DNA from: Octopus vulgaris | Taxonomy: Eukaryota | Reading direction: 5' to 3' | Assembly: GCA_951406725.2 (NCBI GenBank) | Contig: OX597819.1 | Coordinates: 85,002,001-85,066,000, forward strand | Length of the DNA: 64,000 bases | Shown here: piece after piece, positions 1 to 64,000 of the stretch | How the letters are laid out: each line of letters begins with the position of its first letter | How positions within the stretch are numbered: position 1 is the first letter of the stretch | Notes under the pieces: generated by a model | What the model saw: only the letters and a program-made list of their open reading frames with translations | The model's database searches: none | What the model was told of the DNA's origin: nothing | Made by a program: the position numbers and the translations under genes

Positions 1-675
1 GTGAACCATCTTCCATGCGAACACACTTCTCTCCTACCACATCACGATTCTCTCTCACACACTGTCTTGCAACACGAAACACCTCCAGTCTTTGGTCCTC
101 ACGGCGCAGAACATTGGCAAATTTTTTCTTATCTGCTTCCCCTCTGGCTAAATAAACCTGTCTCCTAGCTTCTCTTTTGGCAGTCTGATACAATCCCCTG
201 CTACCCCCATTTTTCCAGACCTTCCAAGCCTGTCTCTTTTCTCTAATAGCCCTGTCTACAATATTGTTCCACCACCATGTTATTCTAGGTTGAGAGGGGA
301 CTTTGCACCAGCCACAGATCTGGTCAGTGGCTCTCAGCAGGTTGTCCCTTAGAAACGTCCAGCTGTCTTCTACCCCCTGTGATGCTCTATCCCCTTCTAC
401 TTCGTCAGAGGCTTCAAGTAATATGTCCCTAAATCTCTGTCCATTTGCAGGATCTTTAAGCTTCCAGATCCTTCTTCTCCATATTTGTCGTCTTCTGGTT
501 GTCCTCCTAGTCCTGATCCTAAAGTCACTAACTACCAGTCTATGTTGTGGGGTACATTCTTCACCTGGGAAGGTTTTGGCATTTATAAGCAGCCATCTCT
601 CCCTTTGCCTTGTAAGGATGTAGTCAATTTGGCTGGTATGTTGGCCCGATTGGTAAGTGACTAGGTGGCTGGTAG
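1..675 (-). mobile_element. RTE-clade LINE fragment (C-terminal part of the AP endonuclease and downstream linker), truncated by the window edge
   Basis: The minus strand translates as HLVTYQSGQHTSQIDYILTRQRERWLLINAKTFPGEECTPQHRLVVSDF..IWKLKDPANGQRF..WTFLRDNLLRATDQICGW. This matches the T(Y/F)..SQIDYIL...(D/Q)H.LV pattern of RTE-type AP endonucleases. Confidence 0.8.
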
Positions 676-679
676 GTTA

Positions 680-915
680 AGTGCCTGTGCAGTGCCATGT
701 AAAAGCACCTCTATGATGACATGTAAAAACGCCTGTGCAGTGCCACGAAAAGTACCCAGCACACTCAGGAAAGTGGTTGGTGCTAGGAAAGGCATTGGGT
801 CATAGAAACCATGCCAAATCAGACTGGAGTCTGGTGCAGCTCCCCAGCTTGCCAGCTCTGGTCAAACCGTCCAACCCATGCCAGCATGGACAACAAATAT
901 TATATGATGATGATA
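680..915 (+). mobile_element. SINE family D copy (motif tggttgg-ttaggaagggcatccagc, (GAT)n tail)
   Basis: The same motif and (GAT)n tail recur at 1657-1890(-), 4625-4955, 6850-7200 and 8570-9003. Internal ~20-bp repeats resemble gcacctgtgc-gtggcacgtaaaa. Confidence 0.7.
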
Positions 916-1656
916 TATTAAGTGTTGTGATATCTTTGTCTTAGGCAAAGACACCTATCACTCGTTGGCCCAGTTTACCTAAATGTAAAGCATTTTTTTT
1001 TTACATTTAGAGAACCTCATATGTGAACATCCCACATACTAGAAACAATAACCAAATCTCCCTCAACACATTATTGTCTTAAGAATGAAGAACACATTAT
1101 ATAATCTAACTCTCTCTCTATATATATACAGAGTGGTAGACTTAATTTATCAGAAAGTTTAACACTACCTTCTGTCCTGTTGGTGCTTTTAGCAGAGACC
1201 ATTCTGTTGTAAAACATTCAAGCAAGCCTCTAGTCTGAAGTTATCTTCTCCCTTATCATCAGTCCTTTCCTCTTTTGATTAAGGAAGTAAAAATGAGAAG
1301 GATACTGCTGGCATGTCTCTGATTATAGGTCTGCTAGGTCAAAGCTGACTAAGGACTAAACTTCAACAACTGATTCTTGAGCAGATACAAGTTACTGTAG
1401 TAGCTTCTTGTACAACTGACTGATGAATGTTTGTGAGAGGATTGGTCTTGAAGAAGGGTCTGGAAGAGTGCCATTGCAGCCCTTCCAAAATTAGTGAAAT
1501 TTTTGTGGTTAATGTCCCTATTGAGCAGCTGCACCGTGATACTGGCAGGAAAAACCTTTTGGGAAAAATGGGTTTTGCCTAGTTGATTTTATATTCACTA
1601 CTTGAAAAGAGACTTATTAACCCACTGGGTTATAGGACACCTCATATTCTCTTGAT

Positions 1657-1890
1657 ATCATCATCATCGTTTAACGTCCGTTTTCCGCGCTAGCACGGGT
1701 TGGACGGTTTCGACCGGGGTCTGGGGAGCTCGGGACTGCCCCAGGCTCCAATCTAGTCTGGCAGTGTTTCTACAGCTGGATGCCCTTCCTAACGCCAACC
1801 ACTCCGCGAGTGTAGTGGGTGTTTTTTACGTGCCACCTGCACAGGTGCCAGAGGGGTCTGGCATCGGCCACGTTCGGATGGTGCTTTTTA
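1657..1890 (-). mobile_element. SINE family D copy
   Basis: Reverse complement of the 6850-7200 copy, with a (CAT)n tail at the left end. Confidence 0.75.
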
Positions 1891-2326
1891 TGTGGGGGGG
1901 GGGGTGCAGAAATATAGGGGAGCACCAGTGGGGAGGGGTGGTTCAGAGAAATGATGACAGGTTCTAGGCAAGTAGAACGTAGGATATCGAGAGAGGGGTA
2001 ATGCATGGTGAAATAGCGTATTGAAGAGGGGGGTTCGAAGAGTAGACACCTATAATGGTGGTGGGAGAAGCGACATCCGGTATAGATGGAGCAAAATATA
2101 GAGATATCCGGTATTGGTGGTGGGGGTGGGCAGGGCGGGTGAAGATACGAAGTTTGATTTTAGACGAATGAAGATAGATAGATAGATAGATAGATAGAGA
2201 AATTAGATAGATAGAGAAATTTGATAAATAGTTAGACAGATAGAGAAACATAAATAAATGGTAACCGAAGTGAAAATTAAGCATTCAACTTATCTGCACT
2301 CAGGACTACAGCTTGTAGATGAATGA

Positions 2327-2366
<40 letters not shown>

Positions 2367-2433
2367 ATATGTGTATTAGAGGGGACATACTTCAAGATGG
2401 CGCGAAGATACGAAGTTTGATTTTAGACGAATG

Positions 2434-2469
<36 letters not shown>

Positions 2470-2665
2470 GAAATTAGATAGATAGAGAAATTTGATAAAT
2501 AGTTAGACAGATAGAGAAACATAAGAGGGAGTATCCGGTGTAGATGGTGAGAACAGTGTTCACCGGTATTGGTGGTGGGGGTGGGAGGGCGTGTTCACCG
2601 GTATTGGTGGTGGGGGTGGGAGGGCGTGTTCACCGGTATTGGTGGTGGGGGCGGGAGGGCGGGCG

Positions 2666-2994
2666 CACCGCGCATTGGGAGAAGATGAGGTTTTAGGCGG
2701 CAGAAAGAAGACAGGATTGAGATGAAATGCTTTGCGGTGTGTGAATAAGTTTTTGTGAGTGAAAGTTTTTATGCTTCAGCTAGCATTTGAGACGAAAGAC
2801 AACGATAACGCTATTAGATGGGGATACAATAATAATAAGGCTTGCAAAAACAATGAAAAGAGGAAACAGGTCGGGAACTTAGCTGATGTTTTTTCATCCT
2901 GCGGTATTGGCTAAGCCTGTGGAAGCGAGTGAAGGTGAGATATATACCGAGAGAGAGAGAGACAGTGAAAACAGAGGGAGAACCGACACCACAT

Positions 2995-3029
<35 letters not shown>

Positions 3030-3313
3030 GTGACACCGCGCATTGGGAGAAGATGAGGTTTTAGGCGGCAGAAAGAAGACAGGATTGAGATGAAATGCTT
3101 TGCGGTGTGTGAATAAGTTTTTGTGAGTGAAAGTTTTTATGCTTCAGCTAGCATTTGAGACGAAAGACAACGATAACGCTATTAGATGGGGATACAATAA
3201 TAATAAGGCTTGCAAAAACAATGAAAAGAGGAAACAGGTCGGGAACTTAGCTGATGTTTTTTCATCCTGCGGTATTGGCTAAGCCTGTGGAAGCGAGTGA
3301 AGGTGAGATATAT

Positions 3314-3373
<60 letters not shown>

Positions 3374-3402
3374 TGAAAACAGAGGGAGAACCGACACCAC
3401 AT

Positions 3403-3441
<39 letters not shown>

Positions 3442-3505
3442 GTGACACCGCGCATTGGGAGAAGATGAGGTTTTAGGCGGCTGAAAGAAGACAGGATTGA
3501 GATGA
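2666..3505. repeat. Tandem duplication of a ~370-410 bp unit (2.2 copies) containing (GA)n tracts
   Basis: caccgcgcattgggagaagatgagg starts at about 2666, 3035 and 3446. The units are near-identical apart from (GA)n length. Confidence 0.9.
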
Positions 3506-4129
3506 ATTCCATGGTAGTTTAACCAATACAGATCTTTTATACTGTATAAAGCCAGTTTATTTAACAGTTTATTTAGCTCATCTCTTTTAACTCACATTAC
3601 CATTTTCTTCATTCATATGTGGAAACCAAAAGTAGCTGATGTTTAAACCACATTTTCATTAACTGCTACTGTTAACATGATGGTATCTTTTTACACTCTG
3701 CTCCCACTAAGTTCTTCCTTTATTCATCCTAAAGAAATCAAATTCAAAAGTTCAACTCCACCAGATTCTGAGATGATGAAAGAAAGTATCCAGTCCAGTG
3801 TTCTTATTGCTCTGTTGAACACAACATCTGATCTTCAAGTTTTCATGTGTTAGTTTTATAAGATTAAAAATCTAATCCTTAAACTAAAATCAATTAACCT
3901 GGTTAAAAAAGAAAAAAAAATCTTTGCTAGAAATATTGTTAGCTAACATAATATAATACACTAATGAGTAGTTACTATCTGAATTTTGCTAGCTTTGACT
4001 GAAGCTAATGCTGTTCTACAATAATAAGAATTTGCATTTGTTAAATATTTTCTTTCTCTGAACCCAAGTGGTTCTGTTAATATGTTTTTCTTTTCTTTTG
4101 ATATATGAATATAATTCCTATTCTTTCAG

Positions 4130-4259
4130 CAACACTTGATGGCAGTATTGGGTTTGTAATGCCTATTTCTGAGAAGGTATATCGTCGTTTACTCATGTTG
4201 CAAAATGCCATGGCAACTCTCATTCCACACATAGCTGGTCTTAATCCCAAGGCATACAG
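4130..4259 (+). CDS. CPSF1: CPSF1 (cleavage and polyadenylation specificity factor subunit 1, CPSF160), internal exon
   Basis: Acceptor ttctttcag|, donor AG|gtacc. Translates (A)[42 protein letters not shown](R), matching the conserved CPSF1 C-terminal [16 protein letters not shown]...H.AGLNP.A.R motif. Confidence 0.95.
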
Positions 4260-4624
4260 GTACCTTTGATGTCCATTTGTTTCACAATGTTCTCAGATTA
4301 TATATCTTATCATTGATATATTAAATTACTCTACTTCAGTTTCTTTTATTTTTAACACAAACTGTTCGAAATTAAGCAGAAGATTGATGAAAAATGAAAA
4401 GCCTGAGTTCTTTTACCATTATTATCATCATCACTATTGATATTTTAGTGTTGATTCTTTTATGCTTGGATGAATTTTTAGAGATGTATACCATGCAGCA
4501 TATTGCTAGTTATCTTGATTATTTTTGTCATCTCTCTTGTGAAGCCCTACCTTTTAAAATCTGATCTCACCTTTTTTCTCCTCACATCTTCCTTAAGTTT
4601 TGTGGATTTATTCGCTTATGATCA

Positions 4625-4955
4625 GGCACGTTTCTGCACTGGTGACTCATGTGAGGCACCCATGCTGATGACATGCAAAAGGCACCTGTGATGGTGACAC
4701 ATGAAAGGCACCTATGCTGGTGACACACAAAAGGCACCTGTGCCGGTGACATACAAAAAGCATCTGTGCAGTGGCACATAAAAAACACCTGTGCTGGTGA
4801 CATGTAAAAGATACCCAGTACACTCTATGGAGTGGTTGGCATTAGGAAGGGCATCCAGACATAGAAACCAAGCTAAAACAGACTGGAGCCTGTCAAACTG
4901 TCTCACCTATTGCCAGCATAGAAAACGGATGCTAAATGATGATGATGATAATGAT
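4625..4955 (+). mobile_element. SINE family D copy with expanded internal ~21-bp repeats, in a CPSF1 intron
   Basis: Repeated ggcacctgtgctggtgacacatgtaaaa-like units followed by the family D 3' part and a (GAT)n tail. Confidence 0.7.
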
Positions 4956-5351
4956 TATGTATGACAAGGCTTTTTTCAGTTTCTGTATACCAGATCCACT
5001 CATAAGGCTTTGGTCAGCCTGGGGTTATAGTAGAAGATACTTGCTGAACTGGAAACCATGTGGTTGGGAAGCAAACTTAAAATTAGTACTCAGGTCAATT
5101 TGATTAACTAACCTTGCAAAGCAGTACTGAAAAGACCTGTCCATCTCATCAGAATTAAGGTTCTGTCAAGCCTTTCCCCACAATCTCTTTTGAAGCCTTC
5201 CTTTTCTCCACTCCTGATCCACTTATTGTGAATGCTAATGATTCTGCTAGTTCACTGCTGTAACTGGATGTGTGATATTAGTGTGCATGAACAGTCGAGC
5301 ACATATGAGCTGAGAGAGAAACCCCCCAAAAAATGAAAGGAATCAGATATA

Positions 5352-5516
5352 GGCGCAGGAGTGGCTGTGTGGTAAGTAGCTTGCTAACCAACCACATGGT
5401 TCTGGGTTCAGTCCCACTGCGTGGCATCTTGGGCAAGTGTCTTCTGCTATAGCCCCGGGCCGACCAATGCCTTGTGAGTGGATTTGGTAGACGGAAACTG
5501 AAAGAAGCCTGTTGTA

Positions 5517-5563
<47 letters not shown>

Positions 5564-5765
5564 TTGTGTGTCTGTGTTTGTCCCTCTAGCATTGCTTGAC
5601 AACTGATGCTGGTGTGTTTAGGTCCCCGTCACTTAGCGGTTCGGCAAAAGAGACCGATAGAATAAGTACTGGGCTTACAAAGAATAAGTCCCGGGGTCGA
5701 TTTGCTCGACTAAAGGCAGTGCTCCAGCATGACCGCAGTCAAATGACTGAAACAAGTAAAAGAGA
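5352..5765 (+). mobile_element. tRNA-derived SINE family A
   Basis: Head ggcgcaggagtggctgtgtggtaag (A box) and ggttcagtccc (B box), central gtgagtggatttggtagacggaaactg, an internal (TA)n(TG)n tract, and 3' end gcagtcaaatgactgaaacaagtaaaag. Many copies occur in the window. Confidence 0.85.
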
Positions 5766-6653
5766 AAAGGGAAAAAAAAAGAGATGTATGTACATGAGAG
5801 AAGGACTGTGCAAGTATAGATATGTGACGTGTACGGATAATGATAGGCAATCCATGGGGAAAGAAACCTGTGGAAGAGGAAGATACAGGAAGAAGTGGTA
5901 AATAAATGATCTTGGGCAGCTGAATTTTATGAAAGAGGTGACAAAGGACTGCATGAAGTAGTTAGATTCTGCACTAGTTGATACCCCGCCCACTCATGCC
6001 ATCATGGAAAATTAGATGCAATATGATGGTGGTGGTGATAATGATGATGATGATGATGTTTATACATTTTATGTGGGTTTATTTTAACGCTTATGTTTGT
6101 AGTGGCACATGATAAAATTATTATAATGACCATATCTTTTGTTTATCTGTTTTTCAATGCCATCGCAAATCAGATGAATATATTACTGAAGTGTTGTTTT
6201 ATAAAGCAATGCCATAGGCCTTTCCTGTTGCTAATCTTTAGCTGTTTTTTTTTTTTGTTTCAAGTACGGCATCTCTTATTCCATACATCTTTGATGGCAG
6301 AAAACCAGTAGATGGTTTGTTGCCAAGAGGAATGACAGCAATTCCACTACTTGTAGCCCAGCAATTTTCAGTGAAGTGCAAATGTAAACACACACTGAGA
6401 TACACACACATGCACATGCATGCGTAGGTAGTGCCTCTTTCAGTTTCTGTCTACCAAATTTAGATTCGTTCAGGTTTTAGTCAGCCTGGGGCTATAGTAG
6501 AAAACACTTGCCCAAAATGCAGTACAGCAGGACTGAACCTAGAATGTATCTGTACATAAATTATGATTATCATACCATCTTTTTTTTAATTTTTTTAATC
6601 TCGTATATAACTATGATGTTTTGGTATTGATTGAGTGATCATTTTCCTTTCAG

Positions 6654-6792
6654 GGCTGCGAAGGCCACTATTCCAGAGTTGTTCAACCCAAGTCGAAATA
6701 TTCTTGATGGTGAGCTGTTGTGGAAATACACCAATCTGAGTGTAATTGAGAAAAGTGAAGTTGCCCGCCGTATCGGTATTACTGTTGATCAG
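6654..6792 (+). CDS. CPSF1: CPSF1 penultimate coding exon
   Basis: Acceptor tttcctttcag|, donor CAG|gtggg, and the phase matches the previous exon. Translates (R)AAKATIPELFNPSRNILDGELLWKYTNLSVIEKSEVARRIGITVDQ, with the conserved RN.LDGELL..Y..LS..E.....IG motif. Confidence 0.95.
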
Positions 6793-6812
6793 GTGGGTTT
6801 CATATTTATTTA

Positions 6813-6846
<34 letters not shown>

Positions 6847-6849
6847 AAT

Positions 6850-7200
6850 CGAAATCGAATTGAACCAGCCAGGATCCCTGGTCTGGTGGTACGTAAAAAG
6901 CACCATCCGACTCGCGGCCGATGCCAGCACCGCCTCGTCTGGCTTCCGTGCCGGTGGCACATAAAATACACCAATCCGACCGTGGCCGTTGCCAGCCTCG
7001 CCTGGCACCTGTGCAGGTGGCACGTAAAAAGCACCCACTACACTCACGGAGTGGTTGGCATTAGGAAGGGCATCCAGCTGTAGAAACACTGCCAGATAAG
7101 ACTGGAGCCTGGTGCAGCCTTCTGGCTTCCCAGATCCCCGGTCGAACCGTCCAACCCATGCTAGCATGGAGAATGGACGTTAAACGATGATGATGATGAT
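6850..7200 (+). mobile_element. SINE family D copy
   Basis: Family D motif and (GAT)n tail, between (TA)n tracts. Confidence 0.75.
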
Positions 7201-7453
7201 ATATATATATATATGTATATGTAAAGGTAAGATCCAAGGATCAAGGTGTAGGAAGTTAGTTAGCTTCAAGCAATCCATAGAAGATATAGAAAATAACTTT
7301 TAGTAACAATAGTGATTTATTGGTGCAGAAGGTTGTGAATTTTTGTCGTATTGAAGTATGATAAGCTGAAAAATAGTTTAAAAAATAAGTTAGTAACAAG
7401 GTTTGTTGTATATGTGAATAAACATCTAAAAGTTAGGGAATGGAGTAGATAAA

Positions 7454-7541
7454 ATCCAGGCTACATATGTTAGCGGAACCTTGGAAGTAGTAAATTATCC
7501 GAACAAGGGGTAGACCGTAAGTTATTCTTCAGGCCAAGGAT
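7454..7541 (-). ncRNA. Degenerate type I hammerhead-like motif with long domain II
   Basis: Minus strand: atcc-tt-ggc CTGAAGA ... GCTAA catatg TA gcc-t-ggat. Stem I pairs and stem III is palindromic (CATATG), but the GAAA box is non-canonical and stem II is weak. Confidence 0.4.
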
Positions 7542-7633
7542 ACCTTAATTATGTGAAGTTTACATTGTTGTTAGGAGATCCCATGTTAACTCATTGGGGA
7601 TTCGATCAAAATGCATTCTTTTGGGTATATATA

Positions 7634-8010
7634 CACTTGCGTCAGAAATTAATTAGCACTTCTCAAATTTCTACATTAAATAGGTTAAATCAATTAACCT
7701 ATGAGCTGTTCAAAACGTCTTACACGATGAGAAAACTTAGTATGGTGTGATTTCGGTCCTTGCGAGGCGCTACCTATATCTATTAAACAAAGGAAGATTT
7801 GTCTGCATCCGCACTCCAAGCTGTTGCACTGCTATGTCAACATCATAAGGCTGTAGACTCTCAAACTGCTCTGCAAACAAAGTTACGTCATCGTTCTGCG
7901 CAACAGTGAACTCGCAACAAAGCAATAGTTCGAGATATGGCCACTAGGTGACAGCACATACCTTGAGTGAAGAGCAAATTAAGGGTGCTAATTAATTTCT
8001 GACGGTAGTG
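7634..8010. mobile_element. Tc1/mariner-type MITE
   Basis: ~28-bp TIRs cacttgcgtcagaaattaattagcac / gtgctaattaatttctgacggtagtg, with TA on both flanks. Confidence 0.8.
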
Positions 8011-8569
8011 TATATATATACATGTGTGTGTGTATTGCCTTGCCTCAACATTGCATGCTGATTGTAAACAAACTTCACCATCATATAAGTGGTGTTTGTT
8101 TGCGACCTTTCATTGAAACCTCTCTGGATTAGGGCAAAGTATTACCTTGCCTGGAAACAGCTGAAGGTTGGTAACAGAAAGATTGTCTAGCCATAGAAAA
8201 TCTGTGTCACTGATTTTGTCTGAACCATGTAAGCATGGGTCAGATTTGCCTGTCTTTGTTTGGCAGGTAAGAAAGGCAGCAAAGATGGTTGTGACTATTT
8301 GGTCACTGCATGTACCACCCTGAACTGGAAGCATCCAAATTAGTCTTGTGGAATCCACTTCATAGTGACGTAAGAAGAAGAAAATGTTATCACACTTACA
8401 TTGACAACTTGATTGCAGACAGTGGCCTGGAGTGTATCCAGGACTTTGAGGCAGTGATGATGGACCGAGAAGTGTGAAAGGTAGTCTTTGTTGCTGCAGC
8501 TCAGGTTGGAACCTGGCCATAATAGTGATAATAAAATGTAATCATAGAAAAAGTGTTAAAATGCTGCCA

Positions 8570-9003
8570 CTGCCGCCACATTGGTGTGGGTGATAGTGCC
8601 ACATAAAATGCACTGGTGATGGTGCCATGTAAAAAGCACCCAATACACTCTATAAAGTGGTTGGTGTTAGGAAGGGCATCCAGCCGTAGAAACCATGCCA
8701 AAACAGAGTATGGAACCTAGTGTGGTTCCTGGCCTTGCCAATTTCCGTCAAACTGTCCAACCCTTGACAGCATAGAAAATGGACACTAAATGATGCTACT
8801 GCTGCTAATGATGACGATTTCTTCCTCAGTCCACTCTGCTGGGTGGTTGGTGTTAGGAAGGGCATCCAACTGTAAAAATCCTGTCAAAACAGACACAGAA
8901 GTCTAGTGTGGGCTTCTACCTGGCTGGCTCCTGTCAAACTGTCCCACCTATGCCAGCATGGAAGGCAAACGTTAAACAGTGATGGTGATGATGATGATGA
9001 TGA
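8570..9003 (+). mobile_element. Two tandem SINE family D 3' fragments
   Basis: The gtggttggtgttaggaagggcatcca motif occurs at about 8657 and 8843, each followed by a (GAT)n-like tail. Confidence 0.7.
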
Positions 9004-9387
9004 TCTTTCCACTCTCCATTTGCCAAATCTGCTCACAAAGCTTTGGTCGGCCCAGGGTTATAGTAAAAGACATTTGCTCTCGGTGCTATGCAGTGCTACT
9101 GAACCTAGGACTACATGGCTGAGAAACCAGCTCCTCAACCACACACACACACACACATATGTACACACACACACACAAATAGGTGCACTTACTAGTGTAC
9201 TTTTGCTGGGTAGTGATAGAAGAATACAGTTTGTGAGAATTATTAGTGTATAAAATGTAAATATCTATTCCAAGTAGCTTCTATAACATTATATCTTTTT
9301 TTTATTTGAATTCATAAAAAATGGAAAATATTATTTCATATGTTTATTAATAAAATTATGTAATATTGATCAATTCTTTCTTTTCAG

Positions 9388-9435
9388 ATTATTGATGATT
9401 TGATGGAAATCGACCATTTGAGCTCTCATTTCTAA
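9388..9435 (+). CDS. CPSF1: CPSF1 last coding exon
   Basis: Acceptor ttctttcttttcag|, phase 0. Translates IIDDLMEIDHLSSHF-stop, matching the I.DDL.E.D....HF C-terminus of CPSF1. Confidence 0.93.
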   Translation: MIDDLMEIDHLSSHF

Positions 9436-9712
9436 AGAGGCGTTGTTGTTGTTACTGTTTTCTTTCCTTTTTTTTTTTGTCATCTGTCATGATGGTGGTA
9501 TATTATAACAACTACAATAATGCTTCATCATCATTATTCAACTGACTTTATGGGTTTCTATGGCAGCTGGTGAAAGCTTGCAAGGATGATTACACACACA
9601 CACACACACACACACACCACACTTTACACAAAAGCACAAAAATACTCTTACCACAGTTTCTTACACATACGCAGTTATGGAACCACATAGATACATAACC
9701 AGTTATTCACTG

Positions 9713-9756
<44 letters not shown>

Positions 9757-9808
9757 TCTTATATAAAGTCACAATCAAATACATATGTACAGGTGTACAC
9801 ATATGTGA

Positions 9809-9867
<59 letters not shown>

Positions 9868-10364
9868 TGGTTTAAACATTCCATAGGGGCCCTAAATGTT
9901 TACACATGAATTGATTCATTAAATCATTTCCATCCATTGATATTTGTGTTGTATGTTTTTTTCCATTATAAACATATTTTCTTTCATTCTGTTTTTGTTT
10001 TGTCAAGCAAACCTAATTATTGTTATACGTTTGTCTTGGAGACTGGAGACTGACTTTTGCAGAAGTGAAAAAAAAAAAAAAAAAAAAAGAATGCTTTTCT
10101 CGAATTATTTAGATAGAAAACAAAATATTATGATAAAGAAGAGCTGTTATTGTTGTTGTTCTTTTTATTTAACTCTCAAAACAGTGAGCTGGCAAAACCG
10201 TTATAACTAAATGTTTAGTCTAGTGCATAATATGATAGTTGTTAATGTGAGAATCTCACCGTCATACTTCCCTGAAAATATATCTGGTGATGGGCAAACA
10301 AGTGAGGTTTTGATCACAGGGAGGGGCATCCACTTTCAGAAAATTTACTTCAGTGAAGCATACC

Positions 10365-10595
10365 TATTTCTTTACTACCCACAAGGGGCTAAATACAGAG
10401 TGGACAAACAAGGCCAGACAAACGGATTAAGTCGATTATATCGACCCCAGTGCATAACTGGTACTTATTTAATCGACCCCGAAAGGATGAAAGGCAAAGT
10501 TGACCTTGGTGGAATTTGCACTCAGAACGTAGCGGCAGATGAAACACCGCTAAGCATTTCACCCGGCGTTCTAACGTTTCTGCCAGCTCGCCGCC
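10365..10595 (-). mobile_element. tRNA-derived SINE family B (central domain resembling Deu/Nin-type SINEs)
   Basis: Reverse complement of ggcggcgagctggcagaaacgttag...gcctttcatcctttcggggtcgat-aaataagtaccag. Same family as 44615-45790 and 48371-48585. Confidence 0.8.
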
Positions 10596-11356
10596 TGTTG
10601 AAGCATACTTATGATCAAAGTTTTTGCAGTCACAACCATTCCATTTTCTGTTTTCTGACAAAGTGCATCCAGGATTATATTATTCAAATTACCATCCAAT
10701 TCTTAAGATAGCAGGATGTGATTTGGATGAGATTTAGCTGCTGTTTCTGGCATGTTAAATGATCACATAGAACAGTGTTGGAGAATTCTTTGTTTATGGG
10801 GTAAGGTTTGATACTTTACTATTATGAACACCCAATTTTTTTTTTTATCTACTAAATGATTAGTAAACGAACTACTAACTACTCACCTTAACCCTTTTTC
10901 TTCTCCATGAAGTAATGAAAGCTGTTCTGAAAGTCCACCGATGAACTTTTACACTCATCTCACAAGTGTTATAGTTTATCTACTAATCCTCTTAGTAAAT
11001 AAGAAAGTGCCTAAAATTTTTACCATCAGTGGGCAGGTAAATTGAAATTTCAGCTTCTCACTGACAAAGTCACTATAATCTCATTTGGAAAAAAAAATGA
11101 AGTGCAGGCATGGCTGTGTGGTAAGAAGAATCATGTGATATTGAGTTCAGTCTCACTGTGTACCATGTTGATCAAGTGTTTTCTTCTATAACCTTAGGTC
11201 AATCAAAGCCTTATAAGTAGATTTGGCTGACAGAAATTGAAAGGAGCCTAATGGAATTAAAAATTATTTTAATGCATTTGTGTACATTTAAACTAATTAA
11301 GTATTATTTTACAGAATAATAGAATTAGAATTTCTTTGATTAAAACCCTTTCTAAC

Positions 11357-11750
11357 ATGGAAGTATCCAAAGAGCATTTAAGGCACATAATGCTTTATGA
11401 GTACAAAAAAAAAAAAAAAAAAAAAAAAAACTCTGCCGCCAGTGCGACTTGAATCATACACTCAGTTTATGAGAAAGAATGCTTGACTGAAAGAACTTGC
11501 AGAAGATGGTTTGCAAAATTCAGAAGTGGAAATTTCAGCCTTGAAGATGAAGATCGAACAGGACATCCAATTGAGTTTGATGATAAACTCCTTGAGGCAT
11601 TACTTGAAGAAAATCCTGCATTATCAGTTGAAGAATTGGCAGTAAAGCTTAGTTCAAACCATACTACTACTGTTCATCGTCATTTTCAACAACTTGGAAA
11701 GGTTCCTAAACTTGAAAAATGGGTGCCTCATGAATTGTCTGAAAGCAACC
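11357..11750 (+). pseudogene. mariner (Mos1/SETMAR-like) transposase N-terminal fragment, frameshifted and truncated
   Basis: MEVSKEHLRHIMLYEYKK, then an expanded poly(A) with frameshift and stop, then TERTCRRWFAKFRSGNFSLEDEDRTGHP...LGKVPKLEKWVPHELSE. Contains the HTH region and the WVPHEL motif. Confidence 0.85.
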
Positions 11751-12926
11751 ACGATGGGACTGAACCCATAGCTTGAAGCCATGTAGTTGGGAAACAGTTT
11801 TCTTAATTACACAGCCATACCTGCACCTATACCAATAAAAATAGATCCCAACAGATCTTGGTACAATAAAGCAAAAACACAATGTAACAAAATTTTTTGC
11901 TTGTCTTTGGTCACTAAGTGTTACTTTCTAATTGCTTCTATTTAGAAATCAAAGACAATAACTACTGTTCCCTTCAGACTTTGCTTTTGTGACCTGGACA
12001 TCAATGTTTTGAAACTGATCTATTTTCCATTACATAGATTCATTGCTGAAGCAGAAATATCGTTATAGCAAATATTTTGCTCAATACTACAGATTTGTTT
12101 GTCAGGCGCTTGACCGTAACCATTTGAGCATGTCCCTTAGTGACTGACAATATGTACATCTCTGATCATGAGCAATTGTAGTGGAAGAGCATCATAGCCA
12201 TGTGTCGGGAGGGATTTTTAGGGGTTTGAAGAAAAGCAAAGTTGGAAGGAAATATTAGCCCTTTTTCATACTTTCTAGGGGTAAGCAAACAGGAAATAAC
12301 AGTTGCCATCCAAGGACAAAAATCGTGTTACGCAGTGTAAGTATACATATTGAAATGGAATAGCGGAAAATTTACAACAGTCAAATTACTTGTCCTTTGC
12401 TCCCTATGGAGCATAAGCCATTAACTACTTTTTTTCACTGTCCTTGACTCTGGGTTGTCTTTTCTATTTCTCTTCAGTTGGATCCCTGCTTTTTCAGCTC
12501 TGCCTCAATATCCCCACTCCAGCTATTTTTAGGGTGTCTTCTCTCCCGCCTTTCTTGTGGGTTCCGTGTCATGCTCTGACGTGTAATACATGCTCTGACG
12601 TGTTGCTTTCTTTCTTTTCGGATTTTGTTGCATCATATTATGTGTTTCCTCGAGGGAAGGCCATTGTCTTGTAGGTTTTGCTGGCTTTGAATTGTTACCG
12701 ATGTTTCTATAAATTTGCTTTCTTCAAGGTAGGAGTATTAACGAAATCTATTTTTACCTCTGGAAAGAAGTGGTCCATATAAGTCTGGTTTCTATCCTTT
12801 GACCTGATTAGCATGAGAAACCCTACCAGGAGCATGTGCTCCGCTGGCACAGCTTTTAGAGTCACTTAGGCACACAAGCCACTACACCACGACAAGATCT
12901 GGATCTTGTGATGGAACATCGAAGTA

Positions 12927-13137
12927 CGAGGGAGTGCTGAAACGTTCCTGGCTTTGGGTAAAAGAAAATAGAGGAGGATCAGCTAATTATGATTTTAATC
13001 AACATATTCTCTCAAATTCACACACTTATTGCAGCGGTCCTTCAGTTTTCTAAGCCTTATAAAAGAACTCGAAAGGTTGGCATCCCACCAGACCTTTTGC
13101 GATATCCTTAAAACCAGCAACGTTTCAGCACTCCTCG
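12927..13137. mobile_element. mariner-derived MITE
   Basis: TIRs cgagggagtgctgaaacgttcctggcttt / aaaaccagcaacgtttcagcactcctcg with TA flanks. A half copy lies at about 50920-51005. Confidence 0.8.
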
Positions 13138-13947
13138 TACAGTTGATATAAATGAGCTTTTGAAGATGTAAATTGATAAGTCAATTAGACGTTGTATAAA
13201 TGTGTTACGGAAAATGTACACACATTTTTAGTGTTTTAGAAAGTCAGTTGAATAATGTGTTGCTGAGAATATTTGTGCTGTTAGAAATATTTTGTTTGTT
13301 AAATCGTATGTGAAGTGGTCAGATCAGTGACAGCAAAGAAAAAATCTGAATACTTTTTTTAAAAACTAGTAGAAGATATTCTACGAGGACACATTCTCGT
13401 TCAGCTTAAAGTACTTTCTATTGTGTTATGGCTGAAACAAAATACTGAGGGCTAGCCAAACGAGAGAGAATGTGAGAGCTTAGCTATAACTACTAGTATG
13501 AGAAAAGAGGGGCATCTTGTTCGGTCTGGAACGAATCATGAATAATGAATGGTTAATAAATTTTTACTTGCTTGATATGGTCAAAACCAGGCTTTACAGA
13601 CTAGTTTCTGATTGGCTAAAATTTTTGATTGGGCAAAATAACTCCTGTGACGACAATGAATCTAAAATGATCACGTGTTTTTGTTGAACTATCCAAAAAT
13701 GGTTCAAGACTAGTATTTGAATAAAATATCGCATATGACAATGGGGGAAATTAAAATACTGTTTGCGTGAGAACACATTAACTTTCTTGATTACTAAGGA
13801 AACAGCAACTGATGATATAAAACATCAGCTAGCGAAAACGAAATGGAGATTTAAAAAAAAATACTTGGTAGAAACATAAAATTACTTAGTAGAAACATAC
13901 TTGCACCATCAAAGGCGATATCTGCATGATGTGTAAGTTCTCTCTTA

Positions 13948-14328
13948 GCACTCCGTCGGTTACGACGATGAGGGTTCCGGTTGATCCGAATCAACGGAAC
14001 AGCCTGCTCGTGAAATTAACGTGTAAGTGGCTGAGCACTCCACAGACACGTGCACCCTTAACGTAGTTCTCGGGGATATTCAGCGTGACACAGAGAGTGA
14101 CAAGGCCGGCCCCTTGAAATACAGGTACAACAGAAACAGGAAGTAAGAGTGAGAGAAAGTTGTGGTGAAAGAGTACAGCAGGGATCACCACCATCCCCTG
14201 CCAGAGCCTCGTGGAGCTTTTAGGTGTTTTCGCTCAATAAACACTCACAACGCCCGGTCTGGGAATCGAAACCGCGATCCTATGACCGCGAGTCCGCTGC
14301 CCTAACCACTGGGCCATTGCGCCTCCAC
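13948..14328 (-). mobile_element. tRNA-derived SINE family C
   Basis: Minus-strand head ggaggcgcaatggcccagtggttaggg...ggtttcgattccc. The body is shared with 24610-24930 and 47905-48170, and the head is related to 19270-19500 and 29885-30235. Confidence 0.8.
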
Positions 14329-14436
14329 TGATGTATAAGTATGCAACCAAACGACCATGCTATGTGCATTAGCTGCAAGTGAGGTCTGCATGTGAGTCGT
14401 ATAAGATATTCTTTCATACAAGTCTGTAGAAAATGA

Positions 14437-15369
14437 GGATCTTTTCCTTTTGAACGGCACATGTCAACATAATTTCTAGTTAACTAAACACTTTAAAACT
14501 TCGTATACTGGTAGAATGTGTCAAAATAAAACATTTTTTTCTCTTGGCTTTCTTGAGAAAATTGTAATTCGTTTGTTTAACGTAGTTTAATTTTTCGAAT
14601 TTTAACCAATGAATCGCCTCTAGTGAGCTCAAATCATTTGCTGCGTCTAAAACTGAGACAACATCCTGTCACTAACCCTAAACCTCACCCTTACCCTAAC
14701 CCTAAATTTTTTTTTCTTAATTGTTAAATTAATTTAATTGTTACGCGTGTAAGAAAAACGAAAGGCTAAAACGAAAGCAATGGAAAATAATTTAAACAAC
14801 AAACAAAATAATTCTATAATTTTATACATAATTCTATAATTTTATTAAAATACTGTTTGCGTGAGAACACATTAACTTTCTTGATTACTAAGGAAACAGC
14901 AACTGATGATATAAAACATCAGCTAGCGAAAACGAAATGGAGATTTAAAAAAAGATACTTGGTAGAAACATAAAATTACTTAGTAGAAAATTATAGAATT
15001 ATTTTGTTTCTTAATTGTTTAAATTATTTTCCATTGCTTTCGTTTTTATTTCTTAATTATTATCCTTAAATTAATTTAACAATTAAGGAAAAAGAAACGA
15101 AAGGCAAAAATTTAGGGTTAGAGTGAGGGTGAAGGTGAGGGTGTTGTCTCAGTTTTAGACGCAGCAAATGATTTTAGCTCAATTAGAAGCGATTCATTGG
15201 TTAAAATTCAAAAAATTAAACTACGTTAAACAAACGAATTACAATTTTCTCAAGAAAGCCAAGAGAAAAAAATATTTTATTTTGACACATTCTACCAGTA
15301 TACGAAGTTTTAAAGTGTTTAGTTAACTAGAAATTGTGTTGACATGTGCCTTTCAAAAGGAAAAGATCC
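14437..15369. mobile_element. Long-TIR MITE (GG termini, 8-bp TSD; Merlin- or hAT-like), nearly fully palindromic
   Basis: Starts ggatcttttccttttgaacggcac and ends gtgcctttcaaaaggaaaagatcc. Inverted arms are ~380 bp. Perfect TSD gaaaatga at 14429-14436 and 15370-15377. Internal taaccc/ttaggg-like repeats. Confidence 0.9.
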
Positions 15370-15460
15370 GAAAATGAACATGGTGTGAGTTTTCACATAA
15401 GTGGGGTCTGCAATTTAAAGGTCAAACGAACAATGATAGTTCTTAGCATTTTGCAAATAT

Positions 15461-15631
15461 AGGCGCAGGCGTGGTTGTGTGGTAAGAAGCTTGCCTGTCA
15501 ATCACATGGTTCTGTGGTGTTCAATCCCACAGCGTGGCACCTTGGGCAAGTGTCTTCTTCAATAACCTCGGGCCGACCAAAACCTTGCGAGTGAATTTGA
15601 TAGACGGAAACTGAAAGAAACCCGTTGTATA

Positions 15632-15681
<50 letters not shown>

Positions 15682-15900
15682 AGTGAGTGTGTGTGCGGTG
15701 TGTGCGTGCGCGCGCCTTTGTGTCTGTTTGTCTGTTTGTCCCCCACCACCGCTTGACAACTGGTGTTGGTGTATTTAAGTCCCTGTAACTTAGAGGTTCG
15801 ACAAAAAGACTGATAGAATAAGTATTAGGTTTAAAATAAGTCCTGGGTCGATTTGTTCGACTAAAACGCAATCAAGTGATTGAAAAAGGTAAAATGTAAA
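15461..15900 (+). mobile_element. SINE family A
   Basis: Same head, central domain and 3' part as 5352-5765. Confidence 0.8.
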
Positions 15901-16333
15901 AGATGTCTACATGGTTTTCTTTAATACAACCATGTTCTCTAAAGGAAGGTTGATTTGTGGTTGAAACTGCTGTGAAAATTGCAGACTAGACTGCAAAAAA
16001 TCTGTTGCTGTTCAGTCGTATAACTACTTTTTTTTTGTTTGTATTCTGTCAGTTTTGATATTATGTGCATACATGTGTACGTTTGTAAAGTCAACACTGA
16101 ATATGCTATAGATTCACTCGAGAGAAAAAGAAAATAATAAAACTACATGATTAAAATTGTTAATATGTGGAAATGATTAATTACGAGGAAAAAAATATGA
16201 CTTGTCTTTCTAGGAAGAATTAATGGAACAGAAAAACTGTTCGTGTTATCTGTTTTCATAAACCAATAATTACTTCCGTAATTCTACAATTCTTAATGTT
16301 TTTGTTCTTGAATTCTGTACAAGGATAGAAATA

Positions 16334-16483
16334 CATCATTTACATTATTTACAATTGACGAATATTTGTCCTCATCTTGCTTGTTATTAACACGTTTCGG
16401 CTGATATACCCACCAGCCTTCATCAGGTGTATTGGGGAAATTTCGAACCTGGGTTCTCATTCCTTTGGTATTTTTCGATGTTG

Positions 16484-16540
<57 letters not shown>

Positions 16541-16612
16541 TCACTGCCTGGAATCGAACTCGGAATCTTGGGGTTAGTAGCCCGCGCTCTTAACCACTAC
16601 GCCATATGCCAG
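16334..16612 (-). mobile_element. tRNA-headed SINE carrying a hammerhead-like motif
   Basis: Minus-strand head ggcatatggcgtagtggttaag...gagttcgattcc (A and B boxes), then (AAT)n, then acac CTGATGA a ggctg..cagcc GAAA cgtgtt. Flanked by the direct repeat ggatagaaata (16323-16333 and 16613-16623). Confidence 0.75.
16389..16431 (-). ncRNA. Type I hammerhead ribozyme motif (stem III and cleavage triplet apparently eroded)
   Basis: Intact CTGATGA and GAAA boxes, 5-bp stem II GGCTG/CAGCC and stem I ACAC/GTGT. There are too few bases between GAAA and the stem I 3' strand. Confidence 0.6.
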
Positions 16613-16704
16613 GGATAGAAATATTACATTTGTGGGTTTTTTTTTTTGTGTTCGAGTTACAGTGTGTAAGAGATAATGGTGGAATTGTGTTCCTATTGAC
16701 TTTT

Positions 16705-16903
16705 TTTTCTTTTACTTGTATCAGTCATTGAACTGCGGCCATGCAGGGGGGCGCCTCCACCATGAAGAGTTTTAGTCTCACAAATCGACCCCAGAACAAA
16801 TTTTTAAGTTTGGTATTCATTCTGTCGGTCTCTTTTAAAGATGTAAGCAAACCAATACTGGTTGTCAAGTGGTCGGATGGATGGACGCGGACACTCATTC
16901 ACT

Positions 16904-16934
<31 letters not shown>

Positions 16935-17310
16935 ACACACGATGGAGTTCCTCACACTTTCCGTCGACAAAATTTCCTCTGAAGGCATTGGTCGTCTGGG
17001 CCAGTGGTTTTCAACCAGGGTTCCGCCAGTACATTGCAGGGGTTCCGCAAGAAGTTACAAAACTGCTAAAATCGGCACTAATTTTTAAGTCTCCTGTGCA
17101 GATATGTGTGCATAAGACTATTAAATTATTGCACAGGGGTTCCTCGAGCCAGTGGAATGTTTCCTTGGGGTTCCGCTCCAGCAAAAAGTTTGAAAAGCAC
17201 TGGTCTGGGCTATAGTGGAAGACATTTGTCCAAGGTGCTCCGGAATGGGACTGAACCGGAAATGATGTGGTTGCAAAGCGAGTTTCTTAATTACACAACC
17301 ATGCTTGCCT
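16705..17310 (-). mobile_element. SINE family A, interrupted by a hAT MITE
   Basis: Reverse complement of family A, split at gtctgggc. Confidence 0.75.
17002..17202. mobile_element. hAT-type MITE
   Basis: TIRs cagtggttttcaa / ttgaaaagcactg, with a perfect 8-bp TSD gtctgggc (16994-17001 and 17203-17210). Confidence 0.9.
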
Positions 17311-17947
17311 ATGGCCAACGTACGTTCCATATAATTGTTGATCGTTGTATCACAAAATGGCTGCTGGTTACGTTTGTGAAGTAACGGAAGCAAAAAGTTG
17401 GTTTTAAAGTGTGCAAAAAAAAAAAAAATGACAGCAAGCTAAATCGACAAACTAAAAGAAAACAGCTTTAACCCTTTTGACACTAAAAAAAAAGAAAAAA
17501 AAAAAACTGGGGCAGTTGCTGTTCAGTGGTGATAACATTGGAAATTTCATTGCTGTTATTGTAATCAAAGTTTGCCCAAATGCGCAAACTTAGGTACACA
17601 TGTACTCGTTACGTTGTTTCAAATGAGAAGTATTTAGTTAGAAAGCGTGAGTTTTGTTCGAAAGTTTTTGGTTCATTATTTGAAGAAATTTGCTTTTATT
17701 TTCTAATTAGTAGTAATAATGGATTTCAACATCTTGTTGTTAGAATAATGCTGTAATAATTGAGCAGCGCATACTTAGAGAATTACAGAATGAAATAGGA
17801 CAGCGTTCAGGCAAGGAAAATTTCAGATCCTAATTTGTCTCACCGATCAAGGTAAAGTTTAAATAAATGAGCTTGTGATGATGTACTTCGATAAGTTAAT
17901 TAGACGTTGTAGAAACGTGTTATGGAAAAGGTACACACACACACACA

Positions 17948-17980
<33 letters not shown>

Positions 17981-19019
17981 TTAGGTGTTAGAAGGTTAAT
18001 TGAATATGTGTGTAGTAAACATTCGTGTTGATGAAGATATTTTGTGATGTTAAAGTAAATATGTTTGTGCATGTGTGTGTGTGTGTGTGTGTGTGTGTTT
18101 GTGCAGTGAGATAACTGACAGTAGCAAGGAAATAACATAAAGAACGTGTGATTTTAAAATTGGTAGAAGTTATGTCGGGAAAATGGTTTCTCGTTCAGTT
18201 TAAAGCAGACATGGACGACCTTTTTCGAGAAGCGGGTTGCATGAGATATGGTCCATTACCAGATGGGTCGCAGTAAAAATTCAAGGTAATTTGCCATTAA
18301 GCATGTTATTCACTGCGGAGCACGGTTTGTCTATGACAATCGTGATACCTCGCATTGATCGAAATCATTAAAATAACATTAGTCATGGATTTGATTGTTT
18401 TTCTTCTTCCTACATCTATTTATATTTAGCTTTTTAACGATCCCTGTTTTAGTCATACTAACACTAACTCAAGTATTGCTTCTCATCTCGGTTTGAAATA
18501 AAATAGTTTTCTAAACTGATCTTGTCGCCGTCCACACTCACTTTTTCATTACCAACTGTATGTAACCTCAGTATGACTGAATACATGTCATTATTGAATA
18601 GCTAATAGCATTGGCTAATTGTGAACGCTTTATATTTCCTCACCAAACTGTAAATAGGTGACACGAAGAGGAAATGCCAATCACTGTAACGATCAAGAGA
18701 ATGACACTTTAACTGATGAGTATTTAATCTGGTGCTGCTATGACAACGTTCTCTCATGCTCATGAACTTTTGAGAAGCAGTTGGATATATTGTAGACTGG
18801 AAAATAGAACTATGTTTACGACGACCACATCATTAAAGGGGGTTAAATTCCTGTGTAACTATTTCAACTTAACTGCAGTTGGAAAGGACATATGCATCGC
18901 ATCTTTAATTTTCTTTCTCCTATATATGTTAGGTTTCTTTCCATCAACAAGAAAGAAACTTTAGTATAGCTTCGCTAATAAATACTGTTACATGGAATTA
19001 GAAATAGAGCCTCTCTGCA

Positions 19020-19205
19020 GTCCTTCGAGCAGTTAGATATAGTAATTGAATCTCCCTCAAATAATATCCTATCTACTTAAATAAAGAATGATAGATTGGA
19101 ATATATGCTCCTATACGTACAAAAAGACTGGATGGTTATGGCTGCAAAGCCTCGATCTTAGGTGTGATAGATCAAGGCTTATCTGAGTTTTAAACAACAA
19201 CAACG
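19020..19205 (+). repeat. Dispersed ~200-bp repeat ending in (CAA)n/(CAG)n (retroposed 3'-end family E)
   Basis: Shared layout tagaaatagcagccaaatctccctcaaatcac...gggatggt-atggctg...tgatcataggt...ggggctaaacaacaac. Other decayed copies lie at about 1030-1370, 20140-20335, 24975-25130, 46040-46110(-), 51100-51345 and 61520-61700. Confidence 0.6.
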
Positions 19206-19590
19206 GCAACAATGCTGTTAAATATTCCACGCTATGTCTGAAACAAGATAGACCTGTCATCAGCACTAGGTGGAGACACGTGGCTTAATGGCTAGGGTAT
19301 TGGTCTCATGATCGTAAGATTGTAGTTTCCGTTCCTGGACGAGGCGATGCATTGTGTTCTTGAGCAAAACACGCCATTTCACGTTTCTCCAGTCAACTCA
19401 GATGGCAAAAATGAGTGATTCTGCGACGAGCCGGCGTCCCGTCCAAGTGGGGAATTTATATGCCATGGAAACCAGGAAACCAGCCCTTTATGAGTTAGCA
19501 TGACTCGACAAGGTAACTTCTTTACCTTTTCTTTTTTTACCTAATCATCAGCTCTATGAAATATCCGACCCAACGAAAGAGTCTCTACGT

Positions 19591-20134
19591 CAGTGTTTCT
19601 TAACTGGGGTCCATACGATACCTGGGAGGTCCATGTAAGATTTTGAGGAGCTCACGCACGCAAAATAGTAAATTTGGGATTTACAGTAGTATTTTAAGCG
19701 TTCAATGAAAATATTTTGCTTTAGATGTATTTGTTGCAAGAAGCAGCTAAGTTTCTTTCTCTAATGTTTTACATAGTTTAACCTGTTTCCGGCCACCGAT
19801 TCAAAAAAAGTTTCTATAAAACTATTTTTATAAACTAAAATTTAATTGCCAATGTAATATGGCTGCCCCGGAAGGGACGTTGTTACTGTTTATTAGGCCC
19901 AAGAAACATCGTTTCTAGCTGGCTATACGACACATTATCTGTATCCTTATATTTTCGAACCAGTAATTCAGCGTCCCCGCCCAGCACAAAACAACATCTG
20001 TGAACTAGTTTCAGGGTTATTGCTCTTCATTAACACAGAGTAGCTGCTTAAACATCGGATGGCTATGGGATTACACCAAAGTTAAATAGTAATCGAAGGG
20101 ATCATGGATAAAAAAAATGGGATGAAATCTACTG
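19591..20134. mobile_element. hAT-type MITE interrupted by a hammerhead-bearing insert (about 19840-20090)
   Basis: Starts cagtgtttcttaactgggg and ends atgggatgaaatctactg. The body is the reverse complement of 21333-21663. Confidence 0.65.
19997..20039 (-). ncRNA. Decayed minimal type I hammerhead ribozyme
   Basis: Minus strand: tctgtg TTAATGA agag-caataa-ccct GAAA ctag TT cacaga. Perfect 6-bp stem I, palindromic stem III (CTAG), and two transitions in the CUGANGA box. Confidence 0.65.
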
Positions 20135-21332
20135 ATCGACGGGGTCGTTCGACCTGTAAGGACTAGCAGCTAAATCTCCCTTAAATCACACTCTACTGTC
20201 TTAAAACTGAAAGGACATGAAAGGGTAATGTAGTCCCTGATATACAAAATACTGGGATAATGATCTCTGTAGTACCTCTGAATATAGGCCTGCTTGACCA
20301 GAGATGAGCTGGGGCTAAGCAGCAGCAGCAGTAGCAGCGGACATGTAGAGTATGTAAATTAGATTGTAATGTATAAGCAAAGGGTTAAATCCTATTTTTC
20401 TTTATTTACAAAATCGCATGACTGTTGTCTTTTTGAATTATACATTTGTATGATTGGTATTCTGGAATTCAGAATCTATAAAATATATTTTCTTTCTTTC
20501 TTTCTTTCTTTGTCAATAAGCAACTTATGAGGTAGGTGATTTAGAGCTGCTGTCTAGTTTTGAAATACGTGTGCTTTTATAAATGCGAAATGTTTATTTT
20601 GTTGTATAAATAGGCATTCCATGTGTAGTGTATAAATATATTTTATTTGCATTATTTGCATTTGTAATTAGATTTTTATCCTCAATAAAATGAATAAATT
20701 AAAAGCCCAACAAAATAGCATTTCATATTTTCAGAACGTGAAAATTACAATACTGATATGCATTATTGAATACAAATGAAGTCCTTTATTTTGTAAACTG
20801 AAACATCTGTTAACAAGGTATTCATGCTCTTTATGTAATTAATATATAAGTACATTCATATAGCATTGAATCTTTAGAATGTTTTTAAAAGTGCTTTTTA
20901 TATGCCATGTTTTTAAAACTCTAGATTACTTTTACCAGATTCTGAATTTCTGATGTTCAAAGTACATAAATTCAATGAGCAAATTTTTTTAACGACATAA
21001 CAAAAATGTTTTCAAGGGTAAGGTTAAAAATAATCTGCGCTTAAACGAATAAGTGATGACAGCTCTTATTCAATCAAACGAGAACGTGCTATTTCACCGA
21101 TCCAGTACAGCTGGAACTATACATGATCTTTACTTTAAATACAAGATGGAAAGCAGTTTAGTTGTGATCTGTAATCTTAACTAATTATAAGACGCTTTCA
21201 TGATTTCGTTTGTCTTCTTGCAAAATTAGCTATTTGAGGGATCAGATGTTAAGGCCGTACCATTGCAATATAAATGTCATGTGATGACATTTTTTGTAGT
21301 TCCATGAAGGTGTTTTCCTTTGTTGTTTAGTG

Positions 21333-21663
21333 CTGTGGTTCTCATCCATTATTTTACCCCTGGGCTCCTTTGATTACTGTTTTACCCTGGTGGACCACCA
21401 TGACCATCCGATGTTTAAAAGCTAGTTTTATAGAAACTTCTTACAAATTTCTTAATCGATGGCCAGAAACATGTTAAACTACATGAAACATTAGAGAAAG
21501 AAACCTAACTGTTTCTTGCGATAAATTCATCTAAAGCAAAATTTTTTCATAGACGTTTTAAATTGATGCTGTGGATCCGCAATTTATTATTTTCCTTGCG
21601 CGTACTTCTAAAAATCTTATCTGAATCCCCAGGAGTCATACGGACTCCGGTTGAGGACCACTG
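21333..21663. mobile_element. hAT-type MITE
   Basis: TIRs ctgtggttctca / tgaggaccactg, with degenerate 8-bp flanks gtttagtg / ttgtagtg. Confidence 0.65.
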
Positions 21664-23689
21664 TTGTAGTGTAGTGTATGTTCAGTTTTTTTTGTGCTTT
21701 ATAGGTTTCTATTTTACTTCGGTTATCTTGTTTGTTGTGTATTTTGCTGAGCATTGCCGAGACGTCGCGAAGAAGATAACACCATGTAGGTTTGCGTAGT
21801 CTCACAGACACAGGTTCTGCTAAACCAGGGCTAAAAACTCTTGATTAAAAAGAAACCCCAAAGTTTTCTTACTACTACCATCATCGTTCTCATCATCACA
21901 ACTACAGCAACGTCTACAAATCAAGTAGAGCAATGTGCGAAATTTCTTTTAATCTGTTTTAACTATCATGGCCATCACTACTGAAACACTGTCCTCATAC
22001 ACTAAGAATTTGGTATTCTTTTATTCTTTTATTACTTTCAGTAATTAGTCTGTGACCATGCTGTGACATCACCTTAAAGGTTCTGAGTCGATCACACTGA
22101 TCCTACAACTCATTTCTGGTACTTCTTTTATCGATCTCTTTCAAATGACTAAGTTTTACCTTTTCAGTGTACGCACCGGCAAACACAAACGTACACAGTC
22201 ACAACTGTCTTGAGTATGACATTGAAATCCATCTGGTAGTAGGCTTGTTTCAGAAGTTCCAGGGATTTGAAGATTGCTACAATTGTTTCCACGTCTACTC
22301 TGACCCGGAGTAGAAGCACCTGCCAAGGTCCCAGCTGTGGGGTAATTGGCATGTCAGGGAATAGCCTCCACAAGATGGTCACTCACAGACATCCATAACA
22401 GACCAAGGGCAGATGAGGGTCTTCAGCTCTTTAGTTGGTCATCTAAGAGAAGGTAACTCCATACAAATCAGGCATTCTGATAACTTACTGGGCTCGTGGC
22501 ACTTGTTGCACCAGACCAATACAAGGGCAAGAGCGTGGACCTAGCTCTGCACAAACTATTCCCACTATAGTCATATTCATCATGCAGTTGTTCAAAAACC
22601 AAGACGCCAGCACCAGCACCAAGACCACTATACTTTCTTAATTAAGAGTACTGTGCAGCCGTGTCTTGCTGAGTCCTCATTCATCATAGCGACCAGAGTC
22701 CAGGAAAAGCAAGTGCAGGACATAGAAATACATCTTCGACGGGCGTCCGTGCAACTTCATTTAGAAAGATATTCAGTAAACTCGAGTTTGCAGAAGAGGA
22801 CAACTTACTCGATATGTGAACAGGGGTCCGAACTCGGAATCATTTGGTTACCATGGTAACTTCTCAAATATATGTTTGTACAAATAACTTTGTTGGTGGT
22901 TATTTTTTCTGGCTTTCGAAGTACTATGACAGTACTTCTAACAGTGACTAGAAGAGGGATGAGCCAACGAGGGAGCCGAGCAATGAAGGATGCTCTGTGT
23001 AGCTGTTTGACCTCCTAGAATTAGCATTTAACTCTTCCTCAAACTACTTATTTTATCTCCCTCTTCCTCAAACTATTTACTCTCTTTTTCTCTTAGATAC
23101 AGGGGTCTTAGAGAGAGAGAAAGAGAAAGAGAGAAGGGAGAGGGGGAGAGAGAGAGGGAGAGAGAGAGAGGGAGAGAGAGAGAGAATACCAGAGAGACTA
23201 ACAGAGAGACTAACAAAAATTATGGAAAAAATATTTTGCAATTTAAGCTTGGTACTTTTTCATATTTTTAATTTGAGAATATTTACATAATTCACATCAG
23301 TCTAAAATAATTAATCATGCACATGACAACATAATTAACCTTGCTCTGAAGTAATACAGAGGTTAAACTCACATATTAAAGGAAGTATGCGCATGCTTGT
23401 CAATGAATGGGAATTCTGTCTTTTTATTTTTCACCCACTTCAGTTTAGCAATCTTTCGTCAAATTGTAAACAATCTAGAAATAGTCGTTTTTAACCCGAA
23501 GTGAAATGATGGAAGTAAATATTCGAAAGTGATTATTACAGTTAAGCAACAAAACAATTTTATATACGTGACAACAAGAAAATCTCTACCTGGTCGTTCA
23601 GGCTAGAAATACAACAAAATCTCCTTAAAATCACATCTTACTGCCATATAAAAGGAAGAATACGTTGAACAAATGTTGTCGCAGGTATA

Positions 23690-24080
23690 TGGCGTGACTG
23701 TGTGGTAAGAAGCTTGCTTTCCAACCACATGGCTTCGGGTTCAGTCCCATAGCATGAGACCTTGGGCAAGTGTCTTCTACTATAGCCTCGGGCCGACCAA
23801 AGCTTTGTGAGTGGACTTGGTTGAAGGAAACTGAAAGAAGCCTTTAGCATATATGTACATATACGTGTATACATATATCTATGTGTGTGTGTTTGTTCTT
23901 CCACCACCGCTTGACAACCGGTGTTGGTGTGTTTACGTTCCTGTAACTTAGCGAAAGAGACGGATAGAATAAGTAGTAGGCTTTTAAAAAATAAGTCCTG
24001 GGGTCGATTTGTTCGACTAAAACCCTCCAAGGCGGTGCTCCAGCATGGCTGCAGTCAAATGACTGAAACAAGTAAGAAAA
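23690..24080 (+). mobile_element. SINE family A
   Basis: Family A head, central domain and 3' end. Confidence 0.8.
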
Positions 24081-24609
24081 TAAAATATAAAAGATACCGC
24101 AAGTAGACATGTTACCGGACTTTGGTGCTTTGGGGTGCTTCAGAATATTCTGGGTGGGCATTAATTTGTAATAAAGCCAAAGAGGAGTTTCAAGATAGGT
24201 GTATCACTGTAAGTCTGAGGGTGTACCACTGAGTAAAGATGGGGAAGTGCCGCCCAGTGCACCCCCTTAGCGGCGGGCATAACTGCAAACAACAAAACAA
24301 TTTTATTTACGTGACAAGAAGAAAGCTTCAATATGGTCATTCCCTACAGAAAGGAATACTACCAAATCTCTTTAGCCCTTTGCTTGTCCAAAGCATTTTC
24401 ATAAGTTTGTCCTAAATGCCTATGCTTGTTTTTCCGAGTTTTAGTTAGCCCTTGTCTCATACGCTCTGAGTAATACAAGGCTTTGCTTTCATAAGTCCCA
24501 AGTTACTCTAATGGTCAAGAAAAATTGAGAATGTGTATCATCTATGATGCCTGAATGTCACAGAAATATGTCCTGTGTATAACTTGTGATATACAGGACA
24601 GTACAGCAC

Positions 24610-24930
24610 TGGCACTCCGTCGATTGCGACGACGAGGGTTCCAGTCGACCCGATCAATGGAACAGCCTTCTCATGAAATTAACGTGCAAGTGGTTGAGTA
24701 TTCCCCACATACGCGTACCCATAACGTAGTTCTCAGGCAGATTCAGTGTGACACAGAATGTGACAAGGTTGGCCCCTTTGAAAAACAGGTACAACTCATT
24801 TTTGCCAGCTGAGTGGACTGGAGCAATGTGAAATAAAGTGTTTTGCTCAAGGACACAATGCGCAGCCGGTAATTGAACTCACGACCTTAGGATCGTGAGT
24901 CGAATACCCCTAATCACTGATCCACGCGTG
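24610..24930 (-). mobile_element. SINE family C
   Basis: Homologous to 13948-14328. Confidence 0.75.
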
Positions 24931-25344
24931 TATAATAATCATTTCTTATTATTATACACAGGACAGGCAAAGGGTAAAAAATCATATCTTACCGTCATTA
25001 AAAAGGCAGGTTACATTGAATAAAGATTGATCAGTCGTAGATATACTACCTGGTAAAAGACGGGATGGCCATAGAGGGAATGTCTTTGATTATTAGGCTT
25101 CTTGGAACAGGGTTGATCTACGGTAAAACAACTTTTAGTGAAGAAGTGTTTTCATGTACAGAATTATTTAAATATAACAATTCAGATGAAAGCAATGATT
25201 TTTAAAAAAATAATATTCTAGCGAAACGTTCAGTACATAAAAATTTAGAATTTTCACATTGCATTTTTAATTAAGTTTTATCTTTAACTTGTTTCAGTCA
25301 ATGGACTTTGTCCATTCTGGGGCAGCATATTGAAGGGTTTAACC

Positions 25345-25660
25345 CAGTGGTTTCCAAAGTGGGCGGTATTACACCCACCCACCTAGGGGTGTTGGAAAGT
25401 TCAAAAGGAACATTGAAGAAAAATGGGGTGATAATGGGGTAGAGATTTATGTAATATGTAGGGCGATAATGGGGTAGAGATTCATGAAAAAACAACAAAA
25501 TAATGAGTTCATTAAGTTAAGTTTTATTTCTATAATACAGTTGCTTTGAATTTGCTTCAGAAAAAGGTCTATGTTTGGATTAGTTAGTTGGGTGGGGGCG
25601 CTAGGAAAGTGGCCTGTGTGTCGAGGGGGGCGACAACCCGAAAAAGTTTGGGAAACACTC
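25345..25660. mobile_element. hAT-type MITE inserted in a minus-strand family A SINE (about 25275-26400)
   Basis: TIRs cagtggtttccaaa / tttgggaaacactc, with degenerate TSD gtttaacc / gtttagtc. Confidence 0.7.
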
Positions 25661-25810
25661 GTTTAGTCGAACAAATCAACCCCAGTACTTGTTTCTTTAA
25701 AGCCTGTCTTATTTCTTTTGGTCCCTTTTTGCCGAACCGTTGACTTACGTGGACGTAAATAAGCCAACACTGGTTGTCCAGCATGGTGGAGGGCATACAC
25801 AAACATAAAG

Positions 25811-25841
<31 letters not shown>

Positions 25842-25892
25842 AATCCATTTATTGATCCATATATATATATATATTTATGTATGTATGTATAA

Positions 25893-25928
<36 letters not shown>

Positions 25929-26116
25929 ACACACACACACACACACTAACTAACTAACTAACACACACACACACATATGTATATATATATATATATATGT
26001 ATGTATATATATATATGTATGCATACACACACACACACATACACAAATACACACGCATATAAGAAACAAGTTAAAAATAATGGTCATTACATATAATTCC
26101 CTAATTAGACCAAATT

Positions 26117-26241
26117 TGGCTTACAGCTGTTTCCAGTAGTCATTATAGGTGCATTCCTGATAGGTTTACTCAATTGGTCTATTGATCAATTAAGGTAAAT
26201 TGAACGACCTAAGAAAATTAATGCTACTTTTGTCAGAGCCA
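26117..26241 (-). ncRNA. Type I hammerhead ribozyme with long (~95 nt) domain II
   Basis: Minus strand: tggct CTGACAA a agtag-catt...aatg-a-ctact g GAAA cagctg TA agcca. Perfect 5-bp stem I, 9 pairs at the base of stem II and palindromic stem III (CAGCTG). One G>A change (CpG-type) in the core. Confidence 0.7.
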
Positions 26242-26929
26242 TTGCTGGAAGAAACAAGCAGAGTATTTCTGTCTACAAAATCCACTCACAAGTCTTTTGG
26301 TCGGTCGGGGGCTATAGTAGAAGACACTAGTCCAAAATGCCAAACATTGGGACTGAAACTGGAACATATGTTTGGAAGCAAATTTCTTACCACATAACCA
26401 CGTTCGAAAAAGGTGGTGGTGGTGGGACTCCATTTTCACGTTACACAAGAAATTCAAATGCCTGAAGGTAGTTGTGTTGGTATTGATTTTTTGTTGGGTG
26501 ACCAAGTCTTTTTGTACTGGAATATATATTTTGCCATAAATTAAGCCTCTCTTCTTTTTGGATCTGAATAACAAAGAGTTAATGCTCCAGAGGTATTTGC
26601 TGTAGTTTGGCGATATCTTGATATTCGCTAGACATTGAGAGCAACAGAAGAAACAAAAACCGAATAAAACAAAGAAAAATCACGATCTGTCAACGAAACA
26701 ATAGTATTGAACCTTATGATTTATATATCTATTTTGAAAATCAACTTGTTTATACAAATATGCAAATTATATGGAAGTTGGAAGATATTAGGAATGTCTT
26801 TTAAGGAAACAGAATTTTTGATTTATGCTTATCAATTATATAATGCTACTCTATAACACTATTGACACTTTCCTAATGAATTTGTCGATTTAGCTTTACA
26901 TAGAAATTTTAAAATTTTATAGTAATATC

Positions 26930-27330
26930 GGTTTTCAAATTTTGATACCAGGTCAGTAATGTCGGGAAGGGGTTAAGTCGGTTACATCGACCCCAGCATT
27001 CAACTCCGAAAGGATGACAGGTAAAGCCGACCTGGCTGGAATTTGAACTCAGAACATATAGATGAATGAAATGCCGCTAAACATTTTGCCCGGGGCGTTA
27101 ACGATTCTACCAGCTCGCCCCTTACCGTCTTTGGTGACGTTCCTTTCTACAATTGACATAAGACCAGCAATTTCGGAGGTGGGTGGGTAAGTCGATTACA
27201 TCCACTTCAGTGTTCAACTGCTACTTATTTTATCAACTCAAAAGGATGACAGCAAAGTCGACCTCGTTGGAATTTGAACTCAGAACGCAAAGACGGGCGA
27301 AATGTTGCTAAAAATTTTGCCAAGCGTGAT
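26930..27330 (-). mobile_element. Two tandem SINE family B copies
   Basis: gaaaggatga-aggcaaagtcgacctcg..ggaatttgaactcagaac occurs twice. Confidence 0.7.
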
Positions 27331-27731
27331 AGAAATAAACCATTTTCTATGTATGATGTATGATGACAAAATCAAACAAGAAAATTGTCAGTTTAAACAG
27401 AGTTTCTTAGTAACTTAAATCTTTGTTACTTTAAAGCAGACACTGAAAACAAAACAAAACAAAGAGAAAAAAGACAAAAAAAAAAAAACGAATCCAAAAG
27501 GAGAATAGGTTACCGTGAAGAAAACTACAAGTCCAACGTTGTCTGTTACAAACTCTAAATGTCTCTTCTTCCTCCCGGCAAAATATGGTCCATTCCACTT
27601 CGTGAGTTATACATTACTTAACAGAAGAAGGCTATTAAGTATAAATAACAGCGTGGAATTATCTTCGGTGTCTTTAATCTAAATGCTGATAAATTGTTAA
27701 GTTGCATAATTGGTCTAAGACATGTTTATTT

Positions 27732-28563
27732 GGTGCCGGTGTAGCATGTGATCTACAACATCTTAAATATAGACTAGCTTCTGATCTACATTCAAAATTT
27801 TGTCATAAATTTGCAATTATAATTAGAGGAGTGAGTTAAACATTTAGAAAATAAAAGAAAAAGAAAAATTTTTATTGATTTTTATTTCATACTAGGGATC
27901 TTTTCGATTTGAACGGCAGTTTTTAACATAATTTCTAGGTAACTAAAAAATTTTAAACTTCGTATACTGGTAGAATGTGTTTATAAAACATCCTTTTCTC
28001 TTGGCTTTATTGAGAAAATTCCATAGTTTGTAAGATATTTGTTTTTTTTTTCTTCAATTTCTGCAATTTCAACCAATTACTGACGTCTATTGAGGTAAAA
28101 AACATTCTGTGCCGTATGAATATGTCCCTCGTTTAAGAAATAGATTGAGTTTATTTACATTTCTGAAAAAAAAAAAGATACCCTCCCCCCACCCCTAACC
28201 TTAAACAGATTGAAATGCAATAGATCGATACTAGGGTCATAATTATGGGTGACAATTTCATATGACACCGCTAGAAAAAACTGCCGTTCAAACCGAAAAG
28301 ATCCGAAAAATGTTTATTGATTTTTATTTCATACTAGAAACATGAATATTGTAACTTCCTCATCTCGAATAACCTGTGTATAAAATTCTTTTGCTCTCAT
28401 CACGACTTCTTTCAATAGGCTCAGGACTAAAAGTCGAGCAAATAGATGAATTTTAAATGTAGATCAAAAAGTCGGTGTAGATCACAAACTATACTATTTG
28501 AACTGATGTAGATCACAACCTAAACCAGAAATATGTATGTAGATCACATACTATACCGGCACC
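27732..28563. mobile_element. Outer MITE with GG-terminal TIRs and internal tgtagatcac repeats (Merlin-like)
   Basis: TIRs ggtgccggtgtagcatgtgatctaca / tgtagatcacatactataccggcacc, with 8-bp flanks gtttattt / gtttactt. Confidence 0.75.
27896..28304. mobile_element. Nested MITE related to the 14437-15369 element
   Basis: TIRs ggatcttttcgatttgaacggcag / ctgccgttcaaaccgaaaagatcc. Shares aaacttcgtatactggtagaatgtg with the 14437 element. Flanked by a 33-bp direct repeat. Confidence 0.85.
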
Positions 28564-28984
28564 GTTTACTTATTTTTTTTTTTGAAATCGTATTATTTGT
28601 TAATTTTGTTCATACAATGTACTTTGCTATTTCCCTTCACACGAAATTTCAGCTTTATGGAAATCAGCTGAAATAGGGAGAACACATATTGTAATTGAAC
28701 AGAGGCGTATAATTATATTTGTATGTTTACAACGTATCAATCGAAATTACACCAGAGACAGGGAAGTAAAAAACAAACAAACAAAAAACAACAACACCTG
28801 AAAATGATATGATCTCAACTACGATTGTAGCAAAGTGACAAATATCAATTATTTATGTAAAAAAGAAATGGATTTGCACGCAGCATTACATACACGCAAA
28901 ACAGAAAATATTTTTTAAAATGCAAAGATTAAGAAAAACAAAAATTTATGCTAAAATGTGTATTGCACACTAAAACATAATATC

Positions 28985-29200
28985 GGTTTCAAATTTTGGC
29001 ATAGAGCCAGAAAGTTCGGGGTAGGGATAAGTTAATTATATCGACCTCACCCTAGTGCTCGACTGGTACTTATTTCATCGACCCCGAAAGGGTGAAAGGC
29101 AAATCGGATCTGGGTGGAATTTGAACTTAGAACGTTAAAGACGGACGAATTGCTGCTAAGTATTTTTCCCGGTGTGCTAACGATTCTGCCTGCTCGCTGC
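28985..29200 (-). mobile_element. SINE family B
   Basis: Reverse complement of the family B core. Confidence 0.7.
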
Positions 29201-29884
29201 TCTACACTTGAATAGAATATTAATTTCCGACTGGCATGAACATGTTACCCTCACCCGCCCCACGCAAGAACGCACAAGGACATATACATACACACGCATG
29301 TAAACACATATAAGTACATGCATACATACATACACACACATATTTTCGAGGCAGTTTAAGTTGAGAAGTTTGTTTACTTCGCAACGATGAAGCCTTGGGT
29401 TCGATTCAATTGCATAACATCTTGTGTTTCGGCAAGCGTCCCTACCATATGCTCGGAACGATCAGAACCCTTTGAGTTAAATTAAGCAGAGAGAAACTGA
29501 AAATCCGTCGGACGGTCTGTTTCTGTTATTCAAGGATGATTCTATTTGAGAATTATTTCAAATGTATACATATCTGTGGAATATATTCACCCTGTTGCAG
29601 CGTTTTAATGCAGCATTTGTACTTAAAAATAAATTTTAATACTCTGCACATTTAATACATTTAAAAAATATTCGTTTATTTTAAAGCATTTCAAATACAT
29701 TTGTGCATTTCAAACTTTTAAAAAATCCATTTGTAAACGAGCATATTGAGGATGGGAAGATAGAGATAAGAACAGGTTGCTGACACTACTACGAGTCCTT
29801 TGTTAGAACTTTGCATTGGCAAGTCTGTTATAAAAACAATTACGAGTATATATCCAGTCCATGTCCTCCATCTATGACGAAGTA

Positions 29885-30235
29885 TGTCACTGCAAATTGG
29901 GACCCCCTTCGGTCACGACACTGACCATGGGATTGCACCTAGAAAGTTACCCTCCTAGTTACAAGTCTGCGGAAGGTGGTTTATGGAAGACCAGAAGTCG
30001 CCCATGCATACCGGCCTCCCCTCTCCACGCCACCAGTGTTATCCAAGGGAAAGGCAGCAGCCGATACAGCTTGGCACCCGTGACGTCGCAACTCATTTCT
30101 AGAGCTGAGTTAACTGGAGCAACGTGAAATAAAGTGTCTTGCTCAAGAACACAACATGCAGCCCGGTCCGGGATTCGAGCTCACAACCTCACGATCGTAA
30201 GCTCGACGCTCTAACCACTGAGCCATGCACCGTCA
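29885..30235 (-). mobile_element. tRNA-derived SINE (family C-type head, different tail)
   Basis: Minus-strand head tgcatggctcagtggttagagcgtcgagcttacgatcgtgaggttgtgagctcgaatccc, followed by gtgttcttgagcaagacactttatttcacgttgctccag. Confidence 0.75.
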
Positions 30236-31033
30236 CTGCGAATATAGCACTAAAAATTACATACTAATTTTCTGGTTTTTAGATTGCTGCATTTAAGTGG
30301 TTAGTCAATTTTTGTTGCTAGAACTAGAAGTTCGACGGAAGCATGGTTTGTCTGCAAAAAACCTGCTTTGTCTTGGATGGAGGATACCGAATGGATATTA
30401 TTTGAGAATTATTGTTGTACGTCCTGTCATCCCCATATTGATATTACACTGCTAATAAGTGACTTTATTGTCGAGCTAGGATTCATTTCTGATACTTAGT
30501 CTAGTCTAACTGGTAGGCGCAGTGAAGGCAAAATAAAAACTAATGGGCTACGCCTGTTGTTTTTTTGTAATGAATTTGACCTGTCTGCCATAGACACACT
30601 GCTTACGGTAACAAAATACAAAAATACACATAAAATAAATTAGATCCAGTATTTCATTGATTACATTGTCACCAGAAAGCAAAAATAAAAAAAGATGTTT
30701 TTTCACTTATTTATTCCATACCACTTGGTGGCTGTTCGATCAATTTGTTGCACTGTAAAATATCTTTCAAAATGTTCAGACAACATCAAAATATCAAAGC
30801 TATTAAATATATGTCAAGTCACTTAAGATTGAGGATAAGGAACGTGAGCTCTTAGATGAATTAGACGTATCTCTGTCAATATAACGGGAAAATGTCAAAG
30901 GATCGCGGAGAAGTATCAAAGAAGCACCGTAATCTATTTCCTTGGAAATGCTGATTGCTTCTATCGTAAACATTAGGATTGGTTCGTGGAAAACAACCTT
31001 GGAGACAAGACCCCTTTAGATAAAATGCACATT

Positions 31034-31039
<6 letters not shown>

Positions 31040-31088
<49 letters not shown>

Positions 31089-31305
31089 ATGTGTGTGTAT
31101 ACGTTTGTGTGTCTGTGTTTGTCCTCCCAACATCACTTGACAACCGATGCTGGTGTGTTTACGTCCCCGTAACTTAGCGGTTCGGCAAAAGAGACCGATA
31201 GAATAAGTACTAGGCTTACAAAGAATAAGTCCCGGGGTCGATTTGCTCGACTAAAGGCGGTGCTCCAGCATGGCCACAGCCAAATGACTGAAACAAGTAA
31301 AAGAG
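31040..31305 (+). mobile_element. SINE family A, 3' half
   Basis: Near-identical to 5560-5765, following a (TA)n(TG)n tract. Confidence 0.8.
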
Positions 31306-31399
31306 TATTGCAGAGAAAAATTAGATATCAGAGGAAAAATACTAAAAGCAAAAAAAAAAAAAAGGACAGCAAAAAAAAGACCTGTGCAAAAGTCATATT

Positions 31400-31525
31400 C
31401 TGTTCTATAGCTGTGTACACTGTTCGAGTTTCTGTCCTGTAGAGGACTATTGGAATGATATGACAGTTTACTAGCCTCAATTTTAAGTGCAGCGTAATGT
31501 TTTTTGAGCTGAAGATCTTCACTCT
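31400..31525 (-). mobile_element. Short decayed RTE-type RT C-terminal fragment
   Basis: KIFSSKNITLHLKLRLVNCHIIPIVLYRTET resembles the K.RL......P.LLYG.E.W motif. Confidence 0.45.
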
Positions 31526-32628
31526 TCTGTTTTCCTTTTATTTATTATTCGAGTACCTTCTTCACAGTAATCTTTCTGATTTATTATTTGCTTTAAATCT
31601 TTGAAATTTTTTTTACTTGTTCAAGCCTCTGTCCACCTGCCTTTACATTTGCAAATTGTAAATACAAAAAGAAAAAAAGAAAATAATGAAAAATACATGA
31701 TGTGCAAATAGATTATTTTGGTCTGAAGAAAAGTAGAAAACCAGCGTTACGGCTGAATCCTTCATCTCTATATCCGATAACGGAATCTATCGAAAATGTT
31801 AAACTTCTCTTCCTCACGGCATAAAATAATTTATTCCACTTTGTGAATTATAATAAATTATATTTGGAAGAAGGTTGTAGGCACTATTTTCCTGCTACAC
31901 TGTACGCTTTATGCGCATGCACACAAAGGGGAAAATGTCTGCATACAGAGTTTTTAAGATGAAATTGAATCTTTTAAATTGAAAATGGTTACCCGCATGG
32001 ATGTATACATACTTTACAAAGGAAGTCAAAATTTTCCCTCAAGTAAATTTCTGTGCATAGCCACAGCAAAAATTAGACGGAATATTGGTCGTTGGGAGAG
32101 TATAACAGCGTAGAATTGTCTTCGGTTTCTTAGTATTTATCATCATAAACTAAATGCCGATAAGTTGTCAAATTTGCAATTGATTTAAGTACTTTTCTTT
32201 CAAGTCACAATGTTAAGTTGGGATAAAGTGACTTGATAATTTGGTTGATATAACATACGTTGGCGTCTCTCTTCGTTCGAAATTTCAGAAATAACCGAAA
32301 TAAGAAGACCACATACATTAAATATCAAAAGGAGACATGTAAAATTATGCTTAAATTTTTACAACTTATCACTCTAAACTGCACAAGAGACAAACATCCG
32401 AATATAAAAAAAGAAATCTAAAATCTCAACCGTCTTCAAAAATTAACAGATTTCACATGTGCTCATGCACATTAATTACACCATAAAAAAAGGAAGCAAT
32501 AATTAAAGAGTCAAAGCTTGTCCCTGAAATGTATTAATTCCCGATGCAATCAATTTGTGTATGCATCTACAAATAATAAACAACTTTAATGAAACGGAGA
32601 AAAAGAAAGATCTTTGCCAAGAAAGCGA

Positions 32629-32715
<87 letters not shown>

Positions 32716-32859
32716 CACCACATGGAATTAAGAAGCGGGCATTTTAAACTGGTCATGATGCATACGTGCATATATATATATGTATGTATACGTTCGTATA
32801 TGTAAGTATTCGTATGTTGTATTTATATATATATGTATTTATGTTTCTCTCTGCGTATA

Positions 32860-32916
32860 TTCCACTGATGAGGCAAAGTATTTCTAAATGCAAAGTCAGA
32901 AATCCGGGATCTGGAG
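32860..32916 (+). ncRNA. Type I hammerhead ribozyme, near-canonical
   Basis: ttcca CTGATGA ggc-aaa-gtattt-ct-aaatgc-aaa-gtc a GAAA tc-cgg-ga TC tggag. Stems I, II and III all pair, with predicted cleavage after AUC (32911) and one extra A before GAAA. Lies in a ~230-bp segment bounded by (TA)-rich tracts. Confidence 0.75.
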
Positions 32917-33559
32917 TTATCCAGTAATTTTTTACTAGTTTTATTTTGTCTTTTTGTATTCTCTCCTTGTGCTGTATGAAGACTTAAGGTGGTTTTAGAG
33001 TCAGATCCTGGCTGCTATTTTCAGCATGGCGGTATCTCGTAGATACCCTAAGTTATATATATATATATACATATAAAAATAAATTTTACATGTAAATTAC
33101 ATTTTAACAAAGCATCTTAATATGCATCCTATTTCAGACAACAAATAGGTAAGTTGAAAATAAAATTTTGTTTCAAGAACTTCGGAATTGTTGCATTTTT
33201 AAATACCATTTGTTCTAGCGTTTTTGTTTCATGTCTGGTGAATTACAACATTTAAATGTGATTTAACAAAGAACAAGAATGACAAACTAACTGAAAATGT
33301 CGCACCAATTGCTACTTTAAATCTCAAATTTCGAAATAAACTAACACTTAATAATATAAGGTTTCTTCGTTGAAAAACCAAGTTAGTGAGTATGTGATGG
33401 TGTTTCTGCGTGAGCATGTGTGGACTTAGTTTTCTTATCTAATATACTATGTTCTCTATGTTTGCAGGAATCCCCCATTCCCTTAAAACTTTGAAAATGT
33501 GTAGTTTTAACAGGCATTAATTTAAGTTATAGTTGAATCACAAATGTGAAAAACATGAG

Positions 33560-33790
33560 TTCCATAAGAAAACTGACATCATTCTCATACACATGCACCA
33601 ATGCACACACTAAAACTTTTCAATGCAGTTGCCATAAATCATGAAGCAGAGGGTATCTCTATAAAATCAAATTTGATACGTAAACTATATATAGGAATAA
33701 CTGAAGGGAAGTTCAAGCAAAAGATTGTGTAACTATATTCTCTATTTTGCTTTGCCTTGAGAAGACCATCGACTCCTCATTGAAACATAA
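33560..33790 (+). pseudogene. Decayed Penelope-like GIY-YIG endonuclease fragment
   Basis: KLYIGITEGKFKQ (33682-33720) parallels KKYVGLTEGNFKA of the 58595 ORF, and upstream QCSCHK parallels SCSCRNK. Confidence 0.55.
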
Positions 33791-35280
33791 AAGCACCATC
33801 ATGACTATGGCATGTCTATTAGACTTACCTTCACATGATTAGCTCCCAGCTAATCTCATAGTATATGTAAATATATGTATATGTATGCGCCATATTCGTT
33901 TATTTTTCTTACCTCCCTTTGATCTCTTGCTCTATCTTTTATTCTTTCTTCAACGGTTGATGCTTTTATTTCTATAAATCTTTACTCTTCATACATAAAC
34001 GATCCTTTTCTTTTCTGTTTCGACCTACTTTTGATTTATATATTTACAATAAAAGCTCTCGATATTCAAGAGGAATAACTCATGCCTACCATCTAAAAAT
34101 TAAGCATCTTGACAAAAACAGAAACTGTATTTTTCTTCTGTATCTTTATTAATCGATGTCTGCGCTGTTGAGTATGTTTAGTTGCCTTTTCTATTCACAC
34201 TTGTTAACTCACTGTGCTATTCTTTTGTTTCAGCATGTATTGCTCTTCTTTACAGCCTCAAAGCTTTTCTTGTAAGATATGTTTTTCGATAATTATGACT
34301 TCGTTGCTCTGTGCTTAATCTTTGATATACAACAATATACTGTATACACAAATGAAGTAGTGTCTTCCATCAAATGTTCTTGACGTTGACGTCAGTGCAA
34401 ATGTTGCCTTGATGCAATAGTTTTGTTGGTACAGAACCTTTTCAATGTTTCTCTCATCTATCAAAGAACTTAATATAGTTAAATCCTTATGAATTATATG
34501 TTGGCAACTGGCGCTATTATATATGTGAATGCAAAACAGGGAAAGACGCCAACATTCTTCTCATAAAACTATATGAAAAACCAAAGGATGATGTCTTTGC
34601 ACGTCACTGGCAATTGCCTAACAAAACCTGGCGAGAATCTTGATTTAGCTTCGGAGCTAAAAATATGCGATTGCCATGCAGTGTCGTTGAGGTGCACAGA
34701 GATGAGTTAATCCATGATACTTTTGATCAGACGTTTAAGACCTCCTTATATTCACTAGCCTCTCTTGAAATATTAGTTTATAGACTTACAGACTACTCTT
34801 TATCACGTTCAATGCTAAAACTCGTACAAGAATAACCATCGCATTACTAATTCGTCATAATGCCGGAAGCCTGCACCACTGTGCCAACCCAAGGAGAACA
34901 ATTAAACTTCACTATCAACAAAGAGAATGATCTGGTTGTTGCATCTCCCTTCTCGTCTTATTTTTGAGGCCGAACTCTGCATCTTCGATACAAATGTCCA
35001 GTACACATTTCCATATGCAAATCCTACGGCAAAATGTGCACTTCCAAAGAATATGCAAAAGCACCTTTGTATTCTGATATTAATTTTCTGTTATTTCCCT
35101 CTATTTTCCATCACAAGCATTATTTATCCTTGTATCCAAAGGATGATTATTTGCGTACTAGTCGATGGCATTCCCCTACAAGCTCTTATTGATACAAGCA
35201 GTCAGTTCCATATGTTTGACACTGTTATTAAATGTCTTAATTTGAAATGTCATATATTTATGGCATCTACATATGTGATA

Positions 35281-35736
35281 TTTTAGAAATATTAAATTTC
35301 TAAATATCTCGGAGAGATATGAGCGGTGGTGAAGCGATAGAGTGGTCGTATACTGTCAACTTAACATGACAGTCCCGTAAAGGGAATCACACACCGCTAT
35401 TTAGCCCTAGGAAGCATCAACGCTTCCTGTCGACTTTGATACATTTCCTCCGAGATATTTATAAATATATATATATATATATTTGCGAAGGTTTGGCAAA
35501 CATCTGAACTAGCGGGCCTTACTACCCAAGACTGATGACGAGCAAGACACAAAAACATGCATGTCTCTAGGTGCAGGCCCTAGCTGGTGGAGGTGCTTGT
35601 CTCCCCTTCGCAAATATAAGGACACAGGAAATGTGTCAAAGCCGACAGGAAGCGTCGATGCTTCCTAGGGCTAAATAGCGGCGGTGTGATTCCCTTTACG
35701 GGACTGTCACGTTAAGTTGACAGTATACAACCACTC
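35281..35736. mobile_element. Inverted-repeat element with a central hammerhead relic, inserted in the Gypsy protease
   Basis: Arms 35340-35449 and 35626-35736 are inverted copies, with an inner IR atatttgcgaagg/ccttcgcaaatat. Direct repeat catatgtgata at 35270-35280 and 35736-35746. Confidence 0.8.
35526..35571 (+). ncRNA. Decayed type I hammerhead ribozyme
   Basis: ccaaga CTGATGA cgag-caaga-caca AAAA catgcatg TC tctagg. Stem I has 5/6 pairs, stem III is palindromic and the triplet is GUC. GAAA is mutated and stem II eroded. Confidence 0.55.
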
Positions 35737-36704
35737 ATATGTGATAATTATCACACTAAGACATTGTTATGGATGTCTTGCGTTCGAAGACACTATGCAC
35801 AGTAATATCAAAGTTTCTGTACTATCACATCTTTATGGCGATGTTTTGCTTGGACATGCTTTTCTAAACCAACACTGTAAAGTTTTGATTTCTTTTAACT
35901 ACAACAAAGTACTTTTTACATTATGTGGCTTGCTCATTGCACCCATGGATCCTCCTGTACGTTTTGCTCGTTTGGCGCTCACTTTTATGCATACTAATCA
36001 CTAGTTTTCAAATCAACGCCAATTAAAAGAAGAAAATATCGATCTGTCTGTATACCTTTGTTAATTCAAGTCCAAGTCACATCTAAGTAACGACACAAGA
36101 AAATGGTCAATGAATGAAATCGTCGAACAATAAACCGTTATACACTCTTAGATGCATATCTTAGACTAGAAAACATGATCAAGAAAATTGTTCAATATGA
36201 TTTTTTTCTGTCACTTCATCAGAAGATCGTCTACAAGAAAGAGTGGATCAGAGATGATGGAAAACGTTTCTCTTTGTTCGAAACCTGAAAGCTTTTTCAG
36301 TCAGTTTTGACTTAGTGTTACAAACGGTGCGGCCTGTTTCCAAAGAATAATTGATAATCTGATCTAAAAGTTAATTCTCAGGTAACGTTTTCTTATATAA
36401 TGTGACAACGTGTGGAAACGCAAAACAGAAGCATAATGCTAATCCAGCGAACTTCCTCAGCAGCTCAATGTCATTCGTCTTACGATCAATGACTTGAAAT
36501 TTATAATCGCTGAATGTGCTACTACGCTTCTGGGATATGATGTTTCCAAAATGCAAAACCAGATCTTGATAAACTACATTCACTTAAGTAATTAATCCCT
36601 TCTACAGACATAAAAGCATATGAATATGTTTGCTTATTACACCCAGTGAATTGCTACCAGTCGTGTGACTGCTTACAGTTTGCAGGCAAACGGTTGACAG
36701 CACT

Positions 36705-36900
36705 CTTTTACCCTTTTACTTGTTTCAGTCATTTGACTGTGGCCATGCTGGAGCACCACCTTTAGTCGAGCAAATCGACCCCAGGACTTGTTATTTGGAA
36801 GCCTAGTACTTATTCTATCGGTCTCTTTTGCCGAACCGCTAAGTTATGGTTGTCAAGCGATGTTGGGGGGACAAACACAGACACACAAACATATACACAC

Positions 36901-36969
<69 letters not shown>

Positions 36970-37130
36970 TACGACGGGCTTCTTTCAGTTTCCGTCTACC
37001 AAATCCACTCACAAAGCTTTAGTCGGCCCGAGGCTATAACAGAAGACACTTGCCCAAGATGCCACGCAGTGGGACTGAACCCGAAACCATGTGGTTTGTA
37101 AGCAAGCTACTTACCACACAGCCACTTCTA
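36705..37130 (-). mobile_element. SINE family A
   Basis: Reverse complement of 5352-5765. Confidence 0.85.
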
Positions 37131-38387
37131 CACCTGTTTGGAAAGTTATCTTTTTGTCACTGAGATCCAAAGACTTGAGGATCGGTAAGTAAGAGACTGT
37201 CCTGTTTAATGCTTTCTGTTCCATAGATGTTTATTGTGCACTGCCACCAATGTTTTCACAAACGCATGTCAAATTACATGTCTTTTCTACAACAATCAAT
37301 CAAAATAAAATGCTCAAAATAAAAGTCTCAATCAGATATCCGCTTCTGGCGGATCTAACGACAGTTTTACAAAATTTGAAGAGTGACGACTTCTCTGCCC
37401 GGACGATTGCAATAAAAAAATGTCGGCTCCGGTACTGTCTAATTATAAGAAAAAGAAAACGAACGACGATGCTTCTACATAATATAAACTGTCATTCCGG
37501 AAATAACAGTCACCCCTCACTCAAAACGCTCCTTACTGTGGAAAAAAAAATGAACGCTGAGGGTAACGCAGTTCGAGATAGAGCATTTTAAAAAATTATT
37601 TAGGGTAGCCATGGCTTGATTATTTTCGACTATAATTTTGCCCAAGCTAAACAATAACAACAAATATGTGCGTTAATCTGATGTTTCTGGTTTTTCAAAA
37701 TCAGATACTATTCATCAAAGTAACTCAGACTGGGTTGATCAGGCCTCTACCGGCGTTCCGGTAAATTCTGCTCTGATGAAGTTATTCATTTATTCTGTGT
37801 TTGAAAGTTACTGTTATCATTGTGGGTTTTACTGTGCGGGGGTCGTTCTTTTAGTGGTTTAATTAAACAAGAAAAAAGCAACACCTACGTTTTATTTTAG
37901 AGCCTCTGACATTAGTGGGAGGGAAGGAGGGAGGAACATATTTTCAAACTGGAACCGGAAACCTATCCCCCGAATGTTTGTGGCAGAGAGGGCTCCTCTA
38001 AAGGTATCCAAAAGTACAGGTAACACCTAAGTTGAGGAACAGTTCCTTTAAAGGGTTCTAAAACGGTTCGTAGATGACATTTGGTGAGATCGAATCCGAA
38101 ACGATGTAATTCCAAAATGAAATTATTAACCACGCAGTCATGCAATCAGCATTATGTAACATTACACACAATATTTCGCTGATGTACCCCTGTACTACGG
38201 CAGGTCATTGGTAGAGTGATTTTGTGTTTCAAACAGACGTTCATTTTGTAACTGCTGCAATAAATCTTTGAAGATCTTCAAGCTAAGATAGCAGAAGTGA
38301 AAGATTTACGAAGATAACTTGTGACTAGGAACGTTAATGAAGCACATTAGAGCATTTAAAGCGAAGCGATTAAAATGAAGGCCACAG

Positions 38388-38388
38388 T

Positions 38389-38422
<34 letters not shown>

Positions 38423-38580
38423 GTTGCTGCTGCTGCTGCTGCTGCCGCCGCCGCCGCCGCCACCACCACCACCGCCACCACCGATGCTGCCGCCGCCTTT
38501 GCTACCACCATTGCTGCTATTGCCGCCAATACTGCTGCCGCTACTGCTTCCACTGCAGCCTCCGCTGTTGCTGTTGATAT
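38388..38580. repeat. Compound trinucleotide microsatellite (ACT)n(GCT)n(GCC)n(ACC)n, degenerating
   Basis: Directly visible; it produces the low-complexity ORFs in several frames. Confidence 0.9.
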
Positions 38581-38905
38581 TGTCATTATTGTATATCTCA
38601 CGGTTAATCTTGATCGTACAGATTTTTGAATAAAAAATGTTTCAGCCATGACCATTCCGTCTTTTGTTCAGATACACTGCAGGTAAATCTGTAAAAACCT
38701 TCAATAATGGACGCATACTTGAAGGAATAAAACGTTTATCAATCACGAGATTCTGGGATTGATTCCACTGGGAGGTACATTGGAAAAGTATGCTATCCCA
38801 TAGCTTAGATGCTTAATATGTTGTAACGTGATAAAAAAATGTATACCTCTATCTTGTTTTGTAGACCATATTTCTTGTTTATATGTTGGTGGACTATTAA
38901 TACTA

Positions 38906-39471
38906 TTGGGTTGTCCAGAAAGTTCGTGCCGATTTTTAAAGGAAAGGAAAAGGTCAATAAATACTTGCCATTACATTTTTAATCAACCAAATATGAACCA
39001 TTTTGTTGCATAATGCGTCTCCATCTTTCCTTTAACTTGAAAATATCCTCTTCCCAGAATTGAGGTAGTTTCATGGCAACGAATTCATCAAGGTATCTTT
39101 TTACGTCATCCAAGGAATTGAAATTTTTATCATTAAGACTATTCTGCAGAGACCTGAATAAGTGGAAATCCGAAGGAGTAGCATCTGGTGAATATGGCGG
39201 GTGGGGTAACACATCCCAGCCGAACTGCAGCAATTCTTGTCTGGTTCCCAAAGCATCAAGTGCTGAAAATGAACTTTCTTATCTTACATTTTAAAGGGTT
39301 ACATAATTAACACAGGCAAAAGGAACATAAATCTTTTCCCACGAAAAGATAGCTTAAACTGTGCTCTAAATGGAAGCGTAGTCAAATCCTATTTTATGGA
39401 CTCAACCATGTTCTAAAATAAGTCGAAATGTAAGCTACTATAAATCGGAACGAACTTTCCGGACAACCCAA
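38906..39471 (-). mobile_element. Internally deleted mariner element retaining both TIRs and the transposase C-terminus
   Basis: TIRs ttgggttgtccagaaagttcgtgccgattt / aaatcggaacgaactttccggacaacccaa with TA TSD. The ORF contains GWDVLPHPPYSPDATPSDFHLFRSLQNSL (YSPDL motif). Confidence 0.9.
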
Positions 39472-40267
39472 TAGTTTCATTTCTTTATACCAGTGCCAGT
39501 GCACCTCTAGCCTTATTGCTGTGCTGTCGGGAGTTTCCCCTTCATAAGTTGTGGTAGTGAGATGCAAGGAAGGTTGCCATACGCCTTACTGTGCAACATT
39601 TATGGAAACCAGACTTCTTGTCTCTGGATCATGACAAGAAGGTGAGGCGTTTCTGTGAGATGTTGTGCATGCCTTATTGAACTTAAAACTTCTGAATATG
39701 AATTGCTGAATTTAGCCCGCAGGGGACACAAGTAGCTAGCCATCATCATCAAGTATGTTTGCAAATCTTTATGTCTGCCAACATCTACGTATGAATAATG
39801 TGTAGGTGTGCATGACGCGCACCCGCAACTATGCACAAATATGAGAAGTTAGCGACATCGAATTTTTGAAAAAAGATAGAAATAAATTGATATAATATAA
39901 TATAATATAATATATATTATATATATATATACACATACATATGTACATACATGTGTGTATGTGTGCTTAAATATACTATATATATTTATACATACACACA
40001 TGGGCATACACACATACACACTAAATATCAGATATAAATATAATTAAAAATCTCTCTTTCCTTCTCCCAGCTCTATCTCTGCATACATATATGTGCATAA
40101 GCTTTATTTTTTTCATGACTCGAGATTCTTGTAGCTGTAATCTTCGGGCAAGATCACAGGGCCGTGAAACTCAAGTAGCAAGAACAAGAAATTTAGCTTA
40201 AATAAATAAATGAATAAATACTACATGTACTCAGTACTCATTTCCTCTTTCGCTGACATTTCTGTGC

Positions 40268-40319
<52 letters not shown>

Positions 40320-41622
40320 CTCCCGTCAACACCCGTTAAAAGGAGGGCTGGGCATGCCGTGGTTGATGATGCGCAGACACGCGCTGAGACTGCGGCATCT
40401 CTGGCTCTATGTAGACGACGGTGAACAGGTGTGGTCGCCGTTTGTGAGGCACGCTTTCCCGCAGCTCGTCTCCATGACCGAACTGCAGTCGTGGATCAAA
40501 AAGAGGCCGAGGAAGGGCGAATGGCACCGCGAGTGTCGCGTTGCTCTCAAGCAACTCTGCCGTCCTGGGTCGACCTTAAGTGACTTCAACACAACCAAAG
40601 CATTCTATAGGGGTTTAGTGGAGGGGAGGTACGACGACGAACTCGGGGCGAACCTGGACGTCGACGAGGAGTACCTGACCCGCCTGTTCAGGACGACCTT
40701 CGGGCCAGGGCCCATGGACAACTTCCAGAGATCCCTGGCCTGGCAGTGCTACCGAGAAGCGCTACCCGTTCGGGATAAGCTCTACAGACACGGCTCGAGA
40801 AACACGGGGCCGACCTGCCCGAGATGCGGTCAGAGCGACGAAACCGTTCTGCACGCACTCGTTCAGTGCCCAACAATTTCCGACCTGTGGGCTTATGTCG
40901 AACAACTGCTGTCACGTGTGGGACGAGTCGGTTTATCAGCTGAGTCTATCGTCAATATTGTCACGCCTCCTTCCTTCAAACGGGAAGGAAGAGCTATTTT
41001 CATCATCCTTGTGGCTATGGCGAAAGAATGTATCTGGTGGACGCGTCTGAAAGGATTGGAGACAAACACTTTCCTCTCTGGTCAATCTCTCATCAACTTC
41101 TTCAAGTACCACTTGAAAAGGAAAGTGAGAGTAGAGAGGCAAGTTTTGTCTAGCGAATGTTTTAAAAAAAGATGGGTGAATGTAGCAAGAATGGCACGTA
41201 TGAATGACGAAGCCACCTTGAGCATAGTCCTATGAACCCAGAAATCGAAAACAGAGAGTTGCTTATTTGCAAAAAAAAAAAAAAAAAAAAAAAGAAATAT
41301 AAAATGTGACTTCATTGACCGAGGTTACCGTGGTCTTTTCCGTAGGCTTTTCTTTCCACGGGTAAACCTCACCTGTCCTCCCCTTTACACTTCATATTGA
41401 CATTTCTGTGATAACGATCCCTATTGATCAATTTTTTTTTCCTCTCCCCCTTTTTTTTAACCCCCTTTTTTTGTCCTCTTTCTCTCCTTTTACGATCCCT
41501 TTTGATCGAAACTCCCCCTTCCTTTTTTTTTTTTTTTTTTTTTTTTTTAAACCTTCAAAAGAAAAGCTCTACCTTGTAATTTGTTCTATCTGTGTGCAGC
41601 CCTGTGTGGCTAATAAAGAAAC
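40320..41622 (+). mobile_element. 5'-truncated L1/Tx1-type LINE: ORF2 C-terminus with zf-RVT, plus 3' UTR, inserted in (CTAT)n
   Basis: Uninterrupted frame from HPLKGGLGMP to CPRCGQSDETVLHALVQCP..W and K..IWWTR, stop at 41235. GC-rich relative to the flanks, ends taataaagaaac, and has (TATC)n on both sides. Confidence 0.85.
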
Positions 41623-41700
41623 ATATCTATCTATCTATCTATCTATCTATACATATACGTATATATACATATGCGTATATATACATATGCGTATATATAC

Positions 41701-41746
<46 letters not shown>

Positions 41747-41897
41747 GCATTTATATATGTATGTATATATATGTACGTATATATATATATATATATACAC
41801 GTATATATATATACTACATATATGAGTAATCTGTACGTATGAGTGACAACGTGTGTATATATGTGTACAGAGAAAATTGTAAGCATATCTGTCTATC

Positions 41898-41975
<78 letters not shown>

Positions 41976-42618
41976 ATTTGTGTGTGTTTTTTATATCGTA
42001 AACTTAAGTTGACAGTTTTCTGCCTAAGCCATCTACAAAAAAAATCTACATTAAAAAATGCCTTATGGAGAAACTCTCAACTTAAGAACGCATGCACGCA
42101 CGCACGCCTGCACACCTGCACGCACACAAAAAAAAAAAAAACACACACACACACACACAAACAGAATCGTAGAATACACGCGCACATGCAATGTGACAAG
42201 CACGCCCAATTAAAAAAGACCATGTTTGGTGAGTCTTCGGATGTTATGAATTTTACGTGTATGAATATTATTATTATTATTATTATTTAAAAAAAAAATT
42301 AATGATGTCAAGTGAAGATGCTTTCGAGTGCTTTTCTCCCCTTTCGTGACATTTTTGATCAGGTTTGTCAATGATATTTTAAATTTAGTTTTGTATTTTT
42401 GTTATTTAGTTATTTATTAAATTTTCTTCGGATTTGGAAAGAAAATTTAACGTTTGCAACTCAAATTGCAACAACTATGAAAATAACTATTTCATTTTTA
42501 CAGAAGAGTGAAGACTGGAGAGCTTTGAGAGGTGAGCTTTATAGTAAGATCTGATGTTCATGATTTGCTAAAACCTTACATTCTCTAATGATCTCTCTTG
42601 GCAATTTCATATGCATAA

Positions 42619-42900
42619 CTATGCAAACACTATGTCACAAAGACTAGCCTTCCTCTTCAAGATCATGTAATACACTCTCATCAGCTGTCGACAGCCTATA
42701 AAACTGAACTTAGGTTCACAATGGCATACAGATCTTACATTTTGTACAGAATCATTGTCACATTCACGGTCACCACAGGCTGAAAAAAAAAGAAAAAAAG
42801 TAAAAGAAAAAATAGAAAGCATTCATACTGTCGATTGACAAAGACTCACTCTTCAATTCACTGCAATGTCTATGTCACAGATGCGTTCTTTCCGCTCTTT
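42619..42900 (-). pseudogene. Possible decayed EGF-like, Cys-rich exon pair split by a 70-nt intron
   Basis: GTGAGT donor at 42849 and a strong polypyrimidine-CAG acceptor at 42780. The phase-1 join gives ..HRHCSELK-TCGDRECDNDSVQNVRSVCHCEPKFSFIGC, with an in-frame TGA just upstream. Confidence 0.3.
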
Positions 42901-43358
42901 TTCTATTCTACTGTTAGTTACTACAACGGCCTCTGTTCTTAGAGTCTTTATTAGTTTGTCTAGTTTTCCTATCGCCTCTTCCCAGGTTCAATTAAATTAC
43001 CCGTTTAACCTTTCGCTACCATAGAATCGGCAGTTATCAGTGCGTTGCACAGGATGCGTTGTAGACTTAGTCTTTATCTTTTTTTTTTTACTTGTTTTAG
43101 TCACTGAACTGCGGCCATACTGGGATACCGCCTTGAAAGGTTTAGTCGAACAAACGGAGCCTAGTCTTTAGTTTTTTTTAAAGTCTGGTATTCTATCGGT
43201 CTATTTTGCCGAACAGCTAGGTTGCCGGAACATAAACAAACCAACACCTGTTGTAAAGCAGTACACACACATACACGTAGACATACACACACACACAAAT
43301 AGTGATGCAGATAAAAACGCTTGGATTTGATATATAAAATATTCATTCATGCATGTAA

Positions 43359-43394
<36 letters not shown>

Positions 43395-43485
43395 CAACAA
43401 TTGAGGGTAAAATTAATTAATTAATTATTAATCAATTTCACCAAGTGTTCAGTATGTAAAGGGACCATTTAAGGCGAATTCAAAT

Positions 43486-43873
43486 TATTACATTATATAA
43501 AAGGGCTTAGTAAAATAAATTACTTTGCCACATACTGAACTCATTAGAAATAGTAGCTAAAAAAACTTTTTAAAAACTATTTCTAATACTTAAAGAAAAT
43601 CTCTCTCATATAGTGTTTGCTCAATTCAACTCACGAAAGTATGGGGGTAAAGACATTAAAAAATCAAATGCAATGGTTCTCAAATAACCTTTGCATTTGA
43701 TTTTTTAATGTCTTTACCCCCATACTTTCGTGAGTTGAATTGAGCAAACACTATATGAGAGAGATTTTCTTTAAGTATTAGAAATAGTTTTAAAAAAGTT
43801 TTTTTAGCTACTATTTCTAATGAGTTCAGTATGTGGCAAAGTAATTTATTTTACTAAGCCCTTTTATATAATG

Positions 43874-43878
<5 letters not shown>
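43486..43878. repeat. Near-perfect palindrome, 188-bp arms with a 17-nt spacer, embedded between (TA)n tracts
   Basis: 43486-43673 is the reverse complement of 43691-43878, with one mismatch seen. Confidence 0.95.
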
Positions 43879-43934
<56 letters not shown>

Positions 43935-44614
43935 TACAGAAAGAAACAAAACCGGTAAATATTCAGAAGGTGAACATTCATGTTTAAACATATAGACATT
44001 CATATATTTACAAAATAAATGCATTTACATGGCGTACAAAAAATTCAGAAAAGGGGAGATGGCATGATATTTTAAGCCCGGCAGCTGTTTCTAAGGGTTC
44101 AGAATTACGTAATAGTTGTAATGTTAATAATTGGCAGATGGGGGTATGCCAAAAATTCAAGGATACGCAACTAGGAAAGGATGCATATAAACATTACCGT
44201 AATACCGGCCTCCTTCGTTATGGTGGAAAGATCGGCAAATACCAGTTTACATCATTGAGAGAAAATTTAAGGTTAGAATGGAAGAAGACGAAGGTGAGCA
44301 AAAGCAGGTAGAATGAGGAGGTAGGTGGTTCAGTGGTAGGGGAGTGTTCAAACAGGGGAAGGGCAAGAGGAGATAAGGGAAGGACAGCTGGGCGAGAGAG
44401 GGGGTGAGTGATCAGAGGATTCAGTAGAAGTGGTGACTCAAGAAAGGTAGGCATGCTTTACGAAATGGCTCGAATGTCTAAGTTCAAGTTAATTCTGTAC
44501 ATAAAAGCATCTAAGAAAGAATTATTGACATTACTGGCAAATATAGTAAGTTCTCGGTAACCGTGAGCGAGCTTCCATTCTTGCTTCAAACCATTTCAAT
44601 ATTTTAAATTAATA

Positions 44615-45790
44615 GGCGGCGAGCTGGCAGAAACATTAGCACGCTGGGCGAAATGCTTAGCGGTATTTCGTTTGCCGAGGTCGACTTTGCCTTTCATCCT
44701 TTCGGGGTCGATTAAATAAGTACCATTTACGCACTGGGGTCGATATAATCGACTTAATCCGTTTATCTGTCCTTGTTTGTGCCCTCTGTGTTTAGCCCCT
44801 TGTGGGTAGTAAAGAAATAGGTATTTCGTTTGCCGTTACGTTCTGAGTTCAAATTCTGCCGAGGTCGACTTTGCATTTCATCCTTTCGGGGTCGATAAAT
44901 TAAGTGCCAGTTACGCACTGGGGTCGATATAATCGACTTAATCCGTTTGTCTGTCCTTGTTTGTCGTCTCTGTGTTTAGCCCCTTGCGGGGAGTAAAAAA
45001 ATAGGTATTTCGTCTGTCGCTACGTTCTGAGTTAAAATTCCGCCGAGTTCGACTTTACCTTTCATCCTTTCGGGGTCGATAAATTAAGTACCAGTTACGC
45101 ACTGGGGTCGATATAATCGACTTAATCCGTTTGTCTGTCCTTGTTTGTCGTCTCTGTGTTTAGCCCCTTGGAGGGAGTAAAAAAAATAGGTATTTCGTCT
45201 GTCGCTACGTTCTGAGTTCAAATTCCGACTTTACCTTTCATCCTTTCGGGGTCGATAAATTAAGTACCTGTTGCGTACTGGGGTAGATCTAATCGACCGG
45301 TCCCCTCCCCAAGAATTTCGGGCCTTGTGACTTGAGTAGAAAATAATATTTTAAATTAATTGGGCGGTAAGCTGGCAGAATCGTTACAGTGCCGGACAAA
45401 ATGTTTGGTACCATTGCTTCTGACGTTCTGTGTTCAAATCCTGCAGAGGTTGACTTTGTCTTTCATCCTTTCGGGGTTAATGAAATAAGTACCAGTTGAG
45501 CACTTGGGTTGATGTAATCGACTTACCTTCTATTTCGAAATTGTTGACCATGTGCTAAAATTTGAAGCCAATATTTTAAATTAATTTGGTGGCAAGCTGG
45601 CAGAATTGTTACTGCACCGGACAAAATGCTTTGCAGCATTTCTTCCATCGTTCTAAGTTCAAATTCCGCCGGGCTTTACTTCGTCATTTGTCCTTTGGGG
45701 GTCAATAAAATAAGTGCCAGTGGAGCACTGGGATCGATGTAATCGACTTGCTCCCCCTTTCAAAAACTGATGACCTCGAACCCTGCATCA
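44615..45790 (+). mobile_element. Tandem array of SINE family B (four ~185-bp head-to-tail units plus two older copies)
   Basis: ggtatttcgt-tg-cg...ctttcatcctttcggggtcgat..tagccccttg..aaata repeats from about 44662, 44820, 45004 and 45189. Separate degenerate copies start at about 45362 and 45590. Confidence 0.85.
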
Positions 45791-47904
45791 AACCGGAATA
45801 TTGTGATCTTGGTCACTTAAACGCCATGGAAACAGGATAACTGGCGTTATGATTACTAAGGCTCCAGAAAAAAAATATACATAAAATTATATTGATGGGC
45901 TCAGTAAAAAGAACCGCTATTCAATAAATATTACTGATAAATTAGTTCGTTACTCACGTAATCGCTACCCAATGCCCAGCATTAACCACTTTTACCCAAA
46001 CCTTTCACCTTAGAATATCTTCCTACTTTATAATATTATTTAACCCCAGGTCAGTCTTGATTGAAGAAGCTCATATGATTAAAGGCATTCTAGCCACGAT
46101 CATCTTTATTATTAGGGGCATATAGAATTACATAGGTGTCGAATAAGCAGAGCTTTCAGAGCGTTAGTAAAAAGGTTTTGCAGATTTTTTTCAGATCTAT
46201 GTGTTCTAGCTTGGAGTTCAAATCCTAAATAAAGTCAGCTTTATTTTTCATCCTTTCGTGGTCAATAAATAAAGCACCAGTGAAGTATTTGAAGCGAAAC
46301 TTCTTCCTCCCTTTCACTATGAGAATCGACTACTTTGCATCGTGAAAAAGGTTGTGGGATATCACTATGTGTTGAACGAAAGGCTAGCAACTTCTGCTCA
46401 CGGAAAAAAGAAAAAAAACAAACTGTTATATAATAATTTCAAAATTTGGAACAAGGCCAGCACTTTTATATCGGCCCCAGTGTTTAGCTGCTATTTATTT
46501 TAACGATCCCGAAAGGTAGAGATAACCTCGGTATTTGAGCACAGAATATACAGAACCGGAAGAAATACCGTTAAGCATTTTGTGCGACTCTACCAGCTGC
46601 CACTTTTCTGATAACCAGCAAAATGAAGAGTGTCGTAGAATGGAAAATTGGGTTAATATCTTTGGAAATAGTCTTTTGACTATGAATCATTTGTACAAGA
46701 AGGCAACTTGTGTTTTTCAAAGGATATTTTAGCGAAGCAATAAGTGGTGATATTGTTATCGTTTACAAAGTAAAAGTTGGGTAGAAAAACATGTGCTAGA
46801 AATAACAGTCAATCATCATAGTAGTTGATACACATGAAGAAGTTTTCGCTTACATTTACCCAATATTTATTAATTTCGCTAACGAGAACAAGACGTGGTT
46901 CTGTACATATATTATCAATATTTACCAACAAATATTTTAAATGATATTCAAAGTTTAGCGATCAATGGCTGTAGAGGGACATTGAAAATTCAGACAAGAT
47001 TACAACTTAGAGTTTAACTTAGTTATTCTAGATATATTCAAAACAAGAGGATATATCAGAAAATTCTTAATGCATAGTTAATTACTATAGAGAGTTTGAA
47101 AGACGGTAGAATTCTTGCACAAAAGAGAAGTGGTAAGAGGTGAGAGAGGACAATAGCTGATTGACAATTTGGTAGTTAGATGAGGCAGTTAACTCTATTA
47201 ATGAGAGCTATAATCTAGTCATCTGAAGTTTCACCGTCATCAAAAGGGGTTTCAGTGAGCTCTTATTTTGAACCTGTTTGGTTAAATTTAAACATAAATT
47301 TAAACTATTTGAACATCATATCACATAAGAATCGTTGTTTACAACATTCGGTTTCTAAGATAGATTTATAAAAGGAGACCGCATCTTCTGTCAACCTTTA
47401 GCATATTTTAACCCTACATCGCAGAAACAAATTTCATGTCTATTTCGGTAATGATGCTAAATATCTACTAACAAAAAAAAAAAAAAAATAGAATTGGTAT
47501 TTTCTGCAAGTCATGTTGCCTCAATAAACTTGACATATCTCAACAGAAAATAGGTTCATACATGACATTCCTCTACAAAAGATAAATTGGTACCTGAAAC
47601 TGCTTTCCGCGGATAAGGGAAATAGAATTTTGAGTGGACTTGATTCCAGTAGTTAAATGGTTTAAACCCAAACTTCTACTTGTATTTTCGTTGCTAGGGA
47701 ATATGACAGTATGCGAAGCAATAACTCAATAAAATTATGATAGTCCTCTTCTAGAAAAAATACATTTATCGAACATTTGATATTAGAAAGTAAAAGTTGT
47801 GTGTGTGAATGTTTGTGTATGTGTGTGTTGATGTGGTGTCTGCGGTATATGTGATAACAAAGTAACATTGCTCCAAAATACGAAATCAAATGAAAATTTT
47901 GTCT

Positions 47905-48170
47905 GGCACACCGTCGGTTACGACGACAAGGTTTCCAGTTAATATCCGATCAACGGAACAACCTGCTCGTGAAATTAACGTGCAAAGTAGGTGAGCACTC
48001 CACAGACACGCGTACCCGTACCTTAGTTCTCAGAGAGATTCAGCGTGACACGGAATGTGATAAGGTTGGCCCTTTGAGTTACAGGTACTGTTCAGTTTTT
48101 CCAGCTGAGTGTACTGTAACAACGTGAAATAAAGTGTCTTACTCAAGGACACAACGCACCACTGGAAATC
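47905..48170 (-). mobile_element. SINE family C (head truncated)
   Basis: Homologous to 13948-14130 and 24610-24860. Confidence 0.75.
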
Positions 48171-48370
48171 GGAAATTAAAGAAATGAAAATTAAAGCAAC
48201 TGGAAAATGAAATGTCAAACAAAAATCTCCAAAAAACAATTCAACAAAAGAAAAAAAATGAAAAGTACAAGGCGTTCTAGCCGTTTTCATTCTATCTACA
48301 TTTACTCCCTGGCAACTTTTTGAAAGTAAAGTTGCTCCTATTTGTTTTGTTCAGCAATTTGTGTTTATAA

Positions 48371-48585
48371 GGCGGCGAGCTGGTAGAAAACGTTAGCACG
48401 CCGGGCGAAATGCTTAGCAGTATTTCGTCTGTTTTTCACGTTCTGAGTTCAAATTTCACCGAGGTCGACTTTGCCTTTCATCATTTCGGGGTCGATAAAT
48501 TAAGTACCAGTTGCATACTGGGGTCGATCTAATCGACTGGTCTCCTCCCACCAAATTTCGGGCCTTGTGCCTAGAGTAGAAAAGT
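48371..48585 (+). mobile_element. SINE family B (further copies at about 48680-48890, 50165-50365 and 52015-52215(-))
   Basis: Full head ggcggcgagctggtagaaaacgttagcacgcc and core. Confidence 0.8.
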
Positions 48586-49676
48586 AACTTGAGTTTCTAC
48601 TTCTATTACAATAAAACAACTGACAAAGAAGACAAAAAATAAAAACTGTTTTTAAGCATTATTATTTTGTGTTTGACTAAAGTGGCGAGCTACCAGAATC
48701 GTTAGATCTTCGGACAAAATATTTTGCGGTATTTCTTCCGGCTCTTTACGTTCAAATACCGCCCAGTCTAACATTGACTTTGATTCTTTCGTGGTCGATA
48801 AAATAAAGTACCAGCCAAGTACTAAGATTGATGCAACCGGCATGCCCCTCCTCTCAAGAATTTCTGGCCTTGTGCCAAAATTAGAAAGAATTATTTTATG
48901 TTCAGACAGCAATAGAAATAACATATTTCACTTACAAACTAATGATAAATCAATTACTAGAATCAAACACAATTTTCCAAGTTATTACACCATTAGTAAC
49001 CACTCCATTAGCAACATAGTAATTAATATACAATACAGATTGCTAAATCCAAATGGTAGAGAAAAAAATAGTACTTTTTCACAAAACTGTCATACCTCGA
49101 ATTTTTTGGAAGAACGATCAAAGATTTTCGAAAACTATAATTAAAAAAAAAAAAAACAAATTGGGAATCAACAGATTCGCCCTCTAGGCAAGCGAAATTA
49201 AATAACATAAAAGAATCTCCAGTGAAATAAGAATAGTTTTAATTTTATGGAGTTGGACTGCTTTTTTTTTTTATCTTGTTGACTAATCCCAGTATAGAGT
49301 GTCTTCTTTGTATTGTATATTTGAATTTTTTTTAGCTCGGTGTTTTTGTGAGATTTAACGACACCAGGAAATCCATTAAAAACTAAAAACCAAGCGTTTT
49401 AAAGAAAATAGATGTATGTCCATTGAGAAATCTAGAGATAGGTGTAGTGAAAAATATTTCTTCGGGTCATAAACAAACATCAACTGCTTTGTAAAAGAAG
49501 GTGAAGTGAAACATAGACAAGCAATAACCGGTTGTTTATAAGCTTCATAAATTATGATTCTTCCTAAACACAACAATATTTTGAAAACAACACACAAATG
49601 TACAACTGAAATACAAAAGAGAAACATTATTGTTCCTAAATCTCTCAATGGGAGATATTCATTAGCAGTACTTTAA

Positions 49677-49776
49677 AGTAAAGATTATTTACCAATCTAA
49701 TATGGCAGTCCCGGTTGGGATGAATGCTACTGTAGCAACCGGGACTGCCACATTAGGTTGGCAAATAATCTTTACT
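49677..49776. repeat. 100-bp fold-back palindrome of the conserved terminal hairpin motif
   Basis: Arms 49677-49717 and 49736-49776, turning at tgctac-t-gtagca. Homologous to 19846-19890 and 35350-35400. Confidence 0.85.
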
Positions 49777-51574
49777 CGAAATACAAAGTTAATATGTTAT
49801 AATAGTTTCACGTTAGAATGATGAAAACCCAGCGATGATTTTACGTTTTAGAAGCGTAAGAACATCATTGAACTTCCTTCATTCCAGCGTGAAACATGCA
49901 AATTAACTTTGTTTTTATGTTATTCGTTTGTTTATGGCGTTTTCTAAAATACTTTCTTGCTCAACAGAACACTACCATAGTCAACCGAAACGAACAATTC
50001 TTCATTTCATTTAAGCTTGATGAATAAACTCACTTTCCTTAATCAAATGTAACTGTCAATGAATGATAATACTTATTAAGTTTAAAGCTGTCATTCAATT
50101 GAATTTAGGAAATATACCTCCAATGTCTTAAGAAGTATACTTATGTTAATAATTGTACTGCAAAAGGCGGCGAAGTGGGCAATATGTTTAGCGCCATTTC
50201 GTCCGTCTTTACGTTCTGAGTTCAAATTCCTCCGAGGGTGACTTTGCCTTTCATCTTTTCGATGTTGCAAAATAAGTACCGGTTGAGTACTGGGGGTGGG
50301 GGTGGTCGACTTAATCGACTCACTCATTCCCGAATTGCTGGCTTTGTGCCCAAAACTGGAAATCAATATTTGTGCTGCATTTAATTTCCTGTGCCGCCAG
50401 TAAGGCAAAAGAGTCTTTCACCTATTCTCTGTTCTGGGGTGAAGTTGAACTGCCGGATAGTTGGGATGAGGAGGGGTGTATGGAGGTGCTTTTTACGGTA
50501 GAACAAGTAAGAGAATTTGAAGATGAAGTGATTCATGTTTTTGGGTCAATAAGAAAAGTGATAGACTTGGATGAGAAAAAAGAACTGGAAAAGTGGTACG
50601 GGATGAAATTAAGAGACTATGTATTTGTCAGAAGAATGTAAGAAGAGGAAAAGAGGACAGATAAGTGATGTTATCCGATGGGGCGGGAAAAATCGCTTTC
50701 ATCTTTCATTTTCACCCTCTCATTTTTATCATTTTTTTTTTTGTGTTTTATGTCCCCAATGTGTTGTTTGTCTCTTATCTTCGTCAAACCTTTATGGGTA
50801 ATAAAGAAATCAGAGTTTTTCACCTATTCTCTGTTGAATGGAAATTACCCGAAATGTCAGACATTCTACTCTATACGGCAATTGAAGTTGCCTAAGAATC
50901 TACGAATGCTCCTTTCACTACTTGAGCCCAGTAAGGAAGGTTGGGCCTCCAGCCAGGCCTTTCGTGATAGTCTTAAAGCCAGGAACTTTTCAGCACTCCC
51001 TCGTAAATGTAAAACTAAATCTCTGTTGTCCCTTATAGGTATTACGTAAACCTCTTTAAGACACCATTTTTACAATCGGGCCAGCGAGAGATGCTCTAAG
51101 TGGTTGTTCGACCTGCAAGAAATTGCAACCAAATTTCCTTTAAATCAAACTTTACCATCCTAAAAAAAGGTGTGTGTGTGTTGGGGGGGGGGGCGGGGGA
51201 TGTACATCAGAGATTGAAGTCATAGATAAATTATGTAAAAATAAGCTAAACGAGTAAAACAAAGAACAAAACGGGATGGTTACCCCTGTAACATCTTAAA
51301 TGTTCATAAGTCTGTTCAACCAGAGTTCATGTTGTGATAAACATCACCGTCGTCGTCGTCCTCCTCCTCCTCCTCCTCATCATCATCATCAGCAGCATCT
51401 CCACCACCATTATCGTTTCATAGATATGGATAATCTTCAAGCAACAGAACGTTAAGCAGGATAGATTATTCTGCTAATGTCCAGCATATGGAAGTATTAT
51501 ATCTGTATATTTTTTAATAGTTTATTCGTAATACATATCTTTAGTATCACATTTTCTCTTACTGAACACTGCCG

Positions 51575-51728
51575 GGCGTAGGCACGGCTGTGTGGTTAAG
51601 AAGCCTGCTTTGCAATCACGTGGTTTCGGGTTCGGTCCCGCTGCGTGACGCTTTAGGCAAGTGTTTTCAACAATAGCCCGACCAATGCCCTGTGAATTTG
51701 ATAGCAAGAAACTGTGTGGAAGCTCGTC

Positions 51729-51783
<55 letters not shown>

Positions 51784-51935
51784 CATATATGTATGTATGT
51801 ATGTGTGTGTGTGTGTGTGTGTGCTTGTCTCCCCAGCACTGCAAAAGAGCTTGATTGAATAAGTACTAGACTAAACCCTTCAAGGTGGTGCCCCAGCATG
51901 ACCGTAGTCTAATTGACTTAAACATGCAAAAGATA
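51575..51935 (+). mobile_element. SINE family A
   Basis: Head ggcgtaggcacggctgtgtggttaag, an internal microsatellite and the family 3' end. Confidence 0.7.
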
Positions 51936-54900
51936 AAAGAGTTATAATATCAATCTTATTTCGTTGACATCTTAAGGAAATATTATTTGTATTAGTCCCC
52001 ATGAATATTGATTTCAAATGTTGACACAAGGCTAGCAAGTTCGCGGGTGGGTGCAAGTCGATCACATCGACCCTAGTGTCCTACAGGTACTTATTTTATC
52101 GGCCTCGAAACGATGAAAAGCAAAGTCAACGTCAGCGGAATTTGAACCCAGAACGTAAAGACGGACGAAATGTCGCAAAGTATTTTTAACAATTCTGGCA
52201 GCACATCGCCTTAGGCCTCGTGAATATTAATAAATAATTATTTTGCCCATTATGAGATTATTTTGTGGATATATTTCATTCATGAAAAAAATTTAGGTTT
52301 TCCATATAAAAAATCATAAATCGATATCACGGTAATTTGGTGTGGAGGTGGATATGTCTGTAGGTAAAATATAAGGTTTAATCTAAGATACGTTTTTTTT
52401 TACAGCATTACTATGCTGACATATAATTAGACCAAACAGAGCGTTTGCTTTAAATTTTAAAAATCTACGTTCATGGAGGTCCGTATAACTTCAAACTGTT
52501 GTTGTTGTTGATGCGTAGATCCAAAGCAGTATGAGTGAAAGGATCTGAGATTAAAGTAATTCCAGCCATGACTATCTTGTCTTCTTCTGTATCTAGAACT
52601 ACATTGACTAATATATTCTTCTATTTGGAAGAAATTTAGTTGCTTTTTCTGGCATGTCGAGCGACGGTGTAAACAAAATGAAACGGTTGGGCGTTGGTGT
52701 TTGGACGATGGCGATCTCGCACAGTGGAATGGACATTGAACAAGATTTGGAGTTGTTTTCTTTTCTTTGGTGACAGTACTTTCTGTTACTGGAGGTAAAC
52801 ACAAACACACACACACAAACCGTGCACGCATAGAAATACACACACACAGATAGAAACAGAGAGAGAAACATTACTATTTATTAATTGAAAAGCATTTCTG
52901 TGTTTCATCAATATTTCACTTACCATCATATAATAAAGTGACGCAGAAAGTTAAGCGAAGTTTTCTAGTTGAATAGTTGTGATTACAAGTTAATTATCGA
53001 CTAGAATAAAAACAAAATTTTCACTCAAAAGGCCTCAGGGACATTGCGTCCGATGTCAAATAAGTCAGCTTCAAATCAGCAACGCCGAGTAGGTGGGCGC
53101 CCGAACAGCTTCGCCAGAACATCTCACAAACCTGCATTAAAGCTATTTCGTTGAATGGAAAACTTTGAAATAATGTTTATCTATGCAGTCATATTGAGTT
53201 AAATATTTACACTCTTAAAATGAAAATCTTGTAGATTGCTTGATCAGCAGCTGATTTATTTTGCTTTATATTTTACTGAAGTAAAAATTACTACTTCATG
53301 AAAATTATCTCCTCAGTTAAACACTATTGTTAACAGTAGCATTACTATATGCGGAGCAACTGATCTTAATGGGGTGATATCCATAGCTTGTTTTGAGATT
53401 TTAAACACCCCAAGAGAGAAATTTAGTCTACAAATTGCTTGGATAATCTCAGTTGATAGAAAGTTTTCATTTTCCAACCCGGTATTGTATGTATTACTGC
53501 ATTAAGTATGTAAAAATATCCTGGTGAAATTTGCATTTAGCTTGCAGAATGCTACCCAGAAGAATATTCTCTTAACCATATTGTTGATTTAGGGAAATTT
53601 ACTTTGTTGTATTAGTTTTAGAATAATATTATTTCAATTTAACGATCGGAAAAGTGATATATAGCTAAAAGCTATAAAATCTTAGATAAATCGGTATAAT
53701 GTAAACAAACTTATTAAATAATTTAAAGACGCTAGAATGTTAGAACCAAATTGTTTCATTATCAGAGAGACAAATATATTTACGCATACACATACGCACA
53801 TACATTTCCAATATATCACGAATTTCGTCTAGTTTCATTCTTATTTGTCAGTTTCGTTTATTATCTTATATTTCTTATTTTCTTTTCTCTCTCAAGAATT
53901 TGAAACATCAGTTCATGTAATCATTAAATTGAAAATCGTTGCAAAACTTCAATGAAATATGTTTATGTTATCATAACTGTCAACGTTCAGTAAAACAAAA
54001 ACACGACGTTTAAGATGTATATTAATAAGTTAGTAAAAGATACAGATGCGCAGAGACAACGAGCCATCAAAAAAATAGACATCCTAACAATCTGCTTAAA
54101 TAATATATGTTACTTCCAACAGTTCATAAATACAGGCTGAATAATGTTCATGCAGAGAAAAGTAATATATTAAAAAAATATTGTATTCCATTTTTTAAAA
54201 ACTTCCTTTTCTTCTCTTTGATTAAGTTTTGTCATATTGATTTATAAAATTCCCAAGAATTATTCGTCTCTATCATTTGGGGGTGATTTAATACTTTTAT
54301 TTATATACGATTATATTAGTACGGTACAAGTAGTTTTATATACACTAGGCCTTCTTAAACTTTTCCAATCACATCCCTCTCTTTTCAAAAAGAAATTTGT
54401 TGTGATCCCCCTCCGTTTGGTCATTTGGGCTTTTCCTTGCTTGAGATACCTCGCATATTTTCATTAAAATCGGTCATTTTCAATGTTTCTACAAAAGACC
54501 AGACGTTTAAAAATCTGCTTTAGAAAACAGTTGACAAAATTCTTGTTTTTTTTGAGGACACGCCACTCCTGAATTAATTTCTTCTTCATTTAGGAATAGT
54601 CTTAAAGTAGGCACCAATTATTCTATGACTGGAACTAAATTGTTAATTTTTTTTTCATTCAGAAATGGGAGACTTAGAGTAAAAAAAATTATTCACGTAC
54701 ATTTAGTAAAAATATATACGTTGTTTGTTTTCTTTTTAACATAAAATAATTAAGTAATTTATTTTTATGTTAAGAATTCAGATAAATAAAAATCAGGAGT
54801 AGCTATTGAATAAAAAAAATCAAATTCAAAATCAACGTTGTTAATATCAATATACAAGTTTAAAGTTTAATGTTTTAAGTTTAAAAAGTACAAAAATATA

Positions 54901-57094
54901 AAAATCATTTCAAAAGTAACATTTCTTCCGAAAAAAAGAATCAAATTAAAAATTAGAGTTAATGTCACTTTCAAATTTTGGCACAAGACCAGCAATTTCG
55001 CAAGTTGGTCGATTACTTTACCTCCAGTGCTCAACTGGTACGTATTTTATGCAAACAAGAATTTCTAATTTCTCAATTATTTTGTAAAGGTAAAGTAAAC
55101 TGGCATTGCAAATACGGCTCATTATGTTTCCTCTGTTTGGCTCGGGATTATTTCGTATTCATAGGGTTGCTACTTGCAAATTCGGGATACTCCATGAAGT
55201 TTATGACACTTCAGTTAAATTATTTTAAACACAATAGTCTATAAAAGGGATTTTTTCCTGGACAGAAATTGCAGCTTTTGGCGTTTCAACTACACACATA
55301 CATTAACTACATTATATTCATAAAGCTTTTACTACAGAGCTGCTTCTATAGCATACTTCAAATTTTATTTTGCTTATGTTCTGTCATTGTATACCAATGT
55401 ATAGCTAATACGCTATTCCTAAATACTTTATACAAGGTCTTTTGTTTCTGAAGTGACATGAGTGCGTGACATTGAAAAGTCGCAACAACGGCGATTTACA
55501 TATATGTCACTCTCGTGGCCATTCCTGGGTCGATTTCGTTTCGCCTAGCTCTGAAGTATATTATTTTTGTAGCATAATTTCCAGATGGAAATCACAGTTT
55601 CTCGTGTTTCAACTACGTACTTGCTTTATATTGATAGAGTTTTTACTATAGAGCTGCTTCAATTACATAATTCAAATATTATCATCAACATTTTCTGTGG
55701 TTATATAATTTGCTGAGTGCAACCACTTATAAATGGGCAAGATATTTTGTCTTACACCTGAAAAAAAAAAAAAAAATGAAAGTTGCTGTGACCATTTTTG
55801 AGCTAATCACAATGATACGGTAAAGGAACTGATTTCGAGTCCTCAAAGTTCGAAGTTAACATTTTTAGTTTCGTAAGGTAGGCAAGAGAAATATTATGTT
55901 TTATCGATTTTTCGAAAACTGCACTTTTAAAAATACGCTTATTGCCACAGGTTATTTTTATAGCAAAAAGCAAAAAGCTCCATGTAGTTTGTATTGTGAC
56001 GTATGGTTTCGAAAAATCCTGTTCATTATTTCGCAGCTTATAATGGGAAAATATAATTTCACCTCGAGTTATTGTAGCTAAAAATCAATGAGATATTGTG
56101 CTATCAATCCATTTTTGTACAAAATAATTCATTTAGAATAATTTTATACAAAATTTGATACGAAAAAATTTGTTTTGATACGAATAATTTTTAATACTAA
56201 TTATTTATCAGTTTCTGAAAGATGCATATTTTTTATCCAATTTAAATAGTTCTAAAATTAAATTCTAAAACAACCAAGTTTCTTCACTCCTATCACGAAA
56301 AAAACACCCAAAAAACAAAACGATAATAAGCGTATAACGTTAACGTGTTTTCCTATCTCGTTTCACTAAATTTTACACAGTAGAAGTTCACGTCACGTTT
56401 TGCACTTTTTTATTGAAAGAAGTAACTGCAAGCGGCTTCATGTGCTATATTTATCAACAATTTCATCTGAGGGCATGATGCAAAAACCTGAAATTAATTT
56501 GCAAATTAAAATAACTTGCGATAAAAATCGAGTAGAATAAATTTAGATATTGTAGTAAAAATGGTACTTTCTGTTTTCTGAAATCATTTGGAGGCATGAT
56601 GTCGCTATGTCTGTTCCACTATCACGTGGAATAAAAATTAAAATAAGGAATGTTATGTCATTATATTGAGATAGCAAATATTTTCTGCATGGTTATTATT
56701 AAATTTTAAAACTGTGGATTTGTTTTTAGAGTTATAATCACAGTTTTGCATGAAAAATTACAACAGCCTGCAAATAATGATGCTAAAGGTAGAAAAAAAT
56801 TCTCTTCTGTACTCGCGACTTCGCTGAACTTTTATGCGACGAACCACAAGAGGGCCTGTTGTACACAAATGATTTCTTAACTTCTGTAGCAAATCTTTTC
56901 TAGGAATGAATTCTACATTCCCGAATACCTCTTCGAGATTCGTTGTTTGTAACCAGCAATACATACATTCAGTATTATAAAACTGCAAGCATGAATCATT
57001 TATGCAGGTTAGCAGACACGCCTTCCAACATTTATTTTGGCCAACCACTTCTCGCAGTGACTGAATGAGCTACACTAGTATGTGAATCCACCTC

Positions 57095-57352
57095 TGATAC
57101 GTGGCACTTGGTCAACAAGGGAGTTCGATGCCGCTGCCCGCATCTATGTCTCCTGCCGAGAGGTAGGTTCATCTGGGACCCCTGACAAGAAGAGATCCAC
57201 ACCATGCAAATCTCTCAGGCATTTAGGGAGGATGTTGAAGAGCTGTGGTCCTCTGAAACCCAAGCTGTTGCAGTATCTGGTCCTGTATTTTGATGGTGAT
57301 ATTGAAATATTTGGCACCATGCAGTGGTGCCTCGTTCTGCGGTTGAGGTAAC
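57095..57352 (-). mobile_element. LINE 3'-end fragment (CR1/L2-like ORF2 C-terminus)
   Basis: RTRHHCMVP...[38 protein letters not shown] resembles the NS...RGP.LFN.LP..LR....LD.FL...PD.P LINE tail. Confidence 0.6.
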
Positions 57353-57438
57353 TTTGAATGCCAATATATATATCTATATCAACATACACACATATATAAA
57401 TATAAAATATATACATATTTATGCACATATGTATGTAC

Positions 57439-57493
<55 letters not shown>

Positions 57494-57796
57494 CATACAT
57501 ACATGCATACGTATCTATTCCTGTGGTTGCTCGTAAGGCGTTCACAAACAGAATAAAGCATAGAAAATTTCACGAAGTAGTTTATGTAGGCGACTTGTTT
57601 GCAGAGTTAATCTTTTATTGATTCTTGTTGACCATGTTCACAAACAATTAAATGAATACATACATGCATACATATGTACGTACATATTTAATATAATCTG
57701 CATAATAACTCCATAACGGTCATTTCAAAGTTCCTGTTCGGCTATCAGCTACTATATGCCACCATACAGCTGAATTACTCATTTTACTGGATATAT

Positions 57797-58028
57797 ACGA
57801 GGAATGAACAGGCTTTAATCACAAATCACAACAATGTTAGTTGCTTATTTTTCCACATCATAATATTGCATAAAATATTATATAAATATATATGATCCAG
57901 CAACAGCTGTGTACCGACAGGCCATCAGGCGAGTGGCTTTAAAACAACTAAAACTCAGCAACTAACAGCTGTTACCAATGCACAGAAACGATTGTTGTGA
58001 TTTGTAATTAATGCCTGTTCATCTCATC

Positions 58029-58032
<4 letters not shown>
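57797..58032. mobile_element. Probable mariner-type MITE
   Basis: Inverted repeats atgaacaggctttaatcacaaatcacaacaat / attgttgtgatttgtaattaatgcctgttcat in TA context. Confidence 0.55.
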
Positions 58033-58093
<61 letters not shown>

Positions 58094-58347
58094 GTAAATA
58101 TATAGAAGTAAATATATGGCACAACGAAGTACCGATATTTACTGGAAAATATGTATAATTTTCCCTCACGGGCTATTCTTTACTGGAAAGCAATACTCTC
58201 GTATTGCATTACTATATATATATATTTATATATATATATATATATATATTGATAAAACGGTAAGATAACAAAAGAAAGAAAGAGACCTCAATATTATGTA
58301 AATAGAGGAAATTTATCTATACAATATGTTACATTACTCGGTAGTCA

Positions 58348-58410
58348 AGATAAAACTCTGAGTTTCAGATGCCGAAGTGGAAATCCACAACACCATCTCT
58401 TCGGTTATCT
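58348..58410 (-). ncRNA. Type I hammerhead ribozyme variant in the PLE 3' region (pLTR)
   Basis: Minus strand: agataa CCGAAGA gatg..gtgg-attt-ccac..catc t GAAA ctc-a-gag TT ttatct. Perfect 6-bp stem I, extended stem II, near-palindromic stem III and a GUU triplet. Position U4 is C. Lies ~185 nt downstream of the endonuclease stop, on the same strand. Confidence 0.75.
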
Positions 58411-58594
58411 GGCTATTTGAAAACGTTGTGAAAAAATACCGTTAAAAATGAAGGGAAATTACTCTGTTATAACTCTGCTTTGCCTGCGTACTTATACATC
58501 GCTCGCATTTTTCGTCATAAAAATTATATAAAAATACATAAAAATATATAAAAATATATAAAATCTTCTTGGGACATAACACAGAAAGCATGTT

Positions 58595-59279
58595 CTATCC
58601 GTTTTCTTTAGGGGACCAAAAACGTAACAGAAATTTAGTCACATGTGGGCATGATCCGAAAAGCTCTGTCCTTGTATTTAGACATGTGGTAGGGTCTAAG
58701 CTGCTTTTCCAGATAAGCCATCTCTCCATGTCGCATAAACCGCACCTTCCGCTGCCGTTAGTGTAGGGCTTACATCTGGCCAAAATCTTCCATTGTATGT
58801 TATAATCGACACCTTTATCTCTTAAAGACCAAATATGATTGGATAATTGTGTCGCTTTTCTTTTGTTCCAGTGCCTAAAGCTCAAAGTGTGGTTATTGAA
58901 CCTGGCCTTGAAATTACCCTCTGTCAGGCCCACGTATTTCTTCGTCGAAACGGTGTCTTTAGTGGTTATAGAGTTTACGGTAGCTTCATATATGATGGTC
59001 TTGGACATGCAAGCTCCATTTAGCGGGCACAATTCTTTATTCCTGCATGAACAGCTGTTTTCTTCTTGTGTTTTTTGTATGTTATGATTGATTATGTTTT
59101 TAAAATTGGTAGTTGAACTAAAACTAATTTTTAAATTGTGTCTATTGAAGAGTTTCCTATAAGCATGGTTAACTGGAAAATGTCTATCTATCAGTGCTAG
59201 GAAATATTTACCTATATTGAAGGCCACCTCGGGTGAGTAAGGGGGCGTAAACCAGATGACCTTCCTATTTCTATTTCTA
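58595..59279 (-). CDS. PLE GIY-YIG endonuclease (C-terminal domain of the RT-EN ORF, 5'-truncated; frame intact in the left arm)
   Basis: RNRKVIWFTPPYS...CSCRNKELCPLNGAC..IIYEATV...KKYVGLTEGNFKARFNNH...LSNHIW...CGLCDMER. Shows GIY/YIG-like motifs, the catalytic-type R and E, and the Cys-rich linker typical of Penelope-like elements. Confidence 0.88.
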
Positions 59280-59945
59280 AAGGTCATCTGGTTTACGCCC
59301 TTACTCACCCGAGGTGGCCTTCAATATAGGTAAATATTTCCTAGCACTGATAGATAGACATTTTCCAGTTAACCATGCTTATAGGAAACTCTTCAATAGA
59401 CACAATTTAAAAATTAGTTTTAGTTCAACTACCAATTTTAAAAACATAATCAATCATAACATACAAAAAACACAAGAAGAAACAGCTGTTCATGCAGGAA
59501 TAAAGAATTGTGCCCGCTAAATGGAGCTTGCATGTCCAAGACCATCATATATGAAGCTACCGTAAACTCTATAACCATTAAAGACAACGTTTCGACGAAG
59601 AAATACGTGGGCCTGACAGAGGGTAATTTCAAGGCCAGGTTCAATAACCACACTTTGAGCTTTAGGCACTGGAACAAAAGAAAAGCGACACAATTATCCA
59701 ATCATATTTGGTCTTTAAGAGATAAAGGTGTCGATTATAACATACAATGGAAGATTTTGGCCAGATGTAAGCCCTACACTAACGGCAGCGGAAGGTGCGG
59801 TTTATGCGACATGGAGAGATGGCTTATCTGGAAAAGCAGCTTAGACCCTACCACATGTCTAAATACAAGGACAGAGCTTTTCGGATCATGCCCACATGTG
59901 ACTAAATTTCTGTTACGTTTTTGGTCCCCTAAAGAAAACGGATAG
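59280..59945 (+). pseudogene. Inverted second copy of the PLE GIY-YIG region with two frameshifts
   Basis: Same sequence as the left arm, with a 2-bp deletion at about 59300 and a 1-bp deletion at about 59480 that split it into ORFs 59314-59520 and 59508-59945. Confidence 0.88.
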
Positions 59946-60190
59946 AACATGCTTTCTGTGTTATGTCCCAAGAAGATTTTATATATTTTTATATATTTTT
60001 ATGTATTTTTATATAATTTTTATGACGAAAAATGCGAGCGATGTATAAGTACGCAGGCAAAGCAGAGTTATAACAGAGTAGTTTCCCTTCATTTTTAACG
60101 GTATTTTTTCATAACGTTTTCAAATAGCCAGATAACCGAAGAGATGGTGTTGTGGATTTCCACTTCGGCATCTGAAACTCAGAGTAACAT

Positions 60191-60237
<47 letters not shown>

Positions 60238-63200
60238 ATTGCCAATACTGCATGCATACATTAAGTCAGGTGCTCTTGTTTCCCGTCCGTTCTTTTGATG
60301 GTCTTTCTTTCTTTCCCTCAACATCTCCTGTCAAGAAGGTCTTGGGCAGTGATTCGCGCATTGTATGTATGTATGTATGTTCAATTTGTGATAAGTAAAC
60401 AAGCAAAAGAATGAAGATATTACACTTATTAACCAATTTCGATCGTTTTGATAATTTTTATACTAAAAAATTATAAAAATCCAAACAACATTAAATAAAA
60501 TTTCTGTCGATTATCTCTTCAGATTGGTTATCATGGTAATATCGATGTACATAACTGAATTGGTGCACTTGGTTTAGGAGTATATCCACAAGAAAAAAGA
60601 AAGAAAAGATAGAAATTAATCAGCTAACGCATATATTACAAATACAACCTGTAAATGAAACAGTAAGAATATACAAGACATTTCTTAAGTTTAAAATGAG
60701 ACTGTTTTTGAGATCAACATTCGAAAGATGGAACTTTGTATCTTTGCTAGAAACCAGTTTCTCCTTCTTTATATGTTTACTTCAAATAATTAAAACAAGA
60801 AAGGAAGTCAGTAAGAAATATGTAAAAAAATATATATGAAAAATCATGGATTAAAAACGTAAACGACAGAATTTGCGATATATTGTGTGTACATATGTTA
60901 CCCATTCTGAGTATGTGTGTTTGTGTGTATGTGTGCTTCTCTGTGTGTGTACACGTGTGTGTCTGTGTGTGCATGATGCGTGTGTGTATGCAAATATATG
61001 TATAGCTATGACATTAAAACTATTTGATACTAACTTTCAGTTTTCTCAAATGTATTTAATAAACTTGTTTAGTTTCTGCTAATTTATCCGAAACATTTGA
61101 TAGCTTTGAGTCATATCATTTTTACGATCGTTAAAACAAAATGTTATTATGTTATTCCAAAACTTATATAACAAACTAAATTCCTGTCTGGAGTCACGCT
61201 AACGTTAACAATAGCATTTAATTGCAACCAAACTTATATTTTGTACGAAATAGCAGCTTGTGTTATAAAACAAAATAAAAACAGTGAAGTAAAAACAATG
61301 AATTAGCTGCTGCTGCTGCTGCTGCAAAAAAATTGCTGTGTTAACCGAGAGAGCCACAAGGCAATTTTCATTTTAAGAATATATTTAACTCAGTATAACA
61401 GTGCACGTAAAATATGACTTCATACGTTTAAACACTCATTTAACGTTTACTCATAACCTGCAGTTTTCAAATTAACAAAGTGATGGTGGTGGTGGTGGTG
61501 GTGGTGATGGCAGCTCTATGTGATCACTTGACCTATTAAAAGCAGCAGCCAAATTCCTTCAATCATGCCCTACAATCTCCAAAAGATAGAAAAAATTGAT
61601 CAATAGGTCTCCAGAAAATGATATAATGATATGGTCAGTTCATGGTTGAATTTCTTTTGATCATAGGTGTATTCAGCTAGGTCTTTTTTGGGGGTTATTC
61701 GAAAACATACGCAACCAAGCTATTCAGTCTAATTCTGTCCCTGGACATATGACAATATATTTATGCTATAAAATTTATATTTTATACTAAACTATACATT
61801 TGATGAAATATACACATCTAGTGACTAAATGATCACATAATCGGCTGCTTCTTATGCAGGAAACCAAATTTTCTCATAAATGAAATGTGTTCGCAAAAGT
61901 TTCTACAACCTAATTTTAGGCATGATATTTTTTAAAAAATCATGGTTATAAACTGTCGATATAAACGTCAAACCGAAGTATAATACTTTGCTATGTTGGA
62001 ACAACGCGCTAAGTAGCTGGAGGATTATTTGTGAGACAAGCGTGACATTTCTGGGGCTAATATTTGTTAATATTCATTGGGCTACATTTTGTTAAAACAT
62101 CTAACTAAACTTGAACATGTGCTGGGCCTCGTTGGACACATATTAAAGAGCTTATCCTGCAAGAGCTAAAAACGAAAAAAAGAAAAAAAACCTATGGTCT
62201 TAAAAAAAAACTCTTTACATCAAATTATATGTAATGATAGAATTCTGTCATAAATTTATCTTTTGTTGAGGCATGTGTTATGATACGTTGCATTTGAAAT
62301 ATGTATACCCAGTTTCCAGCGATCCAGTGCAGCATTTTCCCTACGCATTGAAATACTATTTTTAAAAATTGGCACTAAGTTAACCCTCTCAGACCTGGGC
62401 CTCTGTGTCTAACTTTATCTTCCACTTGGGCTCCTAAGCAAAAAAAAACAAAAACAAAAAACAAAAACAAAACAAAACAAAAAACAAAAAAACAAAAACA
62501 AAAACAAAAAACAAAATGTGGTTGCATATATAATACATACTAACGATTACAGGAAAATCGATGGACAGAATCACAAAAAATTCTGGAGAATAACAATAAT
62601 AGGCCTATCTCTCAACTACCGAATTTATTCACTCGAGTCGTTATTTTCCTTATCCCTTTCACCAGTTTGATTGTCCGAATCACTGTCATTGCCGGCGTAA
62701 GTGTAAACTCTTGGCCCGAAGAATAAATATCATTATTAATTCCCTCAGCTGCAAAGAGTTTAAGCCTTGGTCCGTTACAAGACGTAGCGCTGGGTTCATT
62801 ACGTACTTATTTCATCGCAAAATAGATTTTTTTTCCGATTATAAACAAAAGTAAATGACAGTTATGGAATACGGCTTGACTGATTTAAACATATACTTTG
62901 GGAATTGTCTGTTCGTATAGATGTATCCAGCAATGGTAGTTAATGTACAAATTTGAAAGAATGAAAGGCAGAGTCGAAACTGGGGTGGGATTTGAATTTT
63001 GAGCATATGGATGCAATCAAGTATTAAAAGGCCACAAAATATTCATAACTATTCAACGTATAAAACTTTCATGAACATACGTAAATTCTCAAGAAAGAAA
63101 ATAATTAGGTCATAAACTTTCTTCTGCTGCCGTCTTTTTCAACTCTCTGTACTTGGTTTTCTAGTGTCTTTCAAGTAAGTCATTATAAATAACGATTTCC

Positions 63201-64000
63201 GATATCAGTATCTGGAACAAGAGAGTGATAGCAGCCCGGATTTTCGTGAATAGAGGATAGTTTGTGTTTTGTGGTCTGCACTGTATTGATTCCCTGATGT
63301 TAAACACTTATACTTCAGTGTAAATATATATTCACCATCTCTTTAACAAAGATTGGCTTTGTGCCAAAGTAATAAGTCTTGCACCTGATCAACAGAAAGA
63401 ATTATCTTCAAAGGTAAATCCATTAAAATCGGTCAATCAACAATGGACTAAAAATTAGAATCTCAGTCTCCTGACATTAGTAGCATGCTTGTCTGTCTGG
63501 TAATCTAGGTATAGGTTGATTATCATCATCTGATCAGATTAGGAGTATTGGTTGACTGACCGACAAACTTTTTGTGGCAATTAATTTGTGTTTTTACTTC
63601 TTGAGTTCATATCCCACGGAAGTCGTTTTTTGATTTTCTACTGCCTTCGGGGAGTCTGCAAAAGAAGTACTATTAAAATATTAGAGCTTATTAAATCGAC
63701 TATAAAATATATGCCCTGGTGTTATTAGAGAACATAAAGGAGAGACGGCCAAAGTGAATATGAGTTCAGTTCAGATCTGCCGTTGATGTTATGTTGTTTG
63801 GAGGCAACATTGCTTCAGTTCAATTTTAGTAGGAATAGATAGAAGAGCATTGTAGTTTGGCCACAGACCGAACTCTCCTACTAGTTTCAACAGGATTTGA
63901 TCAGCAGCCTCTGTGTAGTAGATATTGTGCTGCAGAAGCAACAGTATCTTCCTGGTTAAATTCATCACAAAGAGAACACCACCAGTTGTTGAACGTTTCT

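Follow-up and report, generated by a model that had tools for sequence, protein, structure and literature searches.

The 64,000-nucleotide stretch of Octopus vulgaris DNA that we analysed (contig OX597819.1, hereafter the window) holds seven hammerhead motifs, numbered M1 to M7, and an eighth, a twin that lies in an inverted PLE copy (Table 1). All eight had been proposed in a first-pass annotation and were found again at the same coordinates, as were the six stem III palindromes described with them. The further proposal that the copies in the window retain the CUGANGA/GAAA/UH core held for only two of the seven, M5 and M7; the twin is indeed a remnant, but not a simply truncated one, as it is an internal deletion of ~24 nt that takes out the 3' strand of its stem I.

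Table 1. Hammerhead-bearing elements of the window and their parts
Feature	Positions	Strand	Remarks
M1, solo pLTR-type copy	7221..7611	-	hammerhead 7454-7541; 8 nt deleted in this copy, GAAA among them
M2, candidate target-site duplication	16320..16333	-	partner 16610-16623; 14 nt, 1 mismatch
M2, whole copy of tRNA-headed minimal-hammerhead element	16334..16610	-	
M2, minimal hammerhead	16389..16431	-	minority variant without the 3 nt bearing the cleavage site
M2, (AAT)n linker	16489..16536	-	
M2, tRNA-derived head	16537..16610	-	boxes resembling the A box (16594-16604) and the B box (16550-16559)
M3, 5'-truncated copy of ~350 nt ORF-less monomer	19836..20050	-	hammerhead 19997-20039; U3 as in the family, here also G5A
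M3, empty-site paralog	~21349-21500		
M4	26061..26264	-	hammerhead 26117-26241; long stem II, G8A here
M5, partial copy of ~495 nt ORF-less monomer	32719..33055	+	hammerhead 32859-32917, core intact
M6, upstream inverted partial copy	35340..35449	-	94% identical to 35626-35736
M6, partial copy of ~353 nt ORF-less monomer	35482..35736	+	hammerhead 35526-35571; G12A, stem II broken
M7, 5'-truncated Hydra-type PLE	58250..59320	-	endonuclease ORF 58595-59320; pLTR hammerhead 58348-58410, core intact with family-wide C at position 4
Inverted PLE copy	59460..60198	+	piece of the ORF at 59460-59945; internally deleted hammerhead remnant at 60130-60185

One may ask whether such motifs are simply chance matches in AT-rich DNA, and a loose descriptor, which averages 4.7 matches per shuffled window, would indeed leave room for this. 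We ran the shuffle check that the first-pass annotation had called for, using 25 dinucleotide shuffles, all of them of the window itself, and under tight descriptors the motif counts exceed chance. When at most one core mismatch is allowed, the window has three matches and every one of the 25 shuffles has none; with at most two mismatches it has five, against a shuffle mean of 0.48 and a maximum of 2, while under the strict descriptor its single match (shuffle mean 0.04) is equalled by one shuffle in 25. Moreover, every family majority is nearer to the hammerhead consensus than its window copy, and for the seven families a chance origin, already refuted, has practically no likelihood left. The annotated density of about one motif per 10 kb is true of the window alone, provided that decayed copies are included: in 333,789 bp of other flanks from genome G000 the descriptor allowing one mismatch gave eight matches, among them one that neighbours the query family in tandem, and near-intact motifs thus occur there about once per 45 kb. 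Two extra descriptor matches in the window, at 60430-60530 (-) and 63873-63974 (-), were single-copy in the searches made, and the latter is taken as chance. Rfam called no hammerhead among its 108 matches in the window or its 68 matches in nine loci; these matches were driven by microsatellites only, and no tRNA was called either.

Every motif belongs to a repeat family dispersed in G000, and in each family the majority sequence shows the topology of a hammerhead, its stem III being palindromic. A first look gave 2251 candidates for M1, 4278 for M2, 1111 for M3, 1603 for M4, 2140 for M5 and 2015 for M6, and exact motif copies numbered 3,761 for intact M2, 3,703 for M7 and 31 for M6 (reversed-pattern controls were all 0). 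Family consensuses, another check suggested at first pass, support the motifs, with the boxes and the UH present despite unrelated helices: the CUGANGA, GAAA and UH core is found in the majority of M1, M4, M5 and M6 and in the major variant of M2, and the M3 and M7 families have it with one fixed variant each (U3 and C4, respectively). Accepting these two variants, the core is intact in 10/19 of the best other copies of M1, 9/19 of M3, 8/19 of M4, 14/19 of M5, 11/19 of M6 and 7/8 of M7. Three stems closed by stem I, with a palindromic stem III, were found across the families, stem I of M1 consisting of 3 bp and a bulged extension, and the palindromes have computed self-dimer energies of -4.8 to -13.3 kcal/mol, with no hairpin. 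A compensatory change in stem II was present in two of 18 parsed M6 copies, and 7/36 M7 motif strings vary at the free position 7.

The closest known relatives of these motifs are the minimal hammerheads with a small palindromic helix III in metazoan PLE pLTRs, which, in the available part of PMC4209133, share the type I topology and the palindromic stem III, as well as the occurrence of many divergent families per genome, mostly as single decayed copies, and of opposite-strand pairs. Intact M2 has the minimal form described there, including the G10.1-C11.1 pair and an additional base inserted between 9 and 10.1. M5 and M7, in contrast, have the G-C pair, but their additional base is located 3' of stem II, whereas M1, M3, M4 and M6 lack the pair at the stem II base, M1 and M4 have a very long stem II, and M3 combines U3 with G8 rather than with A8.

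The M7 family turned out to be the pLTR of an autonomous PLE, a young one of the Hydra type. In one locus (L205) M7 hammerheads lie in both pLTRs at a spacing of 2,578 nt and flank an intact 708-aa ORF (from Met) with RT and C-terminal endonuclease, the unit being smaller than 3 kb, and all 150 scored matches to the M7 endonuclease were 100% identical. The ORF contains RWK, DKT, CxCX5C, CxxC and CxH, CCHH being absent, and its insertion lies in (TA)n, as read from the flanks; Pfam and PDB searches with the ORF gave no match. It is by motifs, not phylogeny, that M7 can be likened to the Hydra-clade PLEs, which in the available part of PMC8557442 have the same RWK to CxH motifs without the CCHH cysteines, a unit of the same size (2.6 kb), flanking (TA)n and hammerheads in the pLTRs. 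M7 differs in its C4 core, and its at least 3,703 motif copies stand against few families outside cnidarians in that part of the source. M1 is probably a PLE pLTR too, as one of 20 loci of its family (L099) has it joined to the decayed ORF of a PLE endonuclease, and M4 is possibly a PLE terminal repeat. Neither has a tandem period in 20 loci each, save one local 938-nt duplication in M4, and their folding z values are -0.4 (M1) and +1.4 (M4).

Could all seven, then, be 5'-truncated pLTR debris of autonomous PLEs, with no separate non-autonomous families? This is true of M7 and probably of M1, the lack of a tandem period in M4 would agree with it, and PMC4209133, in the part available, takes most single motifs as truncated PLEs. 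M3, M5 and M6, however, are circularly permuted ORF-less monomers with periods of ~350, ~496 and ~353 nt, and since the element's own 3' part lies upstream of the hammerhead at this fixed 350-496 nt period, there is no room for an ORF, while M2 begins with a tRNA head and makes 215-nt arrays. For these four families the debris explanation is already contradicted, unless some PLE has a pLTR identical to the full monomer, and for all seven together we regard it as quite improbable. The first-pass view of several non-autonomous ribozyme families stands as regards their sequence diversity, their high copy number and, for M2, M3, M5 and M6, the absence of an ORF and the PLE-type partial-tandem and inverted arrangements; it is not supported for M7, nor for M1 where that family is joined to the endonuclease ORF.

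Judged by their sequences, M3, M5 and M6 are of the non-LTR retrozyme type, with strongly self-paired monomers (folding z -4.1 to -7.7). With the metazoan non-LTR retrozymes in the available parts of PMC7229834 and bioRxiv 10.64898/2026.07.22.740005, the families found here share ORF-less monomers (215-353 nt) and type I hammerheads, tandem or monomeric, as well as self-pairing (M3 and M6) and co-existence with PLEs. They differ in that most are partial tandems, dispersed and accompanied by inverted copies, in having PLE-variant rather than canonical hammerheads, in the length of M5 (495 nt, above the range of 170-400 nt) and in M2 not being strongly folded (z ~ -1).

M2 consists of a tRNA-derived head, which the first-pass annotation had overlooked, an (AAT)n stretch, a hammerhead of the minimal form and, at the end, a tail of the PLE type. 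Among 30 G000 tRNA loci the head best matches Arg(TCG) (z 8.2), although neither Rfam nor ARAGORN, which reported 0 genes in the window, called it a tRNA. Out of 30 heads, 19 continue directly into the body and four more do so after an insertion; an upstream inverted copy was present in 19 of 29 cases and a tail in seven of 29. Arrays are made of 215-nt units, nine in one case, without repetition of the head: 33 junctions were tail-to-linker and none tail-to-head, loci L250 and L251 have the form head-(unit)n, and the promoter-like head is not in every tandem unit. TTTT is absent in 11/11 copies, which is compatible with Pol III transcription, no more. Target-site duplications are not established for M2, as those of at least 10 nt occurred in one of 10 non-inverted copies versus two of 90 mismatched pairs. 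In 14 sequencing runs guessed to be RNA we found 38-45% of M2 words, and contigs from four of 24 runs skip the head and linker, with no back-joint; neither observation is evidence either way on expression.

The (AAT)n within M2, together with LINE-like ORFs, which we take to be of Dong/R4 identity, that follow or interrupt M2 in six of 30 head loci, raises an alternative in which the ORF-less families are moved by another retroelement, such as an (AAT)n-targeting Dong/R4-type LINE for M2, and not by PLE proteins. In line with this, an autonomous PLE that has sequence in common with M2-M6 was found neither by tblastn of loci L001-L144 nor in 30 of 148 GIY-YIG matches, where a PLE clade other than that of M7 was also seen. 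Yet M2 copies stop at the tail or ~30 nt short of it and have no 3' tail of (AAT)n, and the LINE pieces sit inside the linker as later insertions. Furthermore, 5' copies in inverted orientation and 3' tails that may or may not be present, both of which occur here, are PLE hallmarks according to the available part of PMC8557442, and mobilisation by another retroelement seems to us quite improbable.

We give even chances to M2 being a Penelope-driven SINE, in which a 215-nt minimal-hammerhead retrozyme unit would have captured a tRNA-Arg-like Pol III head at its front, and which would have reached its thousands of copies via PLE, not LINE, machinery. Were this so, hammerhead cleavage would free a head-less unit, which would explain arrays composed of one promoter and repeated units. 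In the SINE-like Schistosoma retroposons SM-alpha and Sj-alpha (via the available parts of PMC6765202 and PMC8490949) a Pol III-type promoter is likewise followed by a type I hammerhead, in dispersed and tandem copies, whereas the repeated unit of M2 does not include the head, the hammerhead is of the PLE minimal form and the insertions have PLE-type inversions and tails. Within the literature covered, to which Repbase, Dfam and subscription journals do not belong, we found no tRNA-headed hammerhead element with PLE-type insertions; supplements of the cited papers may list related mollusc families.

Self-cutting of the hammerheads in these families is a prediction from their modelled structure. 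Alternatively, the fold may be kept for a non-cutting role (protein binding or RNA dimerisation), or be a non-functional passenger in most families. This would suit the atypical cores, the MFE folds of the M4, M5 and M7 monomers, which are predicted to sequester the core, and the 454 exact M2 copies that lack the cleavage site, to which most of one array belongs; this class of hammerheads also has low activity in vitro, and C4, as in M7, reduces it (PMC3088659). In three families the core is hardly more conserved than its flanks (0.067 vs 0.080 in M3, 0.077 vs 0.075 in M4, 0.024 vs 0.029 in M5). Nevertheless, intact M2 outnumbers the cleavage-less variant by ~8 to 1, and the UH and boxes are kept in seven family majorities or major variants whose helices are unrelated; we therefore consider the non-cutting alternative unlikely.

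The motifs are probably mostly decayed type I hammerheads of seven repeat families, comprising PLE terminal repeats (M7, M1 and possibly M4) and four small ORF-less elements (M2, M3, M5 and M6), on which the reverse transcriptase/endonuclease of PLEs is likely to act in trans as the copying enzyme. A multimeric transcript, produced by read-through or, for M2, by Pol III from the head, would bring two hammerheads together; their stem III palindromes would pair into a double hammerhead that slowly cuts the RNA to unit length, and the unit may then be circularised. PLE proteins would carry reverse transcription of the unit beyond one full turn and insert the product, and the inserted copies would decay largely without selection.

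Since hammerheads in PLEs and retrozymes have already been published, the class itself is not new. The value of these families is practical and mechanistic: the signatures of PLE insertion are here found directly on ORF-less elements, which share the genome with a young intact PLE, while the enzyme that mobilises animal retrozymes was left open in the available part of PMC7229834 and approached by co-occurrence and phylogeny in that of bioRxiv 10.64898/2026.07.22.740005. Because the motifs escape Rfam, the unannotated copies in such genomes may number in the tens of thousands, by rough extrapolation from the flank density. M2 couples a SINE promoter to the PLE/retrozyme system, and if it is truly a Penelope-driven SINE, its presence together with a young Hydra-type PLE in the same genome would allow a direct test of PLE trans-mobilisation.

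Every hammerhead motif (M1 to M7, starting at 7454, 16389, 19997, 26117, 32860, 35526 and 58348) and every stem III palindrome reported by the first-pass annotation is present in the window as described. When the window and 25 dinucleotide shuffles of it were searched with a descriptor of type I hammerheads with a palindromic stem III, three matches with at most one core mismatch were obtained in the window (M4, M5 and M7) and none in any shuffle; with at most two mismatches there were five against a shuffle mean of 0.48, and a looser descriptor gave 10 against 4.72. Damage in M1, M2, M6 and the "twin" (the hammerhead at 60130-60185(+)) is too great for these descriptors to match, and Rfam matches in the window and fetched loci that were scanned included no hammerhead. 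In other flanks from the genome assembly (2.8 Gb), the tight descriptor found 8 matches in 333,789 bp, and therefore the proposed density of one motif per 10 kb is true only of this window, decayed copies included. Four of the loci with flank matches (L067, L079, L098 and L127, in 5' or 3' 800-nt flanks) have additional type I hammerheads whose palindromes in stem III are different ones, which suggests that there are more than seven families; the one in L098 is similar to M3. Members of the seven families also turned up 15 times among loci that had been retrieved on account of another family (about 0.6-0.7 Mb per family). A possible ninth, decayed hammerhead lies at 60430-60530(-), with an 8-bp stem I, a 6-bp stem II, a perfect 6-nt palindrome and two core mismatches; it resembles two L127 motifs, yet was single-copy in the searches made.

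Each window motif is a member of a dispersed repeat family. A first look at the assembly gave 2251 candidates for M1, 4278 for M2, 1111 for M3, 1603 for M4, 2140 for M5 and 2015 for M6, 40 of which were scored per family, and the best 19 other copies (8 for M7) were aligned. The claim that the core is kept fails for window copies other than M5 and M7 and holds for the families, whose majority lines recover the missing GAAA (M1, M6), G5 (M3) and G8 (M4). Of these best other copies, those with an intact core number 10/19 for M1, 9/19 for M3, 8/19 for M4, 14/19 for M5, 11/19 for M6 and 7/8 for M7. Substitution rates are lower in the core than in the flanks in M1, M6 and M7 and about equal in M3, M4 and M5, and thus inserted copies mostly decay freely. 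The stem III palindromes are predicted to form self-dimers and no hairpin, and predicted monomer folds hide the core in M4, M5 and M7. Some cores are atypical (U3 with G8 in M3, C4 in M7), the base of stem II is without G10.1-C11.1 in M1, M3, M4 and M6, and M5 and M7 have an additional base 3' of stem II.

The families are not all non-autonomous: M3, M5 and M6 are ORF-less monomers, and M7 and probably M1 are ends of Penelope-like elements (PLEs). The M7 hammerhead lies downstream of, and in the same orientation as, an endonuclease ORF, within an inverted pair formed with the twin (58346-60194), and all 150 scored endonuclease matches, of 22,175 candidates, were 100% identical. In a complete M7 element (L205), hammerheads 2,578 nt apart flank a 708-aa ORF that by its motifs fits the Hydra clade as described in the available text of PMC8557442. 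Exact copies of the M7 motif, counted with the conserved parts fixed, number 3,703 and include subfamilies with another loop II; free position 7 varies in 7 of 36 motif strings. In one of 20 loci (L099), M1 comes directly after a PLE endonuclease ORF that has decayed. In loci of M4, neither an ORF nor a tandem period was found. A second young PLE family, presumably Neptune-like by its motifs, has 781-aa frames (L258, L262, L276, L277, L282 and L283) and a U3 hammerhead-like motif 3' of the ORF.

In M3, M5 and M6, the sequence 5' of the hammerhead recurs on its 3' side with a constant period, which is about 350 nt, 496 nt and 353 nt, respectively (the last in all 20 loci), and one locus (L039) has two M6 hammerheads in tandem. 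These monomers fold far more strongly than shuffles (z -4.1 to -7.7; 40 shuffles), an excess that M1, M2, M4 and M7 do not show. Inverted partial copies were found, including one at the window's M6, and an empty-site paralog exists for the M3 copy of the window. A distant relationship joins M3 and M6 (31 nt at 87% identity); comparison of the remaining family pairs gave no similarity. Drawing on the portions available of PMC4209133, PMC7229834 and the review PMC6765202, multimeric RNA would pair through the stem III palindromes into a double hammerhead that would cut slowly; the cut RNA may become circular, and PLE proteins would then reverse-transcribe and insert it, which would produce the partial tandems, the inversions and the tails. 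A search of loci L001-L144 and of 30 of 148 GIY-YIG matches revealed no autonomous element with sequence in common with M2-M6.

The original observation is thus real and in part mis-described, its members being new and their kinds known. PLE hammerheads, non-LTR retrozymes and a proposed PLE origin of retrozymes are published (in the accessible part of bioRxiv 10.64898/2026.07.22.740005), as are Pol III hammerhead SINEs of Schistosoma (sections of PMC6765202, PMC8490949); ribozymes go unmentioned in the available text of an annotation of cephalopod repeats (PMC13282606), and 235 hammerheads from Rfam are reported for a squid genome (PMC6962438).

Other features of the window, whose repeats are presumably of the kind present in octopus genomes, are tabulated below. 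Pfam gave nothing for the second exon-like frame, and the two near-perfect inverted repeats are possibly MITEs or more PLE-type inversions.

Further repeats and coding remnants in the window
Feature	Position	Strand	Remark
Short exon-like frames	4102-4269, 6631-6792	+	presumed likeness to CPSF1 C-terminus
LINE 3' fragment with zf-RVT	40210-41235	+	Pfam
Mariner transposase fragment with HTH_48	11453-11776	+	Pfam
Near-perfect inverted repeat	43486-43878		193 nt at 99%, 7-nt gap
Near-perfect inverted repeat	14437-15369		186 nt at 97%
Tandem SINE-like units	44639-45731		~184 nt each
Recent duplication	2666-3333		368 nt

The 74-nt head of M2 is followed by (AAT)n, a spacer, a minimal hammerhead and a 3' part, which in some copies carries a tail of ~30 nt. 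In the window, M2 is represented by a minority variant that lacks the bases of the cleavage site (454 exact copies in the assembly, versus 3,761 of intact M2 and 0 of controls), and since this variant was the query, only 5/19 aligned copies were intact. The head aligns best with tRNA-Arg(TCG) (z 8.2, among 30 of the 34 tRNA matches in the assembly, which cover few isotypes), and neither Rfam nor ARAGORN calls it a tRNA; its junction has 2,008 exact copies. Out of 30 heads, 19 continue directly into the body, four do so after an insertion and seven have no body within 1.5 kb; in six of the 30, LINE-like ORFs interrupt or follow the linker. LINE-like pieces, which we take to be Dong/R4-like, are inserted in the (AAT)n linker in L023, L143, L223, L226, L230, L231, L233 and L236. 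Just 5' of M2, 19 of 29 head-bearing copies have an inverted copy, in some cases the two halves of one insertion, and seven of the 29 have the tail; both traits are shared with PLEs (in the available text of PMC8557442). Arrays repeat a ~215-nt unit without the head (nine units in L144; L250 and L251 have the form head-(unit)n), with 33 tail-to-linker junctions versus no tail-to-head junction. TTTT is absent from 11/11 copies, and target-site duplications, seen in 1/10 non-inverted copies versus 2/90 mismatched pairs, were not established. In the literature searched, we found no description of a tRNA-derived head combined with a hammerhead and PLE-type insertions. At least half of the words of M2 (window 16330-16615) occur in runs from five organisms with the codes A, B, D, E and F; M2 is therefore common to related species, and it is the part of the finding worth pursuing.

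What the first reader, a model, noticed from the sequence alone, without database searches (positions are those of the whole stretch)
35281..60198. Four independent tail-out fold-back palindromes suggest a shared integration mechanism
Seen: palindromes at 35340-35736, 43486-43878, 49677-49776 and 58318-60198. Orientation can be read from the hammerhead, ORF or terminal motif at 35.5, 49.7 and 59 kb, and there the 3' ends face outward. At 43.6 kb the same orientation is only suggested, by the (g)ct-ctatttcta motif it shares with the hammerhead-bearing 32.8-33.05 kb element. Two of the four sit in (TA)n. Inference: the cDNA folds back on itself so that both junctions are element 3' ends, making these retroelements a generator of long dsRNA- or cruciform-forming DNA.
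Basis: partly seen in the sequence, partly recalled or inferred. Interest (0 to 1): 0.7.

Follow-up and report, generated by a model that had tools for sequence, protein, structure and literature searches.

The report
Head-to-head Penelope-like retroelement palindromes
Four real DNA palindromes: one is a mirrored pair of ends of a Penelope-like jumping gene, two more are likely the same, the fourth is unassigned, and this layout and its double-stranded-RNA consequence are already described for such elements.

Summary
All four palindromes are real and far above chance. The 59-kb one is a 5'-truncated Hydra-clade Penelope-like element (PLE): GIY-YIG ORF and hammerhead point outward, arms 99% identical, 16-nt loop, ~69-nt tail on one arm only, (TA)n at both ends. 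The 35.5- and 49.7-kb ones belong to one other repeat family. A third, single copy at 19.8 kb carries a degenerate hammerhead in register with the 35.5-kb one, so tail-out is supported. Short loops (7, 16, 18 nt) favour cDNA snap-back at the centre. The 35.5-kb locus is not a simple fold-back (147-nt spacer, inverted copy of the flank), and the fixed outer ends point to a second priming event. Head-to-head PLE insertions, one-sided tails, (TA)n targeting, self-priming and siRNA from the inverted arms are all published. Transcription of these loci is untested. Verdict: new members of a known kind; interest 0.22.

The parts
58250..58318 (-). D: ~69-nt tail, left arm only, running into (TA)n at 58227-58248
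   Evidence: Absent from right arm; can pair with the sequence just 5' of the hammerhead, -16.5 kcal/mol, 10 of 500 shuffles as good, region chosen after seeing the fold
58319..59263 (-). D: left arm, 3' part of a Hydra-clade PLE, 3' end outward
58595..59278 (-). D: intact C-terminal ORF piece (linker + GIY-YIG endonuclease), reading through the loop
   Evidence: 40-42% identity to RT+endonuclease proteins P0001/P0002; Hydra motifs; Pfam GIY-YIG E 0.012, below cut-off
58348..58410 (-). D: type I hammerhead, core CCGAAGA (U4 to C), stem III ACTC-A-GAGT
   Evidence: same layout as Hydra hammerheads in File S2 of PMC8557442
59264..59279 (.). D: 16-nt loop, contributed by the left arm
   Evidence: left-arm ORF continues through it
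59280..60198 (+). D: right arm, two homopolymer frameshifts and a 24-nt deletion that removes the hammerhead cleavage site; ends in (TA)n 60195-60228 with TATA shared
35321..35339 (-). A: putative 19-nt tail on the short arm
   Evidence: 58% GC against 25% in the flank; ends in the same CCRCTC as the arm; ATAT on both sides of the whole insertion. Inferred
35340..35449 (-). A: short arm (110 nt), 3' end outward
35447..35479 (.). A: central insert: inverted copy of the left flank (14 nt exact) then (TA)n
   Evidence: 0 of 1000 shuffles reach 14 nt
35480..35736 (+). A: long arm (257 nt), degenerate hammerhead at 35529-35568 inside a long predicted hairpin, terminal stem-loop and ACTC end
49677..49776 (.). 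C: 41-nt arms around an 18-nt loop; 3' terminus of the A family on both sides
   Evidence: nhmmer E 1.2e-4 and blastn E 1.3e-7 to the 19.8-kb copy; direct match to A weak, E 0.14-4; terminal hairpin kept with one two-sided change, 54 of 500 shuffles as good
43393..43485 (.). B: 93-nt one-sided extension between the left arm and (TA)n 43364-43391
   Evidence: 11-nt inverted match to the arm; 59 of 1000 shuffles, 18 of 681 real windows. Suggestive only
43486..43878 (.). B: 193-nt arms, 7-nt loop, right end in (TA)n 43877-43910; family and orientation unassigned
19833..20050 (-). Reference copy: single, non-palindromic member of the A/C family inserted into the TIR of an older element; degenerate hammerhead at 19997-20039
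   Evidence: nhmmer E 5e-8 to A
32840..33053 (+). Reference copy: single hammerhead-bearing 3' end running into (TA)n; no inverted arm
   Evidence: best hammerhead in the window, 32859-32917; no relative in the window

Best explanation
The 59-kb palindrome is a head-to-head pair of 3' ends of a Penelope-like retroelement, the 35.5- and 49.7-kb ones likely are too and the 43.6-kb one possibly, and they likely form when the element nicks both target strands, each nick primes reverse transcription at the RNA's 3' start sites, and the middle is closed by a short fold-back of the new DNA. Shown: palindromes, outward ORF at D, one-sided extensions, short loops, a shared fixed end in the A/C family, a flank-templated insert at A. 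Inferred: the first cDNA stops early and its 3' end snaps back on itself (B, C, D) or on the neighbouring flank (A); a second cDNA primed at the opposite nick, from the nearer of two start sites, fixes the other outer end and anneals to the snap-back strand. This gives two 3' junctions, a tail on one side only and a near-perfect hairpin, which would yield dsRNA only if the locus is transcribed through.
For: D meets the testable Hydra criteria and its hammerhead matches the published Hydra layout. A and the 19.8-kb copy have hammerheads in register, 204 and 200 nt from the outer end. Four of the five family ends stop at the same site and one runs 19 nt further, while the inner ends vary from 41 to 257 nt. 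Loops of 7, 16 and 18 nt are shorter than independent truncation predicts: combined p 0.019 (uniform) to 0.0002 for the four loci, 0.07 to 0.001 without B. At D the loop comes from the tail-bearing arm, as snap-back predicts. At A the tail is on the short arm and the 5' extension on the long arm, so neither arm is a subset of the other. Literature: a PLE protein cleaves and extends both strands and starts at two adjacent RNA sites that define the tail (PMC11167929); R2 cDNA snaps back on itself or nearby target DNA (PMC11371274); inverted 5'-truncated copies, one-sided tails and (TA)n targets are typical of PLEs (PMC8557442).
Against: Four loci only; the loop statistic rests mainly on D and B and on assumed truncation models. 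The 19-nt tail at A is inferred; if it is flank, one cDNA with two template switches explains A. B and D are fully explained by one cDNA folding back and ending at TATA/ATA microhomology. B has no hammerhead, ORF or homologue. No ORF links the A/C family to a PLE, its hammerheads are degenerate and not significant singly, and Rfam finds no hammerhead at 32.8 or 35.5 kb. Microhomology at the centres cannot be read without family consensus sequences.
Confidence: 0.5

Rival explanations
1. Pure cDNA fold-back: one cDNA primed at one nick folds back, copies itself outward and is joined to the far flank by microhomology.
For: Short loops; at D the short arm is a subset of the long arm and ends at TATA shared with (TA)n; at B it ends at ATA; R2 precedent.
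Against: A has a 147-nt spacer, a flank-templated insert and a probable tail on the short arm. At C both arms end flush at the family terminus. PLE protein extends both strands in vitro.
Confidence: 0.28
2. Self-priming on an antisense RNA template before integration, giving a head-to-head double-stranded intermediate that is then inserted.
For: Proposed for head-to-head Penelope structures with palindromes at the junction (PMC3846280). C has a small native palindrome at its centre.
Against: Later in vitro work shows target-primed extension with start sites that match genomic ends. The flank-templated insert at A shows that its junction formed at the target.
Confidence: 0.1
3. B (and perhaps C) is a palindromic MITE of a cut-and-paste transposon that happens to sit in a TA microsatellite.
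For: B is formally flanked by TA on both sides and has no retroelement signature. The window holds six TIR-type repeats, one with an 8-nt TSD.
Against: B has a one-sided extension that ends in a second (TA)n, as at D, and may pair with the arm (p about 0.03-0.06). B read outward aligns end to end with A read outward better than 490 of 500 shuffles, but 188 of 820 real windows score as well and the family profile does not find it. C's family occurs as a single-ended copy at 19.8 kb, which a TIR would not.
Confidence: 0.25
4. Assembly artefacts from fold-back chimeric long reads.
For: D's right arm has two homopolymer deletions that break the frame.
Against: Symmetry stops at element ends with unrelated flanks on both sides; arms differ by substitutions, several at CpG sites in A.
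Confidence: 0.03

Closest known systems
Hydra-clade Penelope-like elements, e.g. Hydra-1_Obim and Penelope-13_HM (Craig et al. 2021, PMC8557442; section 11, passages, supplement parts 2, 52, 53 read)
   Same: C-terminal GIY-YIG with CxCx5C linker, no internal Cys pair, CxxC and CxH; 3' hammerhead of the same layout; (TA)n target. Penelope-13_HM is annotated with a 5'-truncated inverted copy at its 5' end.
   Different: D is a different family: by eye its C-terminus and 3' UTR resemble Hydra-1_Obim, but the D motifs searched in the supplement gave no hit. Best database relative is 47% identical. Tail ~69 nt against the usual 30-40; hammerhead core has U4 to C.
Inverted pLTR / head-to-head Penelope insertions (Arkhipova et al. 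2013, PMC3846280; passages and section 8 read)
   Same: Head-to-head inverted repeats, optional tail on one inverted end, palindromes at the junction, self-priming proposed.
   Different: Their model primes on antisense RNA; the loci here fit target-site events better. Here the units are short 3' fragments without an internal ORF-bearing tandem.
PAc Poseidon element in vitro (Frangieh et al. 2024, PMC11167929; parts 1-2 of 4 read)
   Same: Both strands cleaved and extended, AT-rich targets, two start sites that define the tail.
   Different: Another clade; joining of the two strands is left open in the parts read.
R2 cDNA snap-back junctions (PMC11371274; passages read) and L1 twin priming / foldbacks (10.1101/2024.12.14.628481; passages read)
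   Same: cDNA 3' end primes on itself or on nearby target DNA; two priming events at one site.
   Different: There the inverted piece generally does not reach the element's 3' end; L1 twin priming inverts a different, upstream part (established knowledge).
Animal non-LTR retrozymes (10.64898/2026.07.22.740005; abstract and outline only)
   Same: Short hammerhead-bearing non-autonomous sequences tied to PLE pLTRs, like the A/C family and the 32.8-kb element.
   Different: Retrozymes are tandem arrays; no tandem of these units is in the window.
Penelope inverted repeats as siRNA source in Drosophila (PMC3681739; passages read)
   Same: siRNAs map to the inverted regions of rearranged copies.
   Different: No RNA data here.

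Membership tests
Hydra-clade PLE (locus D) | C-terminal GIY-YIG endonuclease after an RT | tested here: met
   D's ORF piece aligns with the C-terminus of RT-bearing proteins P0001-P0004; Pfam GIY-YIG only below cut-off
Hydra-clade PLE (locus D) | CxCx5C linker instead of Cx2-5CxxC | tested here: met
   CSCRNKELC found, Cx2-5CxxC absent (criterion)
Hydra-clade PLE (locus D) | [quoted passage not shown] | tested here: met
Hydra-clade PLE (locus D) | Canonical 3' hammerhead | tested here: inconclusive
   Full layout present at 58410-58348 but the core has U4 to C; cleavage untested
Hydra-clade PLE (locus D) | Insertion in (TA)n | tested here: met
Hydra-clade PLE (locus D) | RT motifs RWK and DKT, no IFD; placement in the RT tree | not testable with these tools
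   RT is truncated away in D; the 42%-identical relative P0002 has DKT
PLE-derived 3' ends (loci A, C) | Hammerhead near the 3' end | tested here: inconclusive
   Degenerate in A and in the 19.8-kb copy, in register; each alone within chance; C too short to hold it
PLE-derived 3' ends (loci A, C) | Fixed 3' end, variable 5' end, optional tail on one side | tested here: met
   4 of 5 ends at the same site, one 19 nt longer; the tail assignment itself is inferred
PLE-derived 3' ends (loci A, C) | Link to an RT/GIY-YIG ORF | not testable with these tools
   No ORF match in these short copies; full-length partners would lie outside the window
PLE-derived 3' ends (locus B) | Hammerhead or PLE homology | tested here: not met
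   so B is not filed as a PLE
PLE-derived 3' ends (locus B) | One-sided tail and (TA)n at both ends | tested here: inconclusive
   Architecture present; that the extension belongs to the element is only suggested
MITE / cut-and-paste TIR element | Symmetric fixed ends with a superfamily TSD | tested here: inconclusive
   Not met for D; A has ATA or ATAT, B a formal TA inside a microsatellite, C none; positive control 14437-15369 has an 8-nt TSD
MITE / cut-and-paste TIR element | Family occurs only as paired TIRs | tested here: not met
   For A/C: single-ended copy at 19.8 kb. No second copy to test B
Non-LTR retrozyme | Tandem arrays of hammerhead-bearing monomers | tested here: not met
   No tandem of these units in the window

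The most novel reading that the evidence does not exclude
PLE integration combines two-strand target priming with cDNA snap-back, so that about half of all insertions (3 of 5 PLE-attributable ones in this window, 4 of 6 with B) become near-perfect hairpins, making Hydra-type and hammerhead-bearing short PLEs a genome-wide factory of dsRNA substrates for editing and siRNA and giving a readable record of the unresolved joining step.
Probability: 0.15. Interest if true: 0.55.

Novelty: new member of a known kind. Interest (0 to 1): 0.22.

Why it matters
The pattern is a known hallmark of Penelope-like elements, so the finding is mostly ordinary. What it adds is two repeat families not found in the one paper supplement I searched, and junctions clean enough to bear on an open point: how head-to-head PLE insertions are joined. 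Craig et al. list this as unresolved and Frangieh et al. leave the later steps unvalidated. A genome-wide table of loop lengths and short-arm ends would separate fold-back, twin priming and the combined model cheaply.

Tried and rejected
Rfam on the whole window gave only microsatellite-driven and other sub-threshold matches and no hammerhead (79 matches); local Rfam scans at 32.8 and 35.5 kb gave nothing, and at 43.5 kb three sub-threshold matches. The strict hammerhead scan first suggested none at 35.5 kb; the relaxed scan and the homologue revised this. I considered from recall that the GAGT end of A/C is a tRNA-like SINE head (5' outward); rejected because the hammerheads place it 3'. Naiad and Neptune were considered for D and rejected on motif order and linker. 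The GCTATTT motif was rejected as an orientation marker. T/A skew of B read outward (0.13) lies within background. B against four hammerhead-bearing elements in both orientations: best 6 of 200 shuffles among 8 tests, not held up by real-window controls. Twelve short motifs from A, B, C, D and the 32.8-kb element searched in the Craig supplement gave only unrelated chance hits; line wrapping could hide matches. Host genes around the loci: 98 of 134 listed open frames of 55 aa or more beyond 28 kb went to Pfam (36 left out as lying in repeats or the loci themselves); 1 of 98 hit, a sub-threshold PAZ match not confirmed against solved structures. Short exons would be missed. Arm differences at D show no A-to-G excess (1 of 4 substitutions on the sense strand). 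Eight paper searches listed no paper devoted to loop lengths or junctions of PLE palindromes; subscription literature is not covered.
Full report
Observation. Self-comparison of the window recovers all four palindromes. I call them A (35340-35736), B (43486-43878), C (49677-49776) and D (58319-60198). Arm identity is 104/111, 191/193, 38/41 and about 99%. Scores of 92-3178 bits compare with maxima of 30-52 bits in 15 shuffled windows. Symmetry stops at the element ends, which argues against chimeric-read artefacts. The same scan lists 44 local inverted repeats of 32 bits or more, among them six TIR-type elements, one with an 8-nt target duplication. A palindrome here is therefore not by itself a retroelement.

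Locus D. The left arm encodes an intact C-terminal piece on the minus strand, 40-42% identical to the two best RT plus endonuclease relatives; the best hit of similar length is 47% identical. It has the CxCx5C linker, no cysteine inside the GIY-YIG core, and the CxxC and CxH motifs that define the Hydra clade (PMC8557442 section 11). A type I hammerhead lies 191 nt after the stop with the layout of published Hydra hammerheads, although its core has U4 to C. Both 3' ends face out into (TA)n. The left arm has a ~69-nt tail and supplies the 16-nt loop. The right arm has two homopolymer frameshifts and a 24-nt deletion, and ends at a TATA shared with the microsatellite. By eye the closest family in the supplement parts I read is Hydra-1_Obim. 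That, with recalled resemblance of the window's SINE-like repeats, suggests a cephalopod host; this is a lead, not a result.

Loci A and C. These share a terminus with a third, single copy at 19.83-20.05 kb that interrupts the TIR of an older element. A strict scan finds no hammerhead at 35.5 kb. A relaxed descriptor based on the Hydra table ranks 35532(+) third and 20033(-) fourth of 28 candidates. Neither exceeds chance alone, but they align in register, 204 and 200 nt from the outer end. Four of the five ends stop at the same site, and the inner ends vary. This is the behaviour of a retroelement 3' end, so tail-out is supported for A and, through the shared terminus, for C. No ORF ties this family to a PLE. 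A is not a plain fold-back: the long arm extends 147 nt further 5', the centre holds an inverted copy of the left flank (14 nt exact, 0 of 1000 shuffles) and a (TA)n run, and a probable 19-nt tail is on the short arm.

Locus B. It has the architecture of D: (TA)n, a 93-nt one-sided extension, 193-nt arms, a 7-nt loop, (TA)n. It has no hammerhead, ORF or clear relative. A MITE is not excluded.

Mechanism. Loops of 7, 16 and 18 nt are shorter than independent truncation of two cDNAs predicts (combined p 0.019 to 0.0002 by model, 0.07 to 0.001 without B), so the two 5' ends are probably coupled, most simply by snap-back. Snap-back alone does not readily give outer ends fixed at the family terminus (A, C) or a tail on the short arm (A). 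A PLE protein cleaves and extends both strands and initiates at two adjacent RNA sites that match the tail (PMC11167929). R2 cDNA snaps back on itself or on nearby target DNA (PMC11371274), which is what A's centre looks like. I therefore favour two priming events with a snap-back closure (0.5), ahead of pure fold-back (0.28) and antisense self-priming (0.1). These steps are inferred from four loci.

Comparison with what is known. Inverted 5'-truncated copies, one-sided tails and (TA)n targeting are described as typical of PLEs (PMC8557442 passages), and a Hydra-clade consensus is annotated with an attached inverted copy. Head-to-head arrangements and a self-priming explanation were published in 2013 (PMC3846280 passages). 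siRNAs matching the inverted regions of Penelope were reported in Drosophila (PMC3681739 passages). Hammerheads on opposite strands 100-700 bp apart were noted in Schistosoma (PMC4209133 passages). The dsRNA claim cannot be tested here: no host exon was found beyond 28 kb among 98 frames scanned, the only host gene evidence is a CPSF1 exon at 6.6 kb, and there are no RNA data.

Verdict. Real, largely as described, and an instance of a known PLE trait. New are probably the families and the junction detail. Novelty: new member of a known kind. Interest 0.22. The most novel reading not excluded, a combined priming and snap-back route that makes hairpins from a large share of insertions genome-wide, has probability about 0.15 and would merit about 0.55.

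Noticed in passing
window 58331-58354 / 60185: The 24-nt deletion in D's right arm starts 1-3 nt upstream of the predicted hammerhead cleavage site; may reflect a template jump onto a cleaved RNA end, or chance.
   Followed up: partly
window 58250-58300 with 58398-58450: D's tail can pair with the strand that forms hammerhead stem I, an alternative fold that would block cleavage (10 of 500 shuffles, chosen post hoc).
   Followed up: partly
window 14437-15369 and 27896-28304: MITE-like elements with GGATCTTTTC ends; the first is a near-full-length palindrome with an 8-nt target duplication, and 13750-13895 repeats its interior at 99%.
   Followed up: partly
window 19585-21669: Old TIR element (76% arms; ends look hAT-like from recall) whose left TIR is interrupted by the A/C-family copy, with TAAAC on both sides of the insert.
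   Followed up: partly
window 7626-8018, 12924-13140, 38902-39475: Short-TIR elements with TA-type ends, mariner-like from recall; a Mos1-type transposase fragment lies at 11453-11773.
   Followed up: no
window 6631-6792: Exon of CPSF1 (E 2e-5 to solved CPSF1 chains).
   Followed up: partly
window 40327-41232: C-terminal fragment of a LINE with a zf-RVT domain (E 3e-8), followed by a poly(A) run at 41271-41297.
   Followed up: no
window 44673-45297 and 45345-45749: Tandem arrays of 184-nt and 225-nt units of a SINE-like dispersed repeat.
   Followed up: no
window 49725-49737: C's loop ends in a small palindrome centred at about 49730, so C can also be read as a 1-nt-loop palindrome with a 9-nt deletion in the right arm.
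   Followed up: partly
window 49779-49916 and 57791-58039: Weak palindromes (56 and 53 bits) next to C and D, near the shuffle maximum.
   Followed up: no

What the first reader, a model, noticed from the sequence alone, without database searches (positions are those of the whole stretch)
58318..60198. 1.9-kb fold-back Penelope GIY-YIG palindrome whose right-arm deletion starts at the ribozyme cleavage site
Seen: two ~0.93-kb arms point outward around a 16-nt spacer. The spacer continues the left arm's reading frame (RNRNRKVIWF), so the right arm looks copied back from the left. The left arm keeps the full hammerhead. The right arm lacks 24 bp starting within 1-2 nt of the predicted GUU cleavage site (cagag|taacatattg vs cagag-ttttatcttgactaccgagtaatg-taacatattg). 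Known: PLE insertions often include an inverted, 5'-truncated partial copy. Inference: hairpin-primed second-strand synthesis, with the deletion perhaps recording the cleaved RNA end or a template jump there. GT/GTAA microhomology is an alternative cause.
Basis: partly seen in the sequence, partly recalled or inferred. Interest (0 to 1): 0.75.

Follow-up and report, generated by a model that had tools for sequence, protein, structure and literature searches.

The report
Ordinary inverted Hydra-clade Penelope insertion
This 1.9-kb mirror-image repeat is a truncated copy of an abundant Penelope-like jumping gene in the inverted, one-tailed layout already described for this group, and the small deletion beside its predicted self-cutting RNA site is likely a copying slip rather than a record of RNA cutting.

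Summary
The palindrome is in the sequence: arms 58318-59263 and 59280-60198, differing by 4 substitutions, 2 homopolymer indels and a 24-nt deletion. It is the 3' end of a high-copy Hydra-clade Penelope-like element (CxCX5C linker, CxxC/CxH motifs, (TA)n target). The two ends lie 36 and 103 nt past the predicted ribozyme cut, like 21 of 24 published Hydra consensus ends; 0 of 24 end at the cut. Inverted 5'-truncated copies, one-sided tails and self-priming are in print. The deletion starts 1-3 nt before the cut, but it has GT microhomology and removes sequence 3' of the cut. A fold-back arm copied from DNA cannot record RNA cleavage. A weak hint remains: 2 of 8 deletions in other copies break 2-3 nt from the cut (P 0.07-0.16). 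The centre junction was not seen in four runs. The scan found similar PLE fold-back stubs before on other DNA. Verdict: new family member, known architecture, low interest.

The parts
58213..58250 (.). (TA)n target, left side of the insertion
   Evidence: sequence; Hydra PLEs insert in (TA)n
58251..58317 (-). 67-nt one-sided 'tail' of the element; long end 103 nt past the predicted cut
   Evidence: deep family cover in X1, X2, X18; X8 contig spans 58260-59275; other copies join (TA)n about 10 nt before 58260; distance
58318..59263 (-). left arm: 3' end of the Hydra-clade PLE; inferred first-strand cDNA
58342..58415 (-). predicted minimal type I hammerhead: core CCGAAGA at 58404, bulged stem II, palindromic stem III ACTC-A-GAGT, predicted cut after U17 (58354|58353); activity untested
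   Evidence: motif scan, constrained fold and stem III self-duplex -9.2 kcal/mol, same stem III and cut letter as Penelope-3_HM
58595..59275 (-). 5'-truncated ORF: end of RT thumb/linker, CxCX5C motif, GIY-YIG endonuclease, open to the stop codon
59264..59275 (-). 12 nt of spacer that continue the element 5' of the fold-back point
   Evidence: family contigs match to 59275 and then diverge in 4 of 4 runs (table 7)
59276..59279 (.). 4-nt filler, likely slippage on the TATTTC repeat or a minor family variant
   Evidence: sequence; one diverged X1 contig aligns to 59278 (record 8)
59280..60198 (+). right arm: inverted copy without tail, two frameshifts, 3 of the 4 substitutions private to it; short end 36 nt past the cut
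60125..60185 (+). right-arm hammerhead remnant, lacking U17 and the 3' strand of stem I
60183..60186 (+). junction of the 24-nt deletion, GT microhomology at 60184-60185
60195..60229 (.). (TA)n target, right side; its first 4 nt could equally be element

Best explanation
This is a 5'-truncated, head-to-head inverted copy of a high-copy Hydra-clade Penelope-like retrotransposon in a (TA)n tract with a tail on the left end only, likely made by target-primed reverse transcription followed by fold-back copying, and its 24-nt deletion is likely a microhomology slip unrelated to RNA cleavage. Inferred steps: the GIY-YIG endonuclease nicks (TA)n; reverse transcription starts at the long site (58251) and stops about 1 kb in (59275); after 4 filler bases the cDNA end folds back and is extended on itself to give the right arm; the right end is closed at the family's short site (about 58318-58314); a slip at GT, during that copying or in later repair, removed 24 nt. 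Shown: the arms, their differences, element identity of the tail, the two family ends. Not shown: strand order, timing of the deletion, ribozyme activity.
For: Clade motifs in the protein and in its relatives. Tail is element sequence and both ends match ends of other copies next to (TA)n (58260 in X1; 58314-58333 rows in X2 and X18). Ends 36 and 103 nt past the cut match 10 of 24 Hydra consensus ends at 30-48 nt and 11 of 24 at 88-153 nt; 0 of 24 within 10 nt (from files S1/S2). Penelope-13_HM carries a 966-nt inverted 5'-truncated copy. One-sided tail and inverted copy are described as typical; two RT start sites bound the tail, and hammerhead mutants still insert in vitro. 5' ends 12 nt apart and a shared minority allele (5-12% of depth) fit one template. 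GT microhomology. Other copies carry scattered deletions in this region (table 5).
Against: No pairing longer than the arm itself explains fold-back priming at 59263/59280. 2-nt microhomology is weak: 18.5% of random 24-nt deletions in the arm have it. Over the whole arm the chance of a break within 2 nt of the cut is only 1%. 2 of 8 parsed deletions in other copies break 2-3 nt from the cut (P 0.07-0.16). The tail is 67 nt, longer than the 30-40 nt quoted for other PLEs. Neither the centre junction nor the 24-nt junction was listed in the 4 runs laid, so the locus has no independent confirmation.
Confidence: 0.78

Rival explanations
1. The right arm is a second, independent cDNA primed from the other target strand at the short start site; after about 11-15 nt the reverse transcriptase jumped onto the free 3' end of a ribozyme-cleaved RNA, using 2 nt of pairing, so the deletion records cleavage in vivo.
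For: PAc nicks and extends both strands, from two start sites. The break is 1 nt from the cut in one placement. Two other copies break 2-3 nt from the cut (X1: 58327-58351 lost; X2: 58284-58350 lost).
Against: Needs two cDNAs to stop within 12 nt of each other (1-2.5% by chance). U17 is lost. The other two breaks lie on the opposite side of the cut, at an A4 run. The motif has U4C, reported to lower activity in vitro, and minimal PLE hammerheads cleave poorly. In the anole no RNA-seq reads ended at the cut. No end cluster at the cut among the 20 loose-end rows shown of 436.
Confidence: 0.1
2. The stem I / stem III hairpin region is a structure-driven deletion hot spot in single-stranded cDNA or RNA, independent of cleavage chemistry.
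For: 8 of 11 listed joints fall in 58255-58430; hairpins are predicted there for RNA and for single-stranded DNA.
Against: That region also has about 2-3 times the depth of the ORF region, so more joints are expected; breakpoints scatter from 58341 to 58423.
Confidence: 0.07
3. The palindrome is an assembly or chimeric-read artefact, or a mis-join of two separate copies.
For: Centre joint not listed in X1, X2, X8, X18; both small indels are homopolymer deletions in one arm, a pattern typical of long-read error (own knowledge).
Against: Arms differ by 4 substitutions and 24 nt and run into different flanks, which a mirrored read would not give; both ends match family ends; the layout is typical of the clade. 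X1 and X2 were read only to about 80% and 76% and need not be this individual.
Confidence: 0.05

Closest known systems
Hydra-clade Penelope-like elements (Craig et al. 2021, PMC8557442), e.g. Penelope-13_HM, Penelope-3_HM, Hydra-1_Obim
   Same: C-terminal GIY-YIG, CxCX5C linker, CxxC and CxH around conserved E and N, (TA)n target, minimal hammerhead with palindromic stem III and U at the cut, element ends about 35-48 or 90-150 nt past the cut, roughly 1-kb inverted 5'-truncated copy (Penelope-13_HM).
   Different: A different family from Hydra-1_Obim (its hammerhead differs; three short motifs of this element were absent from the supplement). Core has C4 where all 26 Hydra rows of file S2 have U4.
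Adineta vaga Penelope insertions with inverted pLTR, tail and junction palindromes (Arkhipova et al. 2013, PMC3846280)
   Same: Head-to-head inverted copy, optional tail on one end, microhomology deletions, self-priming proposed.
   Different: Different PLE clade; tail 31 nt there and 67 nt here; target-site duplication cannot be read here because the target is (TA)n.
PAc (Poseidon, Anolis carolinensis) in vitro system (Frangieh et al. 2024, PMC11167929)
   Same: AT-rich target; two RT start sites downstream of the hammerhead define the tail.
   Different: Different clade; that work did not reconstitute second-strand synthesis or inverted products.

Membership tests
Hydra-clade PLE | C-terminal GIY-YIG endonuclease after an RT domain | tested here: met
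   EN in the window; RT lies upstream in 5 of 5 longer relatives at 40-47% identity. The copy itself is truncated and lacks the RT core.
Hydra-clade PLE | CxCX5C linker motif | tested here: met
   CSCRNKELC at residues 71-79; definition
Hydra-clade PLE | CxxC and CxH flanking conserved E and N; canonical CCHH motif absent | tested here: met
   CGLC..E..LN..CPH; no cysteines between the two halves of the GIY-YIG motif, read by eye from the alignment
Hydra-clade PLE | RWK and DKT motifs in the N-terminal region | tested here: inconclusive
   Region missing from this copy; RWK in P0002 and P0004, DKT in P0002, P0004, P0005
Hydra-clade PLE | Insertion into (TA)n | tested here: met
   both flanks; other copies too (table 7)
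Hydra-clade PLE | Hammerhead motif near the 3' end | tested here: met
   motif with clade-typical stem III, with a U4C change
Hydra-clade PLE | Placement in the clade on an RT tree | not tested
   no RT core in the window and no full-length copy fetched
EN+ PLE inverted insertion unit | Inverted 5'-truncated copy, tail at one end only | tested here: met
   described
Active hammerhead ribozyme | Self-cleavage after position 17 | not testable with these tools
   needs an in vitro assay; core deviates (U4C, bulged U before GAAA)

The most novel reading that the evidence does not exclude
The right arm is an independent cDNA whose 24-nt deletion marks a reverse-transcriptase jump onto the ribozyme-cleaved RNA end, and such breaks recur in this family (two further copies break 2-3 nt from the cut). 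Thousands of copies would then be a genomic record that PLE hammerheads cleave in vivo during transposition, which is an open question.
Probability: 0.1. Interest if true: 0.55.

Novelty: new member of a known kind. Interest (0 to 1): 0.17.

Why it matters
As it stands it adds one young, abundant Hydra-clade family (held by runs under 9 organism labels at 82-94% of sampled words) and a clean example of the known inverted, one-tailed insertion. The role of PLE hammerheads is described as unclear, so a proven pile-up of breakpoints at the cut would matter; this family has enough copies to test that with one genome assembly.

Tried and rejected
No own genome is held, so copies could not be compared directly. 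Rfam: no hammerhead match. No second copy of the element in the window by blastn or tblastn. Metagenome scan with the protein: 220 pattern hits, 0 confirmed. An 18-nt pattern gave 12 metagenome and 1 viral loci, all chance matches of 18-27 nt. No RNA holder on record; X18 is RNA only by guess, so nothing is said on expression. Centre joint and 24-nt junction not listed: deletions of this size were subject to the 3% filter I set, 416 loose-end rows were hidden, and a hole proves nothing. Loose end at 58358 (3 contigs, X1) looked like an end at the cut but reads as a related copy with a different downstream sequence. Earlier findings by sequence and by place: none. Literature search for Penelope-like + hammerhead + breakpoint + template switch: 0 papers; this found no report of breakpoints at the PLE ribozyme cut, but most subscription papers are not in the library. 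Host species was not determined; PMC13282606 passages did not bear on the locus.

Full report
Observation. The palindrome is present as described. The arms are 58318-59263 (946 nt) and 59280-60198 (919 nt), with 16 nt between them. They differ by 4 substitutions (58962/59578, 58953/59587, 58459/60081, 58428/60112), a 2-nt and a 1-nt homopolymer deletion and a 24-nt deletion, all three gaps in the right arm. The left arm holds an open frame to a stop at 58595; the right arm's frame is broken twice. No other copy lies in the window, and no genome is held.

What it is. The protein gives a weak Pfam GIY-YIG hit (E 0.011) and 5 longer RT-EN relatives among 351 candidates at 40-47% identity. It has CSCRNKELC, CGLC and CPH, which match the CxCX5C, CxxC and CxH motifs that define Hydra-clade PLEs; the relatives show the RWK and DKT motifs. 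Both flanks are (TA)n, the clade's usual target. The family is abundant: 20 of 24 listed runs, from 11 studies and 9 organism labels, hold 82-94% of the sampled words, and 7,264 and 10,828 contigs of X1 and X2 were laid on the left arm. Depth there is no copy number.

Corrected anatomy. Laying four runs on 58255-59280 shows that 58255-58317 is element, not flank: cover is deep and one X8 contig spans 58260-59275. Other copies join (TA)n about 10 nt before 58260 (5 contigs, X1) and near 58314-58318 (rows of 22 and 33 contigs in X2; 5, 2 and 2 in X18). So the left arm ends at the family's long end with a 67-nt tail and the right arm at the short end. These lie 103 and 36 nt past the predicted cut. 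From files S1 and S2 of PMC8557442 I computed the same distance for 24 of 26 Hydra rows (dropped: the minus-strand row of Penelope-13_HM and Penelope-18, whose motif is at the 5' end): 10 at 30-48 nt, 2 at 63-70, 11 at 88-153, 1 at 355, none within 10 nt (about 1 nt uncertain). At the centre, all four runs show the family continuing differently after 59275, so 12 spacer bases are element and 4 are filler or a minor variant.

The ribozyme. The motif has core CCGAAGA (58404), a bulged stem II, stem III ACTC-A-GAGT and U17 at 58354. Stem III and the cut letter equal those of Penelope-3_HM; U at the cut occurs in 10 of 26 Hydra rows; all 26 have U4, whereas this element has C4, and 58403 is not among the 40 variable sites shown of 47. 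U4C is reported to lower activity in vitro while still supporting a viroid (PMC3088659, one passage). Minimal PLE hammerheads work as dimers and poorly (PMC4209133, passages). Rfam gave no hammerhead match. Activity is untested.

How the palindrome likely formed. The arms' 5' ends are 12 nt apart; two independent truncations of a 1-2.4 kb stretch would do this 1-2.5% of the time. Both arms carry G at 58763, which makes up 8%, 12% and 5% of depth in X1, X2 and X18. This fits fold-back copying of the left cDNA, though a shared allele also fits two RNAs from one source locus. Inverted 5'-truncated copies and one-sided tails are described as typical of PLEs (PMC8557442, passages, section 11 and supplement parts 2 and 52), Penelope-13_HM has a 966-nt inverted copy, and self-priming was proposed from such junction palindromes (PMC3846280, passages). 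In vitro, the anole element starts reverse transcription at two sites that bound the tail, inserts without an active hammerhead, and no RNA-seq reads ended at the cut (PMC11167929, parts 1-2 of 4).

The deletion. Its three placements start 1-3 nt before the cut and share GT. The 9 nt kept beyond it are element (chance about 0.001 per 100 nt). Against the cleavage reading: a fold-back arm is copied from DNA, so a cut in RNA cannot mark one arm only; the lost bases are 3' of the cut and would be copied first; none of the 20 loose-end rows shown of 436 marks an end at the cut; chance is 14-22% for deletions in the last 60-100 nt. For it: chance is 1% over the whole arm; 2-nt microhomology occurs in 18.5% of random placements, so it is weak evidence; and after placing the filler letters, 2 of 8 deletion events in other copies break 2 and 3 nt 3' of the cut (X1, X2), where 0.45-0.72 are expected (P 0.07-0.16). 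Those two breaks sit at an A4 run, and deletions of about 24 nt were hidden by my 3% filter, so the decisive size class was not counted. I put the cleavage reading at 10%.

Is the locus real? The centre joint was not listed in the four runs, of which X1 and X2 were read to about 80% and 76%. This neither confirms nor refutes. The differing arms, distinct flanks and family-typical ends argue against a mirrored read; the two homopolymer indels may be sequencing errors. The left arm's rare G at 58428 is seen at low depth in X1 and X2 (166 and 102).

Verdict. A new family member of the Hydra clade in a known insertion layout. The scan noted similar PLE fold-back stubs on other genomes; those notes were not checked and carry no weight here. 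Interest 0.17.

Noticed in passing
window 43486-43878: Second near-perfect palindrome (393 nt, 97.7%) whose right end runs into (TA)n; no long ORF and no similarity to the PLE found.
   Followed up: partly
window 14437-15369: 933-nt element with long terminal inverted repeats and telomere-like TAACCC/GGGTTA repeats inside, MITE-like; related piece at 27896-28020.
   Followed up: no
window 35340-35736: 110-nt inverted repeats around a 175-nt middle that begins with a (TA)n run.
   Followed up: no
window 32865-32915: Another hammerhead-core-like match (CTGATGA...GAAA...TC) just right of a TA-rich tract; no similarity elsewhere in the window; may be chance or an old PLE stub.
   Followed up: partly
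window 58091-58212: 122-nt unique piece between two (TA)n runs directly left of the insertion, with an internal short duplication; no other copy in the window.
   Followed up: partly
window 58255-58430: An opposite-strand joint 58307/58413 appears in both X1 and X2, a shared tiny inverted copy elsewhere; sites 58414 and 58417 vary together in three runs, marking a subfamily with a different tail.
   Followed up: no
The element is near-identical in runs under 9 organism labels; close relatives, diet or environmental samples, or horizontal transfer were not told apart.
   Followed up: no
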